Below, piece after piece: positions 1-64,000 of a stretch of 64,000 bases of DNA; within the stretch, counting starts at the first letter, position 1, and every line of letters begins with the position of its first letter. The notes under the pieces were generated by a model, which did not search any database, had not been told where the DNA came from, and saw nothing but the letters and a program-made list of their open reading frames with translations. The translations under genes were made by a program, and so were the position numbers. This DNA is from Acidobacteriota bacterium (GTDB lineage Bacteria > Acidobacteriota > Vicinamibacteria > Vicinamibacterales > UBA8438): contig DQNS01000112.1 of assembly GCA_015659035.1 (NCBI GenBank), positions 598 to 64,597 on the forward strand, in the 5' to 3' direction.

Positions 1-1
1 C

Positions 2-514
2 CAGTTCCAGCGTGCCGTCGCGCACCATATCTACATCGACCAGGCGATTCGTGCCCGCGACGACGGCGCGCCGCTGGCAGCGTTCACCGCCTACGACATC
101 GGCGAGGCGCCGATCGTGCCGGGCGACCTCCTGTGCAGCGCGCGGCGACCCGCCTACCGCTCGATCGCCGAACGACGCCGCCAGATGGGGGACGGCGCTC
201 GAACCCATTGCGATATCGTGGTGAAGGTGGACGCGTCGCGCGACCGGATCCTCGCCATCGGCGGCAATGTGCGTGGCTCGGTTGGTCTGAAGCTGATGCA
301 GGCCGTGCGCGAGCCGGACGTCGGGTTGCGTCCCGAGGGGGGTCGGCGCAGGCTATTCGCCCACCTGAAGCTACGCGCCGAGCCGATCGAGCCGGATGCG
401 CTCGACACCAGTCCGACGATGCAGGCGGTGGTCTGCGCCGACCGGTTCCGGGCGCCCGCGCAGCTTGCCGCGGCGAACGTCGTGACCTCCGGCACCAGCG
501 CCGCCCGCTGCTGA
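2..514 (+). CDS. DUF2272-like (CHAP-like) protein, C-terminal part; 5' end lies outside the window
   Basis: The frame is open from base 2 (QFQRAVAHHIYIDQAIRARDDGAPLAAF...) into track ORF 116..514. The motif THCDIVVKVD...ILAIGGNVRGSVGLK resembles DUF2272 C-termini as I remember them. Confidence 0.5.
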   Translation, partial: QFQRAVAHHIYIDQAIRARDDGAPLAAFTAYDIGEAPIVPGDLLCSARRPAYRSIAERRRQMGDGARTHCDIVVKVDASRDRILAIGGNVRGSVGLKLMQAVREPDVGLRPEGGRRRLFAHLKLRAEPIEPDALDTSPTMQAVVCADRFRAPAQLAAANVVTSGTSAARC

Positions 515-661
515 GTCGGTAGGAGGAATCCGAACAGTCAAGCCGCCGCGGCTGAAGCGCACAACGTTGGGGTCCGCGCAAGAATAAGTTCCAGGTCATC
601 AGAAGTGCGGACCGAGACGGTTTCGACTACGATTCAAGAGCGTTACAACCCGAGGGAATTC

Positions 662-1150
662 ATGAAGTCACTTCAGTTCGGTCTCGTCGTCGTGCTCGTT
701 CTGGCCGTCTCTGGTGCGGTCGCTGCTCAGCCAGCCCGCAGCAAGGTTGACCCTGAGGACAACGCCCGACGGATCGTCACCATCCGGGGCTGCCTGGACG
801 GCACGCTCCTCACCGAGACCGACATCCCGGACCGGCCCGTGCTCTTTGCGCCGCGAACCATGGCCGCTGATCGCTTTCGGGTCGTCGGTGACGACGAGCT
901 CATCGAAGAACTGCTCGAGCACTCAGGCCACGAAGTCGACGTCATCGGCACGCTCCTCGATGAGACCGGTTCGACTCGGCGGGCTGGCCTCGAGCGGCGC
1001 ATCGGCACACGGACCCGTGTTTGGGTTGGTGGCGGAAGTCGTCCTTTGGTTCCTCGGAATCCAATCCAGGAACCAGACCTGGATGCTGCCGAGCTCCCGA
1101 AGCTGGAGATCAGAGCGGTCATACACGTGGCGACCAGATGTACCGCTTGA
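662..1150 (+). CDS. hypothetical exported protein
   Basis: Internal ATG of track ORF 605..1150 gives MKSLQFGLVVVLVLAVSGAVAAQP, a classic signal peptide. No recognisable domain. Confidence 0.6.
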   Translation: MKSLQFGLVVVLVLAVSGAVAAQPARSKVDPEDNARRIVTIRGCLDGTLLTETDIPDRPVLFAPRTMAADRFRVVGDDELIEELLEHSGHEVDVIGTLLDETGSTRRAGLERRIGTRTRVWVGGGSRPLVPRNPIQEPDLDAAELPKLEIRAVIHVATRCTA

Positions 1151-2406
1151 CGGGACTCCCTCTGATGGCCACGGCCGCGGTCATGGCGGCCGTCGGTCTT
1201 GCGGCGCTCATCCCTCACGCGCCGATACGGGCCGAGACGCAGACACGCAACAGCCTCAGCCTCCACGTCGAGGAGACCACCGGGATCCGTCGTACCCGCT
1301 ACCCTGTCAACGCGCAGGTCCCGTTCCCGCCGGGGGCCCTGGCCCGGGCCGACCAGGTCAGGTTGCTGGGTGACGACGAGGAGATACCGGCCCAGTTCTC
1401 GGCCGGCTCGCGCTGGCCCGACGGGTCGGTGCAGTGGCTGAGGGTCGACTTCAACGCCAGCATCGGGCCGGAAGAGACACGATCGTATCGGGTCGAGTAC
1501 GGGCCGGGGGTGAGTGCCGGGGCCGGACCGGGTCGCGGGCTGGCGCTCGTCGAGGATGCCGACGCGATCCAGGTCGGCCGTGTCCGGTTCAGCAAGACCG
1601 CCGCGCCGTTGCTCGCCTCGGTCAGCTATCGAGGTGAGGTCATCGGGTCGGGCCGCAACGGATTCGCCGTCGAGGACACGGACGGCACGGTCTACGAGCT
1701 GGGCGGAGACACCGGTGTGACGTTCGAGATAGTCAGGGGCGGCCCCATCTACGTCGAGCTTCGGTACTCAGGCCGAGTGTCGCTTGCAGACGGTGCCGAG
1801 GTGCCGTTTGTCGTAGTCGTCGAGATGCCGAACAGCAAGTCGTGGGTGAAGGTGACGGCGTCGGTCGACGACCCCGCCCGGCGGCTGCGGCAACTGTCGT
1901 TTCACAGCCCGCTCACGTTGGGCCCGCGCCCGTGGGTGTGGGACTTCGGCACGGACCGCTGGACATACGGATCGCTGCGGAACGAGGAGGCATCCGTGGT
2001 CCTGACGAACGAGGTGGAGGTGGGCGGAGCGACCGGATGGCGTGTCGAAACCGGTCCGAAGGGCCAGGAGCGACCGTACGAAACGACCGGGTCCACCCGG
2101 CCGGTCGTCGCCGGCTGGGGACATCTGCAGGGCGAGACGGAGGTCGTCGCCTTCGCGATGGACCGCTTCGCCAGTGCGCCCGGAACCTACCGCATCGCGC
2201 TCGACGGCGTGGGGCAGGCGTCGTTCCACGTGGCCCCGGCGGCACCCCTCACCAGGCACGTGTTGACGGTCTATCAGCACTTCGTCGGCACCCCGGTCCA
2301 GATCGGCGCGGCGACAAGCCCACCGTCTATGTTGCATCCGCTGGTGGCGCGCGTTGATCAGGCGCACTACGTCGCGAGCGGACTCGAGCCTCCGGCAGAC
2401 CGCTAG
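1138..2406 (+). CDS. hypothetical exported protein
   Basis: Internal ATG of ORF 1021..2406 gives MYRLTGLPLMATAAVMAAVGLAALIPHAPIRA (signal peptide). It is a long open frame that overlaps the upstream gene by 13 nt. Confidence 0.6.
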   Translation: MYRLTGLPLMATAAVMAAVGLAALIPHAPIRAETQTRNSLSLHVEETTGIRRTRYPVNAQVPFPPGALARADQVRLLGDDEEIPAQFSAGSRWPDGSVQWLRVDFNASIGPEETRSYRVEYGPGVSAGAGPGRGLALVEDADAIQVGRVRFSKTAAPLLASVSYRGEVIGSGRNGFAVEDTDGTVYELGGDTGVTFEIVRGGPIYVELRYSGRVSLADGAEVPFVVVVEMPNSKSWVKVTASVDDPARRLRQLSFHSPLTLGPRPWVWDFGTDRWTYGSLRNEEASVVLTNEVEVGGATGWRVETGPKGQERPYETTGSTRPVVAGWGHLQGETEVVAFAMDRFASAPGTYRIALDGVGQASFHVAPAAPLTRHVLTVYQHFVGTPVQIGAATSPPSMLHPLVARVDQAHYVASGLEPPADR

Positions 2407-2525
2407 CAGTTGCGACCCTGTTTCCGTTTCGTGGACCGCCCGCCTCGCGCCGGTCTCGATGATATAGTCGAGCCACGCTGTCGTTCGGCTGGCGGTGTCG
2501 GCAAGGAACGAGAGGGAGGTCTCAG

Positions 2526-3488
2526 ATGCGCGAACGATTCTTTTCGGCGCTCGTGACCGTCGTCGCCGTCGTGCTGCTGCTGCCGGCCGCGGCGGCGAGT
2601 CAGACACCAACAGACAGCGGGGCACCGCCGCGCACAGCTTGGGGGGACCCCGACCTGAACGGCACCTGGTCGTATGCGTCGCTCACCCCGTTGCAGCGAC
2701 CCACGTCGATGGCCGACAAGGAGTTCTTCACGCCCGAGGAAGCGGCCGAGCGGAACTATGCGGTGACCTTGGATCAGCCGCCCCGAACGGGTGACGTCGG
2801 GTCCTACAACGCGCTCTGGTTCGATCGGGGGGAGGTCAGCTCAGACCGGCGCACGTCGCTCATCGTGGATCCGCCCGACGGCAGGCTCCCGGTGAAGCCG
2901 GAAACACAAGAGCAGGCGGCGGCGCAGCGGGACTATCGACGCGCGCACCCGGGTGACTCCTGGCTGGACCGCAGCAACTGGGACCGGTGCATCACGTATC
3001 ACGGTGTGCCGCCGATCTCCACGGGGTACAACAACACCTATCAGATCCTGCAGACCGCCGACTACGTGGCGATTCGGGTCGAGAATATCCACGACGTGCG
3101 CATCATCCCGCTCGATGGACGCGCGCAGCTCGACGACGGGGTCCGCCAATGGAACGGCGACTCACGCGGTCACTGGGAGGGCGACACGCTGGTGGTCGAG
3201 ACCGCGAACTTCAGCGACCAGACGGTGCACCGGTTCCCGTCATCGAGAAACACCAAGGCGGTCGAGCGCTTCAGGGTCGTCAGCAAGGATCGCATCGACT
3301 ACCAGTTCACCATCGAGGACGCGACGGTCTACACCAGCCCCTGGACCGCCGTTCGTCCGATGCCGCGGCTCGACGACTACATCATGTACGAGTACGCGTG
3401 TCATGAGGGCAACTACGCCATGACGAACATCCTGACCGTCGAGCGCGCCACGGAGCGGGACGCGTCAGCCGGGACCGGATCGCGGTAG
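2526..3488 (+). CDS. hypothetical exported protein
   Basis: Track ORF. The N-terminus MRERFFSALVTVVAVVLLLPAAAASQ is a signal peptide, and GGAGG lies a few nt upstream of the ATG. Confidence 0.7.
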   Translation: MRERFFSALVTVVAVVLLLPAAAASQTPTDSGAPPRTAWGDPDLNGTWSYASLTPLQRPTSMADKEFFTPEEAAERNYAVTLDQPPRTGDVGSYNALWFDRGEVSSDRRTSLIVDPPDGRLPVKPETQEQAAAQRDYRRAHPGDSWLDRSNWDRCITYHGVPPISTGYNNTYQILQTADYVAIRVENIHDVRIIPLDGRAQLDDGVRQWNGDSRGHWEGDTLVVETANFSDQTVHRFPSSRNTKAVERFRVVSKDRIDYQFTIEDATVYTSPWTAVRPMPRLDDYIMYEYACHEGNYAMTNILTVERATERDASAGTGSR

Positions 3489-3550
3489 GGCGCGACGACG
3501 CCCGTCGCCAAGGTGGCGCACCAGCACCTCTCCGAACACACAGCGGGCTG

Positions 3551-4636
3551 CTAGCGTCCGGCCGGTCGTTCGAGGCCGAGGGCGTCGCGGACGTCGGCGG
3601 AGGCCTGCTCGAGCAGGTCGCCGAGCTCGATCCCCGTCGAGTCGGCAATGCGGACCATGCGCTCGAAGTTCGAGGCGACGCCGGCCGCGTCGACCATCGC
3701 CTCGGGGCCGAGGGCCTCGACCACCGCGGCGCGCGACTGCGCAAGGGTCTGGGCGCCGGTCACGATCGCCTCGGCGAACGCGACGAGCTCGGCACCGTGC
3801 GCCACCCCGCTCTCGAGGTTGTGGTCGGCCAGCGCCTCGACGTCGGCGGGCTCGCCGGTCAGCTCGCTGCTCGCCCGGAGCAGCCAGGCATGGGCGCTGG
3901 TTCAATAGAAGCAGTCGTTGAGCACCGAGACCCGTCCTGCGATTAGCTCCATCTGCGGGCGACTCAGCGCTCCCTGGGACGCGCTCGGATCGCGGACCTG
4001 CACATTCGGGAGGTAGTGGACCGCGCTCAGATCGTTCAAGGTCCACACCTCGTCCGGGACAAGGCTCATCGCGCGGATCACATTGCCGGTCCTGCCGGCC
4101 GGCCAGAGGTCGGCCTCGGGCGTTCCCGCGTTGTCGGCCGGCACCATCGGGACCCACGCCTCGTCGGGACCGGCGCTCGCAGGGCGGTAGCGGCGCGTCT
4201 CCCCGGGGAGCGGCGCGGGGAGCGGGTGCTCGGGCACCCCGATGCCGCGGCAGAACCGGTCGATGCTGACCAGGGCCACGACCGTGCCGATAATCTCGAC
4301 ATACTGCCCGTCGCTCAAGCCGTCGGCGAGGCGGGCTTCGTACCACTTCCGGGTGAGCCGTCCGGGGTCGGTCATCACCGCGTGGATGACCTCGACCGCG
4401 GCCGGGGGCAGGTCGGTCGCGGTGGTGTGGTTGCCGCAGACGGTGTGGGGCGAGAGCGCGGCCTTGCGCTCCCGGCAGTACGGACAGTCGCGGGCCGCCC
4501 GCGCCTCGCGCGCGATGGCGACGCGCTCGGCGCCGGTCCACCATGTCCCGCGCGCGGCGAGCCGGTCCCAGAACCGTTGATGGCTCTCGGCGAACCCTGT
4601 CCGGACCGGCGCCGGGACCTGTTCGTAGGTGATCAT
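3551..4636 (-). CDS. two-domain AhpD/carboxymuconolactone-decarboxylase (CMD) family protein, predicted selenoprotein (UGA at 3902..3904 read as Sec, CxxU)
   Basis: Track ORFs 3902..4636 and 3551..3805 are in the same frame and separated by a single TGA. Read-through gives ...RVSVLNDCFY-U-TSAHAWLL..., which matches the family CxxCxxxH motif. There is an upstream second CxxC (DCPYCRERK), 116 open codons follow the UGA, and a hairpin sits 17 nt downstream. Confidence 0.65.
3866..3904 (-). other. candidate Sec codon (3902..3904) plus SECIS-like hairpin (3866..3884)
   Basis: The mRNA reads UGA, then 17 nt, then GCUGCUC CGGGC GAGCAGC (7-bp GC stem, 5-nt G-rich loop). It is in the same size class as the hairpin after the fdnG Sec codon. 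Confidence 0.5.
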
Positions 4637-4684
4637 CGGTTTCCTCGCATCAGCGAATCCAACACGACCGGAAGGGCAGGTGCT

Positions 4685-6691
4685 TCACGGGAGCGCCAGG
4701 GCAATGAGCTCGGGCACGTCGCCACCTACCGTCAGGGCGATGTACTGCGTGCCTGCATGCATGTAGGTCATCGGCGTGCCGATGGCGCCGGCCGGGAGAT
4801 CCACCGACCCGACGATCTCGCCGGTCGCCTTGTCGCGGGCGATGAGGCGTGGGCCACCATCGGTACCGCCCGCGGTGAGCGCGCTGATGAGCAGCGTGCT
4901 GGTCAGAACCGGGCCGCCGAGTCCCTCGCCACCGAGCGGCGGCAGCTCCAGGTCGCGCAGCATCGGGTGGTTCCTGTAGCGGTCGCCAGCGCCGTTCGGT
5001 TGCATCCAGGCATGGTCGCCGGCGTTGAGGTCAATTGCGGTGATCCGCGAGTACGGCGGTTTGAACAGCGGCAGCCCCCGGGGCATGAGCGGCGTGGTGT
5101 CGAAGCCGCCCTGGGTGAACCGCAGGTTGCCGCCCTCCGCCGGGTCCGGCGTGATGTACTTCATCACCGAGAACGCGTTGACCGACGGCACGTACAGCAG
5201 ACCGGTCTCGGGGTCGACCGCCGAGCCCGGCCAGTTCGCGCCGCCGCCAATCGCCGGCCGCTGGATCGTGCCCTGGAGCCCGCCGTCCGCCGACAGCATC
5301 GGTGGGGTGAACAGGCCGCCGAGCCGGTGGTTTCGCACCGCCTCGACCGCCAGCGCGCGGATCTCGGGGGTGAAGTCGACCAGTTGATCGATCGACGCGC
5401 CTTGGTCCTCGAACGGTGGAGGCTTGGTCGGGAACGGCTGGGTCGGCGACAGGACGTCCCCCTCGAGGTCAGTGTCGGTCTCGACGGGGCGCTCCTCGAT
5501 CGGCCACACGGGGTCGCCGGTCGCCCGGTCGAAGACGTAGGTGAACCCCTGCTTGCTGACCTGCGCAAGCGCCTTGATCTCGCGTCCGTCGACCGTGATG
5601 TCGATCAGGTTGGGATGGGTCGGGAAGTCGTAGTCCCACACGCCGTGGTGCACCGCCTGGAAATGCCAGATGCGCTCGCCCGTTTCGATGTCGAGCGCGA
5701 CCAGGCTTTCGGCGAACAGGTTATCGCCCAGCCGGTGCCCGCCGTAGTAGTCGCTTGTAGGGGTGCCGGTCGGTACATAGATGTAGCCAAGCTCGTCATC
5801 GACGGCGAATGTCGACCAGGCGTTGGTGTTGCCCGAGTAGCGCCAGGACTCGTTCTGCCAGCTGTCGGAGCCGAAATCATCGGCCTGCGGGACCGTGCGG
5901 AAGGTCCACTTCGTGTCGCCGGTTCGCACGTCGATGCCCTTGACCCACCCGGGCGGCGCCTCCTTCGTGACCGGGAGATCGGAGATCACCGTCGGCGTCA
6001 CGACGACGTCGTGAGCGACGATCGGCGCTGACGCGACGCCGAGCCAGCTGTAGCCGAGCCGGTCGGTCGTGCCGCGTGTGGCGCGCGGAATGCCCTCGGT
6101 CAGGTCGACCCGACCGTTGTCGCCGAAGCTGCGCACCGGCTGGCCGGTCCCCGCATCGACCGCCAGCAGATACCCGTCGTTTGTGCCGTAGAGGATGCGC
6201 GCCTCGTCGCCGTCGGACCAGTAGGCGAGCCCGCGCGTGTTGTAGCTGAGGACACTGGCGTGCGGATACGGCGCGGCCAGGTAGGCCTGTGGGTCGTAGA
6301 CCCAGAGCACCTCGCCGGTGCCGGCGTCGAGGGCGGCCGACAGGGCGAGCGGTGTCGAGACATAGACCACGCCGCCGACCATCAAGGGGGTGGTCTTGAA
6401 GTTGCGGAGACCGATCTCGGGGTGGCGCTCGCGGAGGGCGTCCAGGTCGAGGGCGCCGTCCGCCGACTCCCATCGCCAGGCGATCGCGAGATCCGAGAAA
6501 TTCGACGCGTCGATCTGGTCGAGCGCCGAGTATTTCGTACCGCCGAGGTCGCCGGCGTAGGTAGGCCACTCGCCGTCGGTCGCCCCGTACTGGGCGCGGG
6601 CCGCACTAGGCCAGAGCAAGACAGCCACCGCTAGAAGGGCCAAGAGGGGGCGTGTCAGCCGACGCGTTATGAGCACCTCCAGAACAAGCAT
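4685..6691 (-). CDS. PQQ-dependent dehydrogenase (quinoprotein, beta-propeller), exported
   Basis: Internal ATG of ORF 4685..7408 gives MLVLEVLITRRLTRPLLALLAVAVLLWPSAARAQ (signal peptide). The sequence that follows, YGATDGEWPTYAGDLGGTKYSALDQI...AIAWRW, is typical of soluble quinoprotein glucose/alcohol dehydrogenases. Confidence 0.8.
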   Translation of the reverse strand: MLVLEVLITRRLTRPLLALLAVAVLLWPSAARAQYGATDGEWPTYAGDLGGTKYSALDQIDASNFSDLAIAWRWESADGALDLDALRERHPEIGLRNFKTTPLMVGGVVYVSTPLALSAALDAGTGEVLWVYDPQAYLAAPYPHASVLSYNTRGLAYWSDGDEARILYGTNDGYLLAVDAGTGQPVRSFGDNGRVDLTEGIPRATRGTTDRLGYSWLGVASAPIVAHDVVVTPTVISDLPVTKEAPPGWVKGIDVRTGDTKWTFRTVPQADDFGSDSWQNESWRYSGNTNAWSTFAVDDELGYIYVPTGTPTSDYYGGHRLGDNLFAESLVALDIETGERIWHFQAVHHGVWDYDFPTHPNLIDITVDGREIKALAQVSKQGFTYVFDRATGDPVWPIEERPVETDTDLEGDVLSPTQPFPTKPPPFEDQGASIDQLVDFTPEIRALAVEAVRNHRLGGLFTPPMLSADGGLQGTIQRPAIGGGANWPGSAVDPETGLLYVPSVNAFSVMKYITPDPAEGGNLRFTQGGFDTTPLMPRGLPLFKPPYSRITAIDLNAGDHAWMQPNGAGDRYRNHPMLRDLELPPLGGEGLGGPVLTSTLLISALTAGGTDGGPRLIARDKATGEIVGSVDLPAGAIGTPMTYMHAGTQYIALTVGGDVPELIALALP

Positions 6692-6841
6692 GACTCCTCT
6701 TTCGGTTTCGTGGGCACTGCCGAGTCGATCGTAAATGGGAGGCCCGTCGATTATACCGGCTGGAGGCTCCCGTCCGGTTTTGATACGATTCGGCAGAACC
6801 CGATCTTGTCCCTGCGATCTGGAGCAGGGGAAAGGGAAGCC

Positions 6842-8200
6842 ATGCGATCGATTTGCGTACTCGCCGCGGGGCTGTTGGTCGGTCTGGCGTCCAGCGCCAC
6901 CGCCGGCGCGGCCGAGGAGGCGCCGACGTTCACCAAGGACGTCGCGCCGATCCTGTTCGACAACTGCGTCGTCTGCCACCGTGTGGGCGAGGTGGCCCCG
7001 ATGGCGCTCACCTCGTATCAGGCGGTCCGCCCCTGGGCGCGCGCGATCAAAGACAAGGTGGTCAGCCGGGAGATGCCGCCCTGGCACGCCGACCCCGAGG
7101 CCTCGCTCGACTTCCGGAACGACCGTCGGCTGAGTCAGGCCGACGTGGACACCATTGCCGCGTGGGTCGATGGGGGCGCGCCGGAAGGCAACCCGACAGA
7201 GTTGCCGGCCCTCCCACCGATCCCGACCGGCTGGCAGATTCGCGACCTCGGCGAGCCGGATGCGGTCATCCGGATGCCGGTGGCGGAGGAGATCCCGGCG
7301 TCTGGCGAGCTCCCCATGACGAACTACTACATCCCGGTACCGTGGGACGAGCCGAGATACGCCCAGGCGCTCGAGTCGAAGCCGGGTAACCGCGTGGCCA
7401 CGCATCACACCGTGGCATACATCCGCCCCGGTCTGCCGCCTGGCACACGGCTGAACGAGAAGGGGCTCGCCGTGCGCGACCCGTCAATCGCGGTGGACCG
7501 GAACGCCTCGTTCGAGTTCGCGCAGCGGTCGGTAAAGCTGACCGGCTACGCCCCGGGCAAGGGGTATAAGCGCTATCCGAAGGGTGCCGGTCGTGTGCTG
7601 CGGCCGGACTGGTATTTCACCTTGAACCAGCACTACCAGCCGACCGGCAAGCCGGAGACTGACCAGTCGGAACTTGGCATCTGGTTCCATGACGACCCGA
7701 TCGACACCGACGTCCGGGAGATCGTCGCCAGTGACGGCATCGCGGTCGTCGAGGGCCGCGAGCTCGTGGCCGAGCCGGGTCAGCGGCGGCCGGTCGTGCC
7801 GAGTATTCCACCGTATGCCGACGACTGGAAGATCGTCGCCATGAAGGTGTTCCCCGAGGACACCACGATCTTCTCGCTCTCGCCCCACGCCCATCTACGG
7901 GGCAAGCGGTTCACCTACACGCTCGTGCGTCCGGACGGCACCGAGCAGACACTGCTCACGGTGCCGCAGTATGACTTCAACTGGCAGACCTTCTACGAGT
8001 TGACCGAGCCGATGGTCTTCCCCGCCGGCTCGAAGCTCGTGACCGTTGGCTACTACGACAACTCGGTGAAGAACCGCTACAACCCGGCGCCAGACAAAGA
8101 GGTCTACTGGGCCGAGCAGAGCTGGGACGAGATGTTCAACCCGTTCTTCGAGTACGGCGTCGCAGCGGAGACGGTGACGAAGGGCAGCACCAACGACTGA
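6842..8200 (+). CDS. exported cytochrome c domain protein with a C-terminal domain resembling copper monooxygenase (PHM/DBH-like) folds
   Basis: MRSICVLAAGLLVGLASSATAGAAEE is a signal peptide. There is one haem motif, CVVCH, within FTKDVAPILFDNCVVCHRVGEVAPMAL...MPPWHADP. The C-terminal HHTV...SPHAHLRGK...DFNWQ pattern supports the second domain, but that assignment comes from memory only. Confidence 0.7.
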   Translation: MRSICVLAAGLLVGLASSATAGAAEEAPTFTKDVAPILFDNCVVCHRVGEVAPMALTSYQAVRPWARAIKDKVVSREMPPWHADPEASLDFRNDRRLSQADVDTIAAWVDGGAPEGNPTELPALPPIPTGWQIRDLGEPDAVIRMPVAEEIPASGELPMTNYYIPVPWDEPRYAQALESKPGNRVATHHTVAYIRPGLPPGTRLNEKGLAVRDPSIAVDRNASFEFAQRSVKLTGYAPGKGYKRYPKGAGRVLRPDWYFTLNQHYQPTGKPETDQSELGIWFHDDPIDTDVREIVASDGIAVVEGRELVAEPGQRRPVVPSIPPYADDWKIVAMKVFPEDTTIFSLSPHAHLRGKRFTYTLVRPDGTEQTLLTVPQYDFNWQTFYELTEPMVFPAGSKLVTVGYYDNSVKNRYNPAPDKEVYWAEQSWDEMFNPFFEYGVAAETVTKGSTND

Positions 8201-8213
8201 CGTTCCCTTCACG

Positions 8214-8837
8214 TTGCTCGTCGCTGTTTCCCTGTTGCCGGCGGCCGCCACCGCCGGACAGGTCCTCGAACACCGGGTCGTCATCATCACCCCTGACGCC
8301 GCCGACGCGCGGGTGACGCAGACACGCGAGGCGGTCGCGTTCTGGAACCACACGTTGTCGGACCTCGAGCTCGGAGTCCGGCTTCGCGAGGCGGAGCTCA
8401 TCATCGCGTCCCCGGACAGTCGAGCGCTGGAAAACTATGCCCGGCAAGTGTCGCAACGGGGCGGTCGGCTCCCGCGGGGCGCGGCCGGACCAGAGCCGCC
8501 CAGAGAGCTGACCGACCTCCAGGCGGACGTTGTCGTCCTGCTGTCCCGCCAGCCATTGATGCCGTTTGCCTGGCCCCTGCCCAGCTCGGCCGGCTCGCCC
8601 GGCTACTTTGTTGCGATCCGGACCGCCGAGCCGCAGCGCCCGGGCGACCACAAGGTCTTGAGGAACGTCATCGCCCACGAGCTGGGTCATACCCTTGGGC
8701 TCACCCACAACCGCGCCACGGCCACGCTCATGTGCGGCCCCTGCTCGTCGGCGGCTGCCGAAGACAACCCACAGGAGTGGCTTCCCCTGACCGCGTCTGA
8801 CAGGGCGCGCTTGCGCGCCCTGCACGCGGCGCAATAG
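8214..8837 (+). CDS. metzincin-type zinc metalloprotease (HExxHxxGxxH)
   Basis: The track ORF contains VIAHELGHTLGLTHN. The start (TTG at 8214) is uncertain and the N-terminal signal is weak. Confidence 0.65.
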   Translation: MLVAVSLLPAAATAGQVLEHRVVIITPDAADARVTQTREAVAFWNHTLSDLELGVRLREAELIIASPDSRALENYARQVSQRGGRLPRGAAGPEPPRELTDLQADVVVLLSRQPLMPFAWPLPSSAGSPGYFVAIRTAEPQRPGDHKVLRNVIAHELGHTLGLTHNRATATLMCGPCSSAAAEDNPQEWLPLTASDRARLRALHAAQ

Positions 8838-8887
8838 ATCGGTCTCGACTCAATCCGTGCTGGTTGCTGAGGGCGCGCTCCGGCTTT

Positions 8888-8920
8888 TCTCCCTCTGGGA
8901 GAGGGCCGGGGTGAGGGTCT
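8888..8920. repeat. REP-like hairpin element between convergent genes
   Basis: The sequence is TCTCCCTCTGGGAGAGGGCCGGGGTGAGGGTCT, with stem CCCTCT/AGAGGG. It resembles a palindromic intergenic element I have seen in other bacteria. It probably also acts as a terminator. Confidence 0.45.
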
Positions 8921-8925
8921 AGCCG

Positions 8926-9417
8926 CTAGGGATTGCGTGCGACCGGTGCTGCCACACCGACGCCGTGCTGATAGACGAGTCGCCCGCCAAGCTCCGCGGT
9001 GTTCGTCAGCAGCACCAGTCCGGCGAGACCGGCGACCGCGAGGCCGACCGTGCTGGTCCGGCGTGGAACCCCGGCCGCGAGTTGGAGCCCCACTCGACCG
9101 GCCGTCAGGAGCCCGAAATACCAGACACACCAGAGCGCCCAGTCCCAGTGCCGGGCCACGATTGCCTGAGCCATCCCCGGGGTGTAGACCTCAGGCGCCG
9201 CGCTGCGTCCGGTGAGGAAGGCGGCGACGAGTGTCACGGTGCCCGCAATGTAGAGCCCGGTCGAAACCCTCACAACGGTTGAAGGATCCCGTCGCAGCAT
9301 CGCGACCAGATCGGCCACCGCCGCCGTCACCAGCAAGCCGATTGGCAGATGCACGATGAGCGCGTGCGGGTTGGGAGCCCAGCCGGCGAACTCTGTCATC
9401 CAGTCTTCCTGGGTCAA
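8926..9417 (-). CDS. DUF2231-like integral membrane protein
   Basis: The track ORF has four hydrophobic segments. The N-terminal HLPIGLL motif is as in DUF2231 proteins (from memory). Confidence 0.6.
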   Translation of the reverse strand: MTQEDWMTEFAGWAPNPHALIVHLPIGLLVTAAVADLVAMLRRDPSTVVRVSTGLYIAGTVTLVAAFLTGRSAAPEVYTPGMAQAIVARHWDWALWCVWYFGLLTAGRVGLQLAAGVPRRTSTVGLAVAGLAGLVLLTNTAELGGRLVYQHGVGVAAPVARNP

Positions 9418-9598
9418 GACGCGAGTGGCTCACCTCGCAGATATCGGACGACGTCGACGGAGTCGATACCGAGAGATGTGTTCCTCCGCACCGTTTCAGC
9501 TTCTTGCAGCGGGTCCATAGTACCGGAAACGGCTGGTACCAGACACGCTCTTGACACCCCCTTTGCCTCGGCGATAATCGTCGGAGGCCTTGAAAACT

Positions 9599-10099
9599 AT
9601 GGACGACAGTGGAATTCGCGACCACGTGGTGAAGCTACTCAGCGGAACAGATGCGCATCTAGACTTTGACGATGCCGTCTCTCGGTTTCCAGTCGATCTT
9701 CGCACCGTGATACCTGATGGGGCAGCTCACTCTGCATGGCAACTCCTTGAACATTTACGGATCGCTCAATGGGACATACTGGAGTTCAGTCGTAACCCAA
9801 GGCATGTTTCACCTACATTTCCCGATGGATACTGGCCCAGGAGTGATACGACCCCCGATGAAGGCGCCTGGGAAAAGAGCGTCAGCGCGTTCCGATCTGA
9901 CCGTGAAGCGTTGCAGGAACTAGTAGCCAACGAGTCAACCGACTTATTGGCCCCGATACCACACGGTACTGGCCAAACGATATTGCGTGAATGTTTTGTG
10001 GTAGCGAAACACAATTCCTACCATCTGGGGCAATTGGTACTGCTCAGCAGACTGCTTGGGGTCTGGCAGGAAGATGGAAACCGGAAGATTGAGATCTAA
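9599..10099 (+). CDS. DinB-family (DinB_2) protein
   Basis: The ATG sits 12 nt after GGAGG; the track ORF starts at TTG 9590. The sequence has His-containing helices ([22 protein letters not shown]) typical of the DinB four-helix bundle. The gene lies in a visibly AT-richer patch. Confidence 0.6.
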
Positions 10100-10162
10100 G
10101 CGTGAAGCAGAGCCATCATCGAGACGGGACCCATGCAACAGAGGGCGACGTCGAGCGATAAG

Positions 10163-11401
10163 CTAGGGTGCCACGCGCCAGGGAGAGACCTGCGGCCAGG
10201 TGGCCAGCGCGTCGAGCGCCCACGCCGTCGTCTGGTCGTCGTGACAGGCGGTGCAGGGGTTCGGGATGCCGTAGCGGTCGGTCAGCGCCGGTGAGATGAA
10301 CTTGAACGTGTGGCTCCGCACGTACACGTCGCCGACGGTCCGCGCGGTCAGCGGCATGTGGCACGCCACGCACAGGCTGCCTTCGCCGTCGGCCTCGTGT
10401 TGCGTGTGATACGCGAGCGACCCGCGTGGTCCGGCCTGTAGCTGTGGGCCGTGACATTCGAGACAGACGTCGTTCCCGGGCGCTATCAGATCCGCCTCGT
10501 GCTCCGTCCCGTGGACGTCGTGGCAGCCGTAGCAGGTGACCCCTTTTACATACATCTGGCTCTGCACGTAGTCGTTGCCCTGCATCCGGTTCTTGTGCGC
10601 CGAGCCCTCGGGCCAGTGCGTGAACGTCTCCTCGCCGAGGTCCGGTCCTTCCAGCTCCCAGAACTCGCTCAACCGGTCTCCCGGTTCAAAGCCCACCGGC
10701 CAGTCGTAGTAGACCCCCTCTATCGGGTTCTCGTGCGGCTGGCCCTGGGAGTGACACTGGATGCAGACGTCGTTGGCGCGTACCGGGTCGAGATGCGCCG
10801 GGTTGACGATGTTGTCGTCGGTCGGGTCGAGGTTGTGCGCGCTGCCCGGGCCGTGGCACTTCTCGCAGCCGACGTTCCATTCGGTCGGGGTCTTGGCGGT
10901 GATGTCGTAGTTCACCGAGTGACACCCGTCGCACAGCGGGCCGGTGGGACGCTGCATCTGGTCTTCCGGGTAGTGCTCGGTCCACCAGTCGCCGCCGGGT
11001 CGGGGGAAGTAGCGCCGCCACTGACGGTTGCGCACGTCCCACTGCGCGGGAAAGATGAAGTAGTCGTCTCCGATTTGGGTGTAGTAGCGCTGCTTCCACT
11101 TGCTGCCGTAAGTGAAGACGACGTCGTCCGGGGTGAACGTCACCAGCGGGTCGTTGAGCGTGAAATCGCCCAGGATCACGTCGGGCCGCTCACGGGGATC
11201 CTGCAGCACGTTCGCCATCAGGGTGTCCCGCCAGCGGGCATGGATCTCGACGTGGCATGCCTGGCACGACTCGGATCCCATGTAGACGGCGTCGGCTCCG
11301 TCGGTCGCGGGGGCAGAGGGTCGAGCGCATCCGGTCGCCACGACCAGGGTGACGAGGGCCCAGGGCCGCAGGCCGCGTGGCGAGGGCGGGAATCTATGCA
11401 T
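10163..11401 (-). CDS. octahaem c-type cytochrome, exported
   Basis: Internal ATG of ORF 10163..12079 (MHRFPPSPRGLRPWALVTLVVATGCA). It carries eight CxxCH motifs: CQACH, CDGCH, CEKCH, CIQCH, CYGCH, CLECH, CVACH and CTACH. Confidence 0.85.
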   Translation of the reverse strand: MHRFPPSPRGLRPWALVTLVVATGCARPSAPATDGADAVYMGSESCQACHVEIHARWRDTLMANVLQDPRERPDVILGDFTLNDPLVTFTPDDVVFTYGSKWKQRYYTQIGDDYFIFPAQWDVRNRQWRRYFPRPGGDWWTEHYPEDQMQRPTGPLCDGCHSVNYDITAKTPTEWNVGCEKCHGPGSAHNLDPTDDNIVNPAHLDPVRANDVCIQCHSQGQPHENPIEGVYYDWPVGFEPGDRLSEFWELEGPDLGEETFTHWPEGSAHKNRMQGNDYVQSQMYVKGVTCYGCHDVHGTEHEADLIAPGNDVCLECHGPQLQAGPRGSLAYHTQHEADGEGSLCVACHMPLTARTVGDVYVRSHTFKFISPALTDRYGIPNPCTACHDDQTTAWALDALATWPQVSPWRVAP

Positions 11402-11504
11402 GGCGCTCCGCACGATGATAGCCTCTTCCTCTCGAATAGTGCTCGATCTTGCACGCGCTCTCTCGCTGCGGGCTGGAGAGCACCACTGCACGCCGTTCAA
11501 GACG

Positions 11505-12239
11505 ATGACGAGACAGCCTCCGTGGTCGAGACTCACCGGTCTGACCATGCTGTTCGGTGTGCTGTGGCCGGTCGCGGCCTCTTCGCAGCAACGGTGCGCG
11601 TTCCTGTGTGTGCCGGACGTGAAGCTCGAGCCGACCGTCACCATCGAGCACCTGTTCGGGGCCGCCCGGGTCGAGGAGTTGGAGGACGGCGTCGTGGTCG
11701 CCACCACGAGAGAGGCGCGCGAGGCGGTCTTCGAGCTGATTCTCGCAGTGGGCATTCCGACCGAGATCCCCCGGGTCGGGTTCACCATCGAGACGATCTT
11801 CGTGCCGTTCGGCGAGACCGACACGCACCCGTTCACCGGGGCGACCGCCGCCGACGCCGGCCGGGCCTCGTTCCGGGACAACGGAATCGAGATAGAGCTC
11901 GAGCTGAACCTGACGATCCTCGAGGCGGCGCAGACCGGCGGCTGGGTTGAGAGCCACTTCGACATCGTGGACAAGATCAGCCCCGGCGGGATCCCCGGCG
12001 CCGGCAGCGTCCACACGCACAAGCTGAATTTCGAGCTCGACACCGCCTTCCTGCCCTTCAGCCGCTTGCCGGAGGACAACTGGCTCCATCACTTCGAGAT
12101 CGAGGGCTCGCTCGACTACGTGGCGACCGGGCTCCCGAAGGCTGGGGACGTGGTCGGCGGCGAGCGCTATCTGGATGACGCCAGCGCCTGGTCGTTCTCG
12201 CTGGTCGGCGTCATTCCCCTGGCGCCGCTCGCGCCTTGA
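11505..12239 (+). CDS. hypothetical exported beta-rich protein
   Basis: Internal ATG of ORF 11349..12239. MTRQPPWSRLTGLTMLFGVLWPVAASSQQ is a signal peptide. It is divergent from the octahaem cytochrome gene. Confidence 0.55.
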   Translation: MTRQPPWSRLTGLTMLFGVLWPVAASSQQRCAFLCVPDVKLEPTVTIEHLFGAARVEELEDGVVVATTREAREAVFELILAVGIPTEIPRVGFTIETIFVPFGETDTHPFTGATAADAGRASFRDNGIEIELELNLTILEAAQTGGWVESHFDIVDKISPGGIPGAGSVHTHKLNFELDTAFLPFSRLPEDNWLHHFEIEGSLDYVATGLPKAGDVVGGERYLDDASAWSFSLVGVIPLAPLAP

Positions 12240-12246
12240 AGGACAC

Positions 12247-12284
12247 GAGGAACGCCTCGTCTGATGAGGAACGCCTCGTCTGAT
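12247..12284 (+). repeat. perfect 19-bp tandem duplication (GAGGAACGCCTCGTCTGAT x2)
   Basis: Read directly from the sequence. Each unit contains the small hairpin GAGG-AACG-CCTC. The repeat lies 30 nt upstream of the next start codon. Confidence 0.9.
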
Positions 12285-12314
12285 ATGGTGACAGCCCGTA
12301 CAAGGAGATTCCAG

Positions 12315-13649
12315 ATGACGAAGAAGAGCACTCGACGGCGAGTCCTGCGTCCGGCGGTCGGGGTCCTCAGTCTGGTCGTGGCTGTTGTGGCGACGTCGTC
12401 GCGGCCGCGGGCTGCCGCCGATCTGCCGATGGCGGAGCCGGAGTCGGTCGGTATGTCGTCCGAGCGGCTGCAGCGGGTCGACGAGTATTTTCAGCGGTTC
12501 ATCGACGACAACCAGATCGTCGGAGCGGTGACGCTCGTGGCCCGGAAGGGCCAAGTGGTGCATCACTCGGCGCTGGGGTGGAAGCACAAGGAAACGAACG
12601 CGGCGATGACCACCGACACCATCTTCGGGTTGGCGTCGATGACCAAGCCGATCGTGTCCACCGCGCTGATGATGTTGTTCGAGGAAGGCCGGTTCCGGCT
12701 CGACGACCCGATTGCGGACTGGATTCCAGAATACGAGGACCACATGGTCCGGGTGACCGTCGGGCCGAGACAGCGCCGGGTGCGTGAGGCCCGACCGGTC
12801 ACGATCCGCCACGTCCTGACCCACACGTCCGGGTTGACGCTGAGCCCGAACGGCGCGGGTCTGTCGGAGGCGGACCGCCGCTGGGTGACCAACGACGGTG
12901 AGCCGTTCGCTACGCTGGGTGAGCGGGTCGCCCGCGCGGCGCGCATTCCGGCCGCCTTTCACCCGGGCGACCACTGGCAGTACGGCTCGTCGACCGACTA
13001 CGTCGCGGTGCTCGTCGAGAAGATGTCCGGGATGACCATCGACGCGTTCCTGCGGGAGCGGGTCTTCGAGCCGCTCGGGATGCACGACATTTTCTACAAC
13101 ATTCCACGCGGTAAGGTGGACCGCGTCGCGGCAGTCTATCGGCCGAACGACGACGGCAAGGCCGAGCTGTCGCGCGCACCGGCGTTCCAGGAGCCGACCA
13201 CCTACTTTCGAGGGACAGCCGGGCTCAGCGCCACCGCGGCCGACTACTTCCGGTTCGCGCAGATGATCGCCAACGGCGGCGAGCTCGACGGCGTGCGGCT
13301 GCTGGGCCGTATGACGGTCGACCTGATGATCAGCAACAACATCGGCACCGGCAAGGACGTCTACGTCCGTGGGCCAGGTTATGGGTTCGGGTTGGGGTTC
13401 GGCATCCTCGTCGACCCGACGCAGTCGTTTGACGCGTTGTCTCCCGGCAGCTACGGCTGGGGTGGGGCGTTCGGTACGCTCTACTGGGCCGACCCGGTAG
13501 AGGACCTGATCGGCCTGATGTTCATCCAGTTGCCCGGGCATGGGCCACTCAACATCCGCCAGCGGTTCACCAATGTGGTCACCCAGGCGGTCGTCGACAG
13601 CGTGGCCGACCAGCGACCCACGGTACAGGGCTACGCGACACCGGAGTAG
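12315..13649 (+). CDS. serine hydrolase, beta-lactamase/PBP4-like family, exported
   Basis: AAGGAG lies 8 nt upstream of ATG 12315. The N-terminus is MTKKSTRRRVLRPAVGVLSLVVAVVA, and the SxxK motif is ASMTKP. Confidence 0.85.
   Translation: MTKKSTRRRVLRPAVGVLSLVVAVVATSSRPRAAADLPMAEPESVGMSSERLQRVDEYFQRFIDDNQIVGAVTLVARKGQVVHHSALGWKHKETNAAMTTDTIFGLASMTKPIVSTALMMLFEEGRFRLDDPIADWIPEYEDHMVRVTVGPRQRRVREARPVTIRHVLTHTSGLTLSPNGAGLSEADRRWVTNDGEPFATLGERVARAARIPAAFHPGDHWQYGSSTDYVAVLVEKMSGMTIDAFLRERVFEPLGMHDIFYNIPRGKVDRVAAVYRPNDDGKAELSRAPAFQEPTTYFRGTAGLSATAADYFRFAQMIANGGELDGVRLLGRMTVDLMISNNIGTGKDVYVRGPGYGFGLGFGILVDPTQSFDALSPGSYGWGGAFGTLYWADPVEDLIGLMFIQLPGHGPLNIRQRFTNVVTQAVVDSVADQRPTVQGYATPE
13598..13643 (+). 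repeat. 46-bp perfect direct repeat, copy 1 (3' end of the serine hydrolase gene)
   Basis: CAGCGTGGCCGACCAGCGACCCACGGTACAGGGCTACGCGACACCG is identical to 15145..15190. Confidence 0.95.
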
Positions 13650-13875
13650 CAGGCGGCGGAGGCACTCGCAGCCTGGCTCTGGCTTCGGGCGGCGCTCTGA
13701 AGAGGGGTGCCCAAGCCTGTTTGTCCGTCGTAGCAAGGCCCTTGAGGGCCGCTGAGTCTCGTGCCGCGGGAAAGCTGCTTGGCCGTCGTGAGCGACGCTA
13801 CAGGTATGCATCACCCGAGCTCAACTGGGGGGACGCCAGACCCCGCCGCGCCACTCGCCATCGTGAAGATCGAGG

Positions 13876-14499
13876 TCATCCAGACGCGAGCTTGTCGCGG
13901 AGCGATTCCAGCTCCCGCTGTCGCGGAATCAGTTCGCGGTCGACCAGTCGCTGCTGCGATCGGCTTTCGAGCACGAGATTGACGAGGAGAACCACGAGAA
14001 CAGGAACGATTGCCCACCAGGCGAAGCTCGACAGCCGGAACGCCACCGACACGAGCAGGAGCGACCCGACATGCGGCGGGATAAAGCTCAACATGATCTG
14101 CTTCCTGGTATCGATCTGATACGTCACCTGCGCGATGTCGCGGTCAATCTCGTCGCGAAGTGACGAGGTGAAGTGACGTTCGCGTTCCGCCTGCCGCTTT
14201 CGACCGACGAAGACTCGGCCGCCGAAATACAGCCAGGCCGCCGCGGCCGTGAACAGCGCTACGGCATCCCAGGTCGTGGCGAGCGGATTGAGCCCGCCAA
14301 AATGTGCGATCAACAGGAAAGAAATCGGCCCTACCACCATGAGGCTGGCCAGATAGGTCTGGAGCCTCTGCCAACGCATCCGGCGCGTGAAGTGCGCCGT
14401 GTTCTGCCGAAGGAGCGCGTGGAGCCCCTCCTCGTTGACCGCATACATAGGCGCGTCGGCTTGCGAATCCCAGATGACTTTCAGATCCTCGAAGTTCAC
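13876..14499 (-). CDS. membrane protein, putative partner (anti-sigma-like) of the adjacent ECF sigma factor
   Basis: The track ORF has a GTG start overlapping the sigma stop (GTGA). It has four hydrophobic segments and no recognised domain. Confidence 0.6.
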   Translation of the reverse strand: MNFEDLKVIWDSQADAPMYAVNEEGLHALLRQNTAHFTRRMRWQRLQTYLASLMVVGPISFLLIAHFGGLNPLATTWDAVALFTAAAAWLYFGGRVFVGRKRQAERERHFTSSLRDEIDRDIAQVTYQIDTRKQIMLSFIPPHVGSLLLVSVAFRLSSFAWWAIVPVLVVLLVNLVLESRSQQRLVDRELIPRQRELESLRDKLASG

Positions 14500-14999
14500 T
14501 GTGCTACTCCCTCCGCAATGCGTGCGAGTTGTTTCTTCAGGCGATTGAGCTTCACCCCGACGTTGCTGGCGGTGATCCCCAGCTGCTCGGCGACGTCCTG
14601 ATAGCTGTAGCCCTCCAGCACGAGGAGCATCAGAGATCGGTTGACGGCGTCGAGCTTGCGGATCTCGTCGTAAAGCCAGTCCAGCCGTTCGTTTCGGCCT
14701 CGGACTTCCTCGTGGATCACACCGTCCAGATCACTCCTCGACTCCATGCGGGTCCGATAACGCGATTCCCTCCGGGTCCAGACCGCCGCGGTGTTCAGGG
14801 CGACACGGAACACCCAGGTTGACTCTTTGGCGTTGCCCTTGAAGTGCGGCACCGATTTCCAGAGTTGAATCGCGATGTCTTGAAACAGATCGTTCCGGTC
14901 CTCGGGCGTCATCGTCGACGCGTGGACCACCTTGAAGACGAGGCCCTTGTGCTGGTCGATCCAGCGGTCGAAGATCCGGTGCTGTTCGTCTGGCGTCAT
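14496..14999 (-). CDS. ECF-type RNA polymerase sigma-70 family factor
   Basis: Region 2 (DLFQDIAIQLWKS) and region 4 HTH (LEGYSYQDVAEQLGITASNVGVKLNRLKKQL). Confidence 0.85.
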   Translation of the reverse strand: MTPDEQHRIFDRWIDQHKGLVFKVVHASTMTPEDRNDLFQDIAIQLWKSVPHFKGNAKESTWVFRVALNTAAVWTRRESRYRTRMESRSDLDGVIHEEVRGRNERLDWLYDEIRKLDAVNRSLMLLVLEGYSYQDVAEQLGITASNVGVKLNRLKKQLARIAEGVAQ

Positions 15000-15144
15000 C
15001 AGGTCGATCTCAATCCGTTCGACTGATCAGTATTCGGCCGGCAGGGATTTATTACGGTGGGCCACAGAAAGTCGTCAGTCACCCACACGCTGCTGTCTCG
15101 GCCGAAGCATGAGGCGGCTTGAGGGAGCGCCACCACGCTTCGGT

Positions 15145-15190
15145 CAGCGTGGCCGACCAGCGACCCACGGTACAGGGCTACGCGACACCG
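15145..15190 (+). repeat. 46-bp perfect direct repeat, copy 2 (non-coding)
   Basis: Identical to 13598..13643. In the corresponding frame a TGA lies 27 codons upstream, so it is not part of a gene. Confidence 0.95.
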
Positions 15191-15340
15191 CATTAGACCC
15201 TGTCGAAGGACCGACGCTCGCCGACCTGGTCGCCGCACGAGCGGCCCGATTGGAGCGGCCGGTTTCCGACCGGATGACCCGCGGGGCTGACGGCCTGCGG
15301 CTACGTACCGATGTGGCTGCCCATGAGGCGCAAGCCTTTC

Positions 15341-15373
15341 AGGCCTGCGTGGCAGGGCTCAAGCCGTGCCCCA
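15341..15373 (+). repeat. partial extra copy of the GC-rich palindromic repeat
   Basis: AGGCCTGCGTGGCAGGGCTCAAGCCGTGCCCCA, related to 15423..15454. Confidence 0.7.
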
Positions 15374-15406
15374 CAAATGCCACGCCCGGCGGGACCGCCC
15401 CCCGTT

Positions 15407-15456
15407 GCGGCGCAGGCCTTCCGGCCTGCGAGGCAGGGCTGAAGCCCTGCCCCATG
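15407..15456 (+). repeat. 50-bp inverted repeat, left copy
   Basis: GCGGCGCAGGCCTTCCGGCCTGCGAGGCAGGGCTGAAGCCCTGCCCCATG matches the reverse complement of 16170..16219 at 45 of 50 positions (my alignment). It has an internal hairpin, CAGGGC-TGAA-GCCCTG. Confidence 0.9.
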
Positions 15457-15549
15457 AAAGCGACAAGCGGAGCCCCCGTGTCGAGGACGCGTGATCCTGG
15501 GGGAACTGCTCGTATTTTGCTCGTATGCATTCTCTCCGGCGGCGAATCG

Positions 15550-16119
15550 CTACCGGTTCAGGGCCTGCGTGGTCACGCGGGGCGGGGGCGTCAGCGGCAT
15601 CATGTCGAACAGGCTCGGCTGCTCGACGTCTGCTCGGTTGAAGTAGGCGCAAAGCTGCGCACGCAGCCACACAATGTAGCGGCGGTTCGATTGCCGGATC
15701 TCGATGGCCCTCTGGCACAGCTCGCGGACCGCGTGAGCGTGCCGACGCCATTTTCGGCCGTCGCAGCTCACCTCCAAATAGCACGGCTTCTCGTCCAAGA
15801 ACAACGAGTCTCTGGCCAGGGTCCAGATGTCGCATTGCACCTCGCCGCTCGGAATCAGGGCAAGGCCCGGCGGCTGCACGAGGTGGGTCAGCTCGTGTCC
15901 GATGGTGAAGTAGGGCACCTGCTTCCGCCGGTACGGATTGAGACGGATGAGCCGCTCACTCGGGTAGGCCAGGCCGTCCAGCCTGCGACTGGCGGTCACG
16001 CCGATGGTGACCCGCTCGTCGCCCAGCTCCGGAAAGAGCGCTAGCGCCCGCTCCAGCCGTGAGACCAGCTCGGGTGTCGCCACCGCCGCCATCGGCGCCG
16101 TCAGGACCAGCCGGGCCAT
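15550..16119 (-). CDS. hypothetical protein with HExxH motif (metallopeptidase-like)
   Basis: The track ORF contains FTIGHELTHLV. It is the only credible gene between the two 50-bp inverted repeats. Confidence 0.55.
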   Translation of the reverse strand: MARLVLTAPMAAVATPELVSRLERALALFPELGDERVTIGVTASRRLDGLAYPSERLIRLNPYRRKQVPYFTIGHELTHLVQPPGLALIPSGEVQCDIWTLARDSLFLDEKPCYLEVSCDGRKWRRHAHAVRELCQRAIEIRQSNRRYIVWLRAQLCAYFNRADVEQPSLFDMMPLTPPPRVTTQALNR

Positions 16120-16169
16120 CGATCTCCCAAGATGTTAGCACCAGACCGGAACGTGCTCGTTTGACCATC

Positions 16170-16219
16170 CGTGGGGCAAGGCTTCAGCCCTGCCTCGCAG
16201 GCCTGAAGTCCTGCGCCAC
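16170..16219 (-). repeat. 50-bp inverted repeat, right copy
   Basis: Its reverse complement is GTGGCGCAGGACTTCAGGCCTGCGAGGCAGGGCTGAAGCCTTGCCCCACG. Confidence 0.9.
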
Positions 16220-16260
16220 ATTCCGGTACCAGGGAGCAAGGGCCTTTAGGCTCTCGGGGT

Positions 16261-17868
16261 TCACGGCATGACGCATGCGAAGTTGGCGGCGTCGTCGGTG
16301 CTCCCGGTGCCGCTCCACCGGGCCACCTGTGGGTACGGGCAGAGCGGCCGGGTTCGCACCACCTCGCCGTCCTCGAGCTTCGACGCGATGATCCGTTCCG
16401 GCGCGGCCTCCTGCTCGACCCACTGCTCGAGCGCCGTCAGGGCGTCGAAGCGGTCCGGTCCCGGGCCGCCGCGGCAGTGCCCCATGCCGGGCACCATGAA
16501 GAGTCGGAAGAACTCCTGTGTTTCGGCCAACGCGGTCGCCTCGTCCTTCCCCGCGCTCAGCAGCGCCATCACCTGCTCGTAGTAGGCGATGGTGCCCAGC
16601 GGTGAGATGTCGGCGTCGCTCCACCCGTGATACAGCAGCACCTTGCCGCCGCGGTCCCGCAACGGTCGCAGGTCGGGGTCGGTGGCGTCGAGCGCCGGGC
16701 CGGTCTTCGCCAGGGCAATCGGCAGGTCGCGGTCATAGTCCCAGGTGCGGAAGTCCCACTCCGGGTCGTCGAACACCATGTTCTTCATGAACCCTTCCGC
16801 TCCCAGCCAGTGTGTCCCCCTGAACGGCTCCCGCCCGGTCACCCAGCTCGACCAGCCACCCGGACCCGCTTCGCCACCCGGCACCAGCCCCGGATAGATC
16901 ACCTCGCCGGCCGCGTTGCGCGGACCGCTCCAGATGTCCTTGACCGCCTGGACCTGCTTCGGCGTGAGGCAGGTGTCGCGGTCCTGGTCTATCAGACAGG
17001 TCAACGCCTCCGGGTCGAATCCGCAGTTCCGCGGGTCGTCGAGCACGCCGTCTTCGATGCCGTCCAGCGCGTCGCACGCCGCCGTGACCGCGTCGCCGAG
17101 AATCGCGACCTTGTCGGGCGGGATGTAGCTCTCGGGGTCGTTGAGCGTCGCCAGCGAATACCAGAGATGCGCCCCCGCGTAAAACTGCGTCCAGGCGTGC
17201 GCCGGGTCCCCGATGACGAGACCGTCGAAGTCTTCCGGGTAGCGCTGTGCCTCCATCATCCCCTGCTGCCCGCCCTTCGAGCAGCCCACGTAGTACGCGT
17301 GGTCGGGCGCCGCGCCGTAGCGCGCCTCGGTGATCGCCTTGCCGTTGACGGCGGTCATGTGCAGCGACCGGTGCCCGAAATCCTCGATCAGGTCGGGCCG
17401 GTCGAGTGCCCAGCTCGCGTCGAAACTGCCGGCGCCGGGGCGGACGTGCCCGGTGTCGGTGCTGGCGGTGGCGTAGCCGCGCTCGAGGGCGCCGGCCATC
17501 GCCGCGTAGCTGATGACACCCGCCATGCCGCCGTTGCCGGCGGTGTGGAACTTCCCGTTCCAGCCCTCCGCGGGGAGCCAGACCTCGAATTGCACGGCCG
17601 GGTCGGTCGTGGCGGCGACTCTGCAGAACGCGGGAAGGTCGAGCGGTCGGTTGGCCCCGGGCGGCGTGAACGGCCCGGCCGGCACCGCCTCGGCCAGGGT
17701 GATGGTCGTCTCGGCGAGTGCGAGATCGGCGATCGCCTCGCAGGACATCGGTTCTGCCGCCTGGGCGGTCGCGGCAGAGGACCCACCCGCACCGCACGCG
17801 GCCGCGACCGCCAGCGCCATCGCCACCGCCCCACACCCGAACATCGAACCGAATCGTCGTGTCGTCAT
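16261..17868 (-). CDS. tannase/feruloyl esterase family alpha/beta hydrolase, exported
   Basis: Signal peptide MTTRRFGSMFGCGAVAMALAVAAACG. It has the GCSKGGQQG nucleophile elbow and the overall pattern of the tannase/feruloyl esterase family. Confidence 0.8.
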   Translation of the reverse strand: MTTRRFGSMFGCGAVAMALAVAAACGAGGSSAATAQAAEPMSCEAIADLALAETTITLAEAVPAGPFTPPGANRPLDLPAFCRVAATTDPAVQFEVWLPAEGWNGKFHTAGNGGMAGVISYAAMAGALERGYATASTDTGHVRPGAGSFDASWALDRPDLIEDFGHRSLHMTAVNGKAITEARYGAAPDHAYYVGCSKGGQQGMMEAQRYPEDFDGLVIGDPAHAWTQFYAGAHLWYSLATLNDPESYIPPDKVAILGDAVTAACDALDGIEDGVLDDPRNCGFDPEALTCLIDQDRDTCLTPKQVQAVKDIWSGPRNAAGEVIYPGLVPGGEAGPGGWSSWVTGREPFRGTHWLGAEGFMKNMVFDDPEWDFRTWDYDRDLPIALAKTGPALDATDPDLRPLRDRGGKVLLYHGWSDADISPLGTIAYYEQVMALLSAGKDEATALAETQEFFRLFMVPGMGHCRGGPGPDRFDALTALEQWVEQEAAPERIIASKLEDGEVVRTRPLCPYPQVARWSGTGSTDDAANFACVMP

Positions 17869-17953
17869 GTTCTTCCTCAGCGTCTACCGCATTGCGGACA
17901 CGTTTCGTCTCTCGCCCGCTCATCCTGAGCAGAGCACAAAGAGTGGTGTTGTC

Positions 17954-17982
17954 GAAGGACTGCCTCCTGTCTCCTTCGTGTG
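17954..17982 (+). repeat. CTCCTGY heptad-family repeat, copy 1
   Basis: GAAGGACTGCCTCCTGTCTCCTTCGTGTG lies between two minus-strand genes. Confidence 0.7.
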
Positions 17983-17986
17983 GGAC

Positions 17987-19972
17987 CTATCCCCCGAGTA
18001 ATGGCATCGCGCGCCGCTGCAGCACCTCCTGCACGGCCCGATGCGCCTCGAGGATGGCGGCGTCGGTGTGCGGGCTCGCCGCGGCGTCCGAGTTCGCGAT
18101 CGTGATCTGTCCGAACGGTTGGCGACCGACCACGCAGGGGCGTTCGTTGGTCGAGGTGAACACCCACTCCATTGGGTCATACAGGCTGTTGTAGGTGTAC
18201 GCGTACCCGTGCGGCCAGCGGTTCACCGAGATCGCCACGATGTCCCGCCCCGGATCGAACCCGCCGCCGCCCAGCACCCGGCCGAGCTGGTCCCGCAGCT
18301 TCCGCTCGAAGGTCGCGAAGGTGGTGCTCAGCAGATCCTGACGCCCGATCCGATGTTGCTCCCGGCGTGGCTTGCCGGGCGCGGCCGGATAGCGGGCCAG
18401 GCTGAGCACGATCGGTTCCTCGGGCGATTCCGCATGACGCAGGTCACCCAGGCTGACCGCCTCGTCGAGCGCCACCCGCGTGTGATACATGCTCGGTGTG
18501 CTGACACGGCTGACGCCGAGGTTCTGGAACGCGGTCCAGTTGCGGATCGCGATGCTCGTGTAGACCAGCGGTCCTTTCACCCCGAAGGCGAGCGCCTCCT
18601 TTTGCCGATCCGGCAGCTCCGGCACCAGATACGGGATCACCGTGTTCCAGCAGGCCATCACACACGCGCGAGCCCTGACCTGGTGGGTCTGGCCATCTCG
18701 GACGTAGCTGACCTCGACGTCCCGAGCCGACCCGGCGCCCCGGTGCCGCACGTTGACGACCGTGCTGTTCAGCCGGACCCGGACCGTCTGGTGTGCCCGG
18801 TCCAGCACTCCGTAGTCGACACGGGCGGTACCGACGTCCTCCTGCGTGGTTCCCGGCACCGCCGGCGGGATCAGCGAGCGCACCAGCAGCCGGGTGAGCG
18901 TCGCGTTGCCGTCGGGGAAGTGCACCGACCCGCCACCGGGGCGCTGGCGACCGTGGTGCCCACCCGGCAGGTCCGCGAGCACGCCGTCCGGGGTCGGCTC
19001 GAGGTTCATGCCGCCGAACCCCGGCTGCCCCGTCTCCCAGGCGAACAGCGCCGGCAGCGCATCGGCCCCGACGGCGAAGCTGCCGTTGCCGGCGCCCTGG
19101 AAGAACCACATCACCTGTGGGTCGACCTTCACGACGTTCAGCATGAAGTCGGTGTAGCTCATCTTCGCGAGCCGGGCCTTCTTCTCGGCCGATGACAGCG
19201 CCGGCAGGTAGTCTGGCAACGTCCCGTTGTAGAGCGCCAGCAGGTCCCGCTGCGCCGTGGCCGACAGCGGCGTCTTTGAAAGGAACTCCGCCGTGTAGCC
19301 CCGCCCGCGGTCGCGCTTCACGAACCGGTCCGCGCCCCAGGTCTCCTTGTCGAAGAAGTAGGCCGACCCCAGCCCCAAGCGGCGATACAAGCCGCGGCTC
19401 TCGGCGTTGTTGCTGCGGAACCGGTCGAGGTCGATGCCGATCGCGTTGAGCAAGGCCCGTGACGGGGCGTTGTAGCGCTCGGGCGACTCGATGTTCAGCG
19501 TCCCGCCGTTCAGCGCCAGCATCCGCCCGTTGTAGTGGAACTCGTTCCGCTTGGCATGTCCGCCAAAGTCGTCGTGGTTGTCGAGCACCAGCACCCGGGC
19601 CTCGCGGCCGACATGCGTGATGAAGAAGTGCGCGGCGGCCAGCCCGCTGATTCCGCCCCCCACGATCACCAGGTCATAGTGTTCCCCGGTGTCCCTCGCC
19701 CCCGACAGGTCCCAGCCCCGCTGGTCGCGCATCTGGTGCCCGACTTCCCACGAGCCGTCGTGGCTGCCGCGCATGCCGGTCTCGGTGGGCGGGTAGTAGT
19801 CGGGCGCCTGCTCCGGCGCGGGCGGCTGCCCGAGCGCGCTCGCCCACCGTGGCAGGACCAGCGCGCCGCCGACCGGGATCGCGACGCCGTTGATGAAGTC
19901 GCGTCGGGTGATCCGCCGGTGCATGCCAAGGTCGCGGTCGGACGCGTCCGCTATGCTGGTCATGTTGTTCAT
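17987..19972 (-). CDS. Tat-exported FAD/NAD(P)-binding oxidoreductase (spermidine-dehydrogenase-like amine oxidoreductase)
   Basis: Internal ATG of ORF 17987..20503; alternative starts at 19963 and 19924. It has a twin-arginine motif (HRRITRRDFINGV) and a dinucleotide fold (YDLVIVGGGISGLAAA). Confidence 0.75.
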   Translation of the reverse strand: MNNMTSIADASDRDLGMHRRITRRDFINGVAIPVGGALVLPRWASALGQPPAPEQAPDYYPPTETGMRGSHDGSWEVGHQMRDQRGWDLSGARDTGEHYDLVIVGGGISGLAAAHFFITHVGREARVLVLDNHDDFGGHAKRNEFHYNGRMLALNGGTLNIESPERYNAPSRALLNAIGIDLDRFRSNNAESRGLYRRLGLGSAYFFDKETWGADRFVKRDRGRGYTAEFLSKTPLSATAQRDLLALYNGTLPDYLPALSSAEKKARLAKMSYTDFMLNVVKVDPQVMWFFQGAGNGSFAVGADALPALFAWETGQPGFGGMNLEPTPDGVLADLPGGHHGRQRPGGGSVHFPDGNATLTRLLVRSLIPPAVPGTTQEDVGTARVDYGVLDRAHQTVRVRLNSTVVNVRHRGAGSARDVEVSYVRDGQTHQVRARACVMACWNTVIPYLVPELPDRQKEALAFGVKGPLVYTSIAIRNWTAFQNLGVSRVSTPSMYHTRVALDEAVSLGDLRHAESPEEPIVLSLARYPAAPGKPRREQHRIGRQDLLSTTFATFERKLRDQLGRVLGGGGFDPGRDIVAISVNRWPHGYAYTYNSLYDPMEWVFTSTNERPCVVGRQPFGQITIANSDAAASPHTDAAILEAHRAVQEVLQRRAMPLLGG

Positions 19973-20083
19973 GATGAATGGTGACCTCTCGAAACCCGAA
20001 ACCCACCAGCTGTCATCTCTCGCCAGCCTGCTTATATACCACCAACCTTGCCCGGATGGGTCCAGGCAGGCGATCATCGCCTC

Positions 20084-21124
20084 ATGGAGACCGCCATCGA
20101 CCGCGCACTTGCCCGTTATCCGCGCGAGACCCTGACCCGTACGCCGACGCCGTTCGACCGGCTGCCGCACGCCGGCGCGCGGCTCGGCTTGGACCTCTAC
20201 CTGAAACGGGACGACCTGACCGACCTGGCGCTCGGAGGCGACAAGCCACGCAAGCTCGAATACGAAGTGGCGAAGGCCCGGGCGTCCGGTGCGACGATTC
20301 TGGTCACCTGCGGCAGCGCGCAGAGCAACCATGCGCGTCTGACCACCGCGGCAGCCCGCCGGGTCGGGCTCGGCGCCGCGCTCGTGCTGAGCCGCGACGA
20401 CCGCCGGGTGTTCCAGGGGAATCTGCTGACCGTCTACCTGATGGGCGCCGACGTCCGGTTCGCCGACACCGACGACCATTGGGATCTCGAACGTCATGCG
20501 CACGCGCTGTGCGACGAGCTGCGTGCCGCCGGCGAGACGCCGTACTACATCCCGGTGAGCGGCTCGACGCCGCTGAGCTGTCTCGGGTATGTCCGGGCCG
20601 GTCTCGAGCTGGCTGACCAGATTGCCACGGTGCAGTTGCAGCCGGCCGCCGTCTACACCCCGTTCGGGACCGGCGGCATCTTCGCCGGCGTGCTGACGGC
20701 GCTGCGCGAGCGTGGCATCGGGTGTCCGGTCATCGGGATCAGCGTGAATCGCACCGTCCCCCGGTGCCGCGAGAGTCTCGACACCTGGTGGGCCGCCATC
20801 GGCAAGCTACTCGATCTCGACCCGGCCCGGCCTCAGGGACCGATCGAAATTCACGACCGGTTCGTCGGCCAGGGCTACGGCGATGCGACGGACGACTGCC
20901 TCGACGCCATCCTGCTGATGGCGGAAACCGAGGGGGTCCTGCTGGACCCGGTCTACTCAGGGAAGGTGTTCGCCGGTCTGTGCGCGCACCAGCACGAGGG
21001 ACGCTGGCAGCCGGACCAGCTGGTGGTGATGCTGCACTCGGGTGGGACGCCCGCGCTCTTCGCCTATCACGAGGAGATCCGCGCGCACCTCGTGAAGCGT
21101 GGGGTCGACGTGCCGGGCTGCTAG
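20084..21124 (+). CDS. PLP-dependent ACC deaminase / D-cysteine desulfhydrase family protein
   Basis: METAIDRALARYP...LYLKRDDLTDLALGGDKPRKLEY contains the family lysine motif. Later segments are GSAQSNHAR and HSGGTPALF. Confidence 0.8.
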   Translation: METAIDRALARYPRETLTRTPTPFDRLPHAGARLGLDLYLKRDDLTDLALGGDKPRKLEYEVAKARASGATILVTCGSAQSNHARLTTAAARRVGLGAALVLSRDDRRVFQGNLLTVYLMGADVRFADTDDHWDLERHAHALCDELRAAGETPYYIPVSGSTPLSCLGYVRAGLELADQIATVQLQPAAVYTPFGTGGIFAGVLTALRERGIGCPVIGISVNRTVPRCRESLDTWWAAIGKLLDLDPARPQGPIEIHDRFVGQGYGDATDDCLDAILLMAETEGVLLDPVYSGKVFAGLCAHQHEGRWQPDQLVVMLHSGGTPALFAYHEEIRAHLVKRGVDVPGC

Positions 21125-21208
21125 ACCCTTGGACAGCGTTTGTCGTGACAATTAAGTCAAGTTTTGATCCCGTTTGTTTCGCTCGCACCACCGGGCGGTG
21201 CTGAAGAA

Positions 21209-21252
21209 GGCGGCGAAGCCCTCAGGTGTCCTCCTGCCTCCTTCGTGTCTCC
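21209..21252 (+). repeat. CTCCTGY heptad-family repeat, copy 2 (overlaps the 3' end of the acyl-CoA synthetase ORF)
   Basis: GGCGGCGAAGCCCTCAGGTGTCCTCCTGCCTCCTTCGTGTCTCC. On the minus strand it supplies the odd C-terminal tail ...ETRRRQEDT. Confidence 0.7.
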
Positions 21253-22856
21253 AGCTCCCTGGTCGAGATCTCACGCATCCGATACTTCTGCACCTTGCCG
21301 GTCACCGTCATCGGAAACGCGTCCACGATCTTCCAGTACCGGGGAATCTTGTAGGTGGCGATGGTGCCGCGGCAGAAGGCGGTCAGCCCCTTGGCGTCGA
21401 CGCTGGCGTTCGGTTTCGGTTTGACCCACGCCATGACCTCTTCGCCGTAGCGGGCCGACGGCACGCCGATGACCTGGGCATCAGCCACGTCGGGGTGCGT
21501 GTAGAGGAACTCCTCGATCTCGCGCGGGTACACGTTCTCGCCGCCGCGAATGATCATGTCCTTGATCCGGCCGACGATACTGACGTAGCCGTCGTCGTCC
21601 ATCGAGGCCAGGTCGCCGGTGTGCATCCACCGTCCCGCGTCGATCGCCGCGGCCGTGGCGGTCGCGTCGTTCCAGTAGCCCAGCATGACGCAGTAGCCAC
21701 GGGTGCACAGCTCGCCGCTCTCGTTGCGCCCCAGCACGCGTCCGCTCTCAGGGTCGACGATCTTGACCGCGACATGGGGATGCACCGACCCGACGGTCGT
21801 CACCCGCTTCTCGACCGGGTCGTCGACCCGGGTCTGCGTCGAGACCGGCGAGGTCTCGGTCATCCCGTAGCAGATCGTGATTTCGGGGATGTGCATCCGC
21901 TCGCGCACCTGCTTCATCACCTCCACCGGGCAGGGCGACCCTGCCATGACGCCGGTGCGAAGCGACGAGAAGTCGGTGCGATCGAAGTCGGGGTGGTCGA
22001 GCTGCGCGATAAACATGGTCGGGACGCCGTAGAGCGACGTGCAGCGTTCCGCTTCAATGGCCGCGAGCGTGCCTCTCGGATCGAACCCCTCGCCGGGCAC
22101 GACGATGCACGCCCCGTGGCTGGTACAGGCCAGATTGCCGATGACCATGCCGAAGCAGTGGTAGAACGGCACCGGCACGCACACCCGATCGACTTCGGTG
22201 TAGCGGAGCACCTCGCCGCAGAAGAAGCCGTTGTTCAGGATGTTGTGGTGCGACAACGTCGCGCCCTTGGGCGCGCCGGTGGTGCCGGAGGTGTACTGGA
22301 TGTTGATCGGGTCGTCGAACGTCAGGCTGGCCTCGCGCGCCGCCAGCCGGTCGTCGTCGATCGACCCGCTCTCGTCGAGCAATGTCGTCCACTCGCCGTC
22401 GAGAACCACAGCCTCCCGCAGCGCGGGGCACTCGGGGCGGACCCGGTCCAGAATCTCCACGTAGTCGGTCTGCCGGAACCGGCGCGCCAGCAGCAACAGC
22501 GTCAGCCCCGATTGTGCGAGCGCGTGACCGAGCTCCTGCGCCTTGTAGGCGGGATTGATGTTGACCAGGATCGCGCCGACCCGGGCGGTGGCGTACTGGA
22601 TGACGACCCACTCGAAGCGGTTGGGGGACCAGATGCCGACCCGGTCCCCCTTCTCGATGCCACGCGCCAGCAGCGCCTTGGCCAGCGTCGTTGTGGTGTC
22701 CCAGAGCTGTCGGTAGGTGGCCCGATACTCCTGGGCGGGCGCCACCAGCGCGTCCCGGTCGCCAAAGCGATCCACGGTGCGTCGGAGATTGGCGCCGATC
22801 GTCTCGCCCAGAAGGGCGACGGGGCTGGCGCCGTGCACGTAGGACGGCAAGCTCAT
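21222..22856 (-). CDS. AMP-dependent acyl-CoA synthetase/ligase
   Basis: It has the AMP-binding signature [11 protein letters not shown], the motif [23 protein letters not shown], and a C-terminal [10 protein letters not shown]. Confidence 0.9.
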
Positions 22857-22962
22857 GTGGGGTGGGCAGCATACTGTGCGGCAGAGGGCAGATGCAAAAG
22901 GCGTTCAGCCCAGACACGCGTCAGGTCGCCGGGCTCGCGCCGAGGCAGGGACGGTACGGGAG

Positions 22963-22979
22963 CGCTAGACTCCTTGAAC
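22963..22979 (+). repeat. 17-nt exact match to one arm of the 45483..45575 element
   Basis: CGCTAGACTCCTTGAAC equals the reverse complement of 45563..45579. Confidence 0.8.
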
Positions 22980-23073
22980 GTAGGGACGGTCTGAGGCGGC
23001 GCCTCGTTAGTGATAGCATCCGTGCAGTCTGGCGGTCGGCTGTGGCACATATCGCACATCGTGACGAGGCCCG

Positions 23074-24228
23074 GTGAACTCTGACACTCCGCCCTCACGC
23101 GGTCTCGACCTGACCCCACGCCAGCGGACGACAATCGCTTCGGCCCTGACGATTCTGGGCGTCGTGGTGATCCTCGGCGCGGTCGGCTTGCTCACCTGGC
23201 TCGTCTCGGCCTTCCTTCGCTACTTCTCCAGCGTCTTCCTCCCGCTTGCGGTCGGCGGGGTGAGCGCGATGGTCTTCAGGCCCTACTACCAGCTGCTACA
23301 GAAGAAGCTTCGGTTGCCCATGCCGCTGGCCGTGGCCGCCGTCTTCCTGTCTTTACTCGTGCCGCTCGGTGCCTTCGGCGGGTTCTTCGGTGAGCGGATC
23401 GCCGATCAAATCTCGGAGATGGTCGCGAAGTTCCCGGCGTGGTGGGAGGGCGTCACGTCCCAGGCGGCCGAGCGCTGGCCCGACGTGCGGGAGTTCCTCG
23501 AGACCAACCCCTGGGCCGTGCGGGCGCGCGAGGCGCTGGAGGGTCAGGGTGGCGCGATCGCCACGGGTCTTCAGGAGGTCGGCCAGCGTGCGCTGTCCGC
23601 GGGACGCGGACTCCTGGCGGCGGTCACGGGTGTGCTCTCCTGGTTCATGGTCCCGGTCTACTTCGCCTTCTTCCTGGCGGTGGGCGGTTCGGTGTCCGGC
23701 GATCTGGGACAGCACTTCCCGTTTCTCAAACCGGAGACCCGCCGCGATGTCGTGTTCCTGCTGAGGGAGTTCGTCAACATCCTCGTCGCCTTCTTCCGGG
23801 GACAGCTGATCGTCGCCTTCCTGCAGGGGTTGCTGTTTGCGATCGGGTTCAGCCTGGTCGGGTTGCAGTACGGGTTCGTGATCGGGTTGATGCTCGGGTT
23901 CCTCAACATCATTCCGTATCTCGGCAGCATGATCGGGCTGGGTGTCGCCGTGCCACTGGCGTACTTCCAGTCTGGCGGCGGCGGGACGACCGTCGTGCTC
24001 GTCCTCGTCACGTTCGCCGTCGTGCAGTCCATCGAGGGCTACGTGCTGACGCCACGCATCATGGGGGACAGGACGGGACTCCACCCGATGGCAATCATCG
24101 TGGCCGTCTTCTTCTGGGGCGCCGCGATCCAGGGGATGCTGGGGATGATCCTCGCCATTCCGTTGACTGCATTCCTGGTCGTTTTCTGGCGACTGCTGCG
24201 CGAGAAGTACATCACCGAGTTGGTCTAG
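23074..24228 (+). CDS. AI-2E family transporter (PerM-like permease)
   Basis: GTG start. It has about 8 hydrophobic segments, and NIIPYLGSMIGL...VQSIEGYVLTPRIMG is typical of the AI-2E/UPF0118 family. Confidence 0.8.
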   Translation: MNSDTPPSRGLDLTPRQRTTIASALTILGVVVILGAVGLLTWLVSAFLRYFSSVFLPLAVGGVSAMVFRPYYQLLQKKLRLPMPLAVAAVFLSLLVPLGAFGGFFGERIADQISEMVAKFPAWWEGVTSQAAERWPDVREFLETNPWAVRAREALEGQGGAIATGLQEVGQRALSAGRGLLAAVTGVLSWFMVPVYFAFFLAVGGSVSGDLGQHFPFLKPETRRDVVFLLREFVNILVAFFRGQLIVAFLQGLLFAIGFSLVGLQYGFVIGLMLGFLNIIPYLGSMIGLGVAVPLAYFQSGGGGTTVVLVLVTFAVVQSIEGYVLTPRIMGDRTGLHPMAIIVAVFFWGAAIQGMLGMILAIPLTAFLVVFWRLLREKYITELV

Positions 24229-24491
24229 CAGGATGTGGTGAACGTCCCGCGTGGCACCGGGAGGACGGCGTCCTCGATCTCCGGTCCGTCCAGTGGGCCC
24301 TCCGGTAGCGAGCGAATCGTCCCGTCCACCCGGATTGACGGCGGCAACCCGGCGACCAGCAGCAGATCGCTGGCCCCGCGTTCGGTCACGATCGTCAGCC
24401 AGTGCGCCAGCCGGGACGGGCCGCCGGCGCCGTCGCTCTGCCAGGCATTCAGCGCGTCGGCGAGCCGATCGATGTCGGGGGCCTTTTTCAT
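24225..24491 (-). pseudogene. orphan N-terminal fragment of a PilT/GspE-type secretion ATPase
   Basis: MKKAPDIDRLADAL...ERGASDLLLVAGLPPSIRVDGTIRSLPEGPL matches the PilT N-terminal ASDLHL..G.PP..R..G pattern. The frame stops after about 88 aa with no Walker A. Confidence 0.55.
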
Positions 24492-24558
24492 GACTGGCAG
24501 GCTGCCGAAAACGTTCGGCTGCTCCTCGGGCTTCAGCCGGGTGCGCTCTCCACACACA

Positions 24559-25539
24559 TCACGTCAGCGACAATAGGCTCCGCCGGAGGGTCTCCGAGAC
24601 GAGCGATATCTTGTATCGGTTGCGCGCCAACGCTCGCGCACCCTCGACCGCGGCGGCGCCGGCGGCGGCGGCCAGCTCCGGGGTGAGGCGCTTGCCCACC
24701 AGCAGTCGTTCGACCGCCGCGACCCGCCAAGGAATCGGTGCCACGCCGCCCAGGGCGATCGCAGCGCGTCGGCAGACCCCGGGGTCGTCGCCGTCGTCGT
24801 CCAAGGTCAGGACCACCGCCGTGCTGACGACCGCGTGGGTCCACGCCTCGCGGTCCCTCACCTTGGTGTAGACGCTGCGCGCGCCGGGGCGCGGCGGTAG
24901 CGCCAGCTCGGTGACGATCTCGCCCGGCCGCAGCACGTTCTCGCGGGACACATCCTCGCTGGGCAGGACAAAGAACTCCCGGATGGGAAGCCAGCGGTCG
25001 CCGGCGTCGCCGACGATGTGGATCTGCGCGTCGAGCGCGACCAGCGCGGGCGCCGTGTCCGACGGGTGCACGATGAAGCTGGGGCCGCCACCTAGGATCG
25101 CGTTGAACTGATTTTCCCCCGTCCGGGAGAAGCATCGGGTGCCGCCGTGCTTGTAACAAGGAAAGCCCTGACGAAAATACCAGCACCAGGGGCGCTGGGT
25201 CAGGTTGCCGGCCAGGGTACCGGCGTTCCGGATCTGCGGTGTGCCCACCGACCCGGCCGCCTCGGCCAGCACCGCGTAGCGATCGCGGATCACAGGGTGC
25301 CGACTGAGCGCGCTGAGGGTGATCATCCCGCCGACCTGGACACCGCCGCCCGGCCGCGGCGCGATGGTGTCGAGCCCCGAGAGCTGCGTCAACCGGACGA
25401 GCCGGTCGGGTGCGGCCAGATCGTCCTTGATCATCCCGAGCAGATCGCTGCCGCCACCGACCGGCGCGGCACCCGTATCCCGCAACGCGGCGGTCGCGGC
25501 AGCGAGCGAGTCGGGGCTCATGTGCGCGAACCGTTTCAC
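24559..25539 (-). CDS. FAD-binding subunit of a xanthine dehydrogenase/aldehyde oxidoreductase family enzyme (PaoB/CoxM-like)
   Basis: The GTG at 25539 overlaps the upstream stop (GTGA); an alternative ATG is at 25521. GGGSDLLGMIKD...AGTLAGNL is typical of molybdopterin dehydrogenase FAD-binding subunits. Confidence 0.8.
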   Translation of the reverse strand: MKRFAHMSPDSLAAATAALRDTGAAPVGGGSDLLGMIKDDLAAPDRLVRLTQLSGLDTIAPRPGGGVQVGGMITLSALSRHPVIRDRYAVLAEAAGSVGTPQIRNAGTLAGNLTQRPWCWYFRQGFPCYKHGGTRCFSRTGENQFNAILGGGPSFIVHPSDTAPALVALDAQIHIVGDAGDRWLPIREFFVLPSEDVSRENVLRPGEIVTELALPPRPGARSVYTKVRDREAWTHAVVSTAVVLTLDDDGDDPGVCRRAAIALGGVAPIPWRVAAVERLLVGKRLTPELAAAAGAAAVEGARALARNRYKISLVSETLRRSLLSLT

Positions 25540-28235
25540 GCTAGCGTCTCCAGGATCCGATCGCGCGAGAACGGCAGCTCGTTCAATCGCCGCCCAGTCG
25601 CGTTGAAGATCGCGTTGCCGATCGCGGCCACCACCGGGATGATCGGCGGTTCGCCGATCGCCTTGGCCCCGTACGGTCCATAGGCGTCTTCCGGCTCCAC
25701 GAAGTGGACCTCGATCTCCGGGGTGTCCAGATGCGTCATCACCCGGGCGCCGTAGTAGCCGGGGTTGACCGGGATACCGGTGGCCCGGTCGTAGAGCAGC
25801 TCCTCGTGCAGCGCCATGCCGATGCCGATCGTGACACCGCCCTTCACCTGGCTGGCGGCGGTCAGCGGGTTGAGGATGCGGCCGCTCTCGTGCACGGCCA
25901 CATACCTGACCACCCGGACGTGCCCGACCGGCATGTCCACCGCGAGCTCGACGAAATGCGCAGCGCTGGCGTAGCGAGCCATCCCGTCGATCCGTGGATT
26001 CGTCGTTGCCTCGGCCACGAGCACCGCGTCGCCTCGGGGCGGACCCTGGGCGGACAGCTGCTGCGTGAGATCGGCAGCCGCCGCGAGCACGGCGTCGCCG
26101 GTCTGCACCGTCGTCCGGCTGCCGGATTCGCCAACCGAATAGGGACAGCGATCGGTGTCGCCCCAGACCACTCTCACGTCGTCGAGACGCATCTCCATCG
26201 CCTCGGCGGCCAGTAGTGCCATCGTCGTCTTGGCGGCGGTGCCGATGTCGGTGACCCCCACGTGGACCCAAAGATGTCCGTCGCCGTCGAGCCGCAGCAC
26301 GGCGCTGCTCCGGCCGGTGCGCGCGCTGAAAGCACCGGTCGCCATCCCGACACCACGTCGCACGGCTGGCTCCCCGGCGCCGGCGCGGCGCCATCGTGAC
26401 GCCCAGCCGAAGACCTCAGCCCCCCGCTCGATGCATTCTCTCAGCGCCCAGCTCGTGTAGGGCGTCTCGTCCATGTAGGCGCGGCTGACGTTCTTCAGGT
26501 GGAACGCCACCGGGTCGATCTCGAGCTCGTGGGCCATCTGGTCCATCATCGACTCGATGCCCCAGACCCCCTGCGGATACGCCGGTCCGCGGAAGTTCGC
26601 GCTGACCGTCATGTTCGTGTAGGTCGGGTGCACCACGCGCCGGACGTTGGGGCAACGGAATAGCTCGATCCCCGCGATGCCGCCGCTGCTCTTGCGGTGC
26701 GGACCGAGCCCGCTATAGCCGCGCAGCTCGATCGCCTTCAGGGTGCCGTCTCGGGTTGCGCCCACACGGTAGTACTGCCGCGTGGGCCAGCGGCCGTGCA
26801 CGCCGAGGAAATCCTCTTTCCGCGTGTACTCCAGCTTGACGGCGTTACCGGTCTCGCGGGCCAACACCGCCGCGATCAGGTCCGAGTCCTGACACTGGTT
26901 CTTGTTCCCGAACCCGCCGCCCATGTACTCGCAGACGACGCGGACGTCTGCCGGCGGCAGGTCGAGGTCGCGCGCCAGGTCGCGCTGGCAGTTCGAGACC
27001 CCCTGTGTCGGCGTCCAGACGGTCAGCCGGTCGCCGTCCCACCGGGCGACGCTGACACGCGGCTCGAGCTGAGCGTTGTTGATGTGCTTCGAGGTGAAGG
27101 CGTCCTCCAGCACCACATCCGACGCTGCGAATCCCGCGTCGAGTTCGCCACGCTCGTAGACCTCGGGCTCGCGCACGCCGCGGCCGCGCGTCGCTAGATT
27201 CCCGCCCGGCTGTATCTCCACGGCGCCGGGGCGCAACGCCTCTTCCGGGTCGAGCACGAAGTCCAGCGGCTCGTAGTCGACCACAATCGCCTTGAGCGCC
27301 TCCTCGGCGGTGTGACGGTCGACGGCCGCCACCGCCGCCACCGGGTCGCCCACGAACCGCACCGGGTCGTTGAAGAGAAACCGGTCGTTCCGCGAATCGC
27401 CGCTCGTCCAGACGACGTCGCAGGTGTTACGGCTGATCACGGCGCGCACGCCCGGTAGCCGCTCGGCGGGCCGCGTGTCGACGCGGCGGACCCGGGCGTG
27501 CGGATGGGGGCTGCGCAGCACCCGCGCGTACAGCATGCCGGGGAGTCGCACGTCGCCCGTATAGCGCGCCCGGCCGGTCACCCGTTCCGGGGCGTCGATA
27601 CGGGGGGTGAGGACCCCCACCGTCGTCAGCGCCCGCGCCGAGGCCGCGTCGGGCGAGGCGCCGTCGAGCACCGCCTCGACATACCGGTTGTAATTCGAGC
27701 AGCGGCAGATGTTGCCGACCAGGCCCTCGCGGACCTGGTCCCTGGTGGGGTTCGCGGTGTCGTCGAGCAGGGCGCTAGCCGACATCAGCTGGCCCGCGGT
27801 GCAGAACCCGCACTGCGGACCGTCGTGTTCGACGAACCGTTGTTGCAGCGGGTTCAGCCGGTCGCCGTCGGCCAGCCCTTCGACGGTGGACACCTCCCGG
27901 CCGTCGGCCCAGACCGCGAGCTGGCTGCAGGCGTAGACGGTGGTGCCGTCGAGCCGGACCGTGCAGGCGCCGCACTCGCCCCGGTCGCAGCCAACCTTGG
28001 TTCCGGTCAGACCCAGGTGGTCGCGCAGAACCTCGGCCAGTGTCCAGCGGTCCTCGACCTCGAGGGCGTGTGTCTCGCCGTTGACACGCAGAGAGATACG
28101 CGTACGTGGAGCGGGGTCAGCCGGCTGGTCGCCGACCGGCTGCCCCGCGCCACGCATCTTCAGCGTGGGCAGGGTCGTGGCGGCGGCGAGCGCCCCCGTA
28201 CGTTCGATGAACGAGCGTCGCGAGATGCGGCCCAT
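25536..28235 (-). CDS. Tat-exported fusion of a [2Fe-2S] subunit and a molybdopterin-binding subunit (xanthine dehydrogenase/aldehyde oxidoreductase family, PaoA-PaoC-like)
   Basis: The twin-arginine signal is MGRISRRSFIERTGALAAA. The two 2Fe-2S motifs are CDRGECGACTV and CGFCTAG...CRCSNY. They are followed by about 680 aa of a large-subunit-like sequence. Confidence 0.85.
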   Translation of the reverse strand: MGRISRRSFIERTGALAAATTLPTLKMRGAGQPVGDQPADPAPRTRISLRVNGETHALEVEDRWTLAEVLRDHLGLTGTKVGCDRGECGACTVRLDGTTVYACSQLAVWADGREVSTVEGLADGDRLNPLQQRFVEHDGPQCGFCTAGQLMSASALLDDTANPTRDQVREGLVGNICRCSNYNRYVEAVLDGASPDAASARALTTVGVLTPRIDAPERVTGRARYTGDVRLPGMLYARVLRSPHPHARVRRVDTRPAERLPGVRAVISRNTCDVVWTSGDSRNDRFLFNDPVRFVGDPVAAVAAVDRHTAEEALKAIVVDYEPLDFVLDPEEALRPGAVEIQPGGNLATRGRGVREPEVYERGELDAGFAASDVVLEDAFTSKHINNAQLEPRVSVARWDGDRLTVWTPTQGVSNCQRDLARDLDLPPADVRVVCEYMGGGFGNKNQCQDSDLIAAVLARETGNAVKLEYTRKEDFLGVHGRWPTRQYYRVGATRDGTLKAIELRGYSGLGPHRKSSGGIAGIELFRCPNVRRVVHPTYTNMTVSANFRGPAYPQGVWGIESMMDQMAHELEIDPVAFHLKNVSRAYMDETPYTSWALRECIERGAEVFGWASRWRRAGAGEPAVRRGVGMATGAFSARTGRSSAVLRLDGDGHLWVHVGVTDIGTAAKTTMALLAAEAMEMRLDDVRVVWGDTDRCPYSVGESGSRTTVQTGDAVLAAAADLTQQLSAQGPPRGDAVLVAEATTNPRIDGMARYASAAHFVELAVDMPVGHVRVVRYVAVHESGRILNPLTAASQVKGGVTIGIGMALHEELLYDRATGIPVNPGYYGARVMTHLDTPEIEVHFVEPEDAYGPYGAKAIGEPPIIPVVAAIGNAIFNATGRRLNELPFSRDRILETLA

Positions 28236-28396
28236 GCCTCGCTCAAGCCTCGATCCGCCAGGGGAGACTGATGCCGGCCCTGTCCGCCTGGGACTCTCAG
28301 TGTGTCCTGGCTCAGGGAGATGGTGCAGAATAGCATGAACACGCTGTGACCTGCGGCCCCGGAAACAACGGTCACGTGTGTGGAGGAGTTAGACAC

Positions 28397-29143
28397 ATGA
28401 TTACCACCAGGACTCGAATCGTGCAGACCGTCGGTGCGCTGCTGCTGGCGTGCGGGCTGTTCGTCCCGGCCGGCGCGGCGCAGGCGCAGACACTCGACGA
28501 GATCATCGAGGCCAGCCTCGAAGCGGCCGGCGGCCACGAGGCGATGGCCCGCATCACCAGCGTGCGGCAGACCGGGACGTTCATCATGAGCACCGACTAC
28601 GGCGACCTGGCCGGTGACACCGAGCGCGTCATCATCCCGAACCAGAAGTTCTATCAGTCACTGGACAGCGACCTGTTCCAGCAGACCCAAGCTTGGAACG
28701 GCACCTCCGGCTGGCAGTCTGACAGCATGCAAGGGATGACAGACCTGGAGGGGCAGCAGGCGGAGATTCTCGTGGCGCAGACGGTGCTCCATGTCTTTCT
28801 GCCCTACAACACGCCGGGTGCCCCGGAGTATCGCAAGCTGGACGACTCCGAGGTGGGGGGGCGGCCTCATCACGTGGTGGGGTTGTCCACCGAGACCCTT
28901 GAATTTGAGGTCTTCGTCGACGCGGAGACCAAGCTGGTCTCACACGTGAGCTTCGAAGCCGACGTTCCCCCGGCCGGTGCGATCACCATCACCGCCAAGT
29001 CCTCAGGCTATGAAGAGCACGGCGGCGTGATGCTGGCGACACTCACCTCGCTCGACATTCCGGGGGCGGTGACGATCGACACGACATTCACCACGACGGA
29101 GCTCAACATGGAGGTGGACCAGTCGATCTTCGAGAAGCCGTAG
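28397..29143 (+). CDS. hypothetical exported protein (LolA-like fold suspected)
   Basis: Internal ATG after GGAGGAG. MITTRTRIVQTVGALLLACGLFVPAGAAQAQ is a signal peptide. Confidence 0.6.
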   Translation: MITTRTRIVQTVGALLLACGLFVPAGAAQAQTLDEIIEASLEAAGGHEAMARITSVRQTGTFIMSTDYGDLAGDTERVIIPNQKFYQSLDSDLFQQTQAWNGTSGWQSDSMQGMTDLEGQQAEILVAQTVLHVFLPYNTPGAPEYRKLDDSEVGGRPHHVVGLSTETLEFEVFVDAETKLVSHVSFEADVPPAGAITITAKSSGYEEHGGVMLATLTSLDIPGAVTIDTTFTTTELNMEVDQSIFEKP

Positions 29144-29171
29144 GGGCGAGGCGCCGGGCACAAGGGCGCCG

Positions 29172-30008
29172 TCACAGGTGCAGATTCCCCCGCCCAGCGC
29201 CGACGAACGAGTAGAGCGTCATCCCGGCGGCGGAGGCCATGTCCACCGCCAGACTCGAGGCGGCCCCGACCGACACCATCACCGGGATCGCCGCCTTCAG
29301 CGCCTTCTGCACCAGCTCGAACCCGGCGCGGCCGCTGACCACCAGGATGCGGTCGGCGAGCGACGTCGCGCCGTCGAGCACGGCGCGACCGATCACCTTG
29401 TCGACCGCGTTGTGGCGTCCGATGTCTTCGCGCACCGACAGCAGCTCGCCCTCCAGCGTGAACAGCCCGGCGGCGTGGATCCCCCCGGTCGCCTCGAAGA
29501 GCGTCTGGTGTGGGCGCATTCGTTCCGGGAGGCGACCGAGCAGATCGGTCGCGCACTCGACCCGCGTGATCGGCGGCAGCGCCTGGTCGAGGTCTTCGAG
29601 ACTCTCCTTGCCGCAGACGCCACAGGCGGCGGTGGCCCGAAAATCGCGTTGAGCTCGCTGGACGGCGCCCGGGTCCGGTGCACCTCGCAACTCGACCAGC
29701 ACCCGGTCACCCGACCCGACCTTGCCGGCTGCGAGCGCTTCCGGGTCGGACACACCCGACCCGGGCTCTGTCCGGATCGACACGATCTGGTCGCCGCGCG
29801 TGAGAACCCCTTCGGCGTAGAGGAACCCGGCTGCCAGCTCCTCGTCGTGACCCGGCGTCCGCATCGTGATGACGAGCGGGCGTCCGCCGACCCGGATCTC
29901 GAGCGGCGCCTCGACGGCGACGAAGTCGGACACCTCCGTACCGTCTCGCTTGCGCACCGAGACAGCGCGAGTGCCTGGAGAGGCGGCGAGTGGCGAGCCA
30001 CCGGTCAT
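29172..30008 (-). CDS. fdhD: formate dehydrogenase accessory sulfurtransferase FdhD
   Basis: Internal ATG of ORF 29172..30209. It has CGVCGKES and DIGRHNAVDKV motifs and is divergent from fdnG. Confidence 0.85.
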   Translation of the reverse strand: MTGGSPLAASPGTRAVSVRKRDGTEVSDFVAVEAPLEIRVGGRPLVITMRTPGHDEELAAGFLYAEGVLTRGDQIVSIRTEPGSGVSDPEALAAGKVGSGDRVLVELRGAPDPGAVQRAQRDFRATAACGVCGKESLEDLDQALPPITRVECATDLLGRLPERMRPHQTLFEATGGIHAAGLFTLEGELLSVREDIGRHNAVDKVIGRAVLDGATSLADRILVVSGRAGFELVQKALKAAIPVMVSVGAASSLAVDMASAAGMTLYSFVGAGRGNLHL

Positions 30009-30117
30009 CGATGGGATTCTACATCCGGGCGGCATATCCGGACGGATCGTGCCACCCGGAAATTTCGGTGCCTCTAGCCTCCCGGTCCCTCGATTTTCAA
30101 CCGTTGAAGGATCAGTC

Positions 30118-30169
<52 letters not shown>

Positions 30170-30189
30170 GTGCTAATGTAGGCATCGAT

Positions 30190-33180
30190 ATGCCGATTTC
30201 CCGCCGCACCTTTCTGAAGGCCTCCGTCGCCGGGGTCGGGATCAGTGCGTTGGGCTTCGACCTGAAGCCGGCCTACGCAGCGGTCCGCCAGCTCAAGATC
30301 CGCAACGCGCGCGAGTACAAGACGGTGTGCCCCTACTGCGCCGTCGGCTGCGGCACGATCGCGTATGTCCACGGCAGCGGCGGGCTCAACACCACCAACA
30401 CCATCATCCACGTCGAGGGCGACCCCGACAACCCGATCAACGGCGGGACGCTCTGCCCGAAGGGCGCCTCGCAGATGGGGCTTGCCATCAGCCCGCGGCT
30501 GCGCAAGAGCCCGATGTTCCGCGAGGGCGGCGCCAGCGAGTGGCGCGAGGTGGACTGGGACTTCGCCATGGACTGGTTGGCGCGCAAGTTCAAGGAGTCG
30601 CGCGACGCGACGTTCACCGAGCAGGACAGCCAGGGCCGCACCGTCAACCGCACGAACGGTATCGCCTGGGTCGGCAGCGCCACGGTCGCCAACGAGGACG
30701 CGTATCTGATTACCAAGACGATGCGCGCCATGGGGCTGACCTACATCGACCACCAGGCACGCATATGACACAGCCCCACGGTGGCCAGTCTGGCCGCCAC
30801 GTTCGGTCGGGGCGCGATGACCAACCACTGGAAAGACATCAAGAACGCCGATGTCGTCCTGGTGATGGGCGCCAACCCGGCCGAGAATCATCCCTGTGGC
30901 TTCAAGTGGGCGCTCGAGGCGCGTGACGAGAACGGCGCGAAGCTGGTCACGATCGACCCGCGGTTCACGCGGACCTCGGCCGTGGCCGACAAGCATCTGC
31001 AGATCCGGCCCGGCTCCGACATCGCCATTCTCGGCGGGCTGATCCGGCACATCCTCACCAACGACCTGCACCACGCCGACTACGTGCGGGCGCACACCAA
31101 CGCGTCGTTCATCATCAGTGGTGACTTCGGGTTCGAGGACGGGCTGTTCTCCGGGTTCGAGGAGGCGGGCAGCCGCTACGACAAGACTTCCTGGAGCTAC
31201 CAGCGGGCGGCGGATGGCTATGTCCGCCGGGACCCGACGCTCGAGGACCCGCAGTGCGTCTTCCAGCTCCTCAGGCGGCACTACGACCGGTATACACCGG
31301 CGATGGTGGCGCAGATTGCCGGCTGCTCCGAGGAGAAGTTTCTGGAGATGGCCGACATCATCTGCTCGACCGGTCGGGCCGATCGGGTCGGCACCATCAT
31401 GTATGCAGTCGGGTGGACCATGCACACCGTCGGCAGCCAGATCATCCGCACCGGGGCGATCCTGCAGCTGCTGTTGGGCAATATCGGGCGACCTGGCGGC
31501 GGCATCAACGCGCTCCGCGGGCATGCCAACGTGCAGGGTGCCACCGACCATGCCATCGTCGCCGGTATCCTGCCCGGCTACCTGAAGGTGCCTACGCCGG
31601 AGCAGACCACGCTGGCCGAGCATCTCGAGGCGTCGACACCGCAACCGCTCGTGCCGGACACGGTGAACTACTGGGGCAACTATCCCAAGTTTCTGGTGTC
31701 GCAGCTCAAGGCTTGGTTTGGCGACAGCGCCACGGCGGCCAACGAGTTCGGGTATCACTATCTCGGCAAGCCGGACGGCGACGCCACCTGGCTGTCGATC
31801 TGGGACGAGGCCTACCACGGGCGGCTCGAGGGGTTCATCACGCTCGGGTTCAACCCGCTGCTGGCCGGTCCGGACATCCCGCGGCTGCTCAAGTCGATGT
31901 CGCGCCTGAAGTGGATGACGGTCATCGACCCGTTCATGCTCGATAGCGCCGAGTTCTGGAAAGCGCCGGGGATGAACCCGGCCGAGATCGACACCGAGGT
32001 GCTGTATCTGCCGACCACGCACTGGATCGAGCGCGACGGCTCGTTCACCAACAGCGGTCGGTGGGCCCAATGGAAAGAGAAGGCGATCGACCCGCCCGAC
32101 GGCGTACGGTCCGACACCTGGGTTCTGTCGGAGCTGTTCTGGCGGGTGAAAGAGCTCTACCAGCAGGACGGCGGCGCGTACGACGAGCCGATCCAGAATC
32201 TGACCTGGGCCTACCTGAACCCGCGCGAGCCGACGCTGGTCGAGTTGGCGAAGGAGATCAACGGCTACGACCATGAGACCGGGCAGCTGCTCTCGTCGTT
32301 CGGTCAGCTCCAGGACGACGGCGGCACGAGCTCGGGCAACTGGCTCTACACCGGCAGCTACACCGAGGCGGGCAACATGATGGCCCGGCGAGGCACCGCC
32401 GACCCGACCGGCCTCGGCATGCACCACGACTGGGCGTTCAGCTGGCCGGCGAATCGGCGGGTGCTCTACAACCGGGCCTCGGCCGACGCCGAGGGGCGGC
32501 CGTGGGACCCGTCGCGGGCCGGCATCGCCTGGACCGGTCGCGAGTGGATCGGTGATGTGCCGGACTATGGGCGGACCACTCCGCCCGACGCCGCCGGCGC
32601 GTTCATCATGACCGAGGAGGGGGTGGCGCGTCTCTTCAGCAGCCAGATGGCCGACGGTCCGTTCTCCGAGCACTACGAGCCGGTCGAGAGCCCGACCGGT
32701 AACGCGCTCCACGAGTCGGTGCCGGTGAACCCGGTCATCAACTGGTATGACGGTGTCCGCGAGACGCTGGCGGCAGAGGGCGACGACTTCCCGCACGCCT
32801 GTACCATCTATCGGGTGGTCGAGCACGAGCACTTCGTCACCGCCAATGTGCCGTTGCTGGTCGAGGCGATGCCCGACTTCTTCATCGAGCTCCCGGAGGG
32901 GCTCGCCGCCGAGAAGGGGATCGAGAACGGCGGTCGTGCCCGGGTCTGGTCGAAACGCGGGGAAGTCGAGGGGGTCGCCATCGTCACCAAGCGGATCAAG
33001 CCGTTGACGGTCAACGGCCAGACGGTCTGGACCGTCGGGATTCCGGTCCACTGGGGGTTCGCCGGCGGCACCGGCAGCACCCACGCATCGATGGCGAACC
33101 TGCTGACCCCCTTCATCGGCGATGCCAACACCCGGTGCCCCGAGTTCAAGGCGTTTCTGGTGAACGTGGAGAGGGCGTGA
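30190..33180 (+). CDS. fdnG: formate dehydrogenase-N/O type alpha subunit, selenocysteine-containing (UGA 30766..30768), Tat-exported
   Basis: MPISRRTFLKASVAG is the Tat signal, and CPYCAVGCG is present. HQARI-U-HSPTVASLAATFGRGAMTNHW is nearly identical to E. coli FdnG around U196. Track ORFs 29866..30768 and 30781..33180 are in frame. Confidence 0.92.
30766..30798 (+). other. Sec codon and SECIS-like hairpin of fdnG
   Basis: UGA, then 11 nt, then GGUGGCC AGUCU GGCCGCC (7 bp including one G-U pair, 5-nt loop containing GU). Confidence 0.7.
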
Positions 33181-34043
33181 TGCCAGACACCCTTGCGATC
33201 AAACGTATCTCGGCCAGCCCCAGCGCGCTGATTCCGCTGGAGTCGCTCCGGTCGGGCGGACCGGTGTACTCGAAGCTGGTCGACATCTCGAAGTGCATCG
33301 GGTGCAAGGGGTGCGAGGTCGCCTGCAAGGAGTGGAACGACCTGAAGGTGGAGCAGACGTCCAACTTCGGCAGCATGCAGAGCCACAAGGATCTGTCGTC
33401 GAACACCTGGTTGCTGATGCGGTTCAACGAGGTGGAGATTGGCGACGATCTAAGCTGGATGATCAAGAAGGACGCCTGTCTGCACTGCGAGGAGCCGGGG
33501 TGTCTGTTTGCCTGCCCGGCGCCGGGAGCAATTGTCCAGTATCAGAACGGCATCGTCGACTTCAACCAGGACCAGTGCATCGGGTGCCAGAATTGCGTCT
33601 CCGGCTGTCCGTTCGACATCCCCCGGTTCGACAAAGAGACCAAGACGGTCGCCAAGTGCAACATGTGCATCGACCGGGTCGAGGTGGGGCTCGAGCCGGC
33701 CTGCGTGAAGACCTGTCCGACCAACGCCATCCAGTGGGGCATCAAGGACGACATGCTCGCGCTGGCCGAGAAGAAGGTCGAGACGATGAAGCGTCGCGGA
33801 TACGAGCATGCTGCGTTGTACAACCCGGGTGGTGTCGGCGGCACCCACATGATGTATGTCGTGCCGCATGGGGACCGGCTCGAGGACTACAGCCTCCCGG
33901 CGCACCCGGTGGCCAGTCCCGCGCCGCTCGGCGGGCTGAACGTGCTGCGACGGGTCGGGTCGTATCTACTCGGTTTCGGCGTCCTGTCGGCGCTGGCGCA
34001 CTTCCTCGCCGTCGGCCCGATGAGCCCGGAGGAAGACTCGTGA
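33180..34043 (+). CDS. fdnH: formate dehydrogenase beta subunit (4Fe-4S ferredoxin type)
   Basis: The ATG overlaps the fdnG stop. Cluster motifs are CIGCKGCEVACKEWN, CLHCEEPGC and CIGCQNCVSGCP, and there is a C-terminal TM helix. Confidence 0.9.
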   Translation: MPDTLAIKRISASPSALIPLESLRSGGPVYSKLVDISKCIGCKGCEVACKEWNDLKVEQTSNFGSMQSHKDLSSNTWLLMRFNEVEIGDDLSWMIKKDACLHCEEPGCLFACPAPGAIVQYQNGIVDFNQDQCIGCQNCVSGCPFDIPRFDKETKTVAKCNMCIDRVEVGLEPACVKTCPTNAIQWGIKDDMLALAEKKVETMKRRGYEHAALYNPGGVGGTHMMYVVPHGDRLEDYSLPAHPVASPAPLGGLNVLRRVGSYLLGFGVLSALAHFLAVGPMSPEEDS

Positions 34044-34048
34044 TCTCT

Positions 34049-34093
34049 GAGGAGACAGAAGTCAGGAGACAGGAGAAGCCGGAAGACTTCGCC
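34049..34093 (-). repeat. CTCCTGY heptad-family repeat, copy 4 (purine strand on +)
   Basis: GAGGAGACAGAAGTCAGGAGACAGGAGAAGCCGGAAGACTTCGCC. Its reverse complement aligns with copies 3 and 6, including the GCGAAG module. Confidence 0.8.
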
Positions 34094-34190
34094 ATCTATT
34101 CTGTTTCTGGCCTCAGCTGTTGCTCGAGAGGCAACGGTCGGTGTTGACCTGGGCGGACCGCACTTCTGGAAGCGGCGCAGCCCACCTATT

Positions 34191-34232
34191 TCCTTCTGTC
34201 TCCTGCCTCCTGCCTCCTGTCTCCTTCGTGTC
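34191..34232 (+). repeat. CTCCTGY heptad-family repeat, copy 5, abutting the fdnI start codon
   Basis: TCCTTCTGTCTCCTGCCTCCTGCCTCCTGTCTCCTTCGTGTC is followed directly by ATG 34233. Confidence 0.8.
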
Positions 34233-34847
34233 ATGAGCCAACCGCTCCTTCTCCGTTTCACTTTCCTCCACCGCGTCGTTCACTGGGTGGTCGGCATGAC
34301 GTTTGTCGTGCTGCTGCTCACCGGGTTGGCGTTCTCCTACCCGTCGCTGTTCTGGCTGACGACCCTGCTCGGCGGTGGGCCGGCCGCACGGGTGCTGCAC
34401 CCGCAGATCGGCGCCGTCTTCGGGGTGGGGTTGCTGGTCATGTTCGTCCTCTGGGTCCGGGACATGTTTCTGGATGCGCCGGACCGGCAGTGGCTGGGCG
34501 CCATCAAGCACTATGCCGCGCACGAGCACGACAAGGTGCCGCCGGCCGGGAAGTACAACGCCGGGCAGAAGCTGTTCTTCTGGCTGCAGAGTCTGCTGGG
34601 GGTTCTGTTCGTCGCGACCGGGTTGCTGCTGTGGTTTCCCGAGTCTTTCGGTTCCGGGCTGCTGAACACGATGCGGCTGCTGCACTTCGCCGCCGCGCTG
34701 GCTGGCGGGCTGCTGCTGATTCTGCATGTCTATCTGGGCACTGTCGCCTATCCCGGCACCGCCCGCGGGATGATCGACGGGAAGGTCACCACCGCCTGGG
34801 CGCGTCTGCATCACCCACGCTGGTCCGGCGAGCGGGTCGAGCGTTGA
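34233..34847 (+). CDS. fdnI: formate dehydrogenase gamma subunit (cytochrome b556)
   Basis: It has four TM helices with conserved His residues (HRVVHW, HPQIG, LHVYLG). The call also rests on its position after fdnH. Confidence 0.85.
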   Translation: MSQPLLLRFTFLHRVVHWVVGMTFVVLLLTGLAFSYPSLFWLTTLLGGGPAARVLHPQIGAVFGVGLLVMFVLWVRDMFLDAPDRQWLGAIKHYAAHEHDKVPPAGKYNAGQKLFFWLQSLLGVLFVATGLLLWFPESFGSGLLNTMRLLHFAAALAGGLLLILHVYLGTVAYPGTARGMIDGKVTTAWARLHHPRWSGERVER

Positions 34848-35704
34848 GCCGGGCGTCGGCAGGCGATCGCGCGTGGGCGCAGCGTGCCCGCCGGGCACGC
34901 ACGCTGCGTGCCGAACGCCCCCACGCCGAACCGCTGCTCAGCTTCTACCTCTCGTTGCTCGAGCTGCAGGCGCCGCTGTGCGACCCCACGGATGCGACCC
35001 GATGGCTGCAGGCCGTCCGCGCGCCGGATACGTCGGACCTGCCCCGGCTGCAGCTCGAACGGCTCCCGCTCGACGAGCTGTCTCCCCGTTTCGGGGCGTT
35101 CTGCCAGGGGATCCCCGAGACGGCTCCTGAGCCGATCGTCCGGGCGGCGCGGACGGTCTCGGCCGCCGGTCGCGAGACGCGGACCGATCTGCTGCTGGCG
35201 CTGCTCACAGGGTCCGACTTCCAGACGCCGGCCGGCACGCTCGGGTGCGACCCGGCGCCGCTGGCGTTTCTGCCGCGCGGGTTTCTGTCACCGTTGGCCG
35301 AGGCGCTGTCTGATCTGGTCACGCTCTCCGGTTCGGCGCGCACGCCGACGTGCCCCCAGTGCGGGTGGCCGCCGCAGGTGTCGATGCTCGACGACGAACC
35401 GGACGCGTTGGGGACTCGCCGCCTCGTCTGTGCGCTCTGCGCCACCGCCTGGGTGTTTCCGCGTTCGGTCTGCCCCGCGTGCGGCACGTCGGGCGACGAG
35501 GGACTGCAGTTTCACGTCCACGACGCCCTGCCGCACGTCCGGGTCGAGTCCTGCCGGACGTGCCGTCGCTATCTGAAGTCGGTCGACCTGCGGGTCCTCG
35601 GTCTCGCGATGCCGCTGGTCGACGATCTGGCGACTGTCGAGCTCGACCTCTGGGCGGCCGAGCAGGGTCTGGAGAAGATCGCACCGAACGTGCTGGGGTT
35701 GTAG
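34844..35704 (+). CDS. fdhE: formate dehydrogenase accessory protein FdhE
   Basis: Paired CxxC motifs: CPQCG, CALC, CPACG and CRTCRRYLK. The TTG start at 34844 overlaps the fdnI stop, so the start is uncertain. Confidence 0.75.
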   Translation: MSRASAGDRAWAQRARRARTLRAERPHAEPLLSFYLSLLELQAPLCDPTDATRWLQAVRAPDTSDLPRLQLERLPLDELSPRFGAFCQGIPETAPEPIVRAARTVSAAGRETRTDLLLALLTGSDFQTPAGTLGCDPAPLAFLPRGFLSPLAEALSDLVTLSGSARTPTCPQCGWPPQVSMLDDEPDALGTRRLVCALCATAWVFPRSVCPACGTSGDEGLQFHVHDALPHVRVESCRTCRRYLKSVDLRVLGLAMPLVDDLATVELDLWAAEQGLEKIAPNVLGL

Positions 35705-35782
35705 CAGGACCCGAGTCGCGAATCCCGGGTCCATGACCTGGACCGCAGGCTGAGGGAATTCACTCGCATCAAGGGGTAGTCC

Positions 35783-36592
35783 ATGACCGACGCGTTTCCC
35801 CGTGGCCGCTTCGTCTGGTACGAATTGGCGACGTCTGACCCGGTGGCGGCACAGCGCTTCTACACCCAGCTGATCGGCTGGACCACGAAAGAGGGCACCG
35901 CGGCCGATCAGCCCTACACGGAGTGGGTGAACGGCGGGACCCACATCGGTGGTGTGATGCAGCTGGCGGAAGAGGCGAAGAAGGCGGGCGCGCCACCGCA
36001 CTGGTTGGCCTATGTGGCGGTCCCGTCGGTGGACGAGACACTGCAGCAGGCCGAGGGGCTGGGGGCGAAAAAGCTTATGGGGCCGATGGACATCCCGACG
36101 GTCGGCCGGTTCGCGGTGATCCAGGATCCGCAGAGCGCCGTGCTCGCGATCTACACGCCGGCCGACGAGGCGCCGGGTCACGGCGGGGAGCCGGCCATCG
36201 GCGAGTTCTCCTGGCACGAGCTGTCCACCTCGGACTACGCCGCCGCCTTCGACTTCTACAGCGCGCTGTTCGGTTGGGTGAAGACGGAGGCGATGGACAT
36301 GGGGCCGGACGGCATCTATCAGATGTACGGGCGGGTTCCCGGGCAGGCGCTTGGAGGCATGTTCAACACGCCGGCCGACCAGCCAGGGCCGCCCGCGTCC
36401 TGGCTCTACTACGTGACGGTCCCTGACGTGCACGCGAAGGTCGAGCAGGTGAAGCAGCTCGGCGGGCAGGTGCTCAACGGTCCGATGGCGGTGCCGGATG
36501 GCGACATCGTCGCGCAGTGCATGGACCCGCAGGGCGCCGCCTTCGCAATCCACTCGAAGAAGCCGTCCGCCTGGCCGAGGGGAGCGTTGTGA
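35783..36592 (+). CDS. two-domain VOC (glyoxalase/bleomycin-resistance fold) family protein
   Basis: A duplicated pattern: FVWYELATSDPVAAQRFYTQLIGW and FSWHELSTSDYAAAFDFYSALFGW. Confidence 0.8.
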   Translation: MTDAFPRGRFVWYELATSDPVAAQRFYTQLIGWTTKEGTAADQPYTEWVNGGTHIGGVMQLAEEAKKAGAPPHWLAYVAVPSVDETLQQAEGLGAKKLMGPMDIPTVGRFAVIQDPQSAVLAIYTPADEAPGHGGEPAIGEFSWHELSTSDYAAAFDFYSALFGWVKTEAMDMGPDGIYQMYGRVPGQALGGMFNTPADQPGPPASWLYYVTVPDVHAKVEQVKQLGGQVLNGPMAVPDGDIVAQCMDPQGAAFAIHSKKPSAWPRGAL

Positions 36593-36671
36593 CTGGCGAC
36601 CCGGGCGGGCGGCCCGAGCCGGCCGACGAGCCATTCTTCCTCGGCACCGACGCCCCGGCGCGGTCCCATAG

Positions 36672-36887
36672 GTCGCGCGTCTCGGCCGACCAGACCGGCC
36701 GGGGTCGGCATTCTGGGAGTGGCCGAAGCGTTTCTTCTTCGGCTATGTGCCGCAGCTCGTGGAGTGTGGCCTGTTGACCACCGCCGAGCTCGCCGGGTTC
36801 GAGACCGAGTGGCGCAACCGCGAGCAGAACCCCGCTGCGTTTCTCTCCACCCCGCCGATGGTCGGCGTCATCGCCGAGAAGCAGTGA
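36672..36887 (+). pseudogene. orphan C-terminal fragment resembling the tail of a class I SAM-dependent methyltransferase
   Basis: The frame after a TAG reads VARLGRPDRPGSAFWEWPKRFFFGYVPQLVECGLLTTAELAGFETEWRNREQNPAAFLSTPPMVGVIAEKQ*. No methyltransferase core lies upstream. The call is from memory of similar tails. Confidence 0.35.
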
Positions 36888-36906
36888 GGGGCGGGGACCG
36901 GGGCCC

Positions 36907-36934
36907 GGCGAACGAAGACCGGTCTTCGTTCGCC
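36907..36934. terminator. perfect 28-nt palindrome between convergent genes (bidirectional terminator candidate)
   Basis: GGCGAACGAAGACC/GGTCTTCGTTCGCC. Confidence 0.7.
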
Positions 36935-36959
36935 TAGTGCGATCCGTTCAGGAGCTGCG

Positions 36960-37319
36960 TCACGCGGTCGTCCTCTCCGGTCTGTCGCTGCTGCTGCTGG
37001 CCTCGTCCTCCACCACCACCGCCGTGCCGTAGGCAAGGAGCTCGGCCGCGCCGCCCTGTATCATCGACGTCTGGAGCAGAAGCGAGATGACGGCGTTGGC
37101 ACCCAGCCCTTCCGCCTCCTTCACCAGGCGGTCCAGCGCCTGCTCTCGCGATTCGGCCAGCAACTTGGTGTACTCGGTGACTTCTCCACCCACTATGTTG
37201 CGAAAGGTAGCCATGATGTCCTTGCCTATGTGCCGGGCCCGGATGGTGTTGCCGCGGACCAGCCCGAGGGTGCGCACGATCCGCTTACCGGCCACATGAT
37301 TCGCTGTCACTATAATCAT
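36960..37319 (-). CDS. YbjQ/UPF0145 family protein
   Basis: MIIVTANHVAGKRIVRTLGLVRGNTIRARHIGKDIMATFRNIVGGEVTEY...GANAVI aligns by eye with E. coli YbjQ. Its start overlaps the anti-sigma stop. Confidence 0.8.
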   Translation of the reverse strand: MIIVTANHVAGKRIVRTLGLVRGNTIRARHIGKDIMATFRNIVGGEVTEYTKLLAESREQALDRLVKEAEGLGANAVISLLLQTSMIQGGAAELLAYGTAVVVEDEASSSSDRPERTTA

Positions 37320-37759
37320 TTCTGCACCTCGCGATACGGGTCCGTCTTCATCGCTTTCAGCCGATCGAGTAGGACCCCGAGAAACAGCAGCCCGAGACCC
37401 GAGACCCCGCCCACCAGGATGAGCCGTTCGACCAGGTTCTCCGACTCCTGCCAGCCTTCCCACACGGCGTAGCCGCAGACCAGGACTGCCCAGCCTATTA
37501 CCAGCGGCCACCCCACCCCGCGCGCCACACGGCTGCTGCCCGTGCTGGGCCCCTCGGACCACTCGTTGTCCGGTGGCATGTCGAATGTTGACGTCATGAT
37601 TGTCTCCTTTACCGCCGCCAGTCCGTCGACCAGCGTCCGGCATGATTCACAGTCTTCGAGATGTAACCGAACCCGCTGCTCGTCTCCCTGGACGAGCGTA
37701 CCGTCCAGATAGCCGGAGAGCAACGCCTCGCCGAACGTCCGCCCACACTGCTCAGGCAT
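37316..37759 (-). CDS. anti-sigma factor (zf-HC2 type) with C-terminal TM segments
   Basis: MPEQCGRTFGEALLSGYLDG...HLEDCESCR contains the H-x3-C-x2-C zinc motif. It overlaps the sigma gene by 8 nt. Confidence 0.8.
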   Translation of the reverse strand: MPEQCGRTFGEALLSGYLDGTLVQGDEQRVRLHLEDCESCRTLVDGLAAVKETIMTSTFDMPPDNEWSEGPSTGSSRVARGVGWPLVIGWAVLVCGYAVWEGWQESENLVERLILVGGVSGLGLLFLGVLLDRLKAMKTDPYREVQK

Positions 37760-38375
37760 GGCGCCCTCCTGCTTGGAGCTGCGCGCGCAGCTGTTGGCGG
37801 GCTCCATGCAGCCGCGACATCACCGTGCCGATCGGAATGTCCAGCACCTGGGCAATGTCGCTGTATGACAGGTCGTGAAAGTCGCGCAGCACGATGATCT
37901 CGCGCTTTGCGGCCGGGAGCGCCGCGAGAGCGCGCCAGACACGTTGCTTGAGCTCGCGGCGGCGCAGGTCAGCTTCCGGGTTCGCGGTCAGGTCCACCAG
38001 CTGGCGCGTCAGTGCCTCACCTGCTTCGCTGAGCCCGTCTCCGGGGCGACGCTGCCGGCGGCGCCACAAGTCGCGCACCTGATTGCGGACAATCGTGAAC
38101 AACCAGGGCTGCACCCGTCGCTCACGGTCGAACGTGCCAAGCGAGGCGAAGAAGCGCAACATCGCTTCCTGGGCCACATCCATCGCGTCGTCTCGATTCC
38201 CCAGCAGTTGCAGCGCCAGCAGATACGCGGCCTGGCGATGCCGCTGAGCCAGGGTCTCGGTGGCCTCGCGCCGGCCGGCCAGAGCCTGGTCGACCAGTTC
38301 CTGGTCCGACCCGCCGGCGTCGCCGGCAAATGTCGCCAGCCCAGGACTCTCGACCATGACGTGGCTCACTACCAC
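37752..38375 (-). CDS. ECF-type RNA polymerase sigma factor
   Basis: Region 2 is DDAMDVAQEAMLRFF and region 4 is LRDFHDLSYSDIAQVLDIPIGTVMSRLHGARQQL. The true start may be ATG 38357. Confidence 0.85.
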   Translation of the reverse strand: MVVSHVMVESPGLATFAGDAGGSDQELVDQALAGRREATETLAQRHRQAAYLLALQLLGNRDDAMDVAQEAMLRFFASLGTFDRERRVQPWLFTIVRNQVRDLWRRRQRRPGDGLSEAGEALTRQLVDLTANPEADLRRRELKQRVWRALAALPAAKREIIVLRDFHDLSYSDIAQVLDIPIGTVMSRLHGARQQLRAQLQAGGRHA

Positions 38376-38627
38376 CTTCTACGCAGCTGCCGGCAGGATA
38401 TTCACCCACCCGCGATCAATATCTCCAGCCCGACGAGACCAGAAGCCGACGCCCGTAGCGAGCCGCACCGGATTCGTCGAGACCATCCCGGACGTGCCGG
38501 ACACGGGTCTCCAGCCTCCGCGCTCTCAGCGCGTTCGCGCAGTGCACTGAATTGCATTCCTACCAGCGCCCTGTTTGACCCAGGATTGCACTGAAAATGA
38601 TCGACAGGGCTGTCGAATGCCTGGGCG

Positions 38628-38885
38628 ATGTCCCGATACAACCCGGTGATGCTCTGGTTCTTCAACGGTATCTCAGGACTGCCACGATTCATCGGCATCC
38701 ACTGCGACCGACGCCCGGATGCCTATCAGCTGGTGGTGCTGTATCCGGATGGTTCCGAAGAGTCCGAGCGCTTCAACGACTCGTCGGAGTTGCTCGATGC
38801 GGCGAAGAAGCTGGGCAAGGATCTGGGTAGCCTCGGCTGGGAGCCCTGCCCCACGGCCACCACGGTCGCACGCCGCGAGAGCTGA
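38628..38885 (+). CDS. small hypothetical protein
   Basis: A track ORF in an AT-richer patch. It has no recognisable domain and its coding status is uncertain. Confidence 0.3.
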   Translation: MSRYNPVMLWFFNGISGLPRFIGIHCDRRPDAYQLVVLYPDGSEESERFNDSSELLDAAKKLGKDLGSLGWEPCPTATTVARRES

Positions 38886-38890
38886 ACAAC

Positions 38891-39139
38891 CTAGATCTGA
38901 GCCTCGCCGCGACAGCGTACGACCAGCACGGTGATGTCGTCGCCCTGCGGTTCGCCCACGGTGAAGTCGCGAACCGCGGTCATGACCTGCGTGACCAGTT
39001 CGCCGGGCTCGATGTCCCTCGGGGACGCCTGCACGCACTCGAGAATCCGCTCGTCGCCGAACTCGGTACCCTCCGCGTTCGATGCCTCCGACACCTCGTC
39101 GCTGAACGTGACCAGCGGTGGGCGGATTTTCGGTCCGTG
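38891..39139 (-). pseudogene. orphan C-terminal fragment of a PP2C/SpoIIE-type phosphatase
   Basis: The frame after a TGA reads HGPKIRPPLVTFSDEVSEASNAEGTEFGDERILE...GDDITVLVVRCR, which matches the last third of SpoIIE/RsbU domains. No N-terminal part is present. Confidence 0.55.
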
Positions 39140-39224
39140 TCACACTGACGATGACCGTACACTTGGGTTGGCGCAGATCCCCTCGAGTAGCCCTGTCTGC
39201 CGGACGTCTGCATGGTGTTACCCC

Positions 39225-40106
39225 ATGAACGTGTTCCTGATCGACGGCACCTACGAGCTGTTCAGGCACTTCTATGCGGTGCCGTCGACGACCGACGTCA
39301 ACGGTTTGGAGGTGGGGGCGGTCCGTGGTGTGGTCGGCTCGGTGCTGAGAATGCTCGAGGACGACGTGACGCACATCGGCGTGGCGACCGACCACGTCAT
39401 CGAGTCGTTCCGTAACGCGCTCTGGCCCGGCTACAAGACCGGCGAGGGCATCGACCCGGCGCTGTTCGCGCAGTTTCATCCCCTGGAGGAGGCGCTCGAG
39501 GCGCTCGGTGTCGTGGTCTGGCCGATGACGGACCTCGAAGCGGACGACGGACTGGCGTCGGCCGCGGCGAAGGCCAGCGCCGACCCTCGTGTCGAACAGG
39601 TGTTCATCTGCACACCGGACAAGGACCTGGCGCAGTGTGTCACGGGTCGGCGAGTCGTCCAGTTCGACCGGCGTGCGGGGTCGCTCCGGGACGACGCCGG
39701 CGTGCTGGCGAAGTTCGGTGTGCCGCCGGCCTCGATCCCCGACTACCTGGCGCTGGTCGGCGACACGGCCGACGGGTTCCCGGGGCTACGGGGATGGGGC
39801 GCCAAGTCGACGGCGCTCGTGCTCGGCCGCTATCTCCATCTCGAAGCGATTCCCGACGATGCGGCGGCGTGGGACGTCGAGGTGCGGGGCGCCAGCCGTC
39901 TGGCTGCCGAGCTCGCGACGCACCGCGACCTGGCCGCCCGGTTTCGCGACCTCGCGACGTTGCGCACCACCGCCGCGATCTTCGAGACGGTTGACGACCT
40001 GCGGTGGACCGGCCCGCGTCCCGTTTTCTTCGAGGTGTGCGCGCGGCTCAATACCGCAGACTTCTTCAAACGGGCGCAGGCCCTCGCGGGCTCACGCGCA
40101 TCGTGA
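39225..40106 (+). CDS. 5'-3' exonuclease / flap endonuclease (Pol I N-terminal-like)
   Basis: MNVFLIDGTYELFRHFYA, EADDGLAS, and an H3TH segment (YLALVGDTADGFPGLRGWGAKSTA). Confidence 0.85.
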   Translation: MNVFLIDGTYELFRHFYAVPSTTDVNGLEVGAVRGVVGSVLRMLEDDVTHIGVATDHVIESFRNALWPGYKTGEGIDPALFAQFHPLEEALEALGVVVWPMTDLEADDGLASAAAKASADPRVEQVFICTPDKDLAQCVTGRRVVQFDRRAGSLRDDAGVLAKFGVPPASIPDYLALVGDTADGFPGLRGWGAKSTALVLGRYLHLEAIPDDAAAWDVEVRGASRLAAELATHRDLAARFRDLATLRTTAAIFETVDDLRWTGPRPVFFEVCARLNTADFFKRAQALAGSRAS

Positions 40107-41424
40107 TCGGCGTCGCGGCGCGCAGCGTGATCGACGGGCTGGTGCCCATCCCTTCGCCCGGGAGCCGATCCAGCTCGCACCGTTGCGCGATGGTCGTGAC
40201 GACAAGGACGAGCTCCATCATCGCAAAGCTGTTCCCGATGCACTGACGCGGACCGCCGCCGAACGGGAAGTACGTGAAGGGAGGGCGATCGGCCTCCCGA
40301 GCGGTCTCGAAGCAGCTCGGGTCGAAACCTTCGGGGTTCACCCAGAATCGGGGGTGGCGATGGGTGACATACGGGCTCACCAGCACGATTGAGCCGGCCG
40401 GAATCCGGTATCCGCCGATGATGTCATCCTCGATCGCGCAGCGCGAGATGACCCAGGCCGGTGGATACAACCGCATCGACTCCTTGACGACCCGTTCGAC
40501 ATAGCCGAGCCGCGGCAGATCAGCGACCGTCGGTGTCCGGCCGCTCAGCACCGTGTCTACTTCAGTGTGGAGACGCTGCCGCACCGCTTCGTGCTGCGAG
40601 AGCAGATACCAGGTCCAGCCGAGCGCGATGGCCGTCGTCTCCTGGCCGGCGAGAAACACCGTCATTACCTCGTCGCGCAGCTGCGCGTCGCTCATCCCCT
40701 CGCCCGTGTCTTCGTCCCGCGCCTGCATCAGCATCGACAACAGGTCGTCCGGGTCCGAATCGCCCGCCCGCCGCCCGGCGATGATCTCGAGGATGACGTC
40801 GTCGAGGGTTCGCATCGCGGCGCGGACCCGTCGCCTCGCCGGGGTCGGCCACCACTCGGGCAGCGGGACGATCCGTCCTATCGCGTTGTTGGCCTGCCGC
40901 AGCGTGATGTTGAGGGCCTGCCCGACGCGGTCCGCCTGGTGGCTGACATCGGTGCTGAGCAGCGCCTCACCGACGATGCGCAACGTGAGACGCATCATCT
41001 CGGCCGTGACGTCGACCACGTCGGGTGCCGACGCGGCCAGCCAGCGGTCGACCATCTCGCTAGCGGCCTGAGCCATCGTGCCCCCGAACCCGGCGATCCG
41101 GGTGCGATGAAACGCCGGTTGGGCGATCCGGCGCTGCCGCAGCCAGTGATCGCCCTCGCTCGTGAGCAACCCCTTGCGGAGAAACGCCCGGAGCACTTCG
41201 AAGCCGCGTGTCTGCTTGTTGTAGTTGCCGGTGTGCTCCTGTAGCACCCGGCGCACATCGTTCGGGTGGGCGACCAGCACGAGGTCGCGCGTGAACAGCC
41301 GGAAGCGCACGACGTCGCCAAGCTCCCGGAACCCGCTCATCAACAGATCCAAGGGATCGCGCCGGAACCGCGTCAGACTGCCGAAGGGACCGGAGGCGGC
41401 GTAGGTGGGGATTGCGAGGCTCAC
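40066..41424 (-). CDS. cytochrome P450
   Basis: The haem-binding loop is FGGGPRQCIGNSF, and the I-helix (FLAGQETTA) and EXXR (ESMR) motifs are present. GTG start. Confidence 0.9.
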   Translation of the reverse strand: MSLAIPTYAASGPFGSLTRFRRDPLDLLMSGFRELGDVVRFRLFTRDLVLVAHPNDVRRVLQEHTGNYNKQTRGFEVLRAFLRKGLLTSEGDHWLRQRRIAQPAFHRTRIAGFGGTMAQAASEMVDRWLAASAPDVVDVTAEMMRLTLRIVGEALLSTDVSHQADRVGQALNITLRQANNAIGRIVPLPEWWPTPARRRVRAAMRTLDDVILEIIAGRRAGDSDPDDLLSMLMQARDEDTGEGMSDAQLRDEVMTVFLAGQETTAIALGWTWYLLSQHEAVRQRLHTEVDTVLSGRTPTVADLPRLGYVERVVKESMRLYPPAWVISRCAIEDDIIGGYRIPAGSIVLVSPYVTHRHPRFWVNPEGFDPSCFETAREADRPPFTYFPFGGGPRQCIGNSFAMMELVLVVTTIAQRCELDRLPGEGMGTSPSITLRAATPITMRVSPRGPAPV

Positions 41425-41600
41425 GAGTTCCCGTCGACGAACGCCAGTCGCTTCAGACTGTGCGGTGAACGGATGTTCCGGATGCCGCCGCCCACGCTGA
41501 GGTCGGCCAGCCGCTCGTTACCGCGCGTGAAGATGCCGTCCTCCCCCCGCCAGATTTCGGTGTGGATGCTGACGCGCTTCTGAATGCTGTTCTGTGCCAT
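41421..41600 (-). CDS. small hypothetical protein translationally coupled to the P450 gene
   Basis: MAQNSIQKRVSIHTEIWRGEDGIFTRGNERLADLSVGGGIRNIRSPHSLKRLAFVDGNS. Its TGA overlaps the P450 GTG (GTGA). No recognised domain. Confidence 0.35.
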   Translation of the reverse strand: MAQNSIQKRVSIHTEIWRGEDGIFTRGNERLADLSVGGGIRNIRSPHSLKRLAFVDGNS

Positions 41601-41978
41601 GGCGGTGGGCACCAGCCGCCCCCGAACCAGGCGGGTGGACGGGTGAATTGTAACAGGGGCACCGGTCGGCAACGTCCTGAGAGACAATGGCAGGGATGAA
41701 GCCGGCTTCACGACGCACCGGGTCACCGGGAAGCTCCCCAGACACCGCCCGCCGGTGGGCCACGGCTGGGCCCCCGGCTCGAGGACGACGCGACGACGCG
41801 AGAGCCCCAGTCTGGGGAACTATCTGCTTCGGGGGGTCCTGCTCGGCGGGCTACCGTGACGCGGTGGTGCTGCGTGACGCGTCGGGCGCCGAGCAGGTCG
41901 TTACACTGGATCACAGATGACGCACCACGTGCTTGACAGCGCTCTGTCGCTTCAAGCCCGCCACACGGACACGAATCG

Positions 41979-43238
41979 ATGACGAACAAGCTGCCGTCGT
42001 GGGCCCGCGAGCTGCTCGCACGGAATCCGGAAGCAACCACGCCGACACCCGAGGATCCGATGCCCGCCTGGTTGGAGGCCGAGTTCGCGCGGGTGCCGCT
42101 GTGGGCCCGCATTCGCGGGACCGACGACATTCGCCAGCATCATCCCTATCTCCTGATCGAGGACGTGCGGAGTCAGCCCGACCTGATGCGCCACGTGCTC
42201 GAGCTGCGTTCCGAGCTGGCGGCGTTGGCCCATCGTCTCATCGAGCAAGGCATTCGACACCTCGTCTTCACCGGATGCGGCTCGGCGTTTAACGGTGCGC
42301 AGTTCGGGTCGTTTCTCTGTCGGCAGTGGACCGGATGGACCACCGAGAGTCACGAGTCCCTGGAGTTCACCAACCACTGGGCCCAGGGGCACGAGCCGAC
42401 CGCGGTCATCCTGCAGTCGGCAACCGGTGCCAGCATCGAGACGCTCGACGCCGCCCGACATGCGGCCGACCTCGGCGTGCTGACCGTCTCGATGACCAAC
42501 ACCCAGGGCAGCGTCCTCGAGGAGCTGTGCGACGAAGGTATCTGTTTCCCGACCGGCCAGCGGTGCGGCCCGGACGTGTCGGTGCTGACGACCCGGCTCG
42601 TGTTGCTCTATCTGCTGGCGCTGGAGGTCGGTGTGTCGACCGGTACGCTCAGCGCCCACGAGGCCGACGCGCTCGGCCACGCCATCGGGCAGCTGCCGGA
42701 CGCTGCCGCCCAGTTCCTGCAGGAAGAAGACCTGAACGTCTCGCAGATCGCGAACGCACTGAAGGACCAGCGCGCCTTGATGATGGTCGGCGGTGGGCCG
42801 AACTGGTTCTCCGCCCGCGAAGGGGCGTTGAAGGTCGAGGAAGAGAGCAGCCTGTTGTGCAAGGTGTATCGGCCGGCCGAGTACGCGCACAACGCGATCG
42901 CCCTGCTGTCCGACGAGGTCTCGACCGTCGTGATTGCGCCGCCCGGCAAGGCGTACGCGCGGCTGCATGATGCCGTGCGCACCGCTCGGGCCGCACGGTC
43001 ATCCACCCTGGCGCTGGTCGTCGAGGGCGACGGTGCCATTGCGCCGGACGCCACCTTCGTGATCGCGGTGCCCGAGCCGCTCGGGGAGATGCTGATGCCG
43101 CCGCTGGCGGCCATCGCGTTTCAGCTGCTCGGTTACTATCTCGGCGTCGAGCGTGGCTATGACCCTGACACGCTGCGCACCGACGATCTCGACCACGCCC
43201 GCGCCTGGCTCACCGCGTTTCCGTTCGGGTCGCACTAG
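41979..43238 (+). CDS. double SIS-domain protein (GlmS-isomerase/AgaS/FrlB-like sugar-phosphate isomerase or deglycase)
   Basis: HLVFTGCGSAFNGAQF and ALMMVGGGPNWFSAREGALKVEE are typical SIS segments. Confidence 0.7.
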   Translation: MTNKLPSWARELLARNPEATTPTPEDPMPAWLEAEFARVPLWARIRGTDDIRQHHPYLLIEDVRSQPDLMRHVLELRSELAALAHRLIEQGIRHLVFTGCGSAFNGAQFGSFLCRQWTGWTTESHESLEFTNHWAQGHEPTAVILQSATGASIETLDAARHAADLGVLTVSMTNTQGSVLEELCDEGICFPTGQRCGPDVSVLTTRLVLLYLLALEVGVSTGTLSAHEADALGHAIGQLPDAAAQFLQEEDLNVSQIANALKDQRALMMVGGGPNWFSAREGALKVEEESSLLCKVYRPAEYAHNAIALLSDEVSTVVIAPPGKAYARLHDAVRTARAARSSTLALVVEGDGAIAPDATFVIAVPEPLGEMLMPPLAAIAFQLLGYYLGVERGYDPDTLRTDDLDHARAWLTAFPFGSH

Positions 43239-43258
43239 TGCACTGTCCAGTGCACTAG
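43235..43258. terminator. CTAG-containing perfect palindrome overlapping two convergent stop codons
   Basis: CTAGTGCACTG-TC-CAGTGCACTAG. The TAG of the SIS gene (43236..43238) and the TAG of the minus-strand fragment (43255..43257) both lie in the arms. Confidence 0.6.
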
Positions 43259-43467
43259 CGGTCTTCGAGGGTGCACTCGCCGTAGATCGGGAGCGTCGGG
43301 TCCAGTGCCCGTACCTCGGCGCGCACGGCCGGCAGCATGGCCAGCGGGTCGCCGTCGACCCGCGCCAGCAGCGTCACGCGCGAAGTGTAGCTCGACCCGG
43401 GTTCCCCGGACGGTCTTCTCACTGGTGTGCTGAAGTTCGCACCCAGGAGGGCTCGTGATCTGTCCGG
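43255..43467 (-). pseudogene. orphan fragment of an FtsX/MacB (ADOP-type) ABC permease periplasmic domain
   Basis: The frame between two stops reads ...SGEPGSSYTSRVTLLARVDGDPLAMLPAVRAEVRALDPTLPIYGECTLEDR*, which matches the ...vvRt.gdP..l...vr..v..ldp.lPv... pattern. No TM segments are present. Confidence 0.5.
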
Positions 43468-43728
43468 TCAGCTATAATCAGCAGGTCTGTCAGGATGTTG
43501 TTCCGGATAGGAGGCGTCACGCATGCCGACCCCGCCAAGCCCTTTTGGTACCCTGTTGTTCATCGTTGGAGCGTTACTCCCGTTCGCGGTCGTCCTCGTC
43601 TGCTTCGTCATTGGTCTCGTCAAACGCTGACGACGGCCGACGCCGTCGTCGCTCCCCCCCGTGCCCAGCTCGTCCAGATACTCGAAGCGGTATCGGTCGA
43701 TGATCAGCGCCCCGCAGGTGCCACCAGA

Positions 43729-45444
43729 GTGAGGCGCTCGTCACCGTGGACCAGACGTCTCGCCGGGGCGGCTCTCCTGGTCGCCGGCGCATGCTCCCCG
43801 GCTCCACGGGAGACCCCGGGGATCGACTTTGGTGCGGAACCTCCGCCGATCATCGCGGGGGCCGCCGCGGCGGTGGGCTGGTACGACGACACGGTCGATG
43901 TGCTCGACTACGACCTGGAGGTGTGGCTCCCAGACCCCGGCGAGACACGCATCGAGGGCCGGGCGAGGCTGACGCTCGCGCCCGGACCGGCGGCGGAGGC
44001 CGTGTTCGACTTTACCGGTCTCGCGATCCGCGAGGTGACGGTGGACCGTCGGGAGGCGCAGGTGAGCTACGCCGACGGCATCCTCCGTATCGCGCTCGAT
44101 CCGGGGGGCGCTTCCGGTGGTCCCATGCTCGTCGAGGTCGTCTACGCGGGGACCCCAGACGACGGTCTCATCCTCGGCCAGAACGTCCACGGACGCCCGG
44201 GCGCCTTCGTCGACAACTGGCCCAACCGGGCCCGGTTCTGGTTTCCGTCGGTGGACCATCCCAGCGACAAGGCCACAGCGTCCCTCACCGTCCATGCCCC
44301 GGAGTCATGGGTGGTCGTCGCGAACGGCCGACAGCTCGGTGAGCCGGTGACCGGGGCCGCCGGGACGAGGACATGGCGCTGGAGAACGGATGTCGCGGTC
44401 TCGGCCTACAACCTGGTGTTCGGCGCTGCCGAGATGACGGTCGTGCCGGTCGGTCTGGCCGCCTGCGGAAGAGCCCCCGCGTCACACCGGGACGACGGAT
44501 GTGTGGAAGTGAGCACCTGGCTGTTCGCGGAGGACACGGACCAGGCGTCGATCTCGTTCGGGCGCGCCGCCGACATGGTGGACTTCTACGCGGAGGTGAT
44601 CGGTCCGTACCCGTTCGAAAAGCTGGCCCACGTCCAGTCCGTCACCCGTTTCGGGGGCATGGAGAACGCATCGGCCATCTTCTATTCGGAGCGCCGGCTG
44701 GCGTCCGGGTCGAGCATGGAAGCGACCGTTGCGCACGAGACGGCGCACCAGTGGTTCGGGGCCGCCGTGACCGAGCGGGATTGGACCGAGCTCTGGTTGT
44801 CCGAGGGCTTCGCCACCTACTTCGGGCACCTCTATTTCGAGAGCCGGGACGGCGTGGACGACTTCCGTCGTCGCCTGGACGGGAGCCGGTGGAGCTATCT
44901 GGAGTCGGCCGTGACCGGACGTCCGGTCGCAGCCCGGTACGACGACCTCTTCGACCAGCTCAACCGCAACAACTACGCGAAGGGTGCGTGGGTGCTCCAC
45001 ATGCTCCGGGGGATCATGGGCGACGACGCATTCTTCCGCGGCATTCGCGACTACTATGCGAACCGTGCCGGCACCGCTGTGACGTCCGGGGACTTTGCCT
45101 CTGACATGGCGGGTGCCGACGGCGAGGATCGGGGCTGGTTCTTCGAACAGTGGCTTCACGAGCCCGGGTACCCCGTACTCGACGTCGAGCAGGGGTGGGA
45201 TGCGGCCGCTGGGGAGGTCGCGGTGACCGTGCGACAGGTCCAGGACCCGTCCTGGCCGACCTTCCGGCTGCCGGTGGATCTGGAGATCGTCGACGGGGAA
45301 GGGGGCGCCCAGCGCCACCCGATAGAGCTCACCGAGCGGAGCCACGTGTTCCGTTTCGCCGCCCAGGGCCCGGCACGCTCCGTGCGCGTTGACCCGGACG
45401 GATGGGTGCTGAAGCGGCTAGCTAGCGAGGCCTCGCCTCGCTAG
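43729..45444 (+). CDS. M1 family zinc aminopeptidase (aminopeptidase N-like), probable lipoprotein
   Basis: HETAHQWFG plus WLSEGFATY (HExxH-x18-E), and GMENAS. The GTG start giving VRRSSPWTRRLAGAALLVAGACS is uncertain. Confidence 0.85.
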   Translation: MRRSSPWTRRLAGAALLVAGACSPAPRETPGIDFGAEPPPIIAGAAAAVGWYDDTVDVLDYDLEVWLPDPGETRIEGRARLTLAPGPAAEAVFDFTGLAIREVTVDRREAQVSYADGILRIALDPGGASGGPMLVEVVYAGTPDDGLILGQNVHGRPGAFVDNWPNRARFWFPSVDHPSDKATASLTVHAPESWVVVANGRQLGEPVTGAAGTRTWRWRTDVAVSAYNLVFGAAEMTVVPVGLAACGRAPASHRDDGCVEVSTWLFAEDTDQASISFGRAADMVDFYAEVIGPYPFEKLAHVQSVTRFGGMENASAIFYSERRLASGSSMEATVAHETAHQWFGAAVTERDWTELWLSEGFATYFGHLYFESRDGVDDFRRRLDGSRWSYLESAVTGRPVAARYDDLFDQLNRNNYAKGAWVLHMLRGIMGDDAFFRGIRDYYANRAGTAVTSGDFASDMAGADGEDRGWFFEQWLHEPGYPVLDVEQGWDAAAGEVAVTVRQVQDPSWPTFRLPVDLEIVDGEGGAQRHPIELTERSHVFRFAAQGPARSVRVDPDGWVLKRLASEASPR

Positions 45445-45450
45445 CTAGCC
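45416..45450. terminator. 16-bp perfect inverted repeat with 3-nt loop overlapping the peptidase stop codon
   Basis: GGCTAGCTAGCGAGGC-CTC-GCCTCGCTAGCTAGCC. It contains four CTAG tetranucleotides. Confidence 0.65.
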
Positions 45451-45482
45451 GAGCGTTTCTCACAGCCCGCTACGTGGGGGCC

Positions 45483-45575
45483 AGACTCCTTGAACGGAGG
45501 CTGTCGTGATGAACGTGAAAACAACACGATCAAAACGTGACTCAATTGTCACGATACACGTTGTTCAAGGAGTCT
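45483..45575. repeat. AT-richer 93-bp element bounded by 13-bp perfect inverted repeats
   Basis: AGACTCCTTGAAC (45483..45495) and GTTCAAGGAGTCT (45563..45575). One arm plus flank recurs at 22963..22979. Confidence 0.75.
45512..45540 (+). promoter_or_regulatory. three heptamer direct repeats at exact 11-bp spacing (response-regulator / Pho-box-like architecture)
   Basis: AACGTGA (45512), AACACGA (45523) and AACGTGA (45534). Weaker phased neighbours are CTGTCGT (45501) and ATTGTCA (45545). The array lies 94 nt upstream of the phosphodiesterase ATG. Confidence 0.4.
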
Positions 45576-45633
45576 AGCGGGGGAGGAGATCGGCTGACCA
45601 GGCAATTCCGAATTTCAGGACCGCCAAAGGATC

Positions 45634-47196
45634 ATGCGATACATCCACCAGACTGTGGTCGGTGTCCTCCTGCTGGTCAGTGTCACGACGGCGACGTGCG
45701 GAGGGGCCGGCCGTGGCGGGACCACGGCAGAGGGCGAGCCTCCACGGCGACATCTGCTCATCGTGCTCGACGGGCTGCGGCCCGACTACGTGACACCCGA
45801 GCTGATGCCCAACCTCCATGCCCTCGGTCAGCGGGGGGTCGTCATGACCCGCCACCACGCCGTGTACCCGACGGTGACCCGGGTGAACGCCTCATCAATC
45901 TCCACCGGCGCCTATCCGGAAGTGCACGGGCTGATGGGCAATTCGATCTTCTTCTCCACCGTCGACCCGGGCCGGTTCCTCAACACCGGCGACCGCGCGA
46001 ACCTGCTGCGGGTGGAGGAGGCGACGGGCCGTCCGCTCCTGACTGCGACGACATTGGGCGAAGTGTTGCAGGCCGCGGGCGAGCGGGTCCTGGTGGCGAG
46101 CTCCGGCTCCACGGGGTCCTCGTATCTCTTGAACCATCGTGTGGCCGGCGGCGCAATCCTCCACTACGACTACGGGCTTCCCGAGACGCTCCACGCCCAG
46201 GCGCTGGAGCGGCTTGGCGACGTGCCGGCTACGGGGACCCCGAACGATGCAAGAAACCGCTGGATCGTCGATGCGTTTCTCCAGGTCGGTCTGGCCGCAA
46301 TCGAACCGGCGGTGACGTTGATGTGGCTGAGCGACCCGGACACCACCGCGCATCAGCACGGCATCGGGCACCCGACGACCGTCGAGGCGTTGACCCGTCT
46401 GGACGCCGAGATCCAGCGGATTCAGGACGGTCTGGCCGACGCCGGGCTGCTCGACATCACCAACATCTGGGTTGCGTCCGACCACGGGTTCTCGCAGCAT
46501 ACCGGGAGCATCGATCTGGGTGCCTTGCTCGCGCCGTTCGCCGATACCCTCGATGACGGGTCGCCACGCATTGTGGCCGGCGCGGGTGCGATCTACGTCC
46601 GGGACGACGACCAGACGACGGTGGCCGAGATCGTGGCCGCCCTCCAGCGGGCCGACGGTGTGGGGGCGGTTTTTACCCGCGCCGCGAGTCCTGGCGCGAA
46701 CGGGTGGGTACCGGGCACGCTGTCGTTCGACCTGGCCCACTGGGACCACGATCGGTCCGCGCACATCCTGTACTCGCCGGACTGGACCGATGCCGTTGGC
46801 ACGTACGGGTACCCTGGCACCTCGGCCCAGGGTGGCGTGGCCGGGCACGGTAGCTCGAGCCCGTTCGATATCCACAACACGCTCGTCGCGGCTGGCCCGG
46901 ACCTGAAGGAGGGCGTTGCAATCGAGGTGCCCAGCGGCAACGTGGACTTCGCGCCGACCTTTCTGCACCTGCTGGGTCTCGACATCCCCTCCTCGATGCA
47001 AGGGCGGGTTCTCGGTGAAGCGCTGCGGGACGGTACGGACCCGCGCACAGTCGCGGTGGAGACGATGGCAGTCAGTGTCGAGAATGGGGACGGTTCCTAC
47101 GTGTTGACGGCGGTGTCGTCCATCGTCGATGGGAGGTCCTACCTGGACTACACCACCGTCGAGCGGAGCCCGATCGTGCCTAGCAACCGGCGGTGA
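45634..47196 (+). CDS. alkaline phosphatase superfamily, nucleotide pyrophosphatase/phosphodiesterase (NPP) type, exported/lipoprotein
   Basis: MRYIHQTVVGVLLLVSVTTATCGG, HLLIVLDGLRPDYV, YPTVTRVNASSISTG (Thr nucleophile context) and SDHGF. Confidence 0.8.
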   Translation: MRYIHQTVVGVLLLVSVTTATCGGAGRGGTTAEGEPPRRHLLIVLDGLRPDYVTPELMPNLHALGQRGVVMTRHHAVYPTVTRVNASSISTGAYPEVHGLMGNSIFFSTVDPGRFLNTGDRANLLRVEEATGRPLLTATTLGEVLQAAGERVLVASSGSTGSSYLLNHRVAGGAILHYDYGLPETLHAQALERLGDVPATGTPNDARNRWIVDAFLQVGLAAIEPAVTLMWLSDPDTTAHQHGIGHPTTVEALTRLDAEIQRIQDGLADAGLLDITNIWVASDHGFSQHTGSIDLGALLAPFADTLDDGSPRIVAGAGAIYVRDDDQTTVAEIVAALQRADGVGAVFTRAASPGANGWVPGTLSFDLAHWDHDRSAHILYSPDWTDAVGTYGYPGTSAQGGVAGHGSSSPFDIHNTLVAAGPDLKEGVAIEVPSGNVDFAPTFLHLLGLDIPSSMQGRVLGEALRDGTDPRTVAVETMAVSVENGDGSYVLTAVSSIVDGRSYLDYTTVERSPIVPSNRR

Positions 47197-47263
47197 AAGT
47201 CCAGCGTGGCACCGAGACTCGTCGCCAGCAATTGCCGTCCCGTCTCTTTCCAAGGAGCAACCG

Positions 47264-49693
47264 ATGCGGACCACATCGACGCTTTCGATCACCGCCGCCG
47301 CGCTGGCGTTCACCGTTGCCTGCGGCTCTGCGTCCGAGCCGGTAGCGGTGCGGCTGGTCGATCTCTTCCAGCCGGACATGGTGGCCGGGTCGCCGATGGT
47401 GGATCCACCGCCGCGGACCGAGTGGCGCTTTGATGACGCGCGACCGGATGAGGTCGACTTTGCCGACACAGGCGGTGTCGAGGCGGGGCCGGGTGTGAGC
47501 GGGTTGGACATCCGTGACGGTCGCCTGGTCGGACAGACGACGAGCGACTTTCCGTTGTTGCGGGTCGAGCGCGTTGGAGACATCGACCCCGACGACCAGG
47601 TGCACGCGATCGAGATACGGATGCGCGCGTCGGAGGGTGCCAACCTGCAGGTCGGCTTCTCCGGCAACGAGACAGTTGAGTTCGCGGCGCTGCGGGGTGC
47701 GATGTCGGGGCCATTCGCGATCCGGACCCCGATCGTGGCGGGCGACGACCTGCAAACCTACACGTTGCCCCCGCCGCAGACCGTCCCTGCCTCGACAGTG
47801 CGTCACCTGGTGGTCCGACCCACCGATGTCGAGGGCGCCGACTTCGAGATCGAGTCTCTGCGCGTGGTGTTCCGGAAAGAGCATCTGGCGAACATCCCAT
47901 CCGGCGTCGGCTGGCAGGGGCTGGACGAGGTCTACCTCGAGTCGCTGGTGTCCCGGTCGCCCGAGACGCTCAGCTTCGACGTCAGTCTCGGCGCCCGCCC
48001 GTGGCTCGACCTGACGCTTGGCACCATCGACCCCCTTCCGGTGACGTTCCGGGTCGATGTGAGCCGGCCCGACGGCACCGACCAGACGCGACTCCTCGCG
48101 CAGACGGTCACCACGGCGGAGCGGTGGGAGCGGCGGCGGATCGATCTCGCGAACCGTGCGGGAGAAACGGTTCGCGTCTCCCTGTCGCTTGCGGCCGACG
48201 CCGACGGGGCCATCGGCCTGTGGGGCTCACCGGTCGTGCGGAACGACGAGGCGAGTCCCGCGACGGTACCTCGGGAGCAGCCCGCCTCATCGGCCGGGTC
48301 ACTCGGGGTCCGACCGCGCGGGGTGATCCTGATCCAGGTCGACACCCTGCGGCGTGACCATCTCGATGTCTATGGCTATGAGCGGGAGACCGCACCGGTC
48401 CTGAGTCGCTTGGCGGCCGAAGGCGCGACGTTCCAGCGCACCACGGCCCAAGCTACCTGGACCAAGGTATCGACCCCGTCAATCATGACATCGCTGTACC
48501 CGTTGTCGCATGGCGTGCGCGACTTTGCCGACCGGCTGCCGGCGGGTGCCGACACCCTGGCCGAGCTGTACCGCGCCGCCGGCTACGCGACGCTGGCCTA
48601 CTCGTCCGTCCTGTTTACGGGGCAGTTCAGTAACCTGCACCAGGGGTTCGAGGAGTTCCACGAATCTGGGTCAGCTGATTCGACCCCGTCGAGCAAGACG
48701 GCGCGCGAGTATGTCGACCGCCTCAGCGAGTGGCTCGGCACGCACCGCGACGTGCCGTTCTTTGTCTTCCTCCACGTGTTCGATCCCCACGATCCGTTCG
48801 AGCCCCGCGAGCCCTACGCGACGATGTGGGCCGACCCGGCGCACAAGGCGGAGCACGAAGAGCAGCTTGAGGCATTGCGGGCACACATCGAGAACCCGAT
48901 ATTGCGGCAGTTCGGAATGCCGGACCGAGGGGCGTTCGAGGCGGCCGAGATCGATGCCGAGACATACGTGAGCTATGACCAGGACTGGTACGACGGCTCG
49001 ATCCGTGGCATGGACATTGAGCTGGGCCGGCTGGTCGAGCGGCTCCAGACGCTGGGGCTGGACGACGACACGCTCATCGTCTTCATGAGTGACCACGGCG
49101 AGGAGTTCCTCGAACATGGCCGCATGTTTCATGGTCAAACGGTCTACAACGAACTGACGCAGGTGCCGCTCGTCATGCGGTGGCCCGGCGCCATTCCGTC
49201 CGGGATTGTTGTGGACGAGAACGTCCAGCTCATCGACATCATGCCGACGCTGCTCGACCTGAGCGGGTTGCCCCATCCCGACGGGCTCCAGGGACGGAGC
49301 TTGCTCCCATTCGTGTCCGGGGGGAGCGGAACGAGTGGAGCGTGGACCCCACGTCCAGCGTTCTCCGAGAAGGCCCCGACCAGTGGCGCCGCCGCGCCGC
49401 CCCCCGGAGACACGGAGTCCTACGCCGTCATCGACCACGACTGGTTGTTGATCCACAACCGGGCCCGCGGCGATGACACACCGGAGTTCGAGCTGTACGA
49501 CGTGGCCACCGACCCACTGAACCTGACCAACGTGGCCAGCGGCCAGACCGAGGTCGTCGAACGCTTGGCACGCGACCTGGATCGCTGGCACCGCATCGCC
49601 GAGCAGGCGCGCCTCCCCGACGACACAGAGGCCGCCGCAGGGCTCAGCCAGGAAGAGCTCGAGCGCTTGCGCAGCCTGGGCTACATCCGGTGA
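47264..49693 (+). CDS. sulfatase-like (alkaline phosphatase superfamily) protein with about 370-aa N-terminal domain of unknown function, lipoprotein signal
   Basis: AAGGAG lies upstream of ATG 47264. MRTTSTLSITAAALAFTVACGS is the signal. The sulfatase core starts at ILIQVDTLRRDHLDVYGY. The nucleophile region reads TKVSTPSIMTSLYP rather than the canonical CxPxR. Confidence 0.75.
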   Translation: MRTTSTLSITAAALAFTVACGSASEPVAVRLVDLFQPDMVAGSPMVDPPPRTEWRFDDARPDEVDFADTGGVEAGPGVSGLDIRDGRLVGQTTSDFPLLRVERVGDIDPDDQVHAIEIRMRASEGANLQVGFSGNETVEFAALRGAMSGPFAIRTPIVAGDDLQTYTLPPPQTVPASTVRHLVVRPTDVEGADFEIESLRVVFRKEHLANIPSGVGWQGLDEVYLESLVSRSPETLSFDVSLGARPWLDLTLGTIDPLPVTFRVDVSRPDGTDQTRLLAQTVTTAERWERRRIDLANRAGETVRVSLSLAADADGAIGLWGSPVVRNDEASPATVPREQPASSAGSLGVRPRGVILIQVDTLRRDHLDVYGYERETAPVLSRLAAEGATFQRTTAQATWTKVSTPSIMTSLYPLSHGVRDFADRLPAGADTLAELYRAAGYATLAYSSVLFTGQFSNLHQGFEEFHESGSADSTPSSKTAREYVDRLSEWLGTHRDVPFFVFLHVFDPHDPFEPREPYATMWADPAHKAEHEEQLEALRAHIENPILRQFGMPDRGAFEAAEIDAETYVSYDQDWYDGSIRGMDIELGRLVERLQTLGLDDDTLIVFMSDHGEEFLEHGRMFHGQTVYNELTQVPLVMRWPGAIPSGIVVDENVQLIDIMPTLLDLSGLPHPDGLQGRSLLPFVSGGSGTSGAWTPRPAFSEKAPTSGAAAPPPGDTESYAVIDHDWLLIHNRARGDDTPEFELYDVATDPLNLTNVASGQTEVVERLARDLDRWHRIAEQARLPDDTEAAAGLSQEELERLRSLGYIR

Positions 49694-49715
49694 CGTGGAG
49701 ACACAGTGGACGGAG

Positions 49716-50417
49716 CTAGCTCTCGTCCTGCGGTCCGTCGACGACCCTGCCGTCGAACAGGTGAATCTCGCGCTCGGCGTGCTCCGCGTAGCGCGGGTCG
49801 TGGGTCACCATGCAGATCGTCGACCCCTCGGCGTGTAGCCCGGCGAGCAGTTCCATCACCGCCCAGCCGTTCTTCGAGTCGAGGTTCCCGGTCGGCTCGT
49901 CGGCGAGCAGGATCGACGGCTGCCCACAGACGGCGCGGGCGACGGCGACCCGCTGCTGCTGACCACCCGAGAGCTGGCTCGGCAGGTGTTTCGCGCGGTG
50001 GGCCATCTCCACCTTCTCGAGCGCCGCGGTCACCCGTTCCTTCCGCTCGGCGGGCCGCATGCCGCGATAGGTCAGCGGCAGCTCGACGTTCTCGTAGACC
50101 GAGAGGTCGCCGATCAGATTGAAGCTCTGGAAGATGAAGCCGATCTCGCGGTTCCGGGTGCGGGCACGCTCGGACATCTTGAGATTCGCCACCGGTTGTC
50201 CGTTCAGCTCGTAGTCCCCATCTGACGGTGTGTCGAGCAGCCCGAGAATCGACAGGAGGGTCGACTTCCCACAGCCAGACGGTCCGGAGATGGCGACGTA
50301 CTCGCCGTTGCGAATCTCGAGATCGACGCTTTCGAGGGCGTGTGTCTCGATCTCGTCCGTCAGAAAGACCTTGGTCACCTTCCGGAGATGAATCAGTGGC
50401 TGTGTCGCATCGTTCAT
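49716..50417 (-). CDS. ABC transporter ATP-binding protein (MacB/LolD-type)
   Basis: Walker A is GPSGCGKST, the signature is LSGGQQQR, and Walker B is ILLADEPTGNLD. Confidence 0.9.
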   Translation of the reverse strand: MNDATQPLIHLRKVTKVFLTDEIETHALESVDLEIRNGEYVAISGPSGCGKSTLLSILGLLDTPSDGDYELNGQPVANLKMSERARTRNREIGFIFQSFNLIGDLSVYENVELPLTYRGMRPAERKERVTAALEKVEMAHRAKHLPSQLSGGQQQRVAVARAVCGQPSILLADEPTGNLDSKNGWAVMELLAGLHAEGSTICMVTHDPRYAEHAEREIHLFDGRVVDGPQDES

Positions 50418-50440
50418 GAAATCGGTCCTCGCATACACCA

Positions 50441-51694
50441 TCAGTTCAGCCGAACGCGATCGAACGTGTCCCACTGGGACATGTCCGACAGCACGACCTG
50501 GTCACCCGGCTGCAGCCCGTCGAGCACTTCGATAAAGCTTACCGAGGCGCGGCCGAGGCTGACCCGTGTCCGCACCGCATCGTCGCTGTCGGGATCGAGC
50601 TTGAACAGGATGACCACGCTCTGCTCCTGTCCGAACACCGGGCGCCCTACGTAGATGACGTTTTCCAGCCGTTCGAGTTCAATCGTCCCGTCCACGGTCA
50701 GATCCGGCCGGGCGCCCCGAGGCAGCTCTCCGTCGAGCGCGACATCCACCGTGACGGTGCCCTGCTGCACCGACGGGTCGATCCGGATTACATGCCCGGG
50801 GATGACACCGTTCCGCGTGTCCACGGCGACCGGTTGGCCCTCCACGATGTCCCTGGCCTGCGTCTCGGCGATCCGGAGCTGCGCCATCAGGCGGGTCGGG
50901 TCGCCGACGCGAGCGAGATTCGTGCCCGGCGTGACGCTCGCCCCCTCCTCGACCTCTACCTGTTGCAACACGCCGGTGATCCCGGCGGTCACCTGCAGGT
51001 CGGCCACCTGGCTCTGGCGGAGCTGATACATCGTCTGCAGCCGGTCCACATCCGCCTGCTCGGCCGCGAGTGTCGCTTTCGTCGAGTCGGCCTGGATCGC
51101 GAGCCGCTGTTGCTCGATCTCGTGCCGAATGCGGAGCGCGCTCACCCTGGACTGCTTTTGCCGCACCTGCAGCTCCGACACCAGGTTGTCCTTGAAGAGC
51201 TTCTCGTCGAGCTCGGCCTCGTACTCCGCCTGGCTGAGCTCCGATTCGACCGTCTTCAAAGAGGCTTGTTGTGTAAGCTCCTGGCTCCGCAGCTCCACCC
51301 GACGGCTTTCGTACCGCGCCAGCGCCCCATCGAGCTGTAACCGGGCCTCGAGCGCTTGCTGCTCGAGCTCGGGGTTGCTCAGCTCGATGACGACCGTGTC
51401 AGGCCTGACCGAGGCCCCCGGTCGTAAGACGAGCCGCTCCACCGTCCCGTTGGTGATCGGAGTGATCCAGCGGAGCTGCTCCGGTACCAGCGTGCCGGTG
51501 CCGCGGACATTTCGTAGCATGTCGCCGCGTTCCACCGTGTCCATGTAGACCGTGTCCTTGTCCACGCGCGGCGCGGCCGGTTCCAGGCGCGACACACCCA
51601 CGGTGATCAGGAGGATCACGCCCGCGAACCCGCTGGCGTACACGATGCGGCGGATCTTCTTGGCTCGCGCGATGTCGGGACGAGCTATGTCCAT
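50441..51694 (-). CDS. HlyD/MacA-type periplasmic adaptor subunit
   Basis: It has an N-terminal TM anchor, a long coiled-coil region and a beta-barrel C-terminus. It lies upstream of the ABC ATPase. Confidence 0.8.
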   Translation of the reverse strand: MDIARPDIARAKKIRRIVYASGFAGVILLITVGVSRLEPAAPRVDKDTVYMDTVERGDMLRNVRGTGTLVPEQLRWITPITNGTVERLVLRPGASVRPDTVVIELSNPELEQQALEARLQLDGALARYESRRVELRSQELTQQASLKTVESELSQAEYEAELDEKLFKDNLVSELQVRQKQSRVSALRIRHEIEQQRLAIQADSTKATLAAEQADVDRLQTMYQLRQSQVADLQVTAGITGVLQQVEVEEGASVTPGTNLARVGDPTRLMAQLRIAETQARDIVEGQPVAVDTRNGVIPGHVIRIDPSVQQGTVTVDVALDGELPRGARPDLTVDGTIELERLENVIYVGRPVFGQEQSVVILFKLDPDSDDAVRTRVSLGRASVSFIEVLDGLQPGDQVVLSDMSQWDTFDRVRLN

Positions 51695-51875
51695 GAGTTC
51701 GTTCCTTTAGGACCCGGATCCTAACGCTGTCGAACTGTCCTCATGCTACCCGAACGCGGTCGGCGCTCGGAGCTTTCTCGAGTGCTGGACAGACCGATTA
51801 GACGCAGGCGCGCCCGCGAAGGTTTGCCGCCGCCAAGCCCGGAGACGCCGCCCGGTGCCGCTACCGCCAGTTCCC

Positions 51876-52131
51876 TCAGGCCTCCACGATGCCGGCCACC
51901 GCCGCCGACAGTCGCACCCAGTGCGCGGTCTCGTCCTGCAGCTGACGGCGTCCCCGGGCAGTCAGCTCGTAGAACTTCGCCTGACGGTTGTGCTCCGATT
52001 TGTCCCAGGTGGCGCGGATCCAGCCGATGGAGGGCGAGATAGAGCGATCCCTGGTTTACCTGGAGCACGTCCTGCAACATCTGCTGGATCCGTTGCTGGA
52101 TCCGTTGCGAGACGCCCCATCCGTGCCGCAC
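51876..52131 (-). pseudogene. PadR-family regulator (acidobacterial type), frameshifted and N-terminally truncated
   Basis: Frame A reads VRHGWGVSQRIQQRIQQMLQDVLQVNQGSLYLALHRL. The +1 frame continues WIRATWDKSEHNRQAKFYELTARGRRQLQDETAHWVRLSAAVAGIVEA*. A 12-bp tandem duplication (CAACGGATCCAG x2) is present and the usual N-terminal helix is missing. Confidence 0.6.
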
Positions 52132-52214
52132 GCCCGACGCCGTTCGTCGTTCACAGTCGTGGCGGTCCTGACCCTGGTACGGAGTGATCGGATCCGCCTC
52201 CGCCCGGGACCGAT

Positions 52215-53066
52215 CTACTTGCCCTGCACGACCTTGTTGCTGAGGGTGCCGACGCCGGAGATCTCGATCTCGTACGTGTCACCCGGCTCCATCGCCCGGG
52301 TGCTGCCCATCGTGCCCGACCAGATCAGGTCGCCCGGCTCGAGGGTGAAGTACGTCGAGACGTAGCTCAGCATGTGGGCCATGTTGAAGATGAGGTCGGA
52401 GCTGTTGCCGCGCTGGGTCTCTTCGCCGTTGAAGCGGCCCACGATCTCCAGGTCGGTGATGTCCAGCCCCGTGACGAGCGCCGGGCCCACGGCGTTGAAG
52501 CCCCGGCTGCCCTTGGCACGCACCCACTGGATGTCGCCGCCCTGCCACCGGCGCTCGCTGACGTCGTTACCCGCGGTCACCCCGAAGATGTAGTCCGGCG
52601 CATCCGCGATCGACACGTTCTCGGCGTGCTTGCCGACGACCATGACCAGCTCCGCCTCGTAGTGCAGGTTGGTGGACTCCGCCGGTCGGATGATCGGGTC
52701 TTCCGGCCCCACGATCGAGTTGGCTGGCACCAGGAACAGTCCCGGATACTCGGCCGGTTCCCCACTGATGTGGCTGCGGAAGTTGAACGCCGTCATGAAG
52801 ACCAGCTTCGGGTCGACCGGGGCCTCGAGCTTGACGGACGACCGCTGGACTGTCTGGCCGGTGCGCGTGGCGTCGAGATACGGCGCGTCGCTCAACTGAT
52901 GAATGGTCGAGCCGTCCAGGACGCCCCACGAGATGTCCCCGCCGTTCTGCGAGTAGCGAACGTAGTGAGTCTGCGCGCTGGCGACGCCGGCCAGCAGGGC
53001 CGAGGTGACGAGCACGGCCGCGACGAGAGAGAAAGTGCGCTTCACGAGATGCCTCCTTGGGTGCAC
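52215..53066 (-). CDS. fumarylacetoacetate hydrolase (FAH) family protein with signal peptide
   Basis: RTFSLVAAVLVTSALLAGVASAQ is the signal peptide. The FAH core is HYEAELVMVVGK...GVTAGNDVSERRWQ...PGDLIWSGT. Confidence 0.8.
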   Translation of the reverse strand: MHPRRHLVKRTFSLVAAVLVTSALLAGVASAQTHYVRYSQNGGDISWGVLDGSTIHQLSDAPYLDATRTGQTVQRSSVKLEAPVDPKLVFMTAFNFRSHISGEPAEYPGLFLVPANSIVGPEDPIIRPAESTNLHYEAELVMVVGKHAENVSIADAPDYIFGVTAGNDVSERRWQGGDIQWVRAKGSRGFNAVGPALVTGLDITDLEIVGRFNGEETQRGNSSDLIFNMAHMLSYVSTYFTLEPGDLIWSGTMGSTRAMEPGDTYEIEISGVGTLSNKVVQGK

Positions 53067-53223
53067 TGGGAAGGGGGCTCCGCATCATGTCGAAGAAGCC
53101 GGGTGAGACCTACGACGCGAGCCCCTCGATCACTACAACTAGACGCCACGGGAGCAGAACTGGTCCAGCTTACCCCAGGCGTCCGCGCTTGCTATGATTC
53201 GCCTCAAACACAAGGGGGCTGTC

Positions 53224-53973
53224 ATGAGACATCTGACCGTCGTCGTCGCACTGTTGCTGTCGAGCGCGACCGTGCTCGCCCAATCCTCCGTGATGATCGA
53301 TGAGCTGACCACGAACGAGGTCCAGGCCGCGATCGACGGTGGCAAGACCACCGCCATCTACTATGTCGGCGGGACGCACGAGAACGGTCCGGCGGTACCG
53401 TTGGGCAAGCACAACTTGCTCGCCGCGCATCTCTCCCGGCGGGTGGCCGAGACGCTGGGCGACGCGCTTGCCTATCCACCCAATCCGTATGCCCCGGCGG
53501 GCAACGCCATAGAGCGGACCGGACAGATGGCGTTCGCCGGGACCATCAGCATCTCGAGCGAGACGCTGGCGGCGGTGTCACGCGAGGTTGCCATCAGCGC
53601 GCTGGCGGTCGGCTTCACGCATGTCGTGATGCTGGGCGACCATGGTGCCACGCAGGGAGTCATCCGAGAGGTGTCCGAGGCGCTGGACGCCGAATGGCGT
53701 GCCAAGGGCGGCCGGGTGTTCTTTATCCCGGTCTACCAGGAGGGCGAGGATCGAATGCGCGAGATTCTGGCGGCGCGCGACGTGCCGCGCGACCGGACGA
53801 CGCCGATCGACGATGCATCCGAGATGATGGCGCTCGACCGCGGCAACCGGTGGGTACGCCCGGACGAGCTCGCCCCCGACATTGCTGCCGTGGCCTCCGC
53901 GAACCTCGGTCAACAGTTCATCGACGGCAAGATCGAAGTGGCCGTGGCGCGTATCCGGGAGCTGGTGCAGTAG
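53224..53973 (+). CDS. divergent creatininase-fold (creatinine amidohydrolase/MftE-like) protein with signal peptide
   Basis: MRHLTVVVALLLSSATVLAQS is the signal peptide. YYVGGTHENGPAVPLGKHN aligns with the family motif GS.EQHGPHLPLGTD, but several metal-ligand positions are substituted. VVMLGDHG is present later. Confidence 0.55.
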   Translation: MRHLTVVVALLLSSATVLAQSSVMIDELTTNEVQAAIDGGKTTAIYYVGGTHENGPAVPLGKHNLLAAHLSRRVAETLGDALAYPPNPYAPAGNAIERTGQMAFAGTISISSETLAAVSREVAISALAVGFTHVVMLGDHGATQGVIREVSEALDAEWRAKGGRVFFIPVYQEGEDRMREILAARDVPRDRTTPIDDASEMMALDRGNRWVRPDELAPDIAAVASANLGQQFIDGKIEVAVARIRELVQ

Positions 53974-53985
53974 AACCGTCTGCCC

Positions 53986-54804
53986 CTACTCGGCGACCAG
54001 TTCGAAGTCGCTCCGGTGCGTCGTCTCGCTACGCCGCGTGGTGCTGAATAGCACCCGCACGTCAAAGTAGATGTCGACCTCGGTGGGCACCCAGACGTCG
54101 TCGGCGATCGGCTCCCGCTCGAAGTGTCCCGTGACGTCCGAGATGCTGCCGAGGATGCCCCACCAGAGCCGCACCCGCCCGATCAGCTCGAAGTTGACGC
54201 GCGCGATTTCGTAGGTGGCCTGGTCGATCCAGAGCTCGCCGCGCGACTTGTTCAGCGCGCGGTCGATCTGCCGGCGCACCGGGAGCTTTCCGGGCTTGGG
54301 CTCGAACGAGATGACGTAGCTCGGTCGCCCGCGCAGATCGCGAATGCCGTCGAGCCTCGCCGTGTATCGGTCGAGCAGCTCGTCGTTGAAGACGACATTC
54401 TCGTCCTCTTCGTCCTCGTCCTCATCCGGGTCCTTGGCGAGATATTCCAGGAAGTCTCGCCAGCGCTCGCGCTCGGTCTTCAGATCGTCGCCCTCGATCG
54501 GTCCGCCGTTCTTCGACACCAACCGGGCGTACTGCACGCCGCGGACCGGTTCCACCCTGTACAGGCGCTTCTCGTCCTCCTCGACCTCGCCCTGCTTGTC
54601 GAACTTCCTCGTGCGCTGGACCATCGCGTGGCGATAGCGGGCCTCGAAGGCTTGCTCCTCCGCCCAGGTGGAGCGCTCGAGCGCCCTGTCGATGATGGCG
54701 CGTACCTCGGTGTCGGTCGGATCCGGTTGCGCGGTCGAGGCCGACAGCGCGGCCACACCGGCCAGCAGGGCGACAGGGAGGAGCCGGAATGCGAGATGCT
54801 TCAT
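53986..54804 (-). CDS. hypothetical exported protein with acidic insert
   Basis: MKHLAFRLLPVALLAGVAALSAS is the signal peptide. There is a DPDEDEDEEDE tract and no recognised domain. Confidence 0.6.
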   Translation of the reverse strand: MKHLAFRLLPVALLAGVAALSASTAQPDPTDTEVRAIIDRALERSTWAEEQAFEARYRHAMVQRTRKFDKQGEVEEDEKRLYRVEPVRGVQYARLVSKNGGPIEGDDLKTERERWRDFLEYLAKDPDEDEDEEDENVVFNDELLDRYTARLDGIRDLRGRPSYVISFEPKPGKLPVRRQIDRALNKSRGELWIDQATYEIARVNFELIGRVRLWWGILGSISDVTGHFEREPIADDVWVPTEVDIYFDVRVLFSTTRRSETTHRSDFELVAE

Positions 54805-55076
54805 GGCGGGTGACTCCGGGCGACTCAGCCAGCTTATCCTAACAGGCAGCCATCGACACTCTCTTTCCCGAGTTGGGTCGCGTGCGAGGTCTTACAGTTG
54901 CTGGGCGAGCGGACGTGGCCGGACATCGAGGCGCGACTCGAGCGAGTGCTGGGACTGCCCCGGTCCAAAGAGTGAGACGGGCTAGTTCGTCGGCGGCAGG
55001 GGACATGGCTTGGCCGAATGGCGCCAATCATGGCCTTCGCGCTTCACCTGCCAGGCTCTGCTGTAAGCTTTGGACG

Positions 55077-56783
55077 ATGCGGTTGAGCAGGATGACGGCA
55101 CGGCTTAGGCTGGCGGCCATAGCCCTCGTCGGCGTTGCAGTTGCGGCGAGCTGCGCCACACCTCCAGTTGAGCACGCCGACCTGGTGCTGCGGAATGGGA
55201 CCATCGTCACCGTGGACGATCTGATCCCAGAGGTGGACGCGCTGGCGGTTCGCGGCGACCGCATTGTGGCGGTCGGCCGCGCGGCCGAGCTCGACCGCTA
55301 CATCGGCGACGAGACACAGGTCATCGATCTCGACGGCCGCCTCGCGATTCCGGGGTTCATCGAGGGGCACGGCCACTTCCTGGGAATCGGCGACGCGACG
55401 CTGCAGCTCGATCTGAGGGGCGCCACGAGCTGGGCGGACGTCGTAGCGCTGGTCGAGGATGCGGCCGCTCGCGCCCGCCCCGGCGAGCTCATCCGCGGTC
55501 GCGGCTGGCATCAGGACAAGTGGGACCCGCCGCCATCGCCCAGTGTCGAGGGGTTGCCGCTCCACGACGCGCTTAGTGCGGTGTCGCCCGTCAACCCGGT
55601 CCTGCTGCGGCACGCCAGCGGGCATGCGACGTTGGCCAACCAGAAGGCGATGGAGCTGGCCGGCATCACCGCCGACACGCCCGACCCTTCTGGCGGGGAG
55701 ATCGTGCGCGACGCCGCGGGTAACGCGATCGGGGCGTTCCGGGAAACCGCGGCCGGTCTGCTGTCGGCCGCCAGGCGGGACGCCACGCCGGGGGTCCCGC
55801 GCCGGCGGGCGGAGCTGGCGGTCCGCGAGCTGCTCGAGAACGGCATCACCAGCTTTCAGGACGCCGGTGCGTCGTTCGCCGCCGTCGATCTCTACAAGGA
55901 CATGGTCGAGGACGGCAGCCTCGGGGTGCGGTTGTGGGTGATGCTACGTGCGTCGAACACACAGCTGGCGGCACGCCTCGCCGACTACCGCATCATCGGC
56001 TTTGGGGACGACCGGCTGACGGTGCGGGCGATCAAGCATCAGATCGACGGCGCGCTCGGCTCCCACGGGGCCTGGCTGCTCGAGCCCTACGCCGACCTGT
56101 CGGACAGCGCCGGGCTCAACACCACCCCGATCGAGACGATCGAGGAGACGGCGCGTCTGGCGCTCGAATACGGCTTCCAGCTCTGCGTCCACGCCATCGG
56201 TGACCGCGCCAACCGCGAGACGCTCGATCTGTTCGAGCGGGCGTTCCGGGCGACCCTCGGCGCGCAGGATCTCCGGTGGCGCATCGAGCATGCGCAGCAC
56301 CTGCACCCCGACGACATCCCCCGGTTCGCCGAGCTCGGCGTCATCGCGTCGATGCAAGGCAAGCACGCCACGTCGGACGGGTCATGGGTGCCGGACCGGC
56401 TTGGCGACCGCCGGTCTGAAGAGGGGGCCTATGTCTGGCAGCGGTTGCTCGCCGCCGGCGCCGTCGTCAGCAACGGCACCGATGCCCCGGTCGAGAACGT
56501 CAGCCCGGTTGCCAGCTACTACGCCACCGTGTCACGCAAGCTTGATGATGGGTCGATCTTTTATCCCGACCAGCGGCTGAGCCGGCTCGACGCGCTGCGG
56601 ACCTATACGATCAATGCGGCGTACGCCGCGTTCGAGGAAGACCTGAAAGGATCGCTGACGCCGGGGAAGCTGGCCGACATCACCGTGCTGTCGAAGAACA
56701 TCCTGACGGTTCCCGAAGAAGAGATCCCGTCCACCGAGGTCGTCTACACGATCGTCGGTGGGCGGGTCATGTATCAACGGTGA
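55077..56783 (+). CDS. amidohydrolase family protein (YtcJ-like), lipoprotein signal
   Basis: MRLSRMTARLRLAAIALVGVAVAASC is the signal. Motifs are PGFIEGHGHF, VHAIGDRAN and GTDAPVE. Confidence 0.85.
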   Translation: MRLSRMTARLRLAAIALVGVAVAASCATPPVEHADLVLRNGTIVTVDDLIPEVDALAVRGDRIVAVGRAAELDRYIGDETQVIDLDGRLAIPGFIEGHGHFLGIGDATLQLDLRGATSWADVVALVEDAAARARPGELIRGRGWHQDKWDPPPSPSVEGLPLHDALSAVSPVNPVLLRHASGHATLANQKAMELAGITADTPDPSGGEIVRDAAGNAIGAFRETAAGLLSAARRDATPGVPRRRAELAVRELLENGITSFQDAGASFAAVDLYKDMVEDGSLGVRLWVMLRASNTQLAARLADYRIIGFGDDRLTVRAIKHQIDGALGSHGAWLLEPYADLSDSAGLNTTPIETIEETARLALEYGFQLCVHAIGDRANRETLDLFERAFRATLGAQDLRWRIEHAQHLHPDDIPRFAELGVIASMQGKHATSDGSWVPDRLGDRRSEEGAYVWQRLLAAGAVVSNGTDAPVENVSPVASYYATVSRKLDDGSIFYPDQRLSRLDALRTYTINAAYAAFEEDLKGSLTPGKLADITVLSKNILTVPEEEIPSTEVVYTIVGGRVMYQR

Positions 56784-56904
56784 TTCGCCTTGTGCGACTC
56801 AAGGCACTTACTCGACTCTGGCCCGAGCCTGCCGGGCCGTCGGTCCGCGCGCAGGCCGCCACCGAGAGAATCAGGATCCCCGCGACTGCGACGACGAAGC
56901 AGAA

Positions 56905-56945
56905 GGCGCGAAACCCTCAGGCTTTCTCCTGTCTCCTGTCTCCTC
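56905..56945 (+). repeat. CTCCTGY heptad-family repeat, copy 6
   Basis: GGCGCGAAACCCTCAGGCTTTCTCCTGTCTCCTGTCTCCTC lies between convergent genes. Confidence 0.8.
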
Positions 56946-56954
56946 GGGAGTTCC

Positions 56955-58253
56955 TCAATCCTGCAATCCCGACGGCAACCGCGGCGAAGCCAGCAGCCCC
57001 GCGAAGGCCGCCCATCGATTCTCGGGCCGGCCGAGGCTCCGCGCCTCGACGAACGCGGCGACGAGATCCTTGCCGAGGTTGTAGTTGATGACGTAGCTCC
57101 GGTACTGGTCGAAGAACCGGGTGCGTTGCTCGGCCCGCGCCGGCGCCATCATCGCGTATCGCGTCAGCCAGTCGGCGGCGGCGGCTCGGTCGATGTCGCC
57201 GTTCAGATACCGGCGCGCTGCTTCGTTGCCCGCGTAGTCGAGTTGTCCGACGAGCGCCTGCACCTGGTAGTACTCTGTCGCGCGCGATGCGTCCAGCCCC
57301 GCGGCCGGGAACAGCACCTCCCGCTCGAACGCCAGCCGTTCCTCGTTCGGGAACGCGACCTCGATACCGTAGTTGGCGGTGCCCTCCGCGATCAGCGACT
57401 GTGGGGAGAAGAGCGCGTAGACGGAGAACTCGGGCCATCCCCGTTCGCGGACCAGGTGCTGCTCGAGCAGCACGTTGTACACGTGATGCCCTGGGTAGCC
57501 TTCGTGACACGCCAGATCGATCGCGCGGTCGATGTAGATCGGCAGGTCGGTGTTGACCTGGATCAGGCTGCGGAAACCGCCCTGATACCAGTTGTAGCCG
57601 CTCCACGACTTGTCGGTGACGTACTCCACGGTGAAGCGCTCGCCGGCGGGCAGCTCGACATGCTCCTGTGTGCGCCGCCGGCATTCGGCGATGGCCGCCT
57701 CGAACACCTGGTCGAGCCGGTCCGATGGGATGACGAAGTCCACGCGGAATGCGCCGTACCGATCGCCCAGCGTGCCCTGCCCCGGGAGCGCCCGTGCGAG
57801 CCGGGTCAGGGTGTCCTCGAAGTGCGAGTCGGGGTGGCGCGGCGCGACCGCGTCGTAGAGGGCGCTCGATTCGTCGTCGAACGCAAGCGACCGCCCACCC
57901 AGCATCCCGACCCGTGCCTGCAGCGCGTCGAGCTGCCGGCGCAGATACTGGTGCCGCAGCTGTACCAGTTCATCCGGGTCCGGGACGGTCGCGGTCCGAT
58001 CCAGTTCCGTGATCAGCGCGCCGGCCTCGGCGCCGATCTGGTCGAGCGTCAGCGGCCGCCCTTCGGCTTCGGCGCGCCACGCCTCCGGACCGTAGTACGC
58101 GTCGACGTAGTCGCCATCGTGCTGCCCCATTGCCAGCACCAGCTTCACGTAGCGTTCGGCGAGGTCGTTCATGTCGCTGTTCGATTGTGCCTGTCCGGCC
58201 GCGACCCCGGTCACGATCATGACGGCGAGCACGAGATGGCGGGGGTGGGTCAT
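56955..58253 (-). CDS. DUF885-like exported protein (HEGYPGHH motif)
   Basis: MTHPRHLVLAVMIVTGVAAGQAQS is the signal peptide. LACHEGYPGHHV is as in DUF885 metallopeptidase-like proteins. Confidence 0.7.
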   Translation of the reverse strand: MTHPRHLVLAVMIVTGVAAGQAQSNSDMNDLAERYVKLVLAMGQHDGDYVDAYYGPEAWRAEAEGRPLTLDQIGAEAGALITELDRTATVPDPDELVQLRHQYLRRQLDALQARVGMLGGRSLAFDDESSALYDAVAPRHPDSHFEDTLTRLARALPGQGTLGDRYGAFRVDFVIPSDRLDQVFEAAIAECRRRTQEHVELPAGERFTVEYVTDKSWSGYNWYQGGFRSLIQVNTDLPIYIDRAIDLACHEGYPGHHVYNVLLEQHLVRERGWPEFSVYALFSPQSLIAEGTANYGIEVAFPNEERLAFEREVLFPAAGLDASRATEYYQVQALVGQLDYAGNEAARRYLNGDIDRAAAADWLTRYAMMAPARAEQRTRFFDQYRSYVINYNLGKDLVAAFVEARSLGRPENRWAAFAGLLASPRLPSGLQD

Positions 58254-58543
58254 GGCGTCAGGGTCCGGTCAAGAATAACTTCACATGTTGCTGAGCGCGA
58301 TGAGGTTAGGGGGCGCCATGCTGGCCTCGGACCGGCGGACGCGCGCAACTTGATGCCAACCCGCCTGTTTGGCTATGCTCTGTGTTTGTTTCGTTGTATG
58401 GGGCTGGGTGCGGCTGGATTCATCCGGCCTTTTGTGTCTCCAGTGCGTCTCTGACAGGAAGGCGGGCGGGAGTCCGAAGAAAGCGAATCGACGTGGAACA
58501 GGATACCGCGGTGAGCACGGATCCGGAAGTGCGGCCGGCGCCC

Positions 58544-59356
58544 ATGCCCTCGGCGCCGGTCACGATGATCGAGGCGCACGGCCTCAGCAAATACTACGGT
58601 CCGTTCGTCGCGGTGCAGGGCGTCTCGTTCTCGATACCCCAGGGGCAGGTGGTCGCGTTTCTCGGGCCGAACGGGGCCGGCAAGACCACGCTGATGCGGA
58701 TGCTCACCGGCTTCCTGGCGCCCAGCGCCGGCCGGGCGGTGATTGCCGGCTTCGACGTCCGCGAGCAACGCATCGAGGCCTCGAAGCGGCTCGGCTACCT
58801 GCCGGAGAGTGGTCCGCTCTATCCCGACATGACCCCGCTCGAGCTGCTGCGGTTCTTCGGCGAGGCGCGGGAGCTGTCGCCGGGCACCCTGAAACGGCGC
58901 ATCGACGCGGTGGTCGAGATCTGTGCGCTGGAGCTGGTGCTCGAGAAGCCGATCGGGAAGCTCTCCAGGGGCTACAAACAGCGGGTCGGGCTGGCGCAGG
59001 CGCTGTTGCACGACCCCGAGGTGTTGATCATGGACGAGCCGACCGCCGGGCTCGACCCGAACCAGATCAAGCAGTTCCGCGACAACATCCAGCGGCTGGG
59101 GCGGACCAAGACCCTGTTGATCTCGACCCACATTCTGCAGGAGGTCGAGGCGGTGGCCGACCGGGTCCTGCTGATTCATGACGGGCGTCTGCTCTACGAC
59201 GGTCCCCGCGTCGACCTCGAGCAGAACGGGTCGCTCGAGGAACCGTTCTACCGGTTGACACGCGAGCCGGCGGCGGACGCGGCGCCTGACGCCGAGGCTC
59301 GCACTCCGCCGGTCGCATCGGGCGACGCGACGCCACCGGGCGGTCCGGACCAATGA
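58544..59356 (+). CDS. ABC transporter ATP-binding protein (GldA-like, ABC-2 type)
   Basis: Walker A is GPNGAGKTT, the signature is LSRGYKQR, and Walker B is LIMDEPTAGLD. The start could also be ATG 58565. Confidence 0.85.
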   Translation: MPSAPVTMIEAHGLSKYYGPFVAVQGVSFSIPQGQVVAFLGPNGAGKTTLMRMLTGFLAPSAGRAVIAGFDVREQRIEASKRLGYLPESGPLYPDMTPLELLRFFGEARELSPGTLKRRIDAVVEICALELVLEKPIGKLSRGYKQRVGLAQALLHDPEVLIMDEPTAGLDPNQIKQFRDNIQRLGRTKTLLISTHILQEVEAVADRVLLIHDGRLLYDGPRVDLEQNGSLEEPFYRLTREPAADAAPDAEARTPPVASGDATPPGGPDQ

Positions 59357-62193
59357 CGGGAGACGACGAACCAACGATGGGGAGCAGGGTCAACTTCGCG
59401 TTCGTGCGGGCGCTGGCCAAGCGGGATCTGCGACTGTATTTTAACAGCCCGTCCGGCTACGTCTTCATCACGCTGTTCATCTTCCTGAGCGCGGCCGCCG
59501 CGTTCTGGCAGGACCGGTTCTTTCTCGACAACCTGGCCAACCTCGACCAGCTCAACCGGCTGTTTCCGTTCTTGTTGCTGCTGTTCATTCCGGCACTCAC
59601 GATGTCGGTCTGGTCGGAGGAGCAGCGGCTCGGCACCGCCGAGCTGCTCTTCACGCTGCCGGCGACCGACCTCGAGATCGTGCTCGGCAAGTATGCCGCG
59701 ACGCTCGGCATCTACAGCGCAGCGCTCGTGCTGGCGGTGCAGTACGTGCTCGTCCTTTGGTTCCTCGGGAGCCCGGATCTTGGGCTGATGTTCGGCAACT
59801 ATGTCGGCTACTGGCTGGTGGGTGCCGCGCTGGTGCCGGTCGGCATGCTGGCGTCGCTGCTGACGGCGAACATGACGGTGGCGTTCATCCTGGGCGCGGT
59901 GTTCTGCGGGGCGGTCATCTTCATCGACACCCTGGTGGGGTCGTTCAGCGCTGACGCCAGCCGGCTGGTGGCGCCGCTCAGTGTCTTCAACCCGTTCTGG
60001 GACTTCTCGAAGGGCGTGCTGACCGTCTCGGGGCTGCTCGCCTTCGTGTCGGTGGCCGGTTTCTTCCTCTACCTGAACACGCTGATGGCCGGCCGGCGCC
60101 ACTGGCCGCGCGAGGCCGACGGCTACCCGATGTGGTCGCACCACACGGTGCGCGCGGTGGCGCTGGCGGTGGCGCTCGTGGCGGGCAACGCCGTGGTGGC
60201 ACGCGTCACGTTCCTGCGGCTCGACGTGACCGCCGAGCGGTTGTCGTCCTTGAGCGACGAGACCCGCCGGCTGATCGCCGCGCTGCCGGACGACCGGGCG
60301 GTGTTCATTCAGGCGTTCCTGAGCCCGGTGGTGCCGGAGCCGTTCGTGCAGGCGCGGTCGAACCTCATCGGCATCCTCCAGGAGATCGACGCGCTGGGGG
60401 GGCCGAAAGTCGAGGTGCTAATCCAGGACACCGAGCCGTTCACCGACGCCGCCGTCAGCGCGCGCGAGAAGTTCGGGATCTTGCCGCGCGCGATGCGCGA
60501 CCTCAGTGGTGGGCGGTCGTCGATCGCCGAGGTGTTTCTCGGGGTGGCGTTCACCGCCGGCGCCGAGCAGCAGGTGATCCGGTTCTTCGACCGTGGGTTG
60601 TCGACCGAGTACGAGATCGTCCGCACGATCCGGGTCGTCGCCGGCAGCGAGCGGAAACGGGTGGGCGTGGTCGACACGATGGCGAAGATTTTCGGTGGCC
60701 AGAATCTGACCAGCCAGCAGCAACTGCCGCAGTGGTCGGTGGTCAACGAGTTGCGCAAGCAATACGAGGTGGTGGAGGTCAACGCCGAGTTCCCGATCCC
60801 CCCCGACATCGACGCGATCCTGGTGGCGCTGCCGTCGTCGATGCAGACCGACCAGATGTCCAACGTCGCCGACTACATCCGTCAGGGGAAGCCGGCGATG
60901 ATCCTGGTCGACCCGATTCCGGCCGTGAATCCGACGCTGTCGCCGACCGAGTGGGTGGGCGACGGCAACCCGTTCACCTACCCGCCCGGCAGCCCGCGCC
61001 CCGGGCCGCGCGGGAACGTGCGGCAGTGGGTCCGCGACCTGGGGGTCGACTGGGAGCCGACCCGCATCGTCTGGGACAGCTACAACCCGCACCCGGACCT
61101 GTCGCAGATGCCGTTCGAGGTGGTGTTCCTCGGCGCCGGGAACGAAAACGAGGCAACGTTCAACCCGGACGTGGACGTCACCAAGGACCTGCAGGAGCTG
61201 GTGTTTCTGTATCCGGGGTTCCTGCTGCCGGTGGATGACGACGACGCGGGCATCGAGTTCGAGCCGCTGCTGCGGTCCGGTGTCGTCTCGGGACAGAGCG
61301 GCTACTTCACGCTGGTCCAGCAGACCTTCTTCGGGCCGTCGATGGTGCCCAACCCGACGCGGCAGCAGGACGAGCTGGACTTCATCCTCGCCGCGCGGGT
61401 CCGCTCGGCTGGCCCGGCAGGGAGTGACCCGCCACCGACCGGATCGGACGAGCCCGACTCGGTCGAGCCCGAATCGGACGAGACTGCCGACGGGGAAGAG
61501 ACCGCAGACGAAGAGACCCAAGACGAAGAGTCCCAAGAGGGTGAGGACGACACTCCAGAGTCGCCCTGGGTCACCGAGGGCCCGCTCAATCTGGTGGTCG
61601 TTGCCGACCTCGACTTCATCAGCGAGCAGTTCTTCCAGATTCGCGAGGTGGCGCCAGGCAACCTGAACTTCGACAACGTCACCTTTTTCCTCAACGCGAT
61701 GGACTCGCTGCTCGAGGACGACTCGTTCATCGGGCTTCGCAGTCGCCGTGCCCGCCACCGGACCCTGGAGCGGGTCGAGGCGCAGACCGCCGAGTTCGTC
61801 GAGCAGCGGACGCTCGACGAGCAACAGGCGGAGGAAGAGGCGGAGCAGGCGCTGACCGATGCGCAGAACCGGCTGAACGAGCGTGTGGCCGAGGTGCAGA
61901 ACCGGACCGATATCGACGCGCAAGCCAAACAGATCATGGCGCGCAACCTCGAAGAGGTCGAGAACCGGCGCCTCAGCGTGCTGTCGACCAACATCGAAAC
62001 CGAGAAGGACACAAAGAACCGGGCCAGTCTCGAGCGGATGGAGACCCAGGTCCGGCGGATTCAGAGCACCATCAAGACCTTCGCGATTCTGCTGCCGCCG
62101 GTCCCGGTGTTCGCGTGGGGTATGTGGACCTTCGTGCGACGCCAGCGGCGCGAACGCGAAGGCGCCGCCGCGGCCAGGCGGCTGCGGGAGTAA
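59353..62193 (+). CDS. fusion of an ABC-2 permease (GldF-like) with a GldG-like auxiliary domain; acidic insert, C-terminal coiled coil and TM anchor
   Basis: The ATG overlaps the upstream stop (ATGA). The N-terminal 250 aa has 6 TM segments. It is followed by a GldG-like region (VFIQAFLSP...), the tract DEPDSVEPESDETADGEETADEETQDEESQEGEDD, and a terminal TM. Confidence 0.7.
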   Translation: MTGDDEPTMGSRVNFAFVRALAKRDLRLYFNSPSGYVFITLFIFLSAAAAFWQDRFFLDNLANLDQLNRLFPFLLLLFIPALTMSVWSEEQRLGTAELLFTLPATDLEIVLGKYAATLGIYSAALVLAVQYVLVLWFLGSPDLGLMFGNYVGYWLVGAALVPVGMLASLLTANMTVAFILGAVFCGAVIFIDTLVGSFSADASRLVAPLSVFNPFWDFSKGVLTVSGLLAFVSVAGFFLYLNTLMAGRRHWPREADGYPMWSHHTVRAVALAVALVAGNAVVARVTFLRLDVTAERLSSLSDETRRLIAALPDDRAVFIQAFLSPVVPEPFVQARSNLIGILQEIDALGGPKVEVLIQDTEPFTDAAVSAREKFGILPRAMRDLSGGRSSIAEVFLGVAFTAGAEQQVIRFFDRGLSTEYEIVRTIRVVAGSERKRVGVVDTMAKIFGGQNLTSQQQLPQWSVVNELRKQYEVVEVNAEFPIPPDIDAILVALPSSMQTDQMSNVADYIRQGKPAMILVDPIPAVNPTLSPTEWVGDGNPFTYPPGSPRPGPRGNVRQWVRDLGVDWEPTRIVWDSYNPHPDLSQMPFEVVFLGAGNENEATFNPDVDVTKDLQELVFLYPGFLLPVDDDDAGIEFEPLLRSGVVSGQSGYFTLVQQTFFGPSMVPNPTRQQDELDFILAARVRSAGPAGSDPPPTGSDEPDSVEPESDETADGEETADEETQDEESQEGEDDTPESPWVTEGPLNLVVVADLDFISEQFFQIREVAPGNLNFDNVTFFLNAMDSLLEDDSFIGLRSRRARHRTLERVEAQTAEFVEQRTLDEQQAEEEAEQALTDAQNRLNERVAEVQNRTDIDAQAKQIMARNLEEVENRRLSVLSTNIETEKDTKNRASLERMETQVRRIQSTIKTFAILLPPVPVFAWGMWTFVRRQRREREGAAAARRLRE

Positions 62194-62204
62194 GGAGAGC
62201 ACCC

Positions 62205-62240
62205 AAGGAGTCAGGAGGCAGGAGTCAGGAGAAGAAGGAC
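62205..62240 (-). repeat. CTCCTGY heptad-family repeat, copy 7 (purine strand on +), just upstream of the next start codon
   Basis: AAGGAGTCAGGAGGCAGGAGTCAGGAGAAGAAGGAC ends 7 nt before ATG 62248. Confidence 0.8.
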
Positions 62241-62247
62241 ACGACCC

Positions 62248-63645
62248 ATGAGCGAACTGAAGAAGACCACGATGTTCGGCGGCGCGGCGATACTGCTGGT
62301 CGCGCTGGCGTTGTTGACCGTACCGCGACGTGCCGTCCCCGAAGACTTCTCCGATGTCGGCGAGACCTTCTTCTCGGAGTTCACCGACCCGGCGACCGCC
62401 ACCAGCCTCGAGGTGGTCGAGTTCGACGAGGACACCGCAGCGGCCGCGACCTTCCGGGTGACCAACCGGAACGGGCTCTGGACGATTCCGTCGCACCATG
62501 ACTATCCGGCCGACGGCAAGGAGCGGCTCGCCAACACCGCCGCCGGCGTCATCGCGATCACCAAGGACGACTTCCGCTCTGACAACGTGACCGACCACGA
62601 GTCGTTCGGGGTGATCGACCCGCTCGACCAGAGCGTCAGCACGCTCCGCGGCCGTGGCCGGCGGGTGACCTTCAAGGGCGCGAGCGAGCAGGTGCTGGCC
62701 GACCTCATCATCGGCGGTCGGGTGGAGGGGCGACCCGGCTACAACTTCGTGCGGGTGCCGGACCAGAACCGGGTCTACGCCGCGCGCACTGACATCAACA
62801 TCTCCACCCGGTTCAACGACTGGATCGAGACCAACCTGCTCGGGGTCGAGCGCGACGACGTGAAGCGCACCGTGCTCAACGAGTATGAGATCGACGAGCG
62901 GACCGGCGCCGTGCGGCGACGTGGCGAGTTCATCGTCGATTGGGTCGAGGACTATGAATGGACCGCCAACGACGTGCCGGCGGGCATGGAGGTCGACTAC
63001 GTCCAGATGAACCTGCTGGTCGGCGGCATCATGGGGCTCGAGATTGTCGGTGTGCGGCCGAAGCCGGAAGGGCTGTCCGGCAACCTGCGGCAGGCGTTCG
63101 AGGAGCGGACGATCACCAACGCCGACCTGCAGACGATGCAGTCACGCGGGTTCTACCCGACCCAGGCCGGCGACATGCTCTCGAACGAGGGCGAGCTGCT
63201 GGTCCGGACCGAAGAGTCGGTGCTCTACACGCTCCGGTTCGGCGAGATCCTCTATGGCAGTGGCAACGCCGTCGCGATCGGCGACGAGACCAGCGACGAC
63301 GAGGAGACCGGGGTCGGCGAAAACCGCTACGTGCTGATTACCGCCGAGTTCGATCCGTCCGGTCTGCCCGAGCCGTCACGGCCGTCCAACCGTGACTTCG
63401 AGAACAAGGCGGAGGGGCAGTGGACCGACGCCGACCGCGAGAACAAGGAGCGGGCGGACCTCTACGCCCAGTGGGAGCGTCGCACCGAGACCGGCCAGCG
63501 TCGCGCCGAGGAGCTCTCCACCCGCTTCGCGAAGTGGTACTACGTGATCTCCGCCGGGAGCTACAACCGCGTCCACAAGACCCGCGAGGATTTTCTGAAG
63601 GAGATCGAAGAAGAAGACGAGGAGCCGGTCGAGCCGCCCGCATAG
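62248..63645 (+). CDS. DUF4340-like protein (partner of GldG-type ABC systems), N-terminal TM anchor
   Basis: [25 protein letters not shown] is the N-terminal anchor. The call rests on its position after the GldF/G fusion and on the family from memory. Confidence 0.6.
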
Positions 63646-63684
63646 CCCGTCGTGCCCACCCCGTCACAAAGCCCTTTTCGCCTT

Positions 63685-63729
63685 CGCCGAGGCTTCGGCG
63701 GACAGACACGGGCGACCCCGAGAGGGGTC
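63685..63729 (+). terminator. two short GC hairpins after the DUF4340-like gene
   Basis: CGCCGA-GGCT-TCGGCG (63685..63700) and GACCCC-GAGA-GGGGTC (63714..63729). Confidence 0.45.
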
Positions 63730-63854
63730 AAGGTTCCTACGCGCCGGCCGAATCAGGCTCCGAGGGCTCTGGACCGGCGGCGGTGCGAATGGCGTTGAGC
63801 GCCGCTGCACACCAACATCAGCGCTCCCCGTCGATCTGGTACATTAATGCCCGC

Positions 63855-64000
63855 ATGGGCAAGACACTGCTCCAGAAGGTCTGGGACCTCCACACCGTGC
63901 GGCGGCTGCCGACCGGGCAGACACAGCTCTTCATCGGGTTGCATCTGGTCCACGAGGTGACGACGCCGCAGGCGTTCGACATGTTGCGGGCGCGGGGCAT
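63855..64000 (+). CDS. leuC: 3-isopropylmalate dehydratase large subunit, N-terminal part (continues beyond the window)
   Basis: [48 protein letters not shown] aligns with E. coli LeuC (MAKTLYEKLFDAHVV...[21 protein letters not shown]). Confidence 0.85.

Follow-up and report, generated by a model that had tools for sequence, protein, structure and literature searches.

The locus considered here raises a simple question. Does a TGA triplet, lying between two open reading frames on the minus strand, end one gene or encode a selenocysteine (Sec) residue within it? Note that "the window" refers, throughout, to the whole 64-kb stretch of DNA that was analysed. The original prediction, made from the sequence of the window, was that the two frames are one, divided only by the TGA at 3902..3904. 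Read-through was said to generate a C-x-x-U-x-x-x-H motif, with a further CxxC in the N-terminal half of the protein. All of this is evident upon inspection. The frame runs, on the minus strand, from an ATG at 4636 to a TAG at 3553..3551, and comprises 362 codons. The sole internal stop is the TGA at 3904..3902. Thus, the 244 amino acid open reading frame (3902..4636) is in frame with the 116 codons 3' of the TGA (3901..3554). On either side, GC3 is of the coding type (0.87 and 0.94 in the two halves). The read-through peptide is ...RVSVLNDCFY-U-TSAHAWLL..., where NDCFY-TGA-TSAH is encoded at 3913..3890 of the minus strand, and the motif is C242-x-x-U245-x-x-x-H249. The N-terminal CxxC is within the sequence DCPYC (C51 and C54). 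Upstream, a PQQ-dehydrogenase gene ends at 4685, leaving an intergenic gap of 48 nt. This contains a GAGGAA element (4641..4646) that may be a functional ribosome-binding site. Scanning for promoters and terminators near the gene revealed nothing relevant on the minus strand. The features discussed are listed in Table 1.

We conclude that the region 4636..3551, on the minus strand, is probably one gene, encoding a 361-residue selenoprotein of family NF041238, with the UGA at 3904..3902 read as selenocysteine. Judged from the DNA sequence and its relatives, we put the probability of this reading at about 0.93.

Table 1. Positions, in the window, of the predicted selenoprotein gene, its elements and the fdn genes.
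Feature	Position	Strand	Comment
Predicted selenoprotein CDS, complete	3551..4636	minus	361 aa plus TAG stop (3553..3551); NF041238 member
Shine-Dalgarno-like GAGGAA	4641..4646	minus	4 nt 5' of ATG 4636; read from sequence
N-terminal C51-P-Y-C54 motif	4475..4486	minus	C51 and C54 invariant or at least 95% conserved in family
Predicted active site E230-x11-C242-F-Y-U245-T-S-A-H249	3890..3949	minus	C-terminal AhpD/CMD domain
Predicted UGA selenocysteine codon (U245)	3902..3904	minus	TGA at homologous codon in 79/79 readable loci
Bacterial SECIS-type hairpin	3866..3884	minus	Begins 17 nt 3' of UGA; inside CDS
Hairpin parts	stem 3884..3878; loop 3877..3873; stem 3872..3866	minus	GCUGCUC; CGGGC; GAGCAGC
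fdnG Sec codon	30766..30768	plus	HQARI-U-HSPTV; CDS about 30190..33180
fdnH	33135..34040
fdnI	34233..34844

The protein belongs to a known selenoprotein family

The read-through product was compared with NF041238, an NCBIfam equivalog profile. The match has an E-value of 7.9e-140, its score of 466.1 bits exceeds the cutoff of 175, and it is end to end (residues 11-357 align with profile positions 1-354 of 357). NF041238 is a curated model called AhpD_rel_CFYUT, "alkylhydroperoxidase-related (seleno)protein, CFYUT", and takes its name from the CFYUT motif. In our protein, C-F-Y-U-T is present, with the U derived from the in-frame TGA. In a 2026 review, NF041238 is treated as the same family as "hypothetical protein 1" (CxxU) from the 2005 Sargasso Sea selenoproteome (PMC13188914). 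In that work, Zhang, Fomenko and Gladyshev predicted "hypothetical protein 1" to be a selenoprotein (PMC1088965). Hence, the Sec codon was called correctly, but the family is already known; it was predicted in 2005 and is curated at NCBI. The original prediction did recall that AhpD-like, or CMD, selenoproteins had been predicted in metagenomic surveys. This is so, but how well known they are was underrated. With NF041238 and "hypothetical protein 1", our protein shares the CFYUT motif, the CxxU signature, a length of about 360 residues and a SECIS-type hairpin following the UGA. There is no difference of substance from NF041238, and we regard the protein as an ordinary member. Its closest relatives are from Vicinamibacterales MAGs (74-83% identity), whereas the family was first sighted in marine metagenomes.

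Two other groups of selenoprotein, AhpD-like 1 (COG2128/TIGR01926) and AhpD-like 2/CMD (PF02627), belong to the same superfamily. Both have a CxxU motif, in which Sec stands in for the second Cys, and a SECIS immediately downstream, as seen here. Such single-domain proteins form some of the most abundant marine selenoprotein families (PMC2398784). The C-terminal domain of our protein matches TIGR01926 with an E-value of 1.2e-11, though the score of 44.7 bits is below the cutoff of 81.8. While AhpD-like 1 and 2 proteins have one domain, of about 180 residues, our protein has an additional conserved N-terminal region, of about 200 residues, with its own CxxC. The use of Sec also differs. In the GOS data, Cys homologues of AhpD-like 1 outnumber Sec forms by 902 to 299 (PMC2398784). 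Conversely, Sec is nearly exclusive in the NF041238 family.

Since the family, the CxxU motif and the Sec codon are already found in NCBIfam, and in selenoproteome surveys going back to 2005, the discovery value of the locus is small. There is value for annotation. As had been claimed, gene callers split such genes; among the 120 best database entries, 118 are truncated at the TGA and so stop at C-x-x. Hence, nearly all public metagenome-derived entries for the family share the same error. The locus should be annotated as one 361-residue selenoprotein, rather than two hypothetical open reading frames or a pseudogene. The protein has a wide distribution among marine and soil bacteria, and comparative data could aid its characterisation. 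Useful in this regard are the tightly conserved, covarying SECIS hairpin, its fossil counterparts in rare variants with Cys or Arg, the nearly exclusive use of Sec and a probable second AhpD-like repeat.

The UGA codon is conserved across distant lineages

A TGA was found at the homologous codon in every one of 79 readable GTDB-species loci. In each case, the frame runs on for 116-160 codons. The loci are from Vicinamibacteria, Thermoanaerobaculia, Gamma- and Alphaproteobacteria, Myxococcota, Binatia, Spirochaetales, Methylomirabilota, Limnocylindria and Entotheonella. The peptide encoded 3' of the UGA is strongly conserved (for example, NFERMVRIAD at a level of at least 95%). One Cys form was identified among the best 120 protein clusters. 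This natural homologue, P0067, has a TGT at the Sec codon position, and its CFYCTSAH sequence crosses the junction, with the second Cys aligned to U. Hence, two checks set out with the prediction, namely the existence of such a homologue and conservation of the 116 downstream codons as protein, gave the anticipated result. We conclude that nearly all members of the family contain Sec.

The UGA codon falls within a predicted AhpD-type active site

The UGA had been placed at the catalytic CxxCxxxH of an AhpD/CMD-family protein, and profile searches agree. Aside from the full-length match to NF041238, Pfam family CMD (PF02627) matches across the TGA, at residues 219-266, when U is replaced by Cys. 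The margin is narrow (25.7 bits, cutoff 23). Similarly, the AhpD core domain TIGR00778 matches residues 222-262 (28.3 bits, cutoff 27.8). The predicted active site aligns with ELLAVVVSGLNRCVYCAVSH of PDB entry 6k40, and with 3c1l and 2pfx. Residues E230, C242, U245 and H249 each share a column with the signature residues of these structures, and U245 is opposite the second Cys of E-x11-CxxC-x3-H in solved AhpD-family structures. Within the family, E230 and C242 are invariant. The three structures, of D. radiodurans AhpD (6k40), M. loti Mlr4105 (3c1l) and a Silicibacter protein (2pfx), align to residues 216-335, over about 115 residues. They share E-x11-C-x-x-C-x-x-x-H and the helices that follow. 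They differ in having Cys, not Sec, and in being single-domain proteins of 185-197 residues. Identity is about 25-30%, with E-values from 1e-5 to 4e-4.

M. tuberculosis AhpD is an alkylhydroperoxidase that reduces AhpC using lipoamide. Its second CxxC Cys is the attacking nucleophile and is activated by a His/Glu relay. We take its signature to be Glu-x11-Cys-x-x-Cys-x-x-x-His, with the Sec position of our protein equivalent to the second, nucleophilic, Cys. The match is at the level of the domain only (TIGR00778), and the architecture is different. Structural modelling used the natural Cys homologue, P0067. The C-terminal half of the model has pLDDT values of only 35-60, because the alignment is shallow there. 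Foldseek searches with this model gave AhpD chains as the best matches, but with an E-value of 0.2. Hence, the AhpD fold proposed for the C-terminal domain is a prediction from sequence similarity.

The original description was of a two-domain AhpD/CMD protein. While this stands for the C-terminal domain, the AhpD-likeness of the N-terminal domain is only sub-threshold. Aligning the N- and C-terminal domains, using hhalign, placed CxxC in register with CxxU (P 0.0023, probability 12.6%). The N-terminal domain profile also had weak matches in the PDB (2oyo, E 0.14; 6k40, E 0.47), while Pfam identified no credible family for this domain. The 244 amino acid open reading frame alone gave a confident in silico fold (pLDDT 91). 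In Foldseek searches with this model, the top 23 matches were all AhpD/CMD, but weak (E 0.1-4, TM 0.34-0.47). We conclude that the N-terminal domain, with its CxxC, probably represents a second AhpD-like repeat that has diverged, with the support falling below threshold.

Given the confident fold of the 244-residue product, the UGA might be a genuine stop. The product would then be functional, with the following 116 codons untranslated, or translated separately, with initiation at, for example, GTG 3805. Gene callers give exactly this annotation. Furthermore, Sec decoding of UGA in bacteria is never fully efficient, so some truncated product is expected. However, termination would split the AhpD domain midway through its active-site helix, and both the second redox residue and the predicted catalytic His would be lost. 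Beyond the TGA, an in-frame start is first encountered at GTG 3805, which is 33 codons further on and past H249. In addition, the open frame, the conserved peptide and a hairpin with frozen synonymous sites (see below) are kept across phyla. We consider genuine termination very unlikely.

A SECIS-type hairpin is conserved downstream of the UGA codon

In bacteria, a SECIS is a stem-loop within the coding region, immediately 3' of the UGA (PMC1088965). The hairpin predicted here, GCUGCUC-CGGGC-GAGCAGC, was found as described, at 3884..3866 and 17 nt after the UGA. It was proposed that covariation be sought in orthologous loci, and this was detected. The 7-bp stem and 5-nt loop occur in an identical register in 77 loci. 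Considering 539 cells, 95.0% pair, and sliding the register lowers this to 27-55%. A compensatory change is seen at pair 22:38, where 44 loci have CG and 19 have AU. Double changes occur in 22 cells, a number reached by none of 500 shuffles. The apical loop is C-G-K-G-N, with G29 invariant and G31 at least 90% conserved. Hence, the hairpin has the position, the small loop with a conserved guanosine, and the pairing conserved beyond protein need, that characterise a bacterial SECIS. We propose that it would recruit SelB, with Sec-tRNA(Sec), to a ribosome paused at the UGA.

Folding of the single sequence, which has a GC content of 67%, was no better than for shuffles (z = -0.28), and 77 of 200 shuffles fold equally well. 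The hairpin is present in the centroid structure, but a competing fold, lower in energy by 0.3 kcal/mol, is the MFE structure. We therefore rejected single-sequence folding as evidence for a SECIS, and the significance of the hairpin derives from comparative data only. A scan of the whole window, at Rfam gathering thresholds, produced no match. Note that the hairpin is kept in variants with Cys (TGT) or Arg (CGA) at the Sec position. Hence, its presence alone is no proof of current Sec decoding.

The UGA codon is probably decoded as selenocysteine

The fdnG gene, encoding the alpha subunit of formate dehydrogenase-N, is also in the window (TIGR01553, 1344 bits, cutoff 814). As stated in the original prediction, this has a Sec codon and a hairpin beginning 11 nt 3' of the TGA. 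Because fdnG has a canonical Sec site, the organism decodes UGA as Sec. Conversely, the genetic code is standard, since TGA terminates many of the genes in the window. No selA, selB, selD or tRNA-Sec was found within the window, where ARAGORN detected no tRNA of any type. For this reason, the presence of Sec machinery is inferred from fdnG. In 5 loci, selD divergently adjoins the family gene.

These observations bear on a second alternative, that the UGA is read through without selenium, as Cys, Trp or Gly. The hairpin would then serve only to stimulate stop-codon read-through, or be an incidental outcome of the conserved L-L-R-A-S peptide that it overlaps. Such a reading accommodates persistence of the hairpin in the Cys and Arg variants, and the lack of sel genes in the window. 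However, synonymous sites are fixed far beyond the needs of the peptide. Leu is CUC in 79 of 80 cases and Ser is AGY in 80 of 80, compared with backgrounds of 39% and 40%, respectively, in the same genes. Arg is never CGC (background 47%), and the third position of the next codon is always G. Moreover, the CG to AU swap alters two amino acids jointly, Leu to Met and Ser to Ile, so that the pair is kept. Many genes of the window use TGA as an ordinary stop, fdnG has its canonical Sec site and selD is adjacent to the gene in 5 loci. Finally, the position is that of a redox Cys, the classic site of Sec/Cys exchange. We give selenium-independent read-through as little credence as genuine termination. 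The idea that the gene is a pseudogene, with the two frames being decay products of a Cys AhpD-like gene after sequencing error or a recent TGC/TGT to TGA mutation, has almost no likelihood; although a Cys form exists (P0067, TGT) and is one base change from TGA, the same codon is TGA in all 79 loci, which span about ten lineages at the phylum level, and it is precisely here that 118 independent database clusters end. Moreover, the downstream region has no more stops or frameshifts, a GC3 of 0.94 and a conserved peptide.

Possible roles of the selenoprotein

The protein is predicted to be all-helical, with Sec in place of the second Cys of the AhpD CxxC. Most probably, it functions as a selenol/thiol oxidoreductase, and this could be a peroxidase-related enzyme or one that reduces disulfides or selenenylsulfides. 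We envisage attack by U245 upon the oxidised substrate, followed by resolution of the selenenylsulfide by C242. The N-terminal CxxC may be an electron relay or bind metal. Genomic context is uninformative regarding the substrate; no neighbour was common to more than 10 of 80 loci, so there was no hint of a conserved operon partner. The upstream PQQ-dehydrogenase gene was rejected as a conserved partner on these grounds. Likewise, neither ahpC nor a lipoamide-system gene was a conserved neighbour among the loci.

A bolder proposal is that the family is an obligate selenoenzyme, with a true need for selenium, in which the CxxU domain is coupled to a diverged AhpD-like domain with an invariant CxxC. 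The idea draws upon the near-exclusive use of Sec, which sets the family apart from single-domain AhpD-like families, where Cys forms are more numerous. We view this as unlikely. If true, the protein could be a self-recycling, intramolecular, two-domain selenol/thiol relay. Alternatively, it might catalyse chemistry beyond thiol-disulfide exchange, such as reductive dehalogenation. The latter is suggested by analogy with the CMD-fold debrominase Bmp8 and Sec-dependent deiodinases. Note that Bmp8 was only a weak structural match in Foldseek searches with the P0067 model.

Other candidate selenocysteine sites in the window

Three further candidates, elsewhere in the window, were rejected. The TGA at 12237..12239, on the plus strand, divides two independent genes, the second of which encodes a serine hydrolase that has a Met and a signal peptide of its own. 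The TGA junction at 33541/33542, on the minus strand, is antisense to fdnH, and the sequence is not protein-like. Lastly, the open reading frame at 10166..12079, also on the minus strand, weakly matches NF041198 ("UshA-like selenoprotein"). It encodes a multihaem cytochrome, with no Sec site, and the real start is probably the ATG at 11390.

Gene structure and family membership

The frame at 4636..3551 on the minus strand was read directly from the sequence. It comprises 362 codons, between the ATG at 4636 and a TAG at 3553..3551, and its sole internal stop is the TGA at 3904..3902. This confirms the in-frame TGA gene described in the original prediction. Third-position GC is 0.87 upstream, and 0.94 downstream, of the TGA (window GC is 67%). 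Both flanks are strongly coding by this measure. Elsewhere in the window TGA ends many other genes in the ordinary way, so the standard code applies. The 361-residue read-through product (...RVSVLNDCFY-U-TSAHAWLL...) contains the expected redox motif, C242-x-x-U245-x-x-x-H249, and the anticipated second CxxC lies in the N-terminal part (DCPYC; C51 and C54). Features are listed in the table.

Features of the window and of related loci
Feature	Coordinates	Strand	Evidence or remark
Shine-Dalgarno-like GAGGAA	4 nt before ATG 4636	-	direct sequence reading
Hairpin GCUGCUC/CGGGC/GAGCAGC	3884..3866	-	starts 17 nt after UGA
PQQ-dependent dehydrogenase	4688-6700	-	TIGR03074-like, 371 bits, below cutoff
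Long ORF	10163-12088	-	weak decahaem-cytochrome and NF041198 'UshA-like (seleno)protein' matches
XDH/aldehyde oxidoreductase-type molybdoenzyme, large, N-terminal 2Fe-2S subunit fused	25539-28235	-	profile scores
fdnGHI (formate dehydrogenase-N) operon, complete	30190-34844	+	fdnG TIGR01553, 1344 bits
selD neighbour in related loci	L049:814-1824; also L054, L055, L059, L074	-	4/5 loci Alphaproteobacteria MAGs

For profile searches, U was entered as Cys. The product then scores 466 bits on the NCBIfam equivalog model NF041238 ('AhpD_rel_CFYUT: alkylhydroperoxidase-related (seleno)protein'), against a curated cutoff of 175 (E 7.9e-140). The match aligns residues 11-357 with profile positions 1-354 of 357. 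Pfam CMD (PF02627) matches residues 219-266, across the TGA, and its 25.7 bits exceed the gathering score of 23. The cutoff of TIGR00778, which models the AhpD core domain, is narrowly passed (28.3 versus 27.8). Assignment to the AhpD/CMD family was therefore correct. Three solved structures could be aligned with residues 216-335: those of D. radiodurans AhpD (6k40, E 1.3e-5), an M. loti protein (3c1l) and a Silicibacter protein (2pfx). In these proteins, E-x11-C-x-x-C-x-x-x-H matches E230, C242, U245 and H249 column for column. Hence, U245 lies opposite the second cysteine of their CxxC.

The catalytic system of M. tuberculosis AhpD is Cys133/His137/Glu118. By analogy, U245 would serve as nucleophile in a selenol/thiol redox centre of the CxxU type, assisted by H249 and E230, with C242 resolving the selenenylsulfide. 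The N-terminal CxxC may serve as an electron relay or a metal ligand. SelB, carrying Sec-tRNA(Sec), would bind the downstream hairpin and decode the UGA. Genuine termination, giving a 244-aa product, would sever the active-site helix.

The UGA codon is conserved across phyla

A search of 5.8 billion proteins identified 1254 relatives, and the 120 best clusters were inspected. Among these, 118 are ORFs of 241-296 residues, with nearly all in the range 241-256, whose final three residues are C-x-x; they are truncated at the Sec TGA. The predicted splitting by ORF calling also occurs in the window, where the frame is listed as a 244-aa ORF (3902..4636) and a GTG-started 84-aa ORF (3551..3805). 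The family is systematically mis-annotated in ENA, JGI, Logan and NCBI MAG gene calls. Truncated entries are mostly unnamed or called 'hypothetical protein'. The two full-length clusters are a natural Cys form (P0067, CFYCTSAH), in which a Cys homologue spans the junction as the original prediction envisaged, and an Arg form (P0003, CFYRTSAH).

We also scanned one genome per GTDB species, which yielded 80 loci. The closest are from Vicinamibacteria (74-83% identity). Others are from Thermoanaerobaculia, Gamma- and Alphaproteobacteria, Myxococcota, Binatia, Spirochaetales, Methylomirabilota, Limnocylindria and Entotheonella. Although one search pattern (DCFYCTSA) was biased toward Cys forms, TGA occupies the homologous codon in all 79 readable loci. 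Sec use in the family is near-exclusive. Beyond the TGA, the frame runs for 116-160 further codons, and the peptide that they encode is conserved; for example, NFERMVRIAD is at least 95% identical across 67 full-length sequences. Because this peptide is conserved, neither a pseudogene nor a simple terminator can explain the locus. One Binatia MAG locus (L030) has two tandem paralogues, with TGA at locus nt 3729 and 4986, both reading CFY-U-T.

The downstream hairpin is under RNA-level constraint

The hairpin lies where predicted. Its place in the coding sequence, just after the UGA, fits the description of bacterial SECIS elements in PMC1088965. In this one sequence it does not stand out: dinucleotide-shuffled versions of the 48-nt segment fold about equally well (z = -0.28), and a competing fold is the MFE structure. 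Across relatives, this 7-bp stem with its 5-nt loop recurs in identical register (alignment columns 21-27 with 33-39) at 77 distinct loci. Standard pairs fill 95.0% of the 539 stem cells, and shifting the 3' arm by 1-3 nt lowers this to 27-55%. Conservation and covariation, the proposed checks, are both apparent. At pair 22:38, 44 loci have C:G and 19 have A:U; this compensatory swap replaces Leu by Met and Ser by Ile at the same time. Pair 23:37 is either U:A or U:G. Loop position G29 and the four inner pairs are almost invariant.

In the 5' arm, 79 of 80 loci encode Leu by CUC, which makes up 39% of the Leu codons in the rest of these genes, and in the 3' arm all 80 encode Ser by AGC or AGU (background 40%). 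The loop Arg codon is CGU or CGG, never CGC (background 47%), and the following codon always ends in G. These sequence patterns indicate RNA-level selection at synonymous sites. Genuine termination leaves this constraint, and the conserved downstream peptide, unexplained; we consider it very improbable.

The Cys form, encoded by TGT at L081:164-1267, is the only one found, and its hairpin is well formed (GUUGCUC/CGGGU/GAGCGGC). In the Arg form, CGA replaces the Sec TGA in four independent marine-metagenome assemblies (L082:3001-4071, also L083-L085), with the hairpin fully intact. The Arg form is a real population variant, and should be without the redox selenol. Both hairpins are best read as fossil SECIS elements from recent conversions of a Sec ancestor.

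Selenocysteine decoding and gene context

As originally claimed, fdnG (about 30190..33180) has a Sec codon, TGA 30766..30768, within HQARI-U-HSPTV, and a hairpin beginning 11 nt later (z = -1.69). No selA, selB, selD or tRNA-Sec gene was found in the 64-kb window. Hence, we infer, rather than observe, the Sec machinery. In five related loci, selD (TIGR00476, 364 bits) is found upstream of the family gene, divergently oriented and at a distance of 1.2-1.4 kb; a sixth cluster member (L028), an open-ended 2.7-kb ORF, was left out of this count. The selD gene is the only recurrent neighbour obviously tied to selenium.

These selD neighbours and fdnG, together with the SECIS-type features and the redox-Cys position, support the selenoprotein interpretation. 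They make read-through without Sec just as implausible as termination. A pseudogene or sequencing error at the TGA, least credible of all, is excluded by cross-phylum conservation.

No conserved operon partner was found among the 80 loci, with no neighbour common to more than 10. In the window, a gap of 48 nt separates the end of the PQQ-dehydrogenase gene from the start of the selenoprotein gene that follows it on the minus strand, and the two may be co-transcribed. The pairing is not conserved elsewhere in the 80 loci.

Relation to known selenoproteins

AhpD-like selenoproteins do appear in metagenomic surveys, as the original prediction stated. The 2005 Sargasso Sea selenoproteome includes 27 AhpD-like CxxU sequences, and four sequences of 'hypothetical protein 1', with a conserved CXXU and predicted SECIS but no functional assignment (PMC1088965). 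A 2026 review identifies the latter protein with NF041238 (PMC13188914). 'AhpD-like 1', which ranks fourth in abundance among GOS selenoprotein families, counts 299 Sec forms against 902 Cys homologues (PMC2398784). Since the target family is already curated and described, the finding is a correct re-discovery. Interest remains in the gene-call truncation, near-exclusive Sec use, the fossil hairpins retained by the rare Cys and Arg forms, and the uncharacterised N-terminal CxxC domain.

The N-terminal domain and other window features

In the family alignment, C51, C54, H19, H70, H85 and E114 of the N-terminal domain are invariant. No Pfam or NCBIfam model covers this region on its own. Aligning N- and C-domain profiles with hhalign places CxxC in register with CxxU and the following helices (pairwise P = 0.0023, with an HH probability of only 12.6%). 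The N-domain HMM matches AhpD-family chains 2oyo (E 0.14) and 6k40 (E 0.47), spanning the whole domain. AlphaFold modelled the 244-aa ORF, in its exact sequence, with confidence (pLDDT 91.3, pTM 0.90), and the model's 23 top Foldseek matches in the PDB are all AhpD/CMD chains (E 0.1-4, TM 0.34-0.47). From these three weak but concordant comparisons, the N-terminal domain is probably a diverged second AhpD-like repeat. Hence, of the two AhpD/CMD domains originally proposed, the C-terminal one is supported by sequence similarity and the N-terminal one is probable.

The molybdoenzyme scores below every equivalog cutoff, including that of the selenium-dependent XDH model (385 versus 830 bits). No Sec site was seen in the 10163-12088 ORF. 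The true coding sequence here probably begins at ATG 11390 and specifies a multihaem cytochrome c, with several CxxCH motifs. The portion of the ORF upstream is an antisense shadow, cast by the gene at 11286..12239 on the plus strand.

Follow-up and report, generated by a model that had tools for sequence, protein, structure and literature searches.

A lineage-specific dispersed element joining Shine-Dalgarno-like heptad arrays to a hairpin at gene ends in marine Vicinamibacterales

Within the window, by which we mean the whole 64-kb stretch of DNA analysed here, tandem arrays of a 7-nt unit (CTCCTGY; RCAGGAG on the other strand) are present at all seven loci where a preliminary description had placed a related repeat. 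TRF reports period-7 arrays at 30134-30169 (5.1 copies, 100% matches), 34050-34076, 34192-34225, 56925-56944, and 62206-62231, and copies 1 and 2 hold about two heptad units each. Gene mapping agrees with the earlier placement of the copies between genes or at ORF ends, as each is intergenic or within the final codons of a gene. Copy 1 (17936-17982, minus strand) is a degenerate solo element with CACACGAAGGAGACAGGAGGCAGTCCTTCGAC on the minus strand. Its array begins 9 nt past the TAG stop (17987-17989) of an FAD/NAD oxidoreductase gene, and a tannase gene starts ~110 nt downstream. The array of copy 2 (21203-21255, minus strand) forms the last codons of an acyl-CoA synthetase gene, confirming the proposal that this copy supplies the tail ETRRRQEDT. 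The TGA stop of that gene (21222-21224) falls in the hairpin loop region, CCTGAGGGCTTCGCC, and the spacer is convergent with a PALP gene that ends at 21124. Copy 3 (30109-30169, minus strand) comprises 5.1 perfect heptads and a remnant, GCGAAGCCTTCG. It lies in the divergent fdhD/fdnG spacer, where the fdnG leader has the CU-rich strand as its sense strand and the array stops 21 nt short of the fdnG ATG (30190). Copy 6 (56896-56946, minus strand) carries the hairpin GAAAGCC-UGA-GGGUUUC, and its array begins 8-10 nt past the TGA stop (56955-56957) of a 432-aa gene of unknown function, in a spacer convergent with an amidohydrolase gene that ends at 56783. Copy 7 (62205-62251, plus strand) is a 3.7-unit array that has lost the hairpin module; it begins 10-11 nt past the TAA stop (62191-62193) of an ABC_transp_aux gene and extends to the ATG (62248) of a DUF4340 gene.

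The two remaining copies fill the spacer between fdnH and fdnI. Copy 4 (34047-34102, plus strand) begins its array 4-6 nt past the fdnH TGA stop (34041-34043) and carries the hairpin GAAGCC-GGAA-GACUUC, followed by GCC. Copy 5 (34165-34232, minus strand) reads CUUCUGUCUCCUGCCUCCUGCCUCCUGUCUCCUUCGUGUC on the mRNA strand and directly adjoins the fdnI AUG (34233), upstream of which no SD-like sequence was found. The two had been counted as separate copies; they are instead the left and right halves of a single inverted dimer. In the predicted long hairpin the central spacer (34103-34164) is looped out and the helix takes in both the UGA and the AUG (dG -93.9 kcal/mol, z -3.1). Pairing of the CCUCC strand with GGAG sequences, as had been suggested, holds in predicted folds for inverted dimers only, where CUCC arrays pair with the GGAG arrays of their partners. 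The copy 4/5 dimer is missing in a sister species and in two further relatives, in which fdnH and fdnI are separated by 38 nt or 16 nt or overlap, and it is thus not needed for fdnI expression. We also looked for copy-number variation in this spacer and found none over ten metagenome contigs, which represent essentially one strain.

The arrays are not an artefact of base composition. Allowing at most one mismatch, CTCCTGYCTCC occurs 19 times in the window as compared to 3.6 +/- 2.0 times in shuffled sequence, and none of 100 shuffles reached 19. A covariance model was seeded with metagenome sequences alone, with those of the window excluded from the seed. Scanned against the window at E<1, this model recovered all seven copies and nothing else, with scores of 55.2 bits (copy 4, E=9e-12), 41.1 (copy 6), 35.5 (copy 2), 33.0 (copy 5), 31.9 (copy 3), 21.4 (copy 1, E=0.002), and 18.7 (copy 7). 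The similarity claimed outside the low-complexity heptads survives the modelling and extends into a conserved hairpin module. Both shared modules of the preliminary description are likewise real: CCTCCTG(T/C)CTCCTTCGTGT at the 3' end of copies 1, 2, and 5, and GCGAAG-N-CTCCTG in copies 2, 3, and 6 and, inverted, in copy 4. The seven tracts are true copies of one lineage-specific dispersed extragenic element, typical of marine Vicinamibacterales (Acidobacteriota).

On the GGAG strand, a complete copy runs from the stop codon through ~11 nt to (NCAGGAG)n, with n of about 3-6, then through the palindrome GAAGCC-GGAG-GGCUUC to GCC-R-N-CUUC; the consensus around the stem is CAGGAG-AAGCC-GGAG-GGCUUC-GCC. 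The stem GAAGCC-NNNN-GGCUUC is extended by GG/CC across one A.G mismatch to 8 pairs, and its 4-nt loop shows GGAG, GGAA, or UGAG. Between stop and array, a re-anchored profile shows a weak purine-rich stretch and then YCC, with RTGCTCGA in a subset of copies. A short ORF beginning with the RTG of this motif was dismissed because the reading frame shifts with the variable heptad number. TCTTCAG was rejected as a conserved tail after the hairpin, as roughly three quarters of copies lack it. A subset of copies, some solo ones among them, has a 6-nt terminal inverted repeat, with GGCGAA at the start and TTCGCC at the end. No target-site duplication or flanking direct duplication was seen around the copies inspected.

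MFE folding of 93 solo copies placed the hairpin in 50 structures and left the arrays ~42% unpaired, with the G+C-rich flanks making these single-sequence folds too noisy to rely on. Across 86 distinct copies, pairing in the hairpin holds in 91.2% of cells as compared to 90.5% in shuffles, with 5 compensatory cells. A search for RNA-level selection on the hairpin, through G.U-compatible versus A.C-type transitions and formal pair counts, gave no clear signal. Because there is almost no covariation, RNA structure may not be what conserves the hairpin; recent spread or a constraint on the DNA itself may do so instead.

Position and orientation relative to genes were scored in a census of 138 distinct copies, 124 of which were scorable. 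On the array side, the neighbour is the stop of a same-sense gene in 92/124 copies; in these, the gene that ends next to the array has the GGAG strand as its sense strand. The opposite orientation is found in about a quarter of copies: 32/124 adjoin the start codon of an opposite-sense gene with the CU-rich strand in the sense of that gene, a minority pattern that includes copies 3 and 5. The distance from stop to array falls between -22 and 21 nt in 76 of the 92 cases, with a mode of 11 nt and a sharp peak at 8-12 nt. Distances on the hairpin side are broad (median ~70 nt). Convergent spacers hold 24/124 copies. Neighbouring genes are of every functional kind, with no regulon logic visible. 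Copies are found between the subunit genes fdnH/fdnI, leuC/leuD, and purS/purQ, and their presence inside these housekeeping operons (fdnGHI, leuCD, purBSQ) indicates that the element is not a strong terminator. Hairpin-plus-T-run searches gave 13 terminator-like sites in 17000-36000, none of which coincides with copies 1-5.

Twelve pairs of copies lie less than 200 nt apart. All 12 are inverted, in the order array-hairpin..hairpin-array with the hairpins inward, and all are predicted to fold into long helices; five of them reach from the stop of one gene to the start of a co-directional gene. Solo halves make up the other 114 of the 138 copies. The GAAGCC/GGCUUC hairpin, the ~11-nt anchoring to stop codons, the orientation rule, and the inverted dimers are all absent from the preliminary description.

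Related genomes and metagenomes contain many members of the family. The composite pattern matches at least 120 metagenome loci; among the matches listed, 93 are distinct with at least two heptads and a GC content above 0.6. Most of the matches listed also have the free arm GGCTT(C), although the search pattern omitted it, and the same contigs carry 38 further copies that deviate from the exact pattern. Copies recur about once every 9-10 kb, with seven in the 64-kb window and 7-8 in ~56 kb of the sister species, and the covariance model found no copies in two related species (L131, L132). The bare heptad array was tried as a definition of the family. Its matches among genome contigs were mostly from cyanobacteria and from many other phyla, and the heptad alone thus does not define the family. 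Among 100 taxon-named loci with the heptad, only a Vicinamibacterales MAG (L098) has the full composite (59.9 bits), and Vicinamibacterales composites score 55-72 bits, as compared to at most 37.5 bits for bare arrays in other phyla. Other heptad units also occur in spacers of the same lineage (CTGAAGC, GTCAGAA x8, GCCCAAA x5), and 24 of 55 strong tandem arrays have a period of 7 or 14.

Like microsatellites, the arrays differ among strains and species by gains and losses of entire 7-nt units. One strain (L139) carries an additional heptad in copy 7. In the sister species this copy has 5.9 units, as compared to 3.7 in the window, together with an inverted CTTCTGA array (L147 9899-9986). Copy 2 has three extra heptads in P0152, P0154, and P0156, adding seven amino acids (AGGRRQE). 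Orthologous copies in the sister species were found for copy 2 (L146 11639-11700) and copy 6 (L147 4571-4619, 54.9 bits), and the site of copy 3 holds a CTTCTGA-type array (L129 5992-6018). The position of a copy can therefore persist between species, as seen for copies 2, 3, 6, and 7; FdnI is ~89% identical between the species sharing copies 2, 6, and 7. Length differences around copy 6 among scaffolds were considered as further variation and set aside, being mostly N runs that mark assembly gaps and not biology. One strain has a real 60-nt insertion in this region.

The kind of element is already known, and the present version is undescribed. The whole window gave no Rfam match at the gathering score, and at E<=1 the only credible match in 17000-63000 was SECIS_3 in fdnG. 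The heptad array was not found described in the literature searched. Both results are in keeping with the initial view that it belongs to no described REP, BIME, or MITE family. In genomic behaviour it combines a REP/BIME-like element with an STRR-like heptamer repeat. With REPs and BIMEs it shares a short imperfect palindrome, at the short end of the 20-40 nt range, a high extragenic copy number, and a location mostly downstream of ORFs, between unidirectional and convergent genes. Copies are often a few bases from the stop codon or supply it, are tolerated within operons, and form frequent inverted dimers, composites of alternating orientation able to form larger hairpins. Unlike REPs, the element has a stem of only 6-8 bp and a variable array of 3-6 heptads, which REPs are without, and no RAYT transposase was seen among the seven copy-adjacent ORFs. 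In place of a GTAG/CGTC tag, GGAG stands beside the stem, and GGAG is not among the tetranucleotide variants listed for GTAG-/CGTC-tagged REPs (PMC3733652).

Heptamer direct repeats with the intergenic unit TAACTGA are known from Beggiatoaceae, Cyanobacteria, and Bacteroidetes (MacGregor 2015, PMC4679880). As with these and with the STRR heptamers of cyanobacteria, our arrays are tandem 7-nt units confined to intergenic DNA near gene boundaries, occur in several sets of 2-6 or more units each, differ between strains in 7-nt steps, and are suspected of a post-transcriptional role. Here, however, the unit is G-rich and SD-like (CAGGAGN), the array is joined to a conserved hairpin, and the lineage is Acidobacteriota. 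[quoted passage not shown] The dimers resemble MITEs in being 100-300 bp long and intergenic with long inverted ends, but 114/138 copies occur as solo halves, none of those inspected is flanked by a target-site duplication, and no autonomous element matches. Integron attC sites were also considered and dismissed, as the neighbours are core metabolic genes and there is no GTTRRRY core.

We infer each functional step of the element, and we lean modestly towards an explanation that combines a dispersed element, as its identity, with a post-transcriptional RNA role, as its function. The element would form part of the 3' UTR or intercistronic RNA transcribed from the gene whose end adjoins the array, where its role would be post-transcriptional and not termination. 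A single-stranded run of SD look-alikes would begin just past the footprint of a ribosome on the stop codon. Array and hairpin may dock the anti-SD end of 16S rRNA, in 30S subunits or post-termination ribosomes, and/or block RNases, and docking or blocking would stabilise the upstream cistron and retain ribosomes on the mRNA. Within a dimer, the GGAG array would pair with the CUCC array of its partner, looping out the inserted spacer and bringing the stop codon of the first gene and the start codon of the next together at the base of the helix. Operons such as fdnH-fdnI could thereby retain translational coupling, or this coupling could come to depend on translation of the upstream gene. A mechanistic precedent, and a likeness in mechanism only, is STAB-SD, the 5' mRNA stabiliser of cryIIIA in Bacillus thuringiensis, an SD look-alike that is unused for initiation and is thought to protect the mRNA by binding 30S subunits. 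STAB-SD occurs singly, within a 5' UTR, whereas the present element is a multi-copy array after stop codons. An SD-like 4-mer stands at -17 to -7 of only 27 of the 79 starts called in the lineage, and SD/anti-SD pairing may therefore matter less here. We think it unlikely that the arrays amount to a genome-wide, cis-encoded device for termination-reinitiation or shunting, with anti-SD docking tracts placed one ribosome footprint past stop codons. Taken whole, and at the same low probability, this would mean that post-termination ribosomes are held, that the dimer hands the ribosome from stop to next start, and that heptad number is a slippage-tunable dial of expression ratios, making the arrays a bacterial counterpart of viral TURBS and shunt elements.

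The copies could instead be selfish, functionless mobile elements of a REP- or MITE-like kind, with a transposase elsewhere in the genome, in which case the orientation and distance rules would describe surviving insertions and the array would be a slippage-prone by-product. We regard this as possible, if doubtful. It is supported by the many copies, with non-orthologous ones near-identical, by the weak covariation of the hairpin, by inverted dimers that recall BIMEs or MITE terminal repeats, and by the terminal GGCGAA...TTCGCC repeat of a subset. Related species also differ in presence (none in L131 or L132; copy 4/5 dimer lineage-specific), and REPs are known downstream of ORFs, even supplying stop codons (PMC3733652). 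Random insertion followed by selection nonetheless predicts similar distances on both sides of the element, whereas those observed are sharp at 8-12 nt on the stop side and broad on the other, and copies 2, 6, and 7 are stable across the species compared by FdnI. A Pfam scan of the seven ORFs adjoining copies returned PurQ, PurB, PurS, a DUF1552 protein, and three ORFs without a family, with no transposase among them; the lack of target-site duplications and of the REP tag GTAG/CGTC points the same way. That each array is a plain microsatellite, arisen in place by slipped-strand duplication of a local SD (AAGGAG) ~10 nt after the upstream stop with no dispersed element involved, is very unlikely and, as a sole explanation, largely refuted. 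Whole-heptad changes, the resemblance of copy 7 to an expanded SD right before an ATG, the other heptad units and period-7/14 arrays of the lineage, and the identical heptad array in unrelated phyla, mostly cyanobacteria, speak for this account. It does not provide for the non-repetitive module GAAGCC-NNNN-GGCTTCGCC that joins the array at more than 100 unrelated loci, for the separation of composites from bare arrays by model score, or for the 24/124 copies in convergent spacers, which have no downstream gene and hence no SD.

Those 24 convergent copies, and the location at gene 3' ends in general, would suit a transcription termination element, either an unconventional intrinsic terminator on the CTCC strand, where a CU-rich tract directly follows the hairpin, or a Rho loading site on the CUCCUGY strand that halts antisense or convergent transcription into gene 3' ends. 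The antisense strand has ~43% C and 14% G, as counted on the unit CTCCTGT. Typical rut sites, however, are longer than these 20-40 nt arrays. Copies 1-5 coincide with no canonical hairpin-plus-T-run site, the tail after the hairpin is GCC-R-N-CUUC, and copies stand between the obligately co-expressed subunit genes named above, all of which leaves a termination role scarcely probable. Sites for CsrA/RsmA or another sequence-specific RNA-binding protein, at which GGA motifs, including the GGAG loop, titrate or recruit a global regulator, seem to us extremely unlikely. CsrB repeats, CAGGA(U/A/C)G, do resemble CAGGAGN, and GGA is present in every unit, with GGAG, GGAA, or UGAG displayed in the 4-nt loop. 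S1, Csp, or CsrA has been proposed for the TAACTGA heptamers, but known CsrA sites are more than 7 nt apart (MacGregor 2015, PMC4679880) and the unit spacing here is 7 nt. The functionally mixed neighbours, with no regulon logic, also speak against a global regulator of this type.

The family presents three unusually clean, testable regularities: the 11-nt spacing from the stop, the strand rule relative to the upstream gene, and the obligate hairpin-inward dimers, which link a stop codon to the next start codon within essential operons. The elements have practical consequences as well. They break metagenome assemblies, with N gaps adjoining copy 6 in several scaffolds, and they mislead gene callers, which assign varying N- and C-termini to FdnI, DUF4340, and acyl-CoA synthetase. 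As markers, they could also help to tell strains of marine Vicinamibacterales apart. Few parts of bacterial genomes are as poorly understood as small dispersed repeats, and to our knowledge no such repeat has been characterised in Acidobacteriota, a phylum that is very abundant but little studied. If SD-like arrays do engage ribosomes or RNases, they would constitute a genome-wide layer of post-transcriptional control whose strength can drift by microsatellite slippage.

Each of the seven loci named in the preliminary description holds tandem 7-nt units, CTCCTGY or, on the opposite strand, RCAGGAG. Period-7 arrays were delimited by TRF at 30134-30169 (5.1 perfect copies), 34050-34076, 34192-34225, 56925-56944, and 62206-62231, and copies 1 and 2 contain approximately two heptad units each. 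The tracts exceed compositional expectation in this 67% G+C window, as CTCCTGYCTCC (≤1 mismatch) occurs 19 times compared to 3.6 ± 2.0 in dinucleotide-preserving shuffles (n = 100), none of which reaches 19. The similarities cited among flanking modules were likewise found in the window sequence. No tRNA genes were found in the window, and no Rfam family matches the heptad tracts.

The element family is bigger and more ordered than first described. The motif GGCGAAGCCCTCNGG-N-CTCCTG was seen at non-orthologous sites of a sister species (contig ctg258101l, loci L129, L146, and L147; FdnI 89% identical to that of the window). A metagenome scan with the pattern GCGAAGCC-N6-11-CTCCTGNCTCC returned at least 120 loci, and among the matches listed 93 were distinct, with two or more heptads and a contig G+C above 0.6. 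The gap left free by the pattern reads CTCC-GGCTT in most matches listed and, joined to the array's first C, completes the hairpin GAAGCC-CUCC-GGCUUC. The GGAG-strand consensus is NCAGGAGRCAGGAGRCAGGAG-AAGCC-GGAG-GGCUUC-GCC-G-N-CUUC, a heptad array followed by a hairpin and a tail. A covariance model of the element (R1), trained exclusively on 38 metagenome sequences, recovers exactly the seven original copies in the window and no others at E<1. The model finds 7-8 copies per ~56 kb in the sister species, none in 2 × 20 kb of the more distant relatives L131 and L132, and 38 secondary copies on metagenome contigs that are not exact matches to the search pattern. A bare-heptad scan matched mostly cyanobacteria. 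Only one of 100 taxon-named heptad loci, L098 from a Vicinamibacterales MAG, carries the full composite (R1 59.9 bits; all remaining loci ≤37.5 bits), indicating that the bare heptad is widespread while the composite element is lineage-specific. In the metagenome locus L156 (182-1492), all purB-purS-purQ spacers contain elements, a 1.3-kb stretch accommodating two inverted dimers as well as a solo copy, and the family thus colonizes housekeeping operons.

The element obeys rules of orientation and spacing relative to genes. Long, high-GC3 ORFs were taken, as a crude gene call, to be the neighbors of 138 distinct copies, which gave a scorable array-side neighbor for 124. This neighbor is the end of a same-sense (GGAG strand) gene in 92 of the 124 and the start of an opposite-sense gene in 32. 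The stop-to-array distance falls between -22 and 21 nt in 76 of the 92, most of them at 8-12 nt with a mode of 11, and the distance from the hairpin side to the next gene is broad (median ~70 nt). Stop codons preceding the arrays are TGA (40), TAG (25), and TAA (9).

Window ORFs were assessed by GC3, Pfam, and the gene calls of colinear metagenome contigs. Copy 1 (17936..17982, minus strand) lies 9 nt past the TAG of a minus-strand FAD/NAD oxidoreductase gene and ~110 nt ahead of a tannase gene. Copy 2 (21203..21255, minus) supplies the final codons of a minus-strand acyl-CoA synthetase gene, confirming the proposed source of its ETRRRQEDT tail, and the convergent neighbor is a PALP gene. Copy 3 (30109..30169, minus) occupies the divergent fdhD/fdnG spacer with its array end 21 nt ahead of the fdnG ATG. 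Copy 4 (34047..34102, plus) begins 4-6 nt past the fdnH stop, and copy 5 (34165..34232, minus), in the opposite orientation, adjoins the fdnI ATG. Copy 6 (56896..56946, minus) begins 8-10 nt past the stop of a minus-strand gene of 432 aa, and copy 7 (62205..62251, plus) takes up the 54-nt spacer that separates an ABC_transp_aux gene from a DUF4340 gene. Five of the seven copies have their GGAG strand in the sense of the gene ending directly at the array. Many metagenomes from marine and deep-sea sites, the Von Damm and Piccard vents among them, contain proteins identical to those encoded in the window; NCBI assigns these proteins to MAGs labeled Acidobacteriota or Vicinamibacterales bacterium.

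Arrays change length by slippage in whole-heptad steps. Copy 7 has one additional GGAGACA in strain L139, and its site holds 5.9 units in the sister species versus 3.7 in the window. Several strains carry three more units in copy 2, lengthening the synthetase by AGGRRQE with the frame kept. The synthetase (window 21222-22856) is called at 544-559 aa within its 90%-identity cluster; in the sequences checked, part of this spread is translation through the array, and the remainder comes from an extended N-terminus or an alternative C-terminal tail in other species. FdnI (34233-34847) is called as 204, 214, 217, or 228 aa and DUF4340 (62248-63645) at 465-478 aa within clusters of the same identity. 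Copies 2, 6, and 7 occupy orthologous positions in the sister species, and the 432-aa gene retains copy 6 at its 3′ end although the gene on the other side of the copy differs between species. The counterpart of copy 3 is a CTTCTGA-type array. At the copy 7 site, the sister species has a second, inverted CTTCTGA array immediately ahead of the ATG, and the sequences allow CUUCUGA to pair with NCAGGAG through one G.U pair.

Spacers of the lineage hold further heptad arrays (CTGAAGC, CTGTAGC, GTCAGAA ×8, GCCCAAA ×5, GGGCTTC). Of 55 strong tandem arrays (TRF score ≥40), 24 have a period of 7 or 14, and the other periods are mostly multiples of three. Sister-species examples of period 7 lie at L147 13717-13773, L147 16934-16968, and L129 9959-10000; GTCAGAA ×8.1 sits between leuC and leuD, and GCCCAAA ×5 between HMGL-like (leuA-type) and Iso_dh (leuB-type) genes. 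Most other heptad units of this species share a CCTG/CAGG core. Elsewhere in the window, a perfect 19-nt tandem duplication (GAGGAACGCCTCGTCTGAT ×2; 12247-12284), with a small GAGG..CCTC hairpin in each unit, occupies part of the spacer ahead of a beta-lactamase-family gene, and in-frame 15- and 18-nt tandem repeats (61439-61538) close to the 3′ end of the GldG-like ABC_transp_aux gene would encode a repetitive protein stretch.

The fdnG gene is a selenoprotein gene. An in-frame TGA (30766-30768; context ...HQARI*HSPTVASL...) interrupts the reading frame of the formate dehydrogenase alpha subunit, which appears as two ORFs and is called as two genes on all metagenome contigs, and a SECIS_3 match (30763-30821) begins at this TGA with 62.8 bits, slightly below the gathering score of 63. 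Stop and start codons overlap as GTGATG at the fdnG/fdnH junction (33170-33185) of the window strain. In other strains (L001 8890-8950) the junction has 46 additional nt: the FdnG C-terminus differs, and a spacer of 30 nt contains the hairpin GGGGC-GAA-GCCCC. At the same junction the sister species carries 14-nt repeats of the GAAGCC type. N runs lie immediately beside copy 6 in several scaffolds (L136, L139, L145; ~4540-4700), so the element interrupts or confounds assembly; in strain L142, a genuine insertion of 60 nt (CCGGACGAACGTGCGTGGG...) adjoins this copy just beyond its hairpin side. Scaffold L006, over its whole length, duplicates the fdn region perfectly in inverted orientation, with the genes mirrored at ~6490, and is most likely an assembly artefact.

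Its nearest known counterparts are the REP/BIMEs (PMC3733652) and the heptamer direct repeats of intergenic DNA, namely the STRR of cyanobacteria and the Beggiatoaceae TAACTGA repeats (PMC4679880). The present element unites the behavior of both, but differs in its SD-like unit, fixed spacing past stop codons, sense orientation to the upstream gene, lack of a GTAG tag, and lineage. The consensus has neither a GTAG nor a CGTC tag, which rejects the REPs so defined. The family, not recognized in the preliminary description as a described REP, BIME, or MITE family, appears undescribed: a full-text literature search matched the array sequence in only two papers, both eukaryotic and unrelated, and no description of the element was found in the literature on repeats in Acidobacteria.

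As the main alternative to a role in the host, the element may be selfish, REP/MITE-like, and without host function, which accounts for the abundance, weak covariation, and patchy distribution of the copies but leaves the sharp, one-sided 11-nt peak unaccounted for. No transposase was found among seven scanned ORFs adjoining copies, a far from exhaustive sample. A canonical intrinsic terminator was rejected, as no hairpin-plus-T-run site overlaps copies 1-5 and the post-hairpin tail is GCC-R-N-CUUC. Strong terminators of whatever kind were likewise rejected, since copies are tolerated inside operons: in the fdnH/fdnI spacer, at L137 13070-13117 in the leuC-leuD spacer, and among purB, purS, and purQ of L156. 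The element is also more than an expanded Shine-Dalgarno site, since array and hairpin module go together and 24 copies have a convergent gene pair on their flanks.

The hairpin is well conserved: its cells are paired in 91.2% of cases versus 90.5% in shuffled controls, barely more because variation in the hairpin columns is slight. Five compensatory cells were found (e.g., GAAACC/GGUUUC in L220). Such few compensatory cells and near-control pairing lend no support to upkeep of the hairpin as RNA structure rather than sequence, and single-sequence folding of copies is noisy.

Ribosome footprints place the ribosome edge ~12 nt past the stop codon. Most likely, the element is transcribed together with the upstream gene, and its single-stranded run of SD look-alikes would then start just past the edge of a ribosome at the stop codon. 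STAB-SD provides a precedent for 30S docking through the anti-SD, and REP hairpins block 3′ exonucleases; by analogy, array and hairpin may act on ribosomes via such docking and/or on RNases. The docking idea is weakened by the finding that only 27 of 79 called starts, some of which may be wrong, carry GGAG, GAGG, or AGGA at -17 to -7 (window, L001, L129, L133, L137, L147), such that Shine-Dalgarno sites apparently serve a minority of the lineage's genes. As a second weak point, it presumes an anti-SD at the 16S rRNA 3′ end of the lineage.

All 12 pairs of copies less than 200 nt apart are inverted, in the order array-hairpin..hairpin-array, and in every pair the two arrays are predicted to pair with each other. 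Five of the 12 dimers, including copies 4/5, reach from a stop codon to the start codon of the following gene in the same direction. The fold predicted for the window dimer (dG -93.9 kcal/mol, z = -3.1) extends its helix past the heptads, with the fdnH UGA region pairing with the fdnI AUG region. This dimer is lineage-specific: the fdnH-fdnI spacer is 38 nt of CTGAAGC heptads (×5.7) in the sister species and 16 nt with CGCACGC ×2.3 in L132, and the two genes overlap as ATGA in L131. Paired arrays would leave the inserted spacer as a loop and draw the stop codon close to the start codon, a proximity that could preserve or gate translational coupling.
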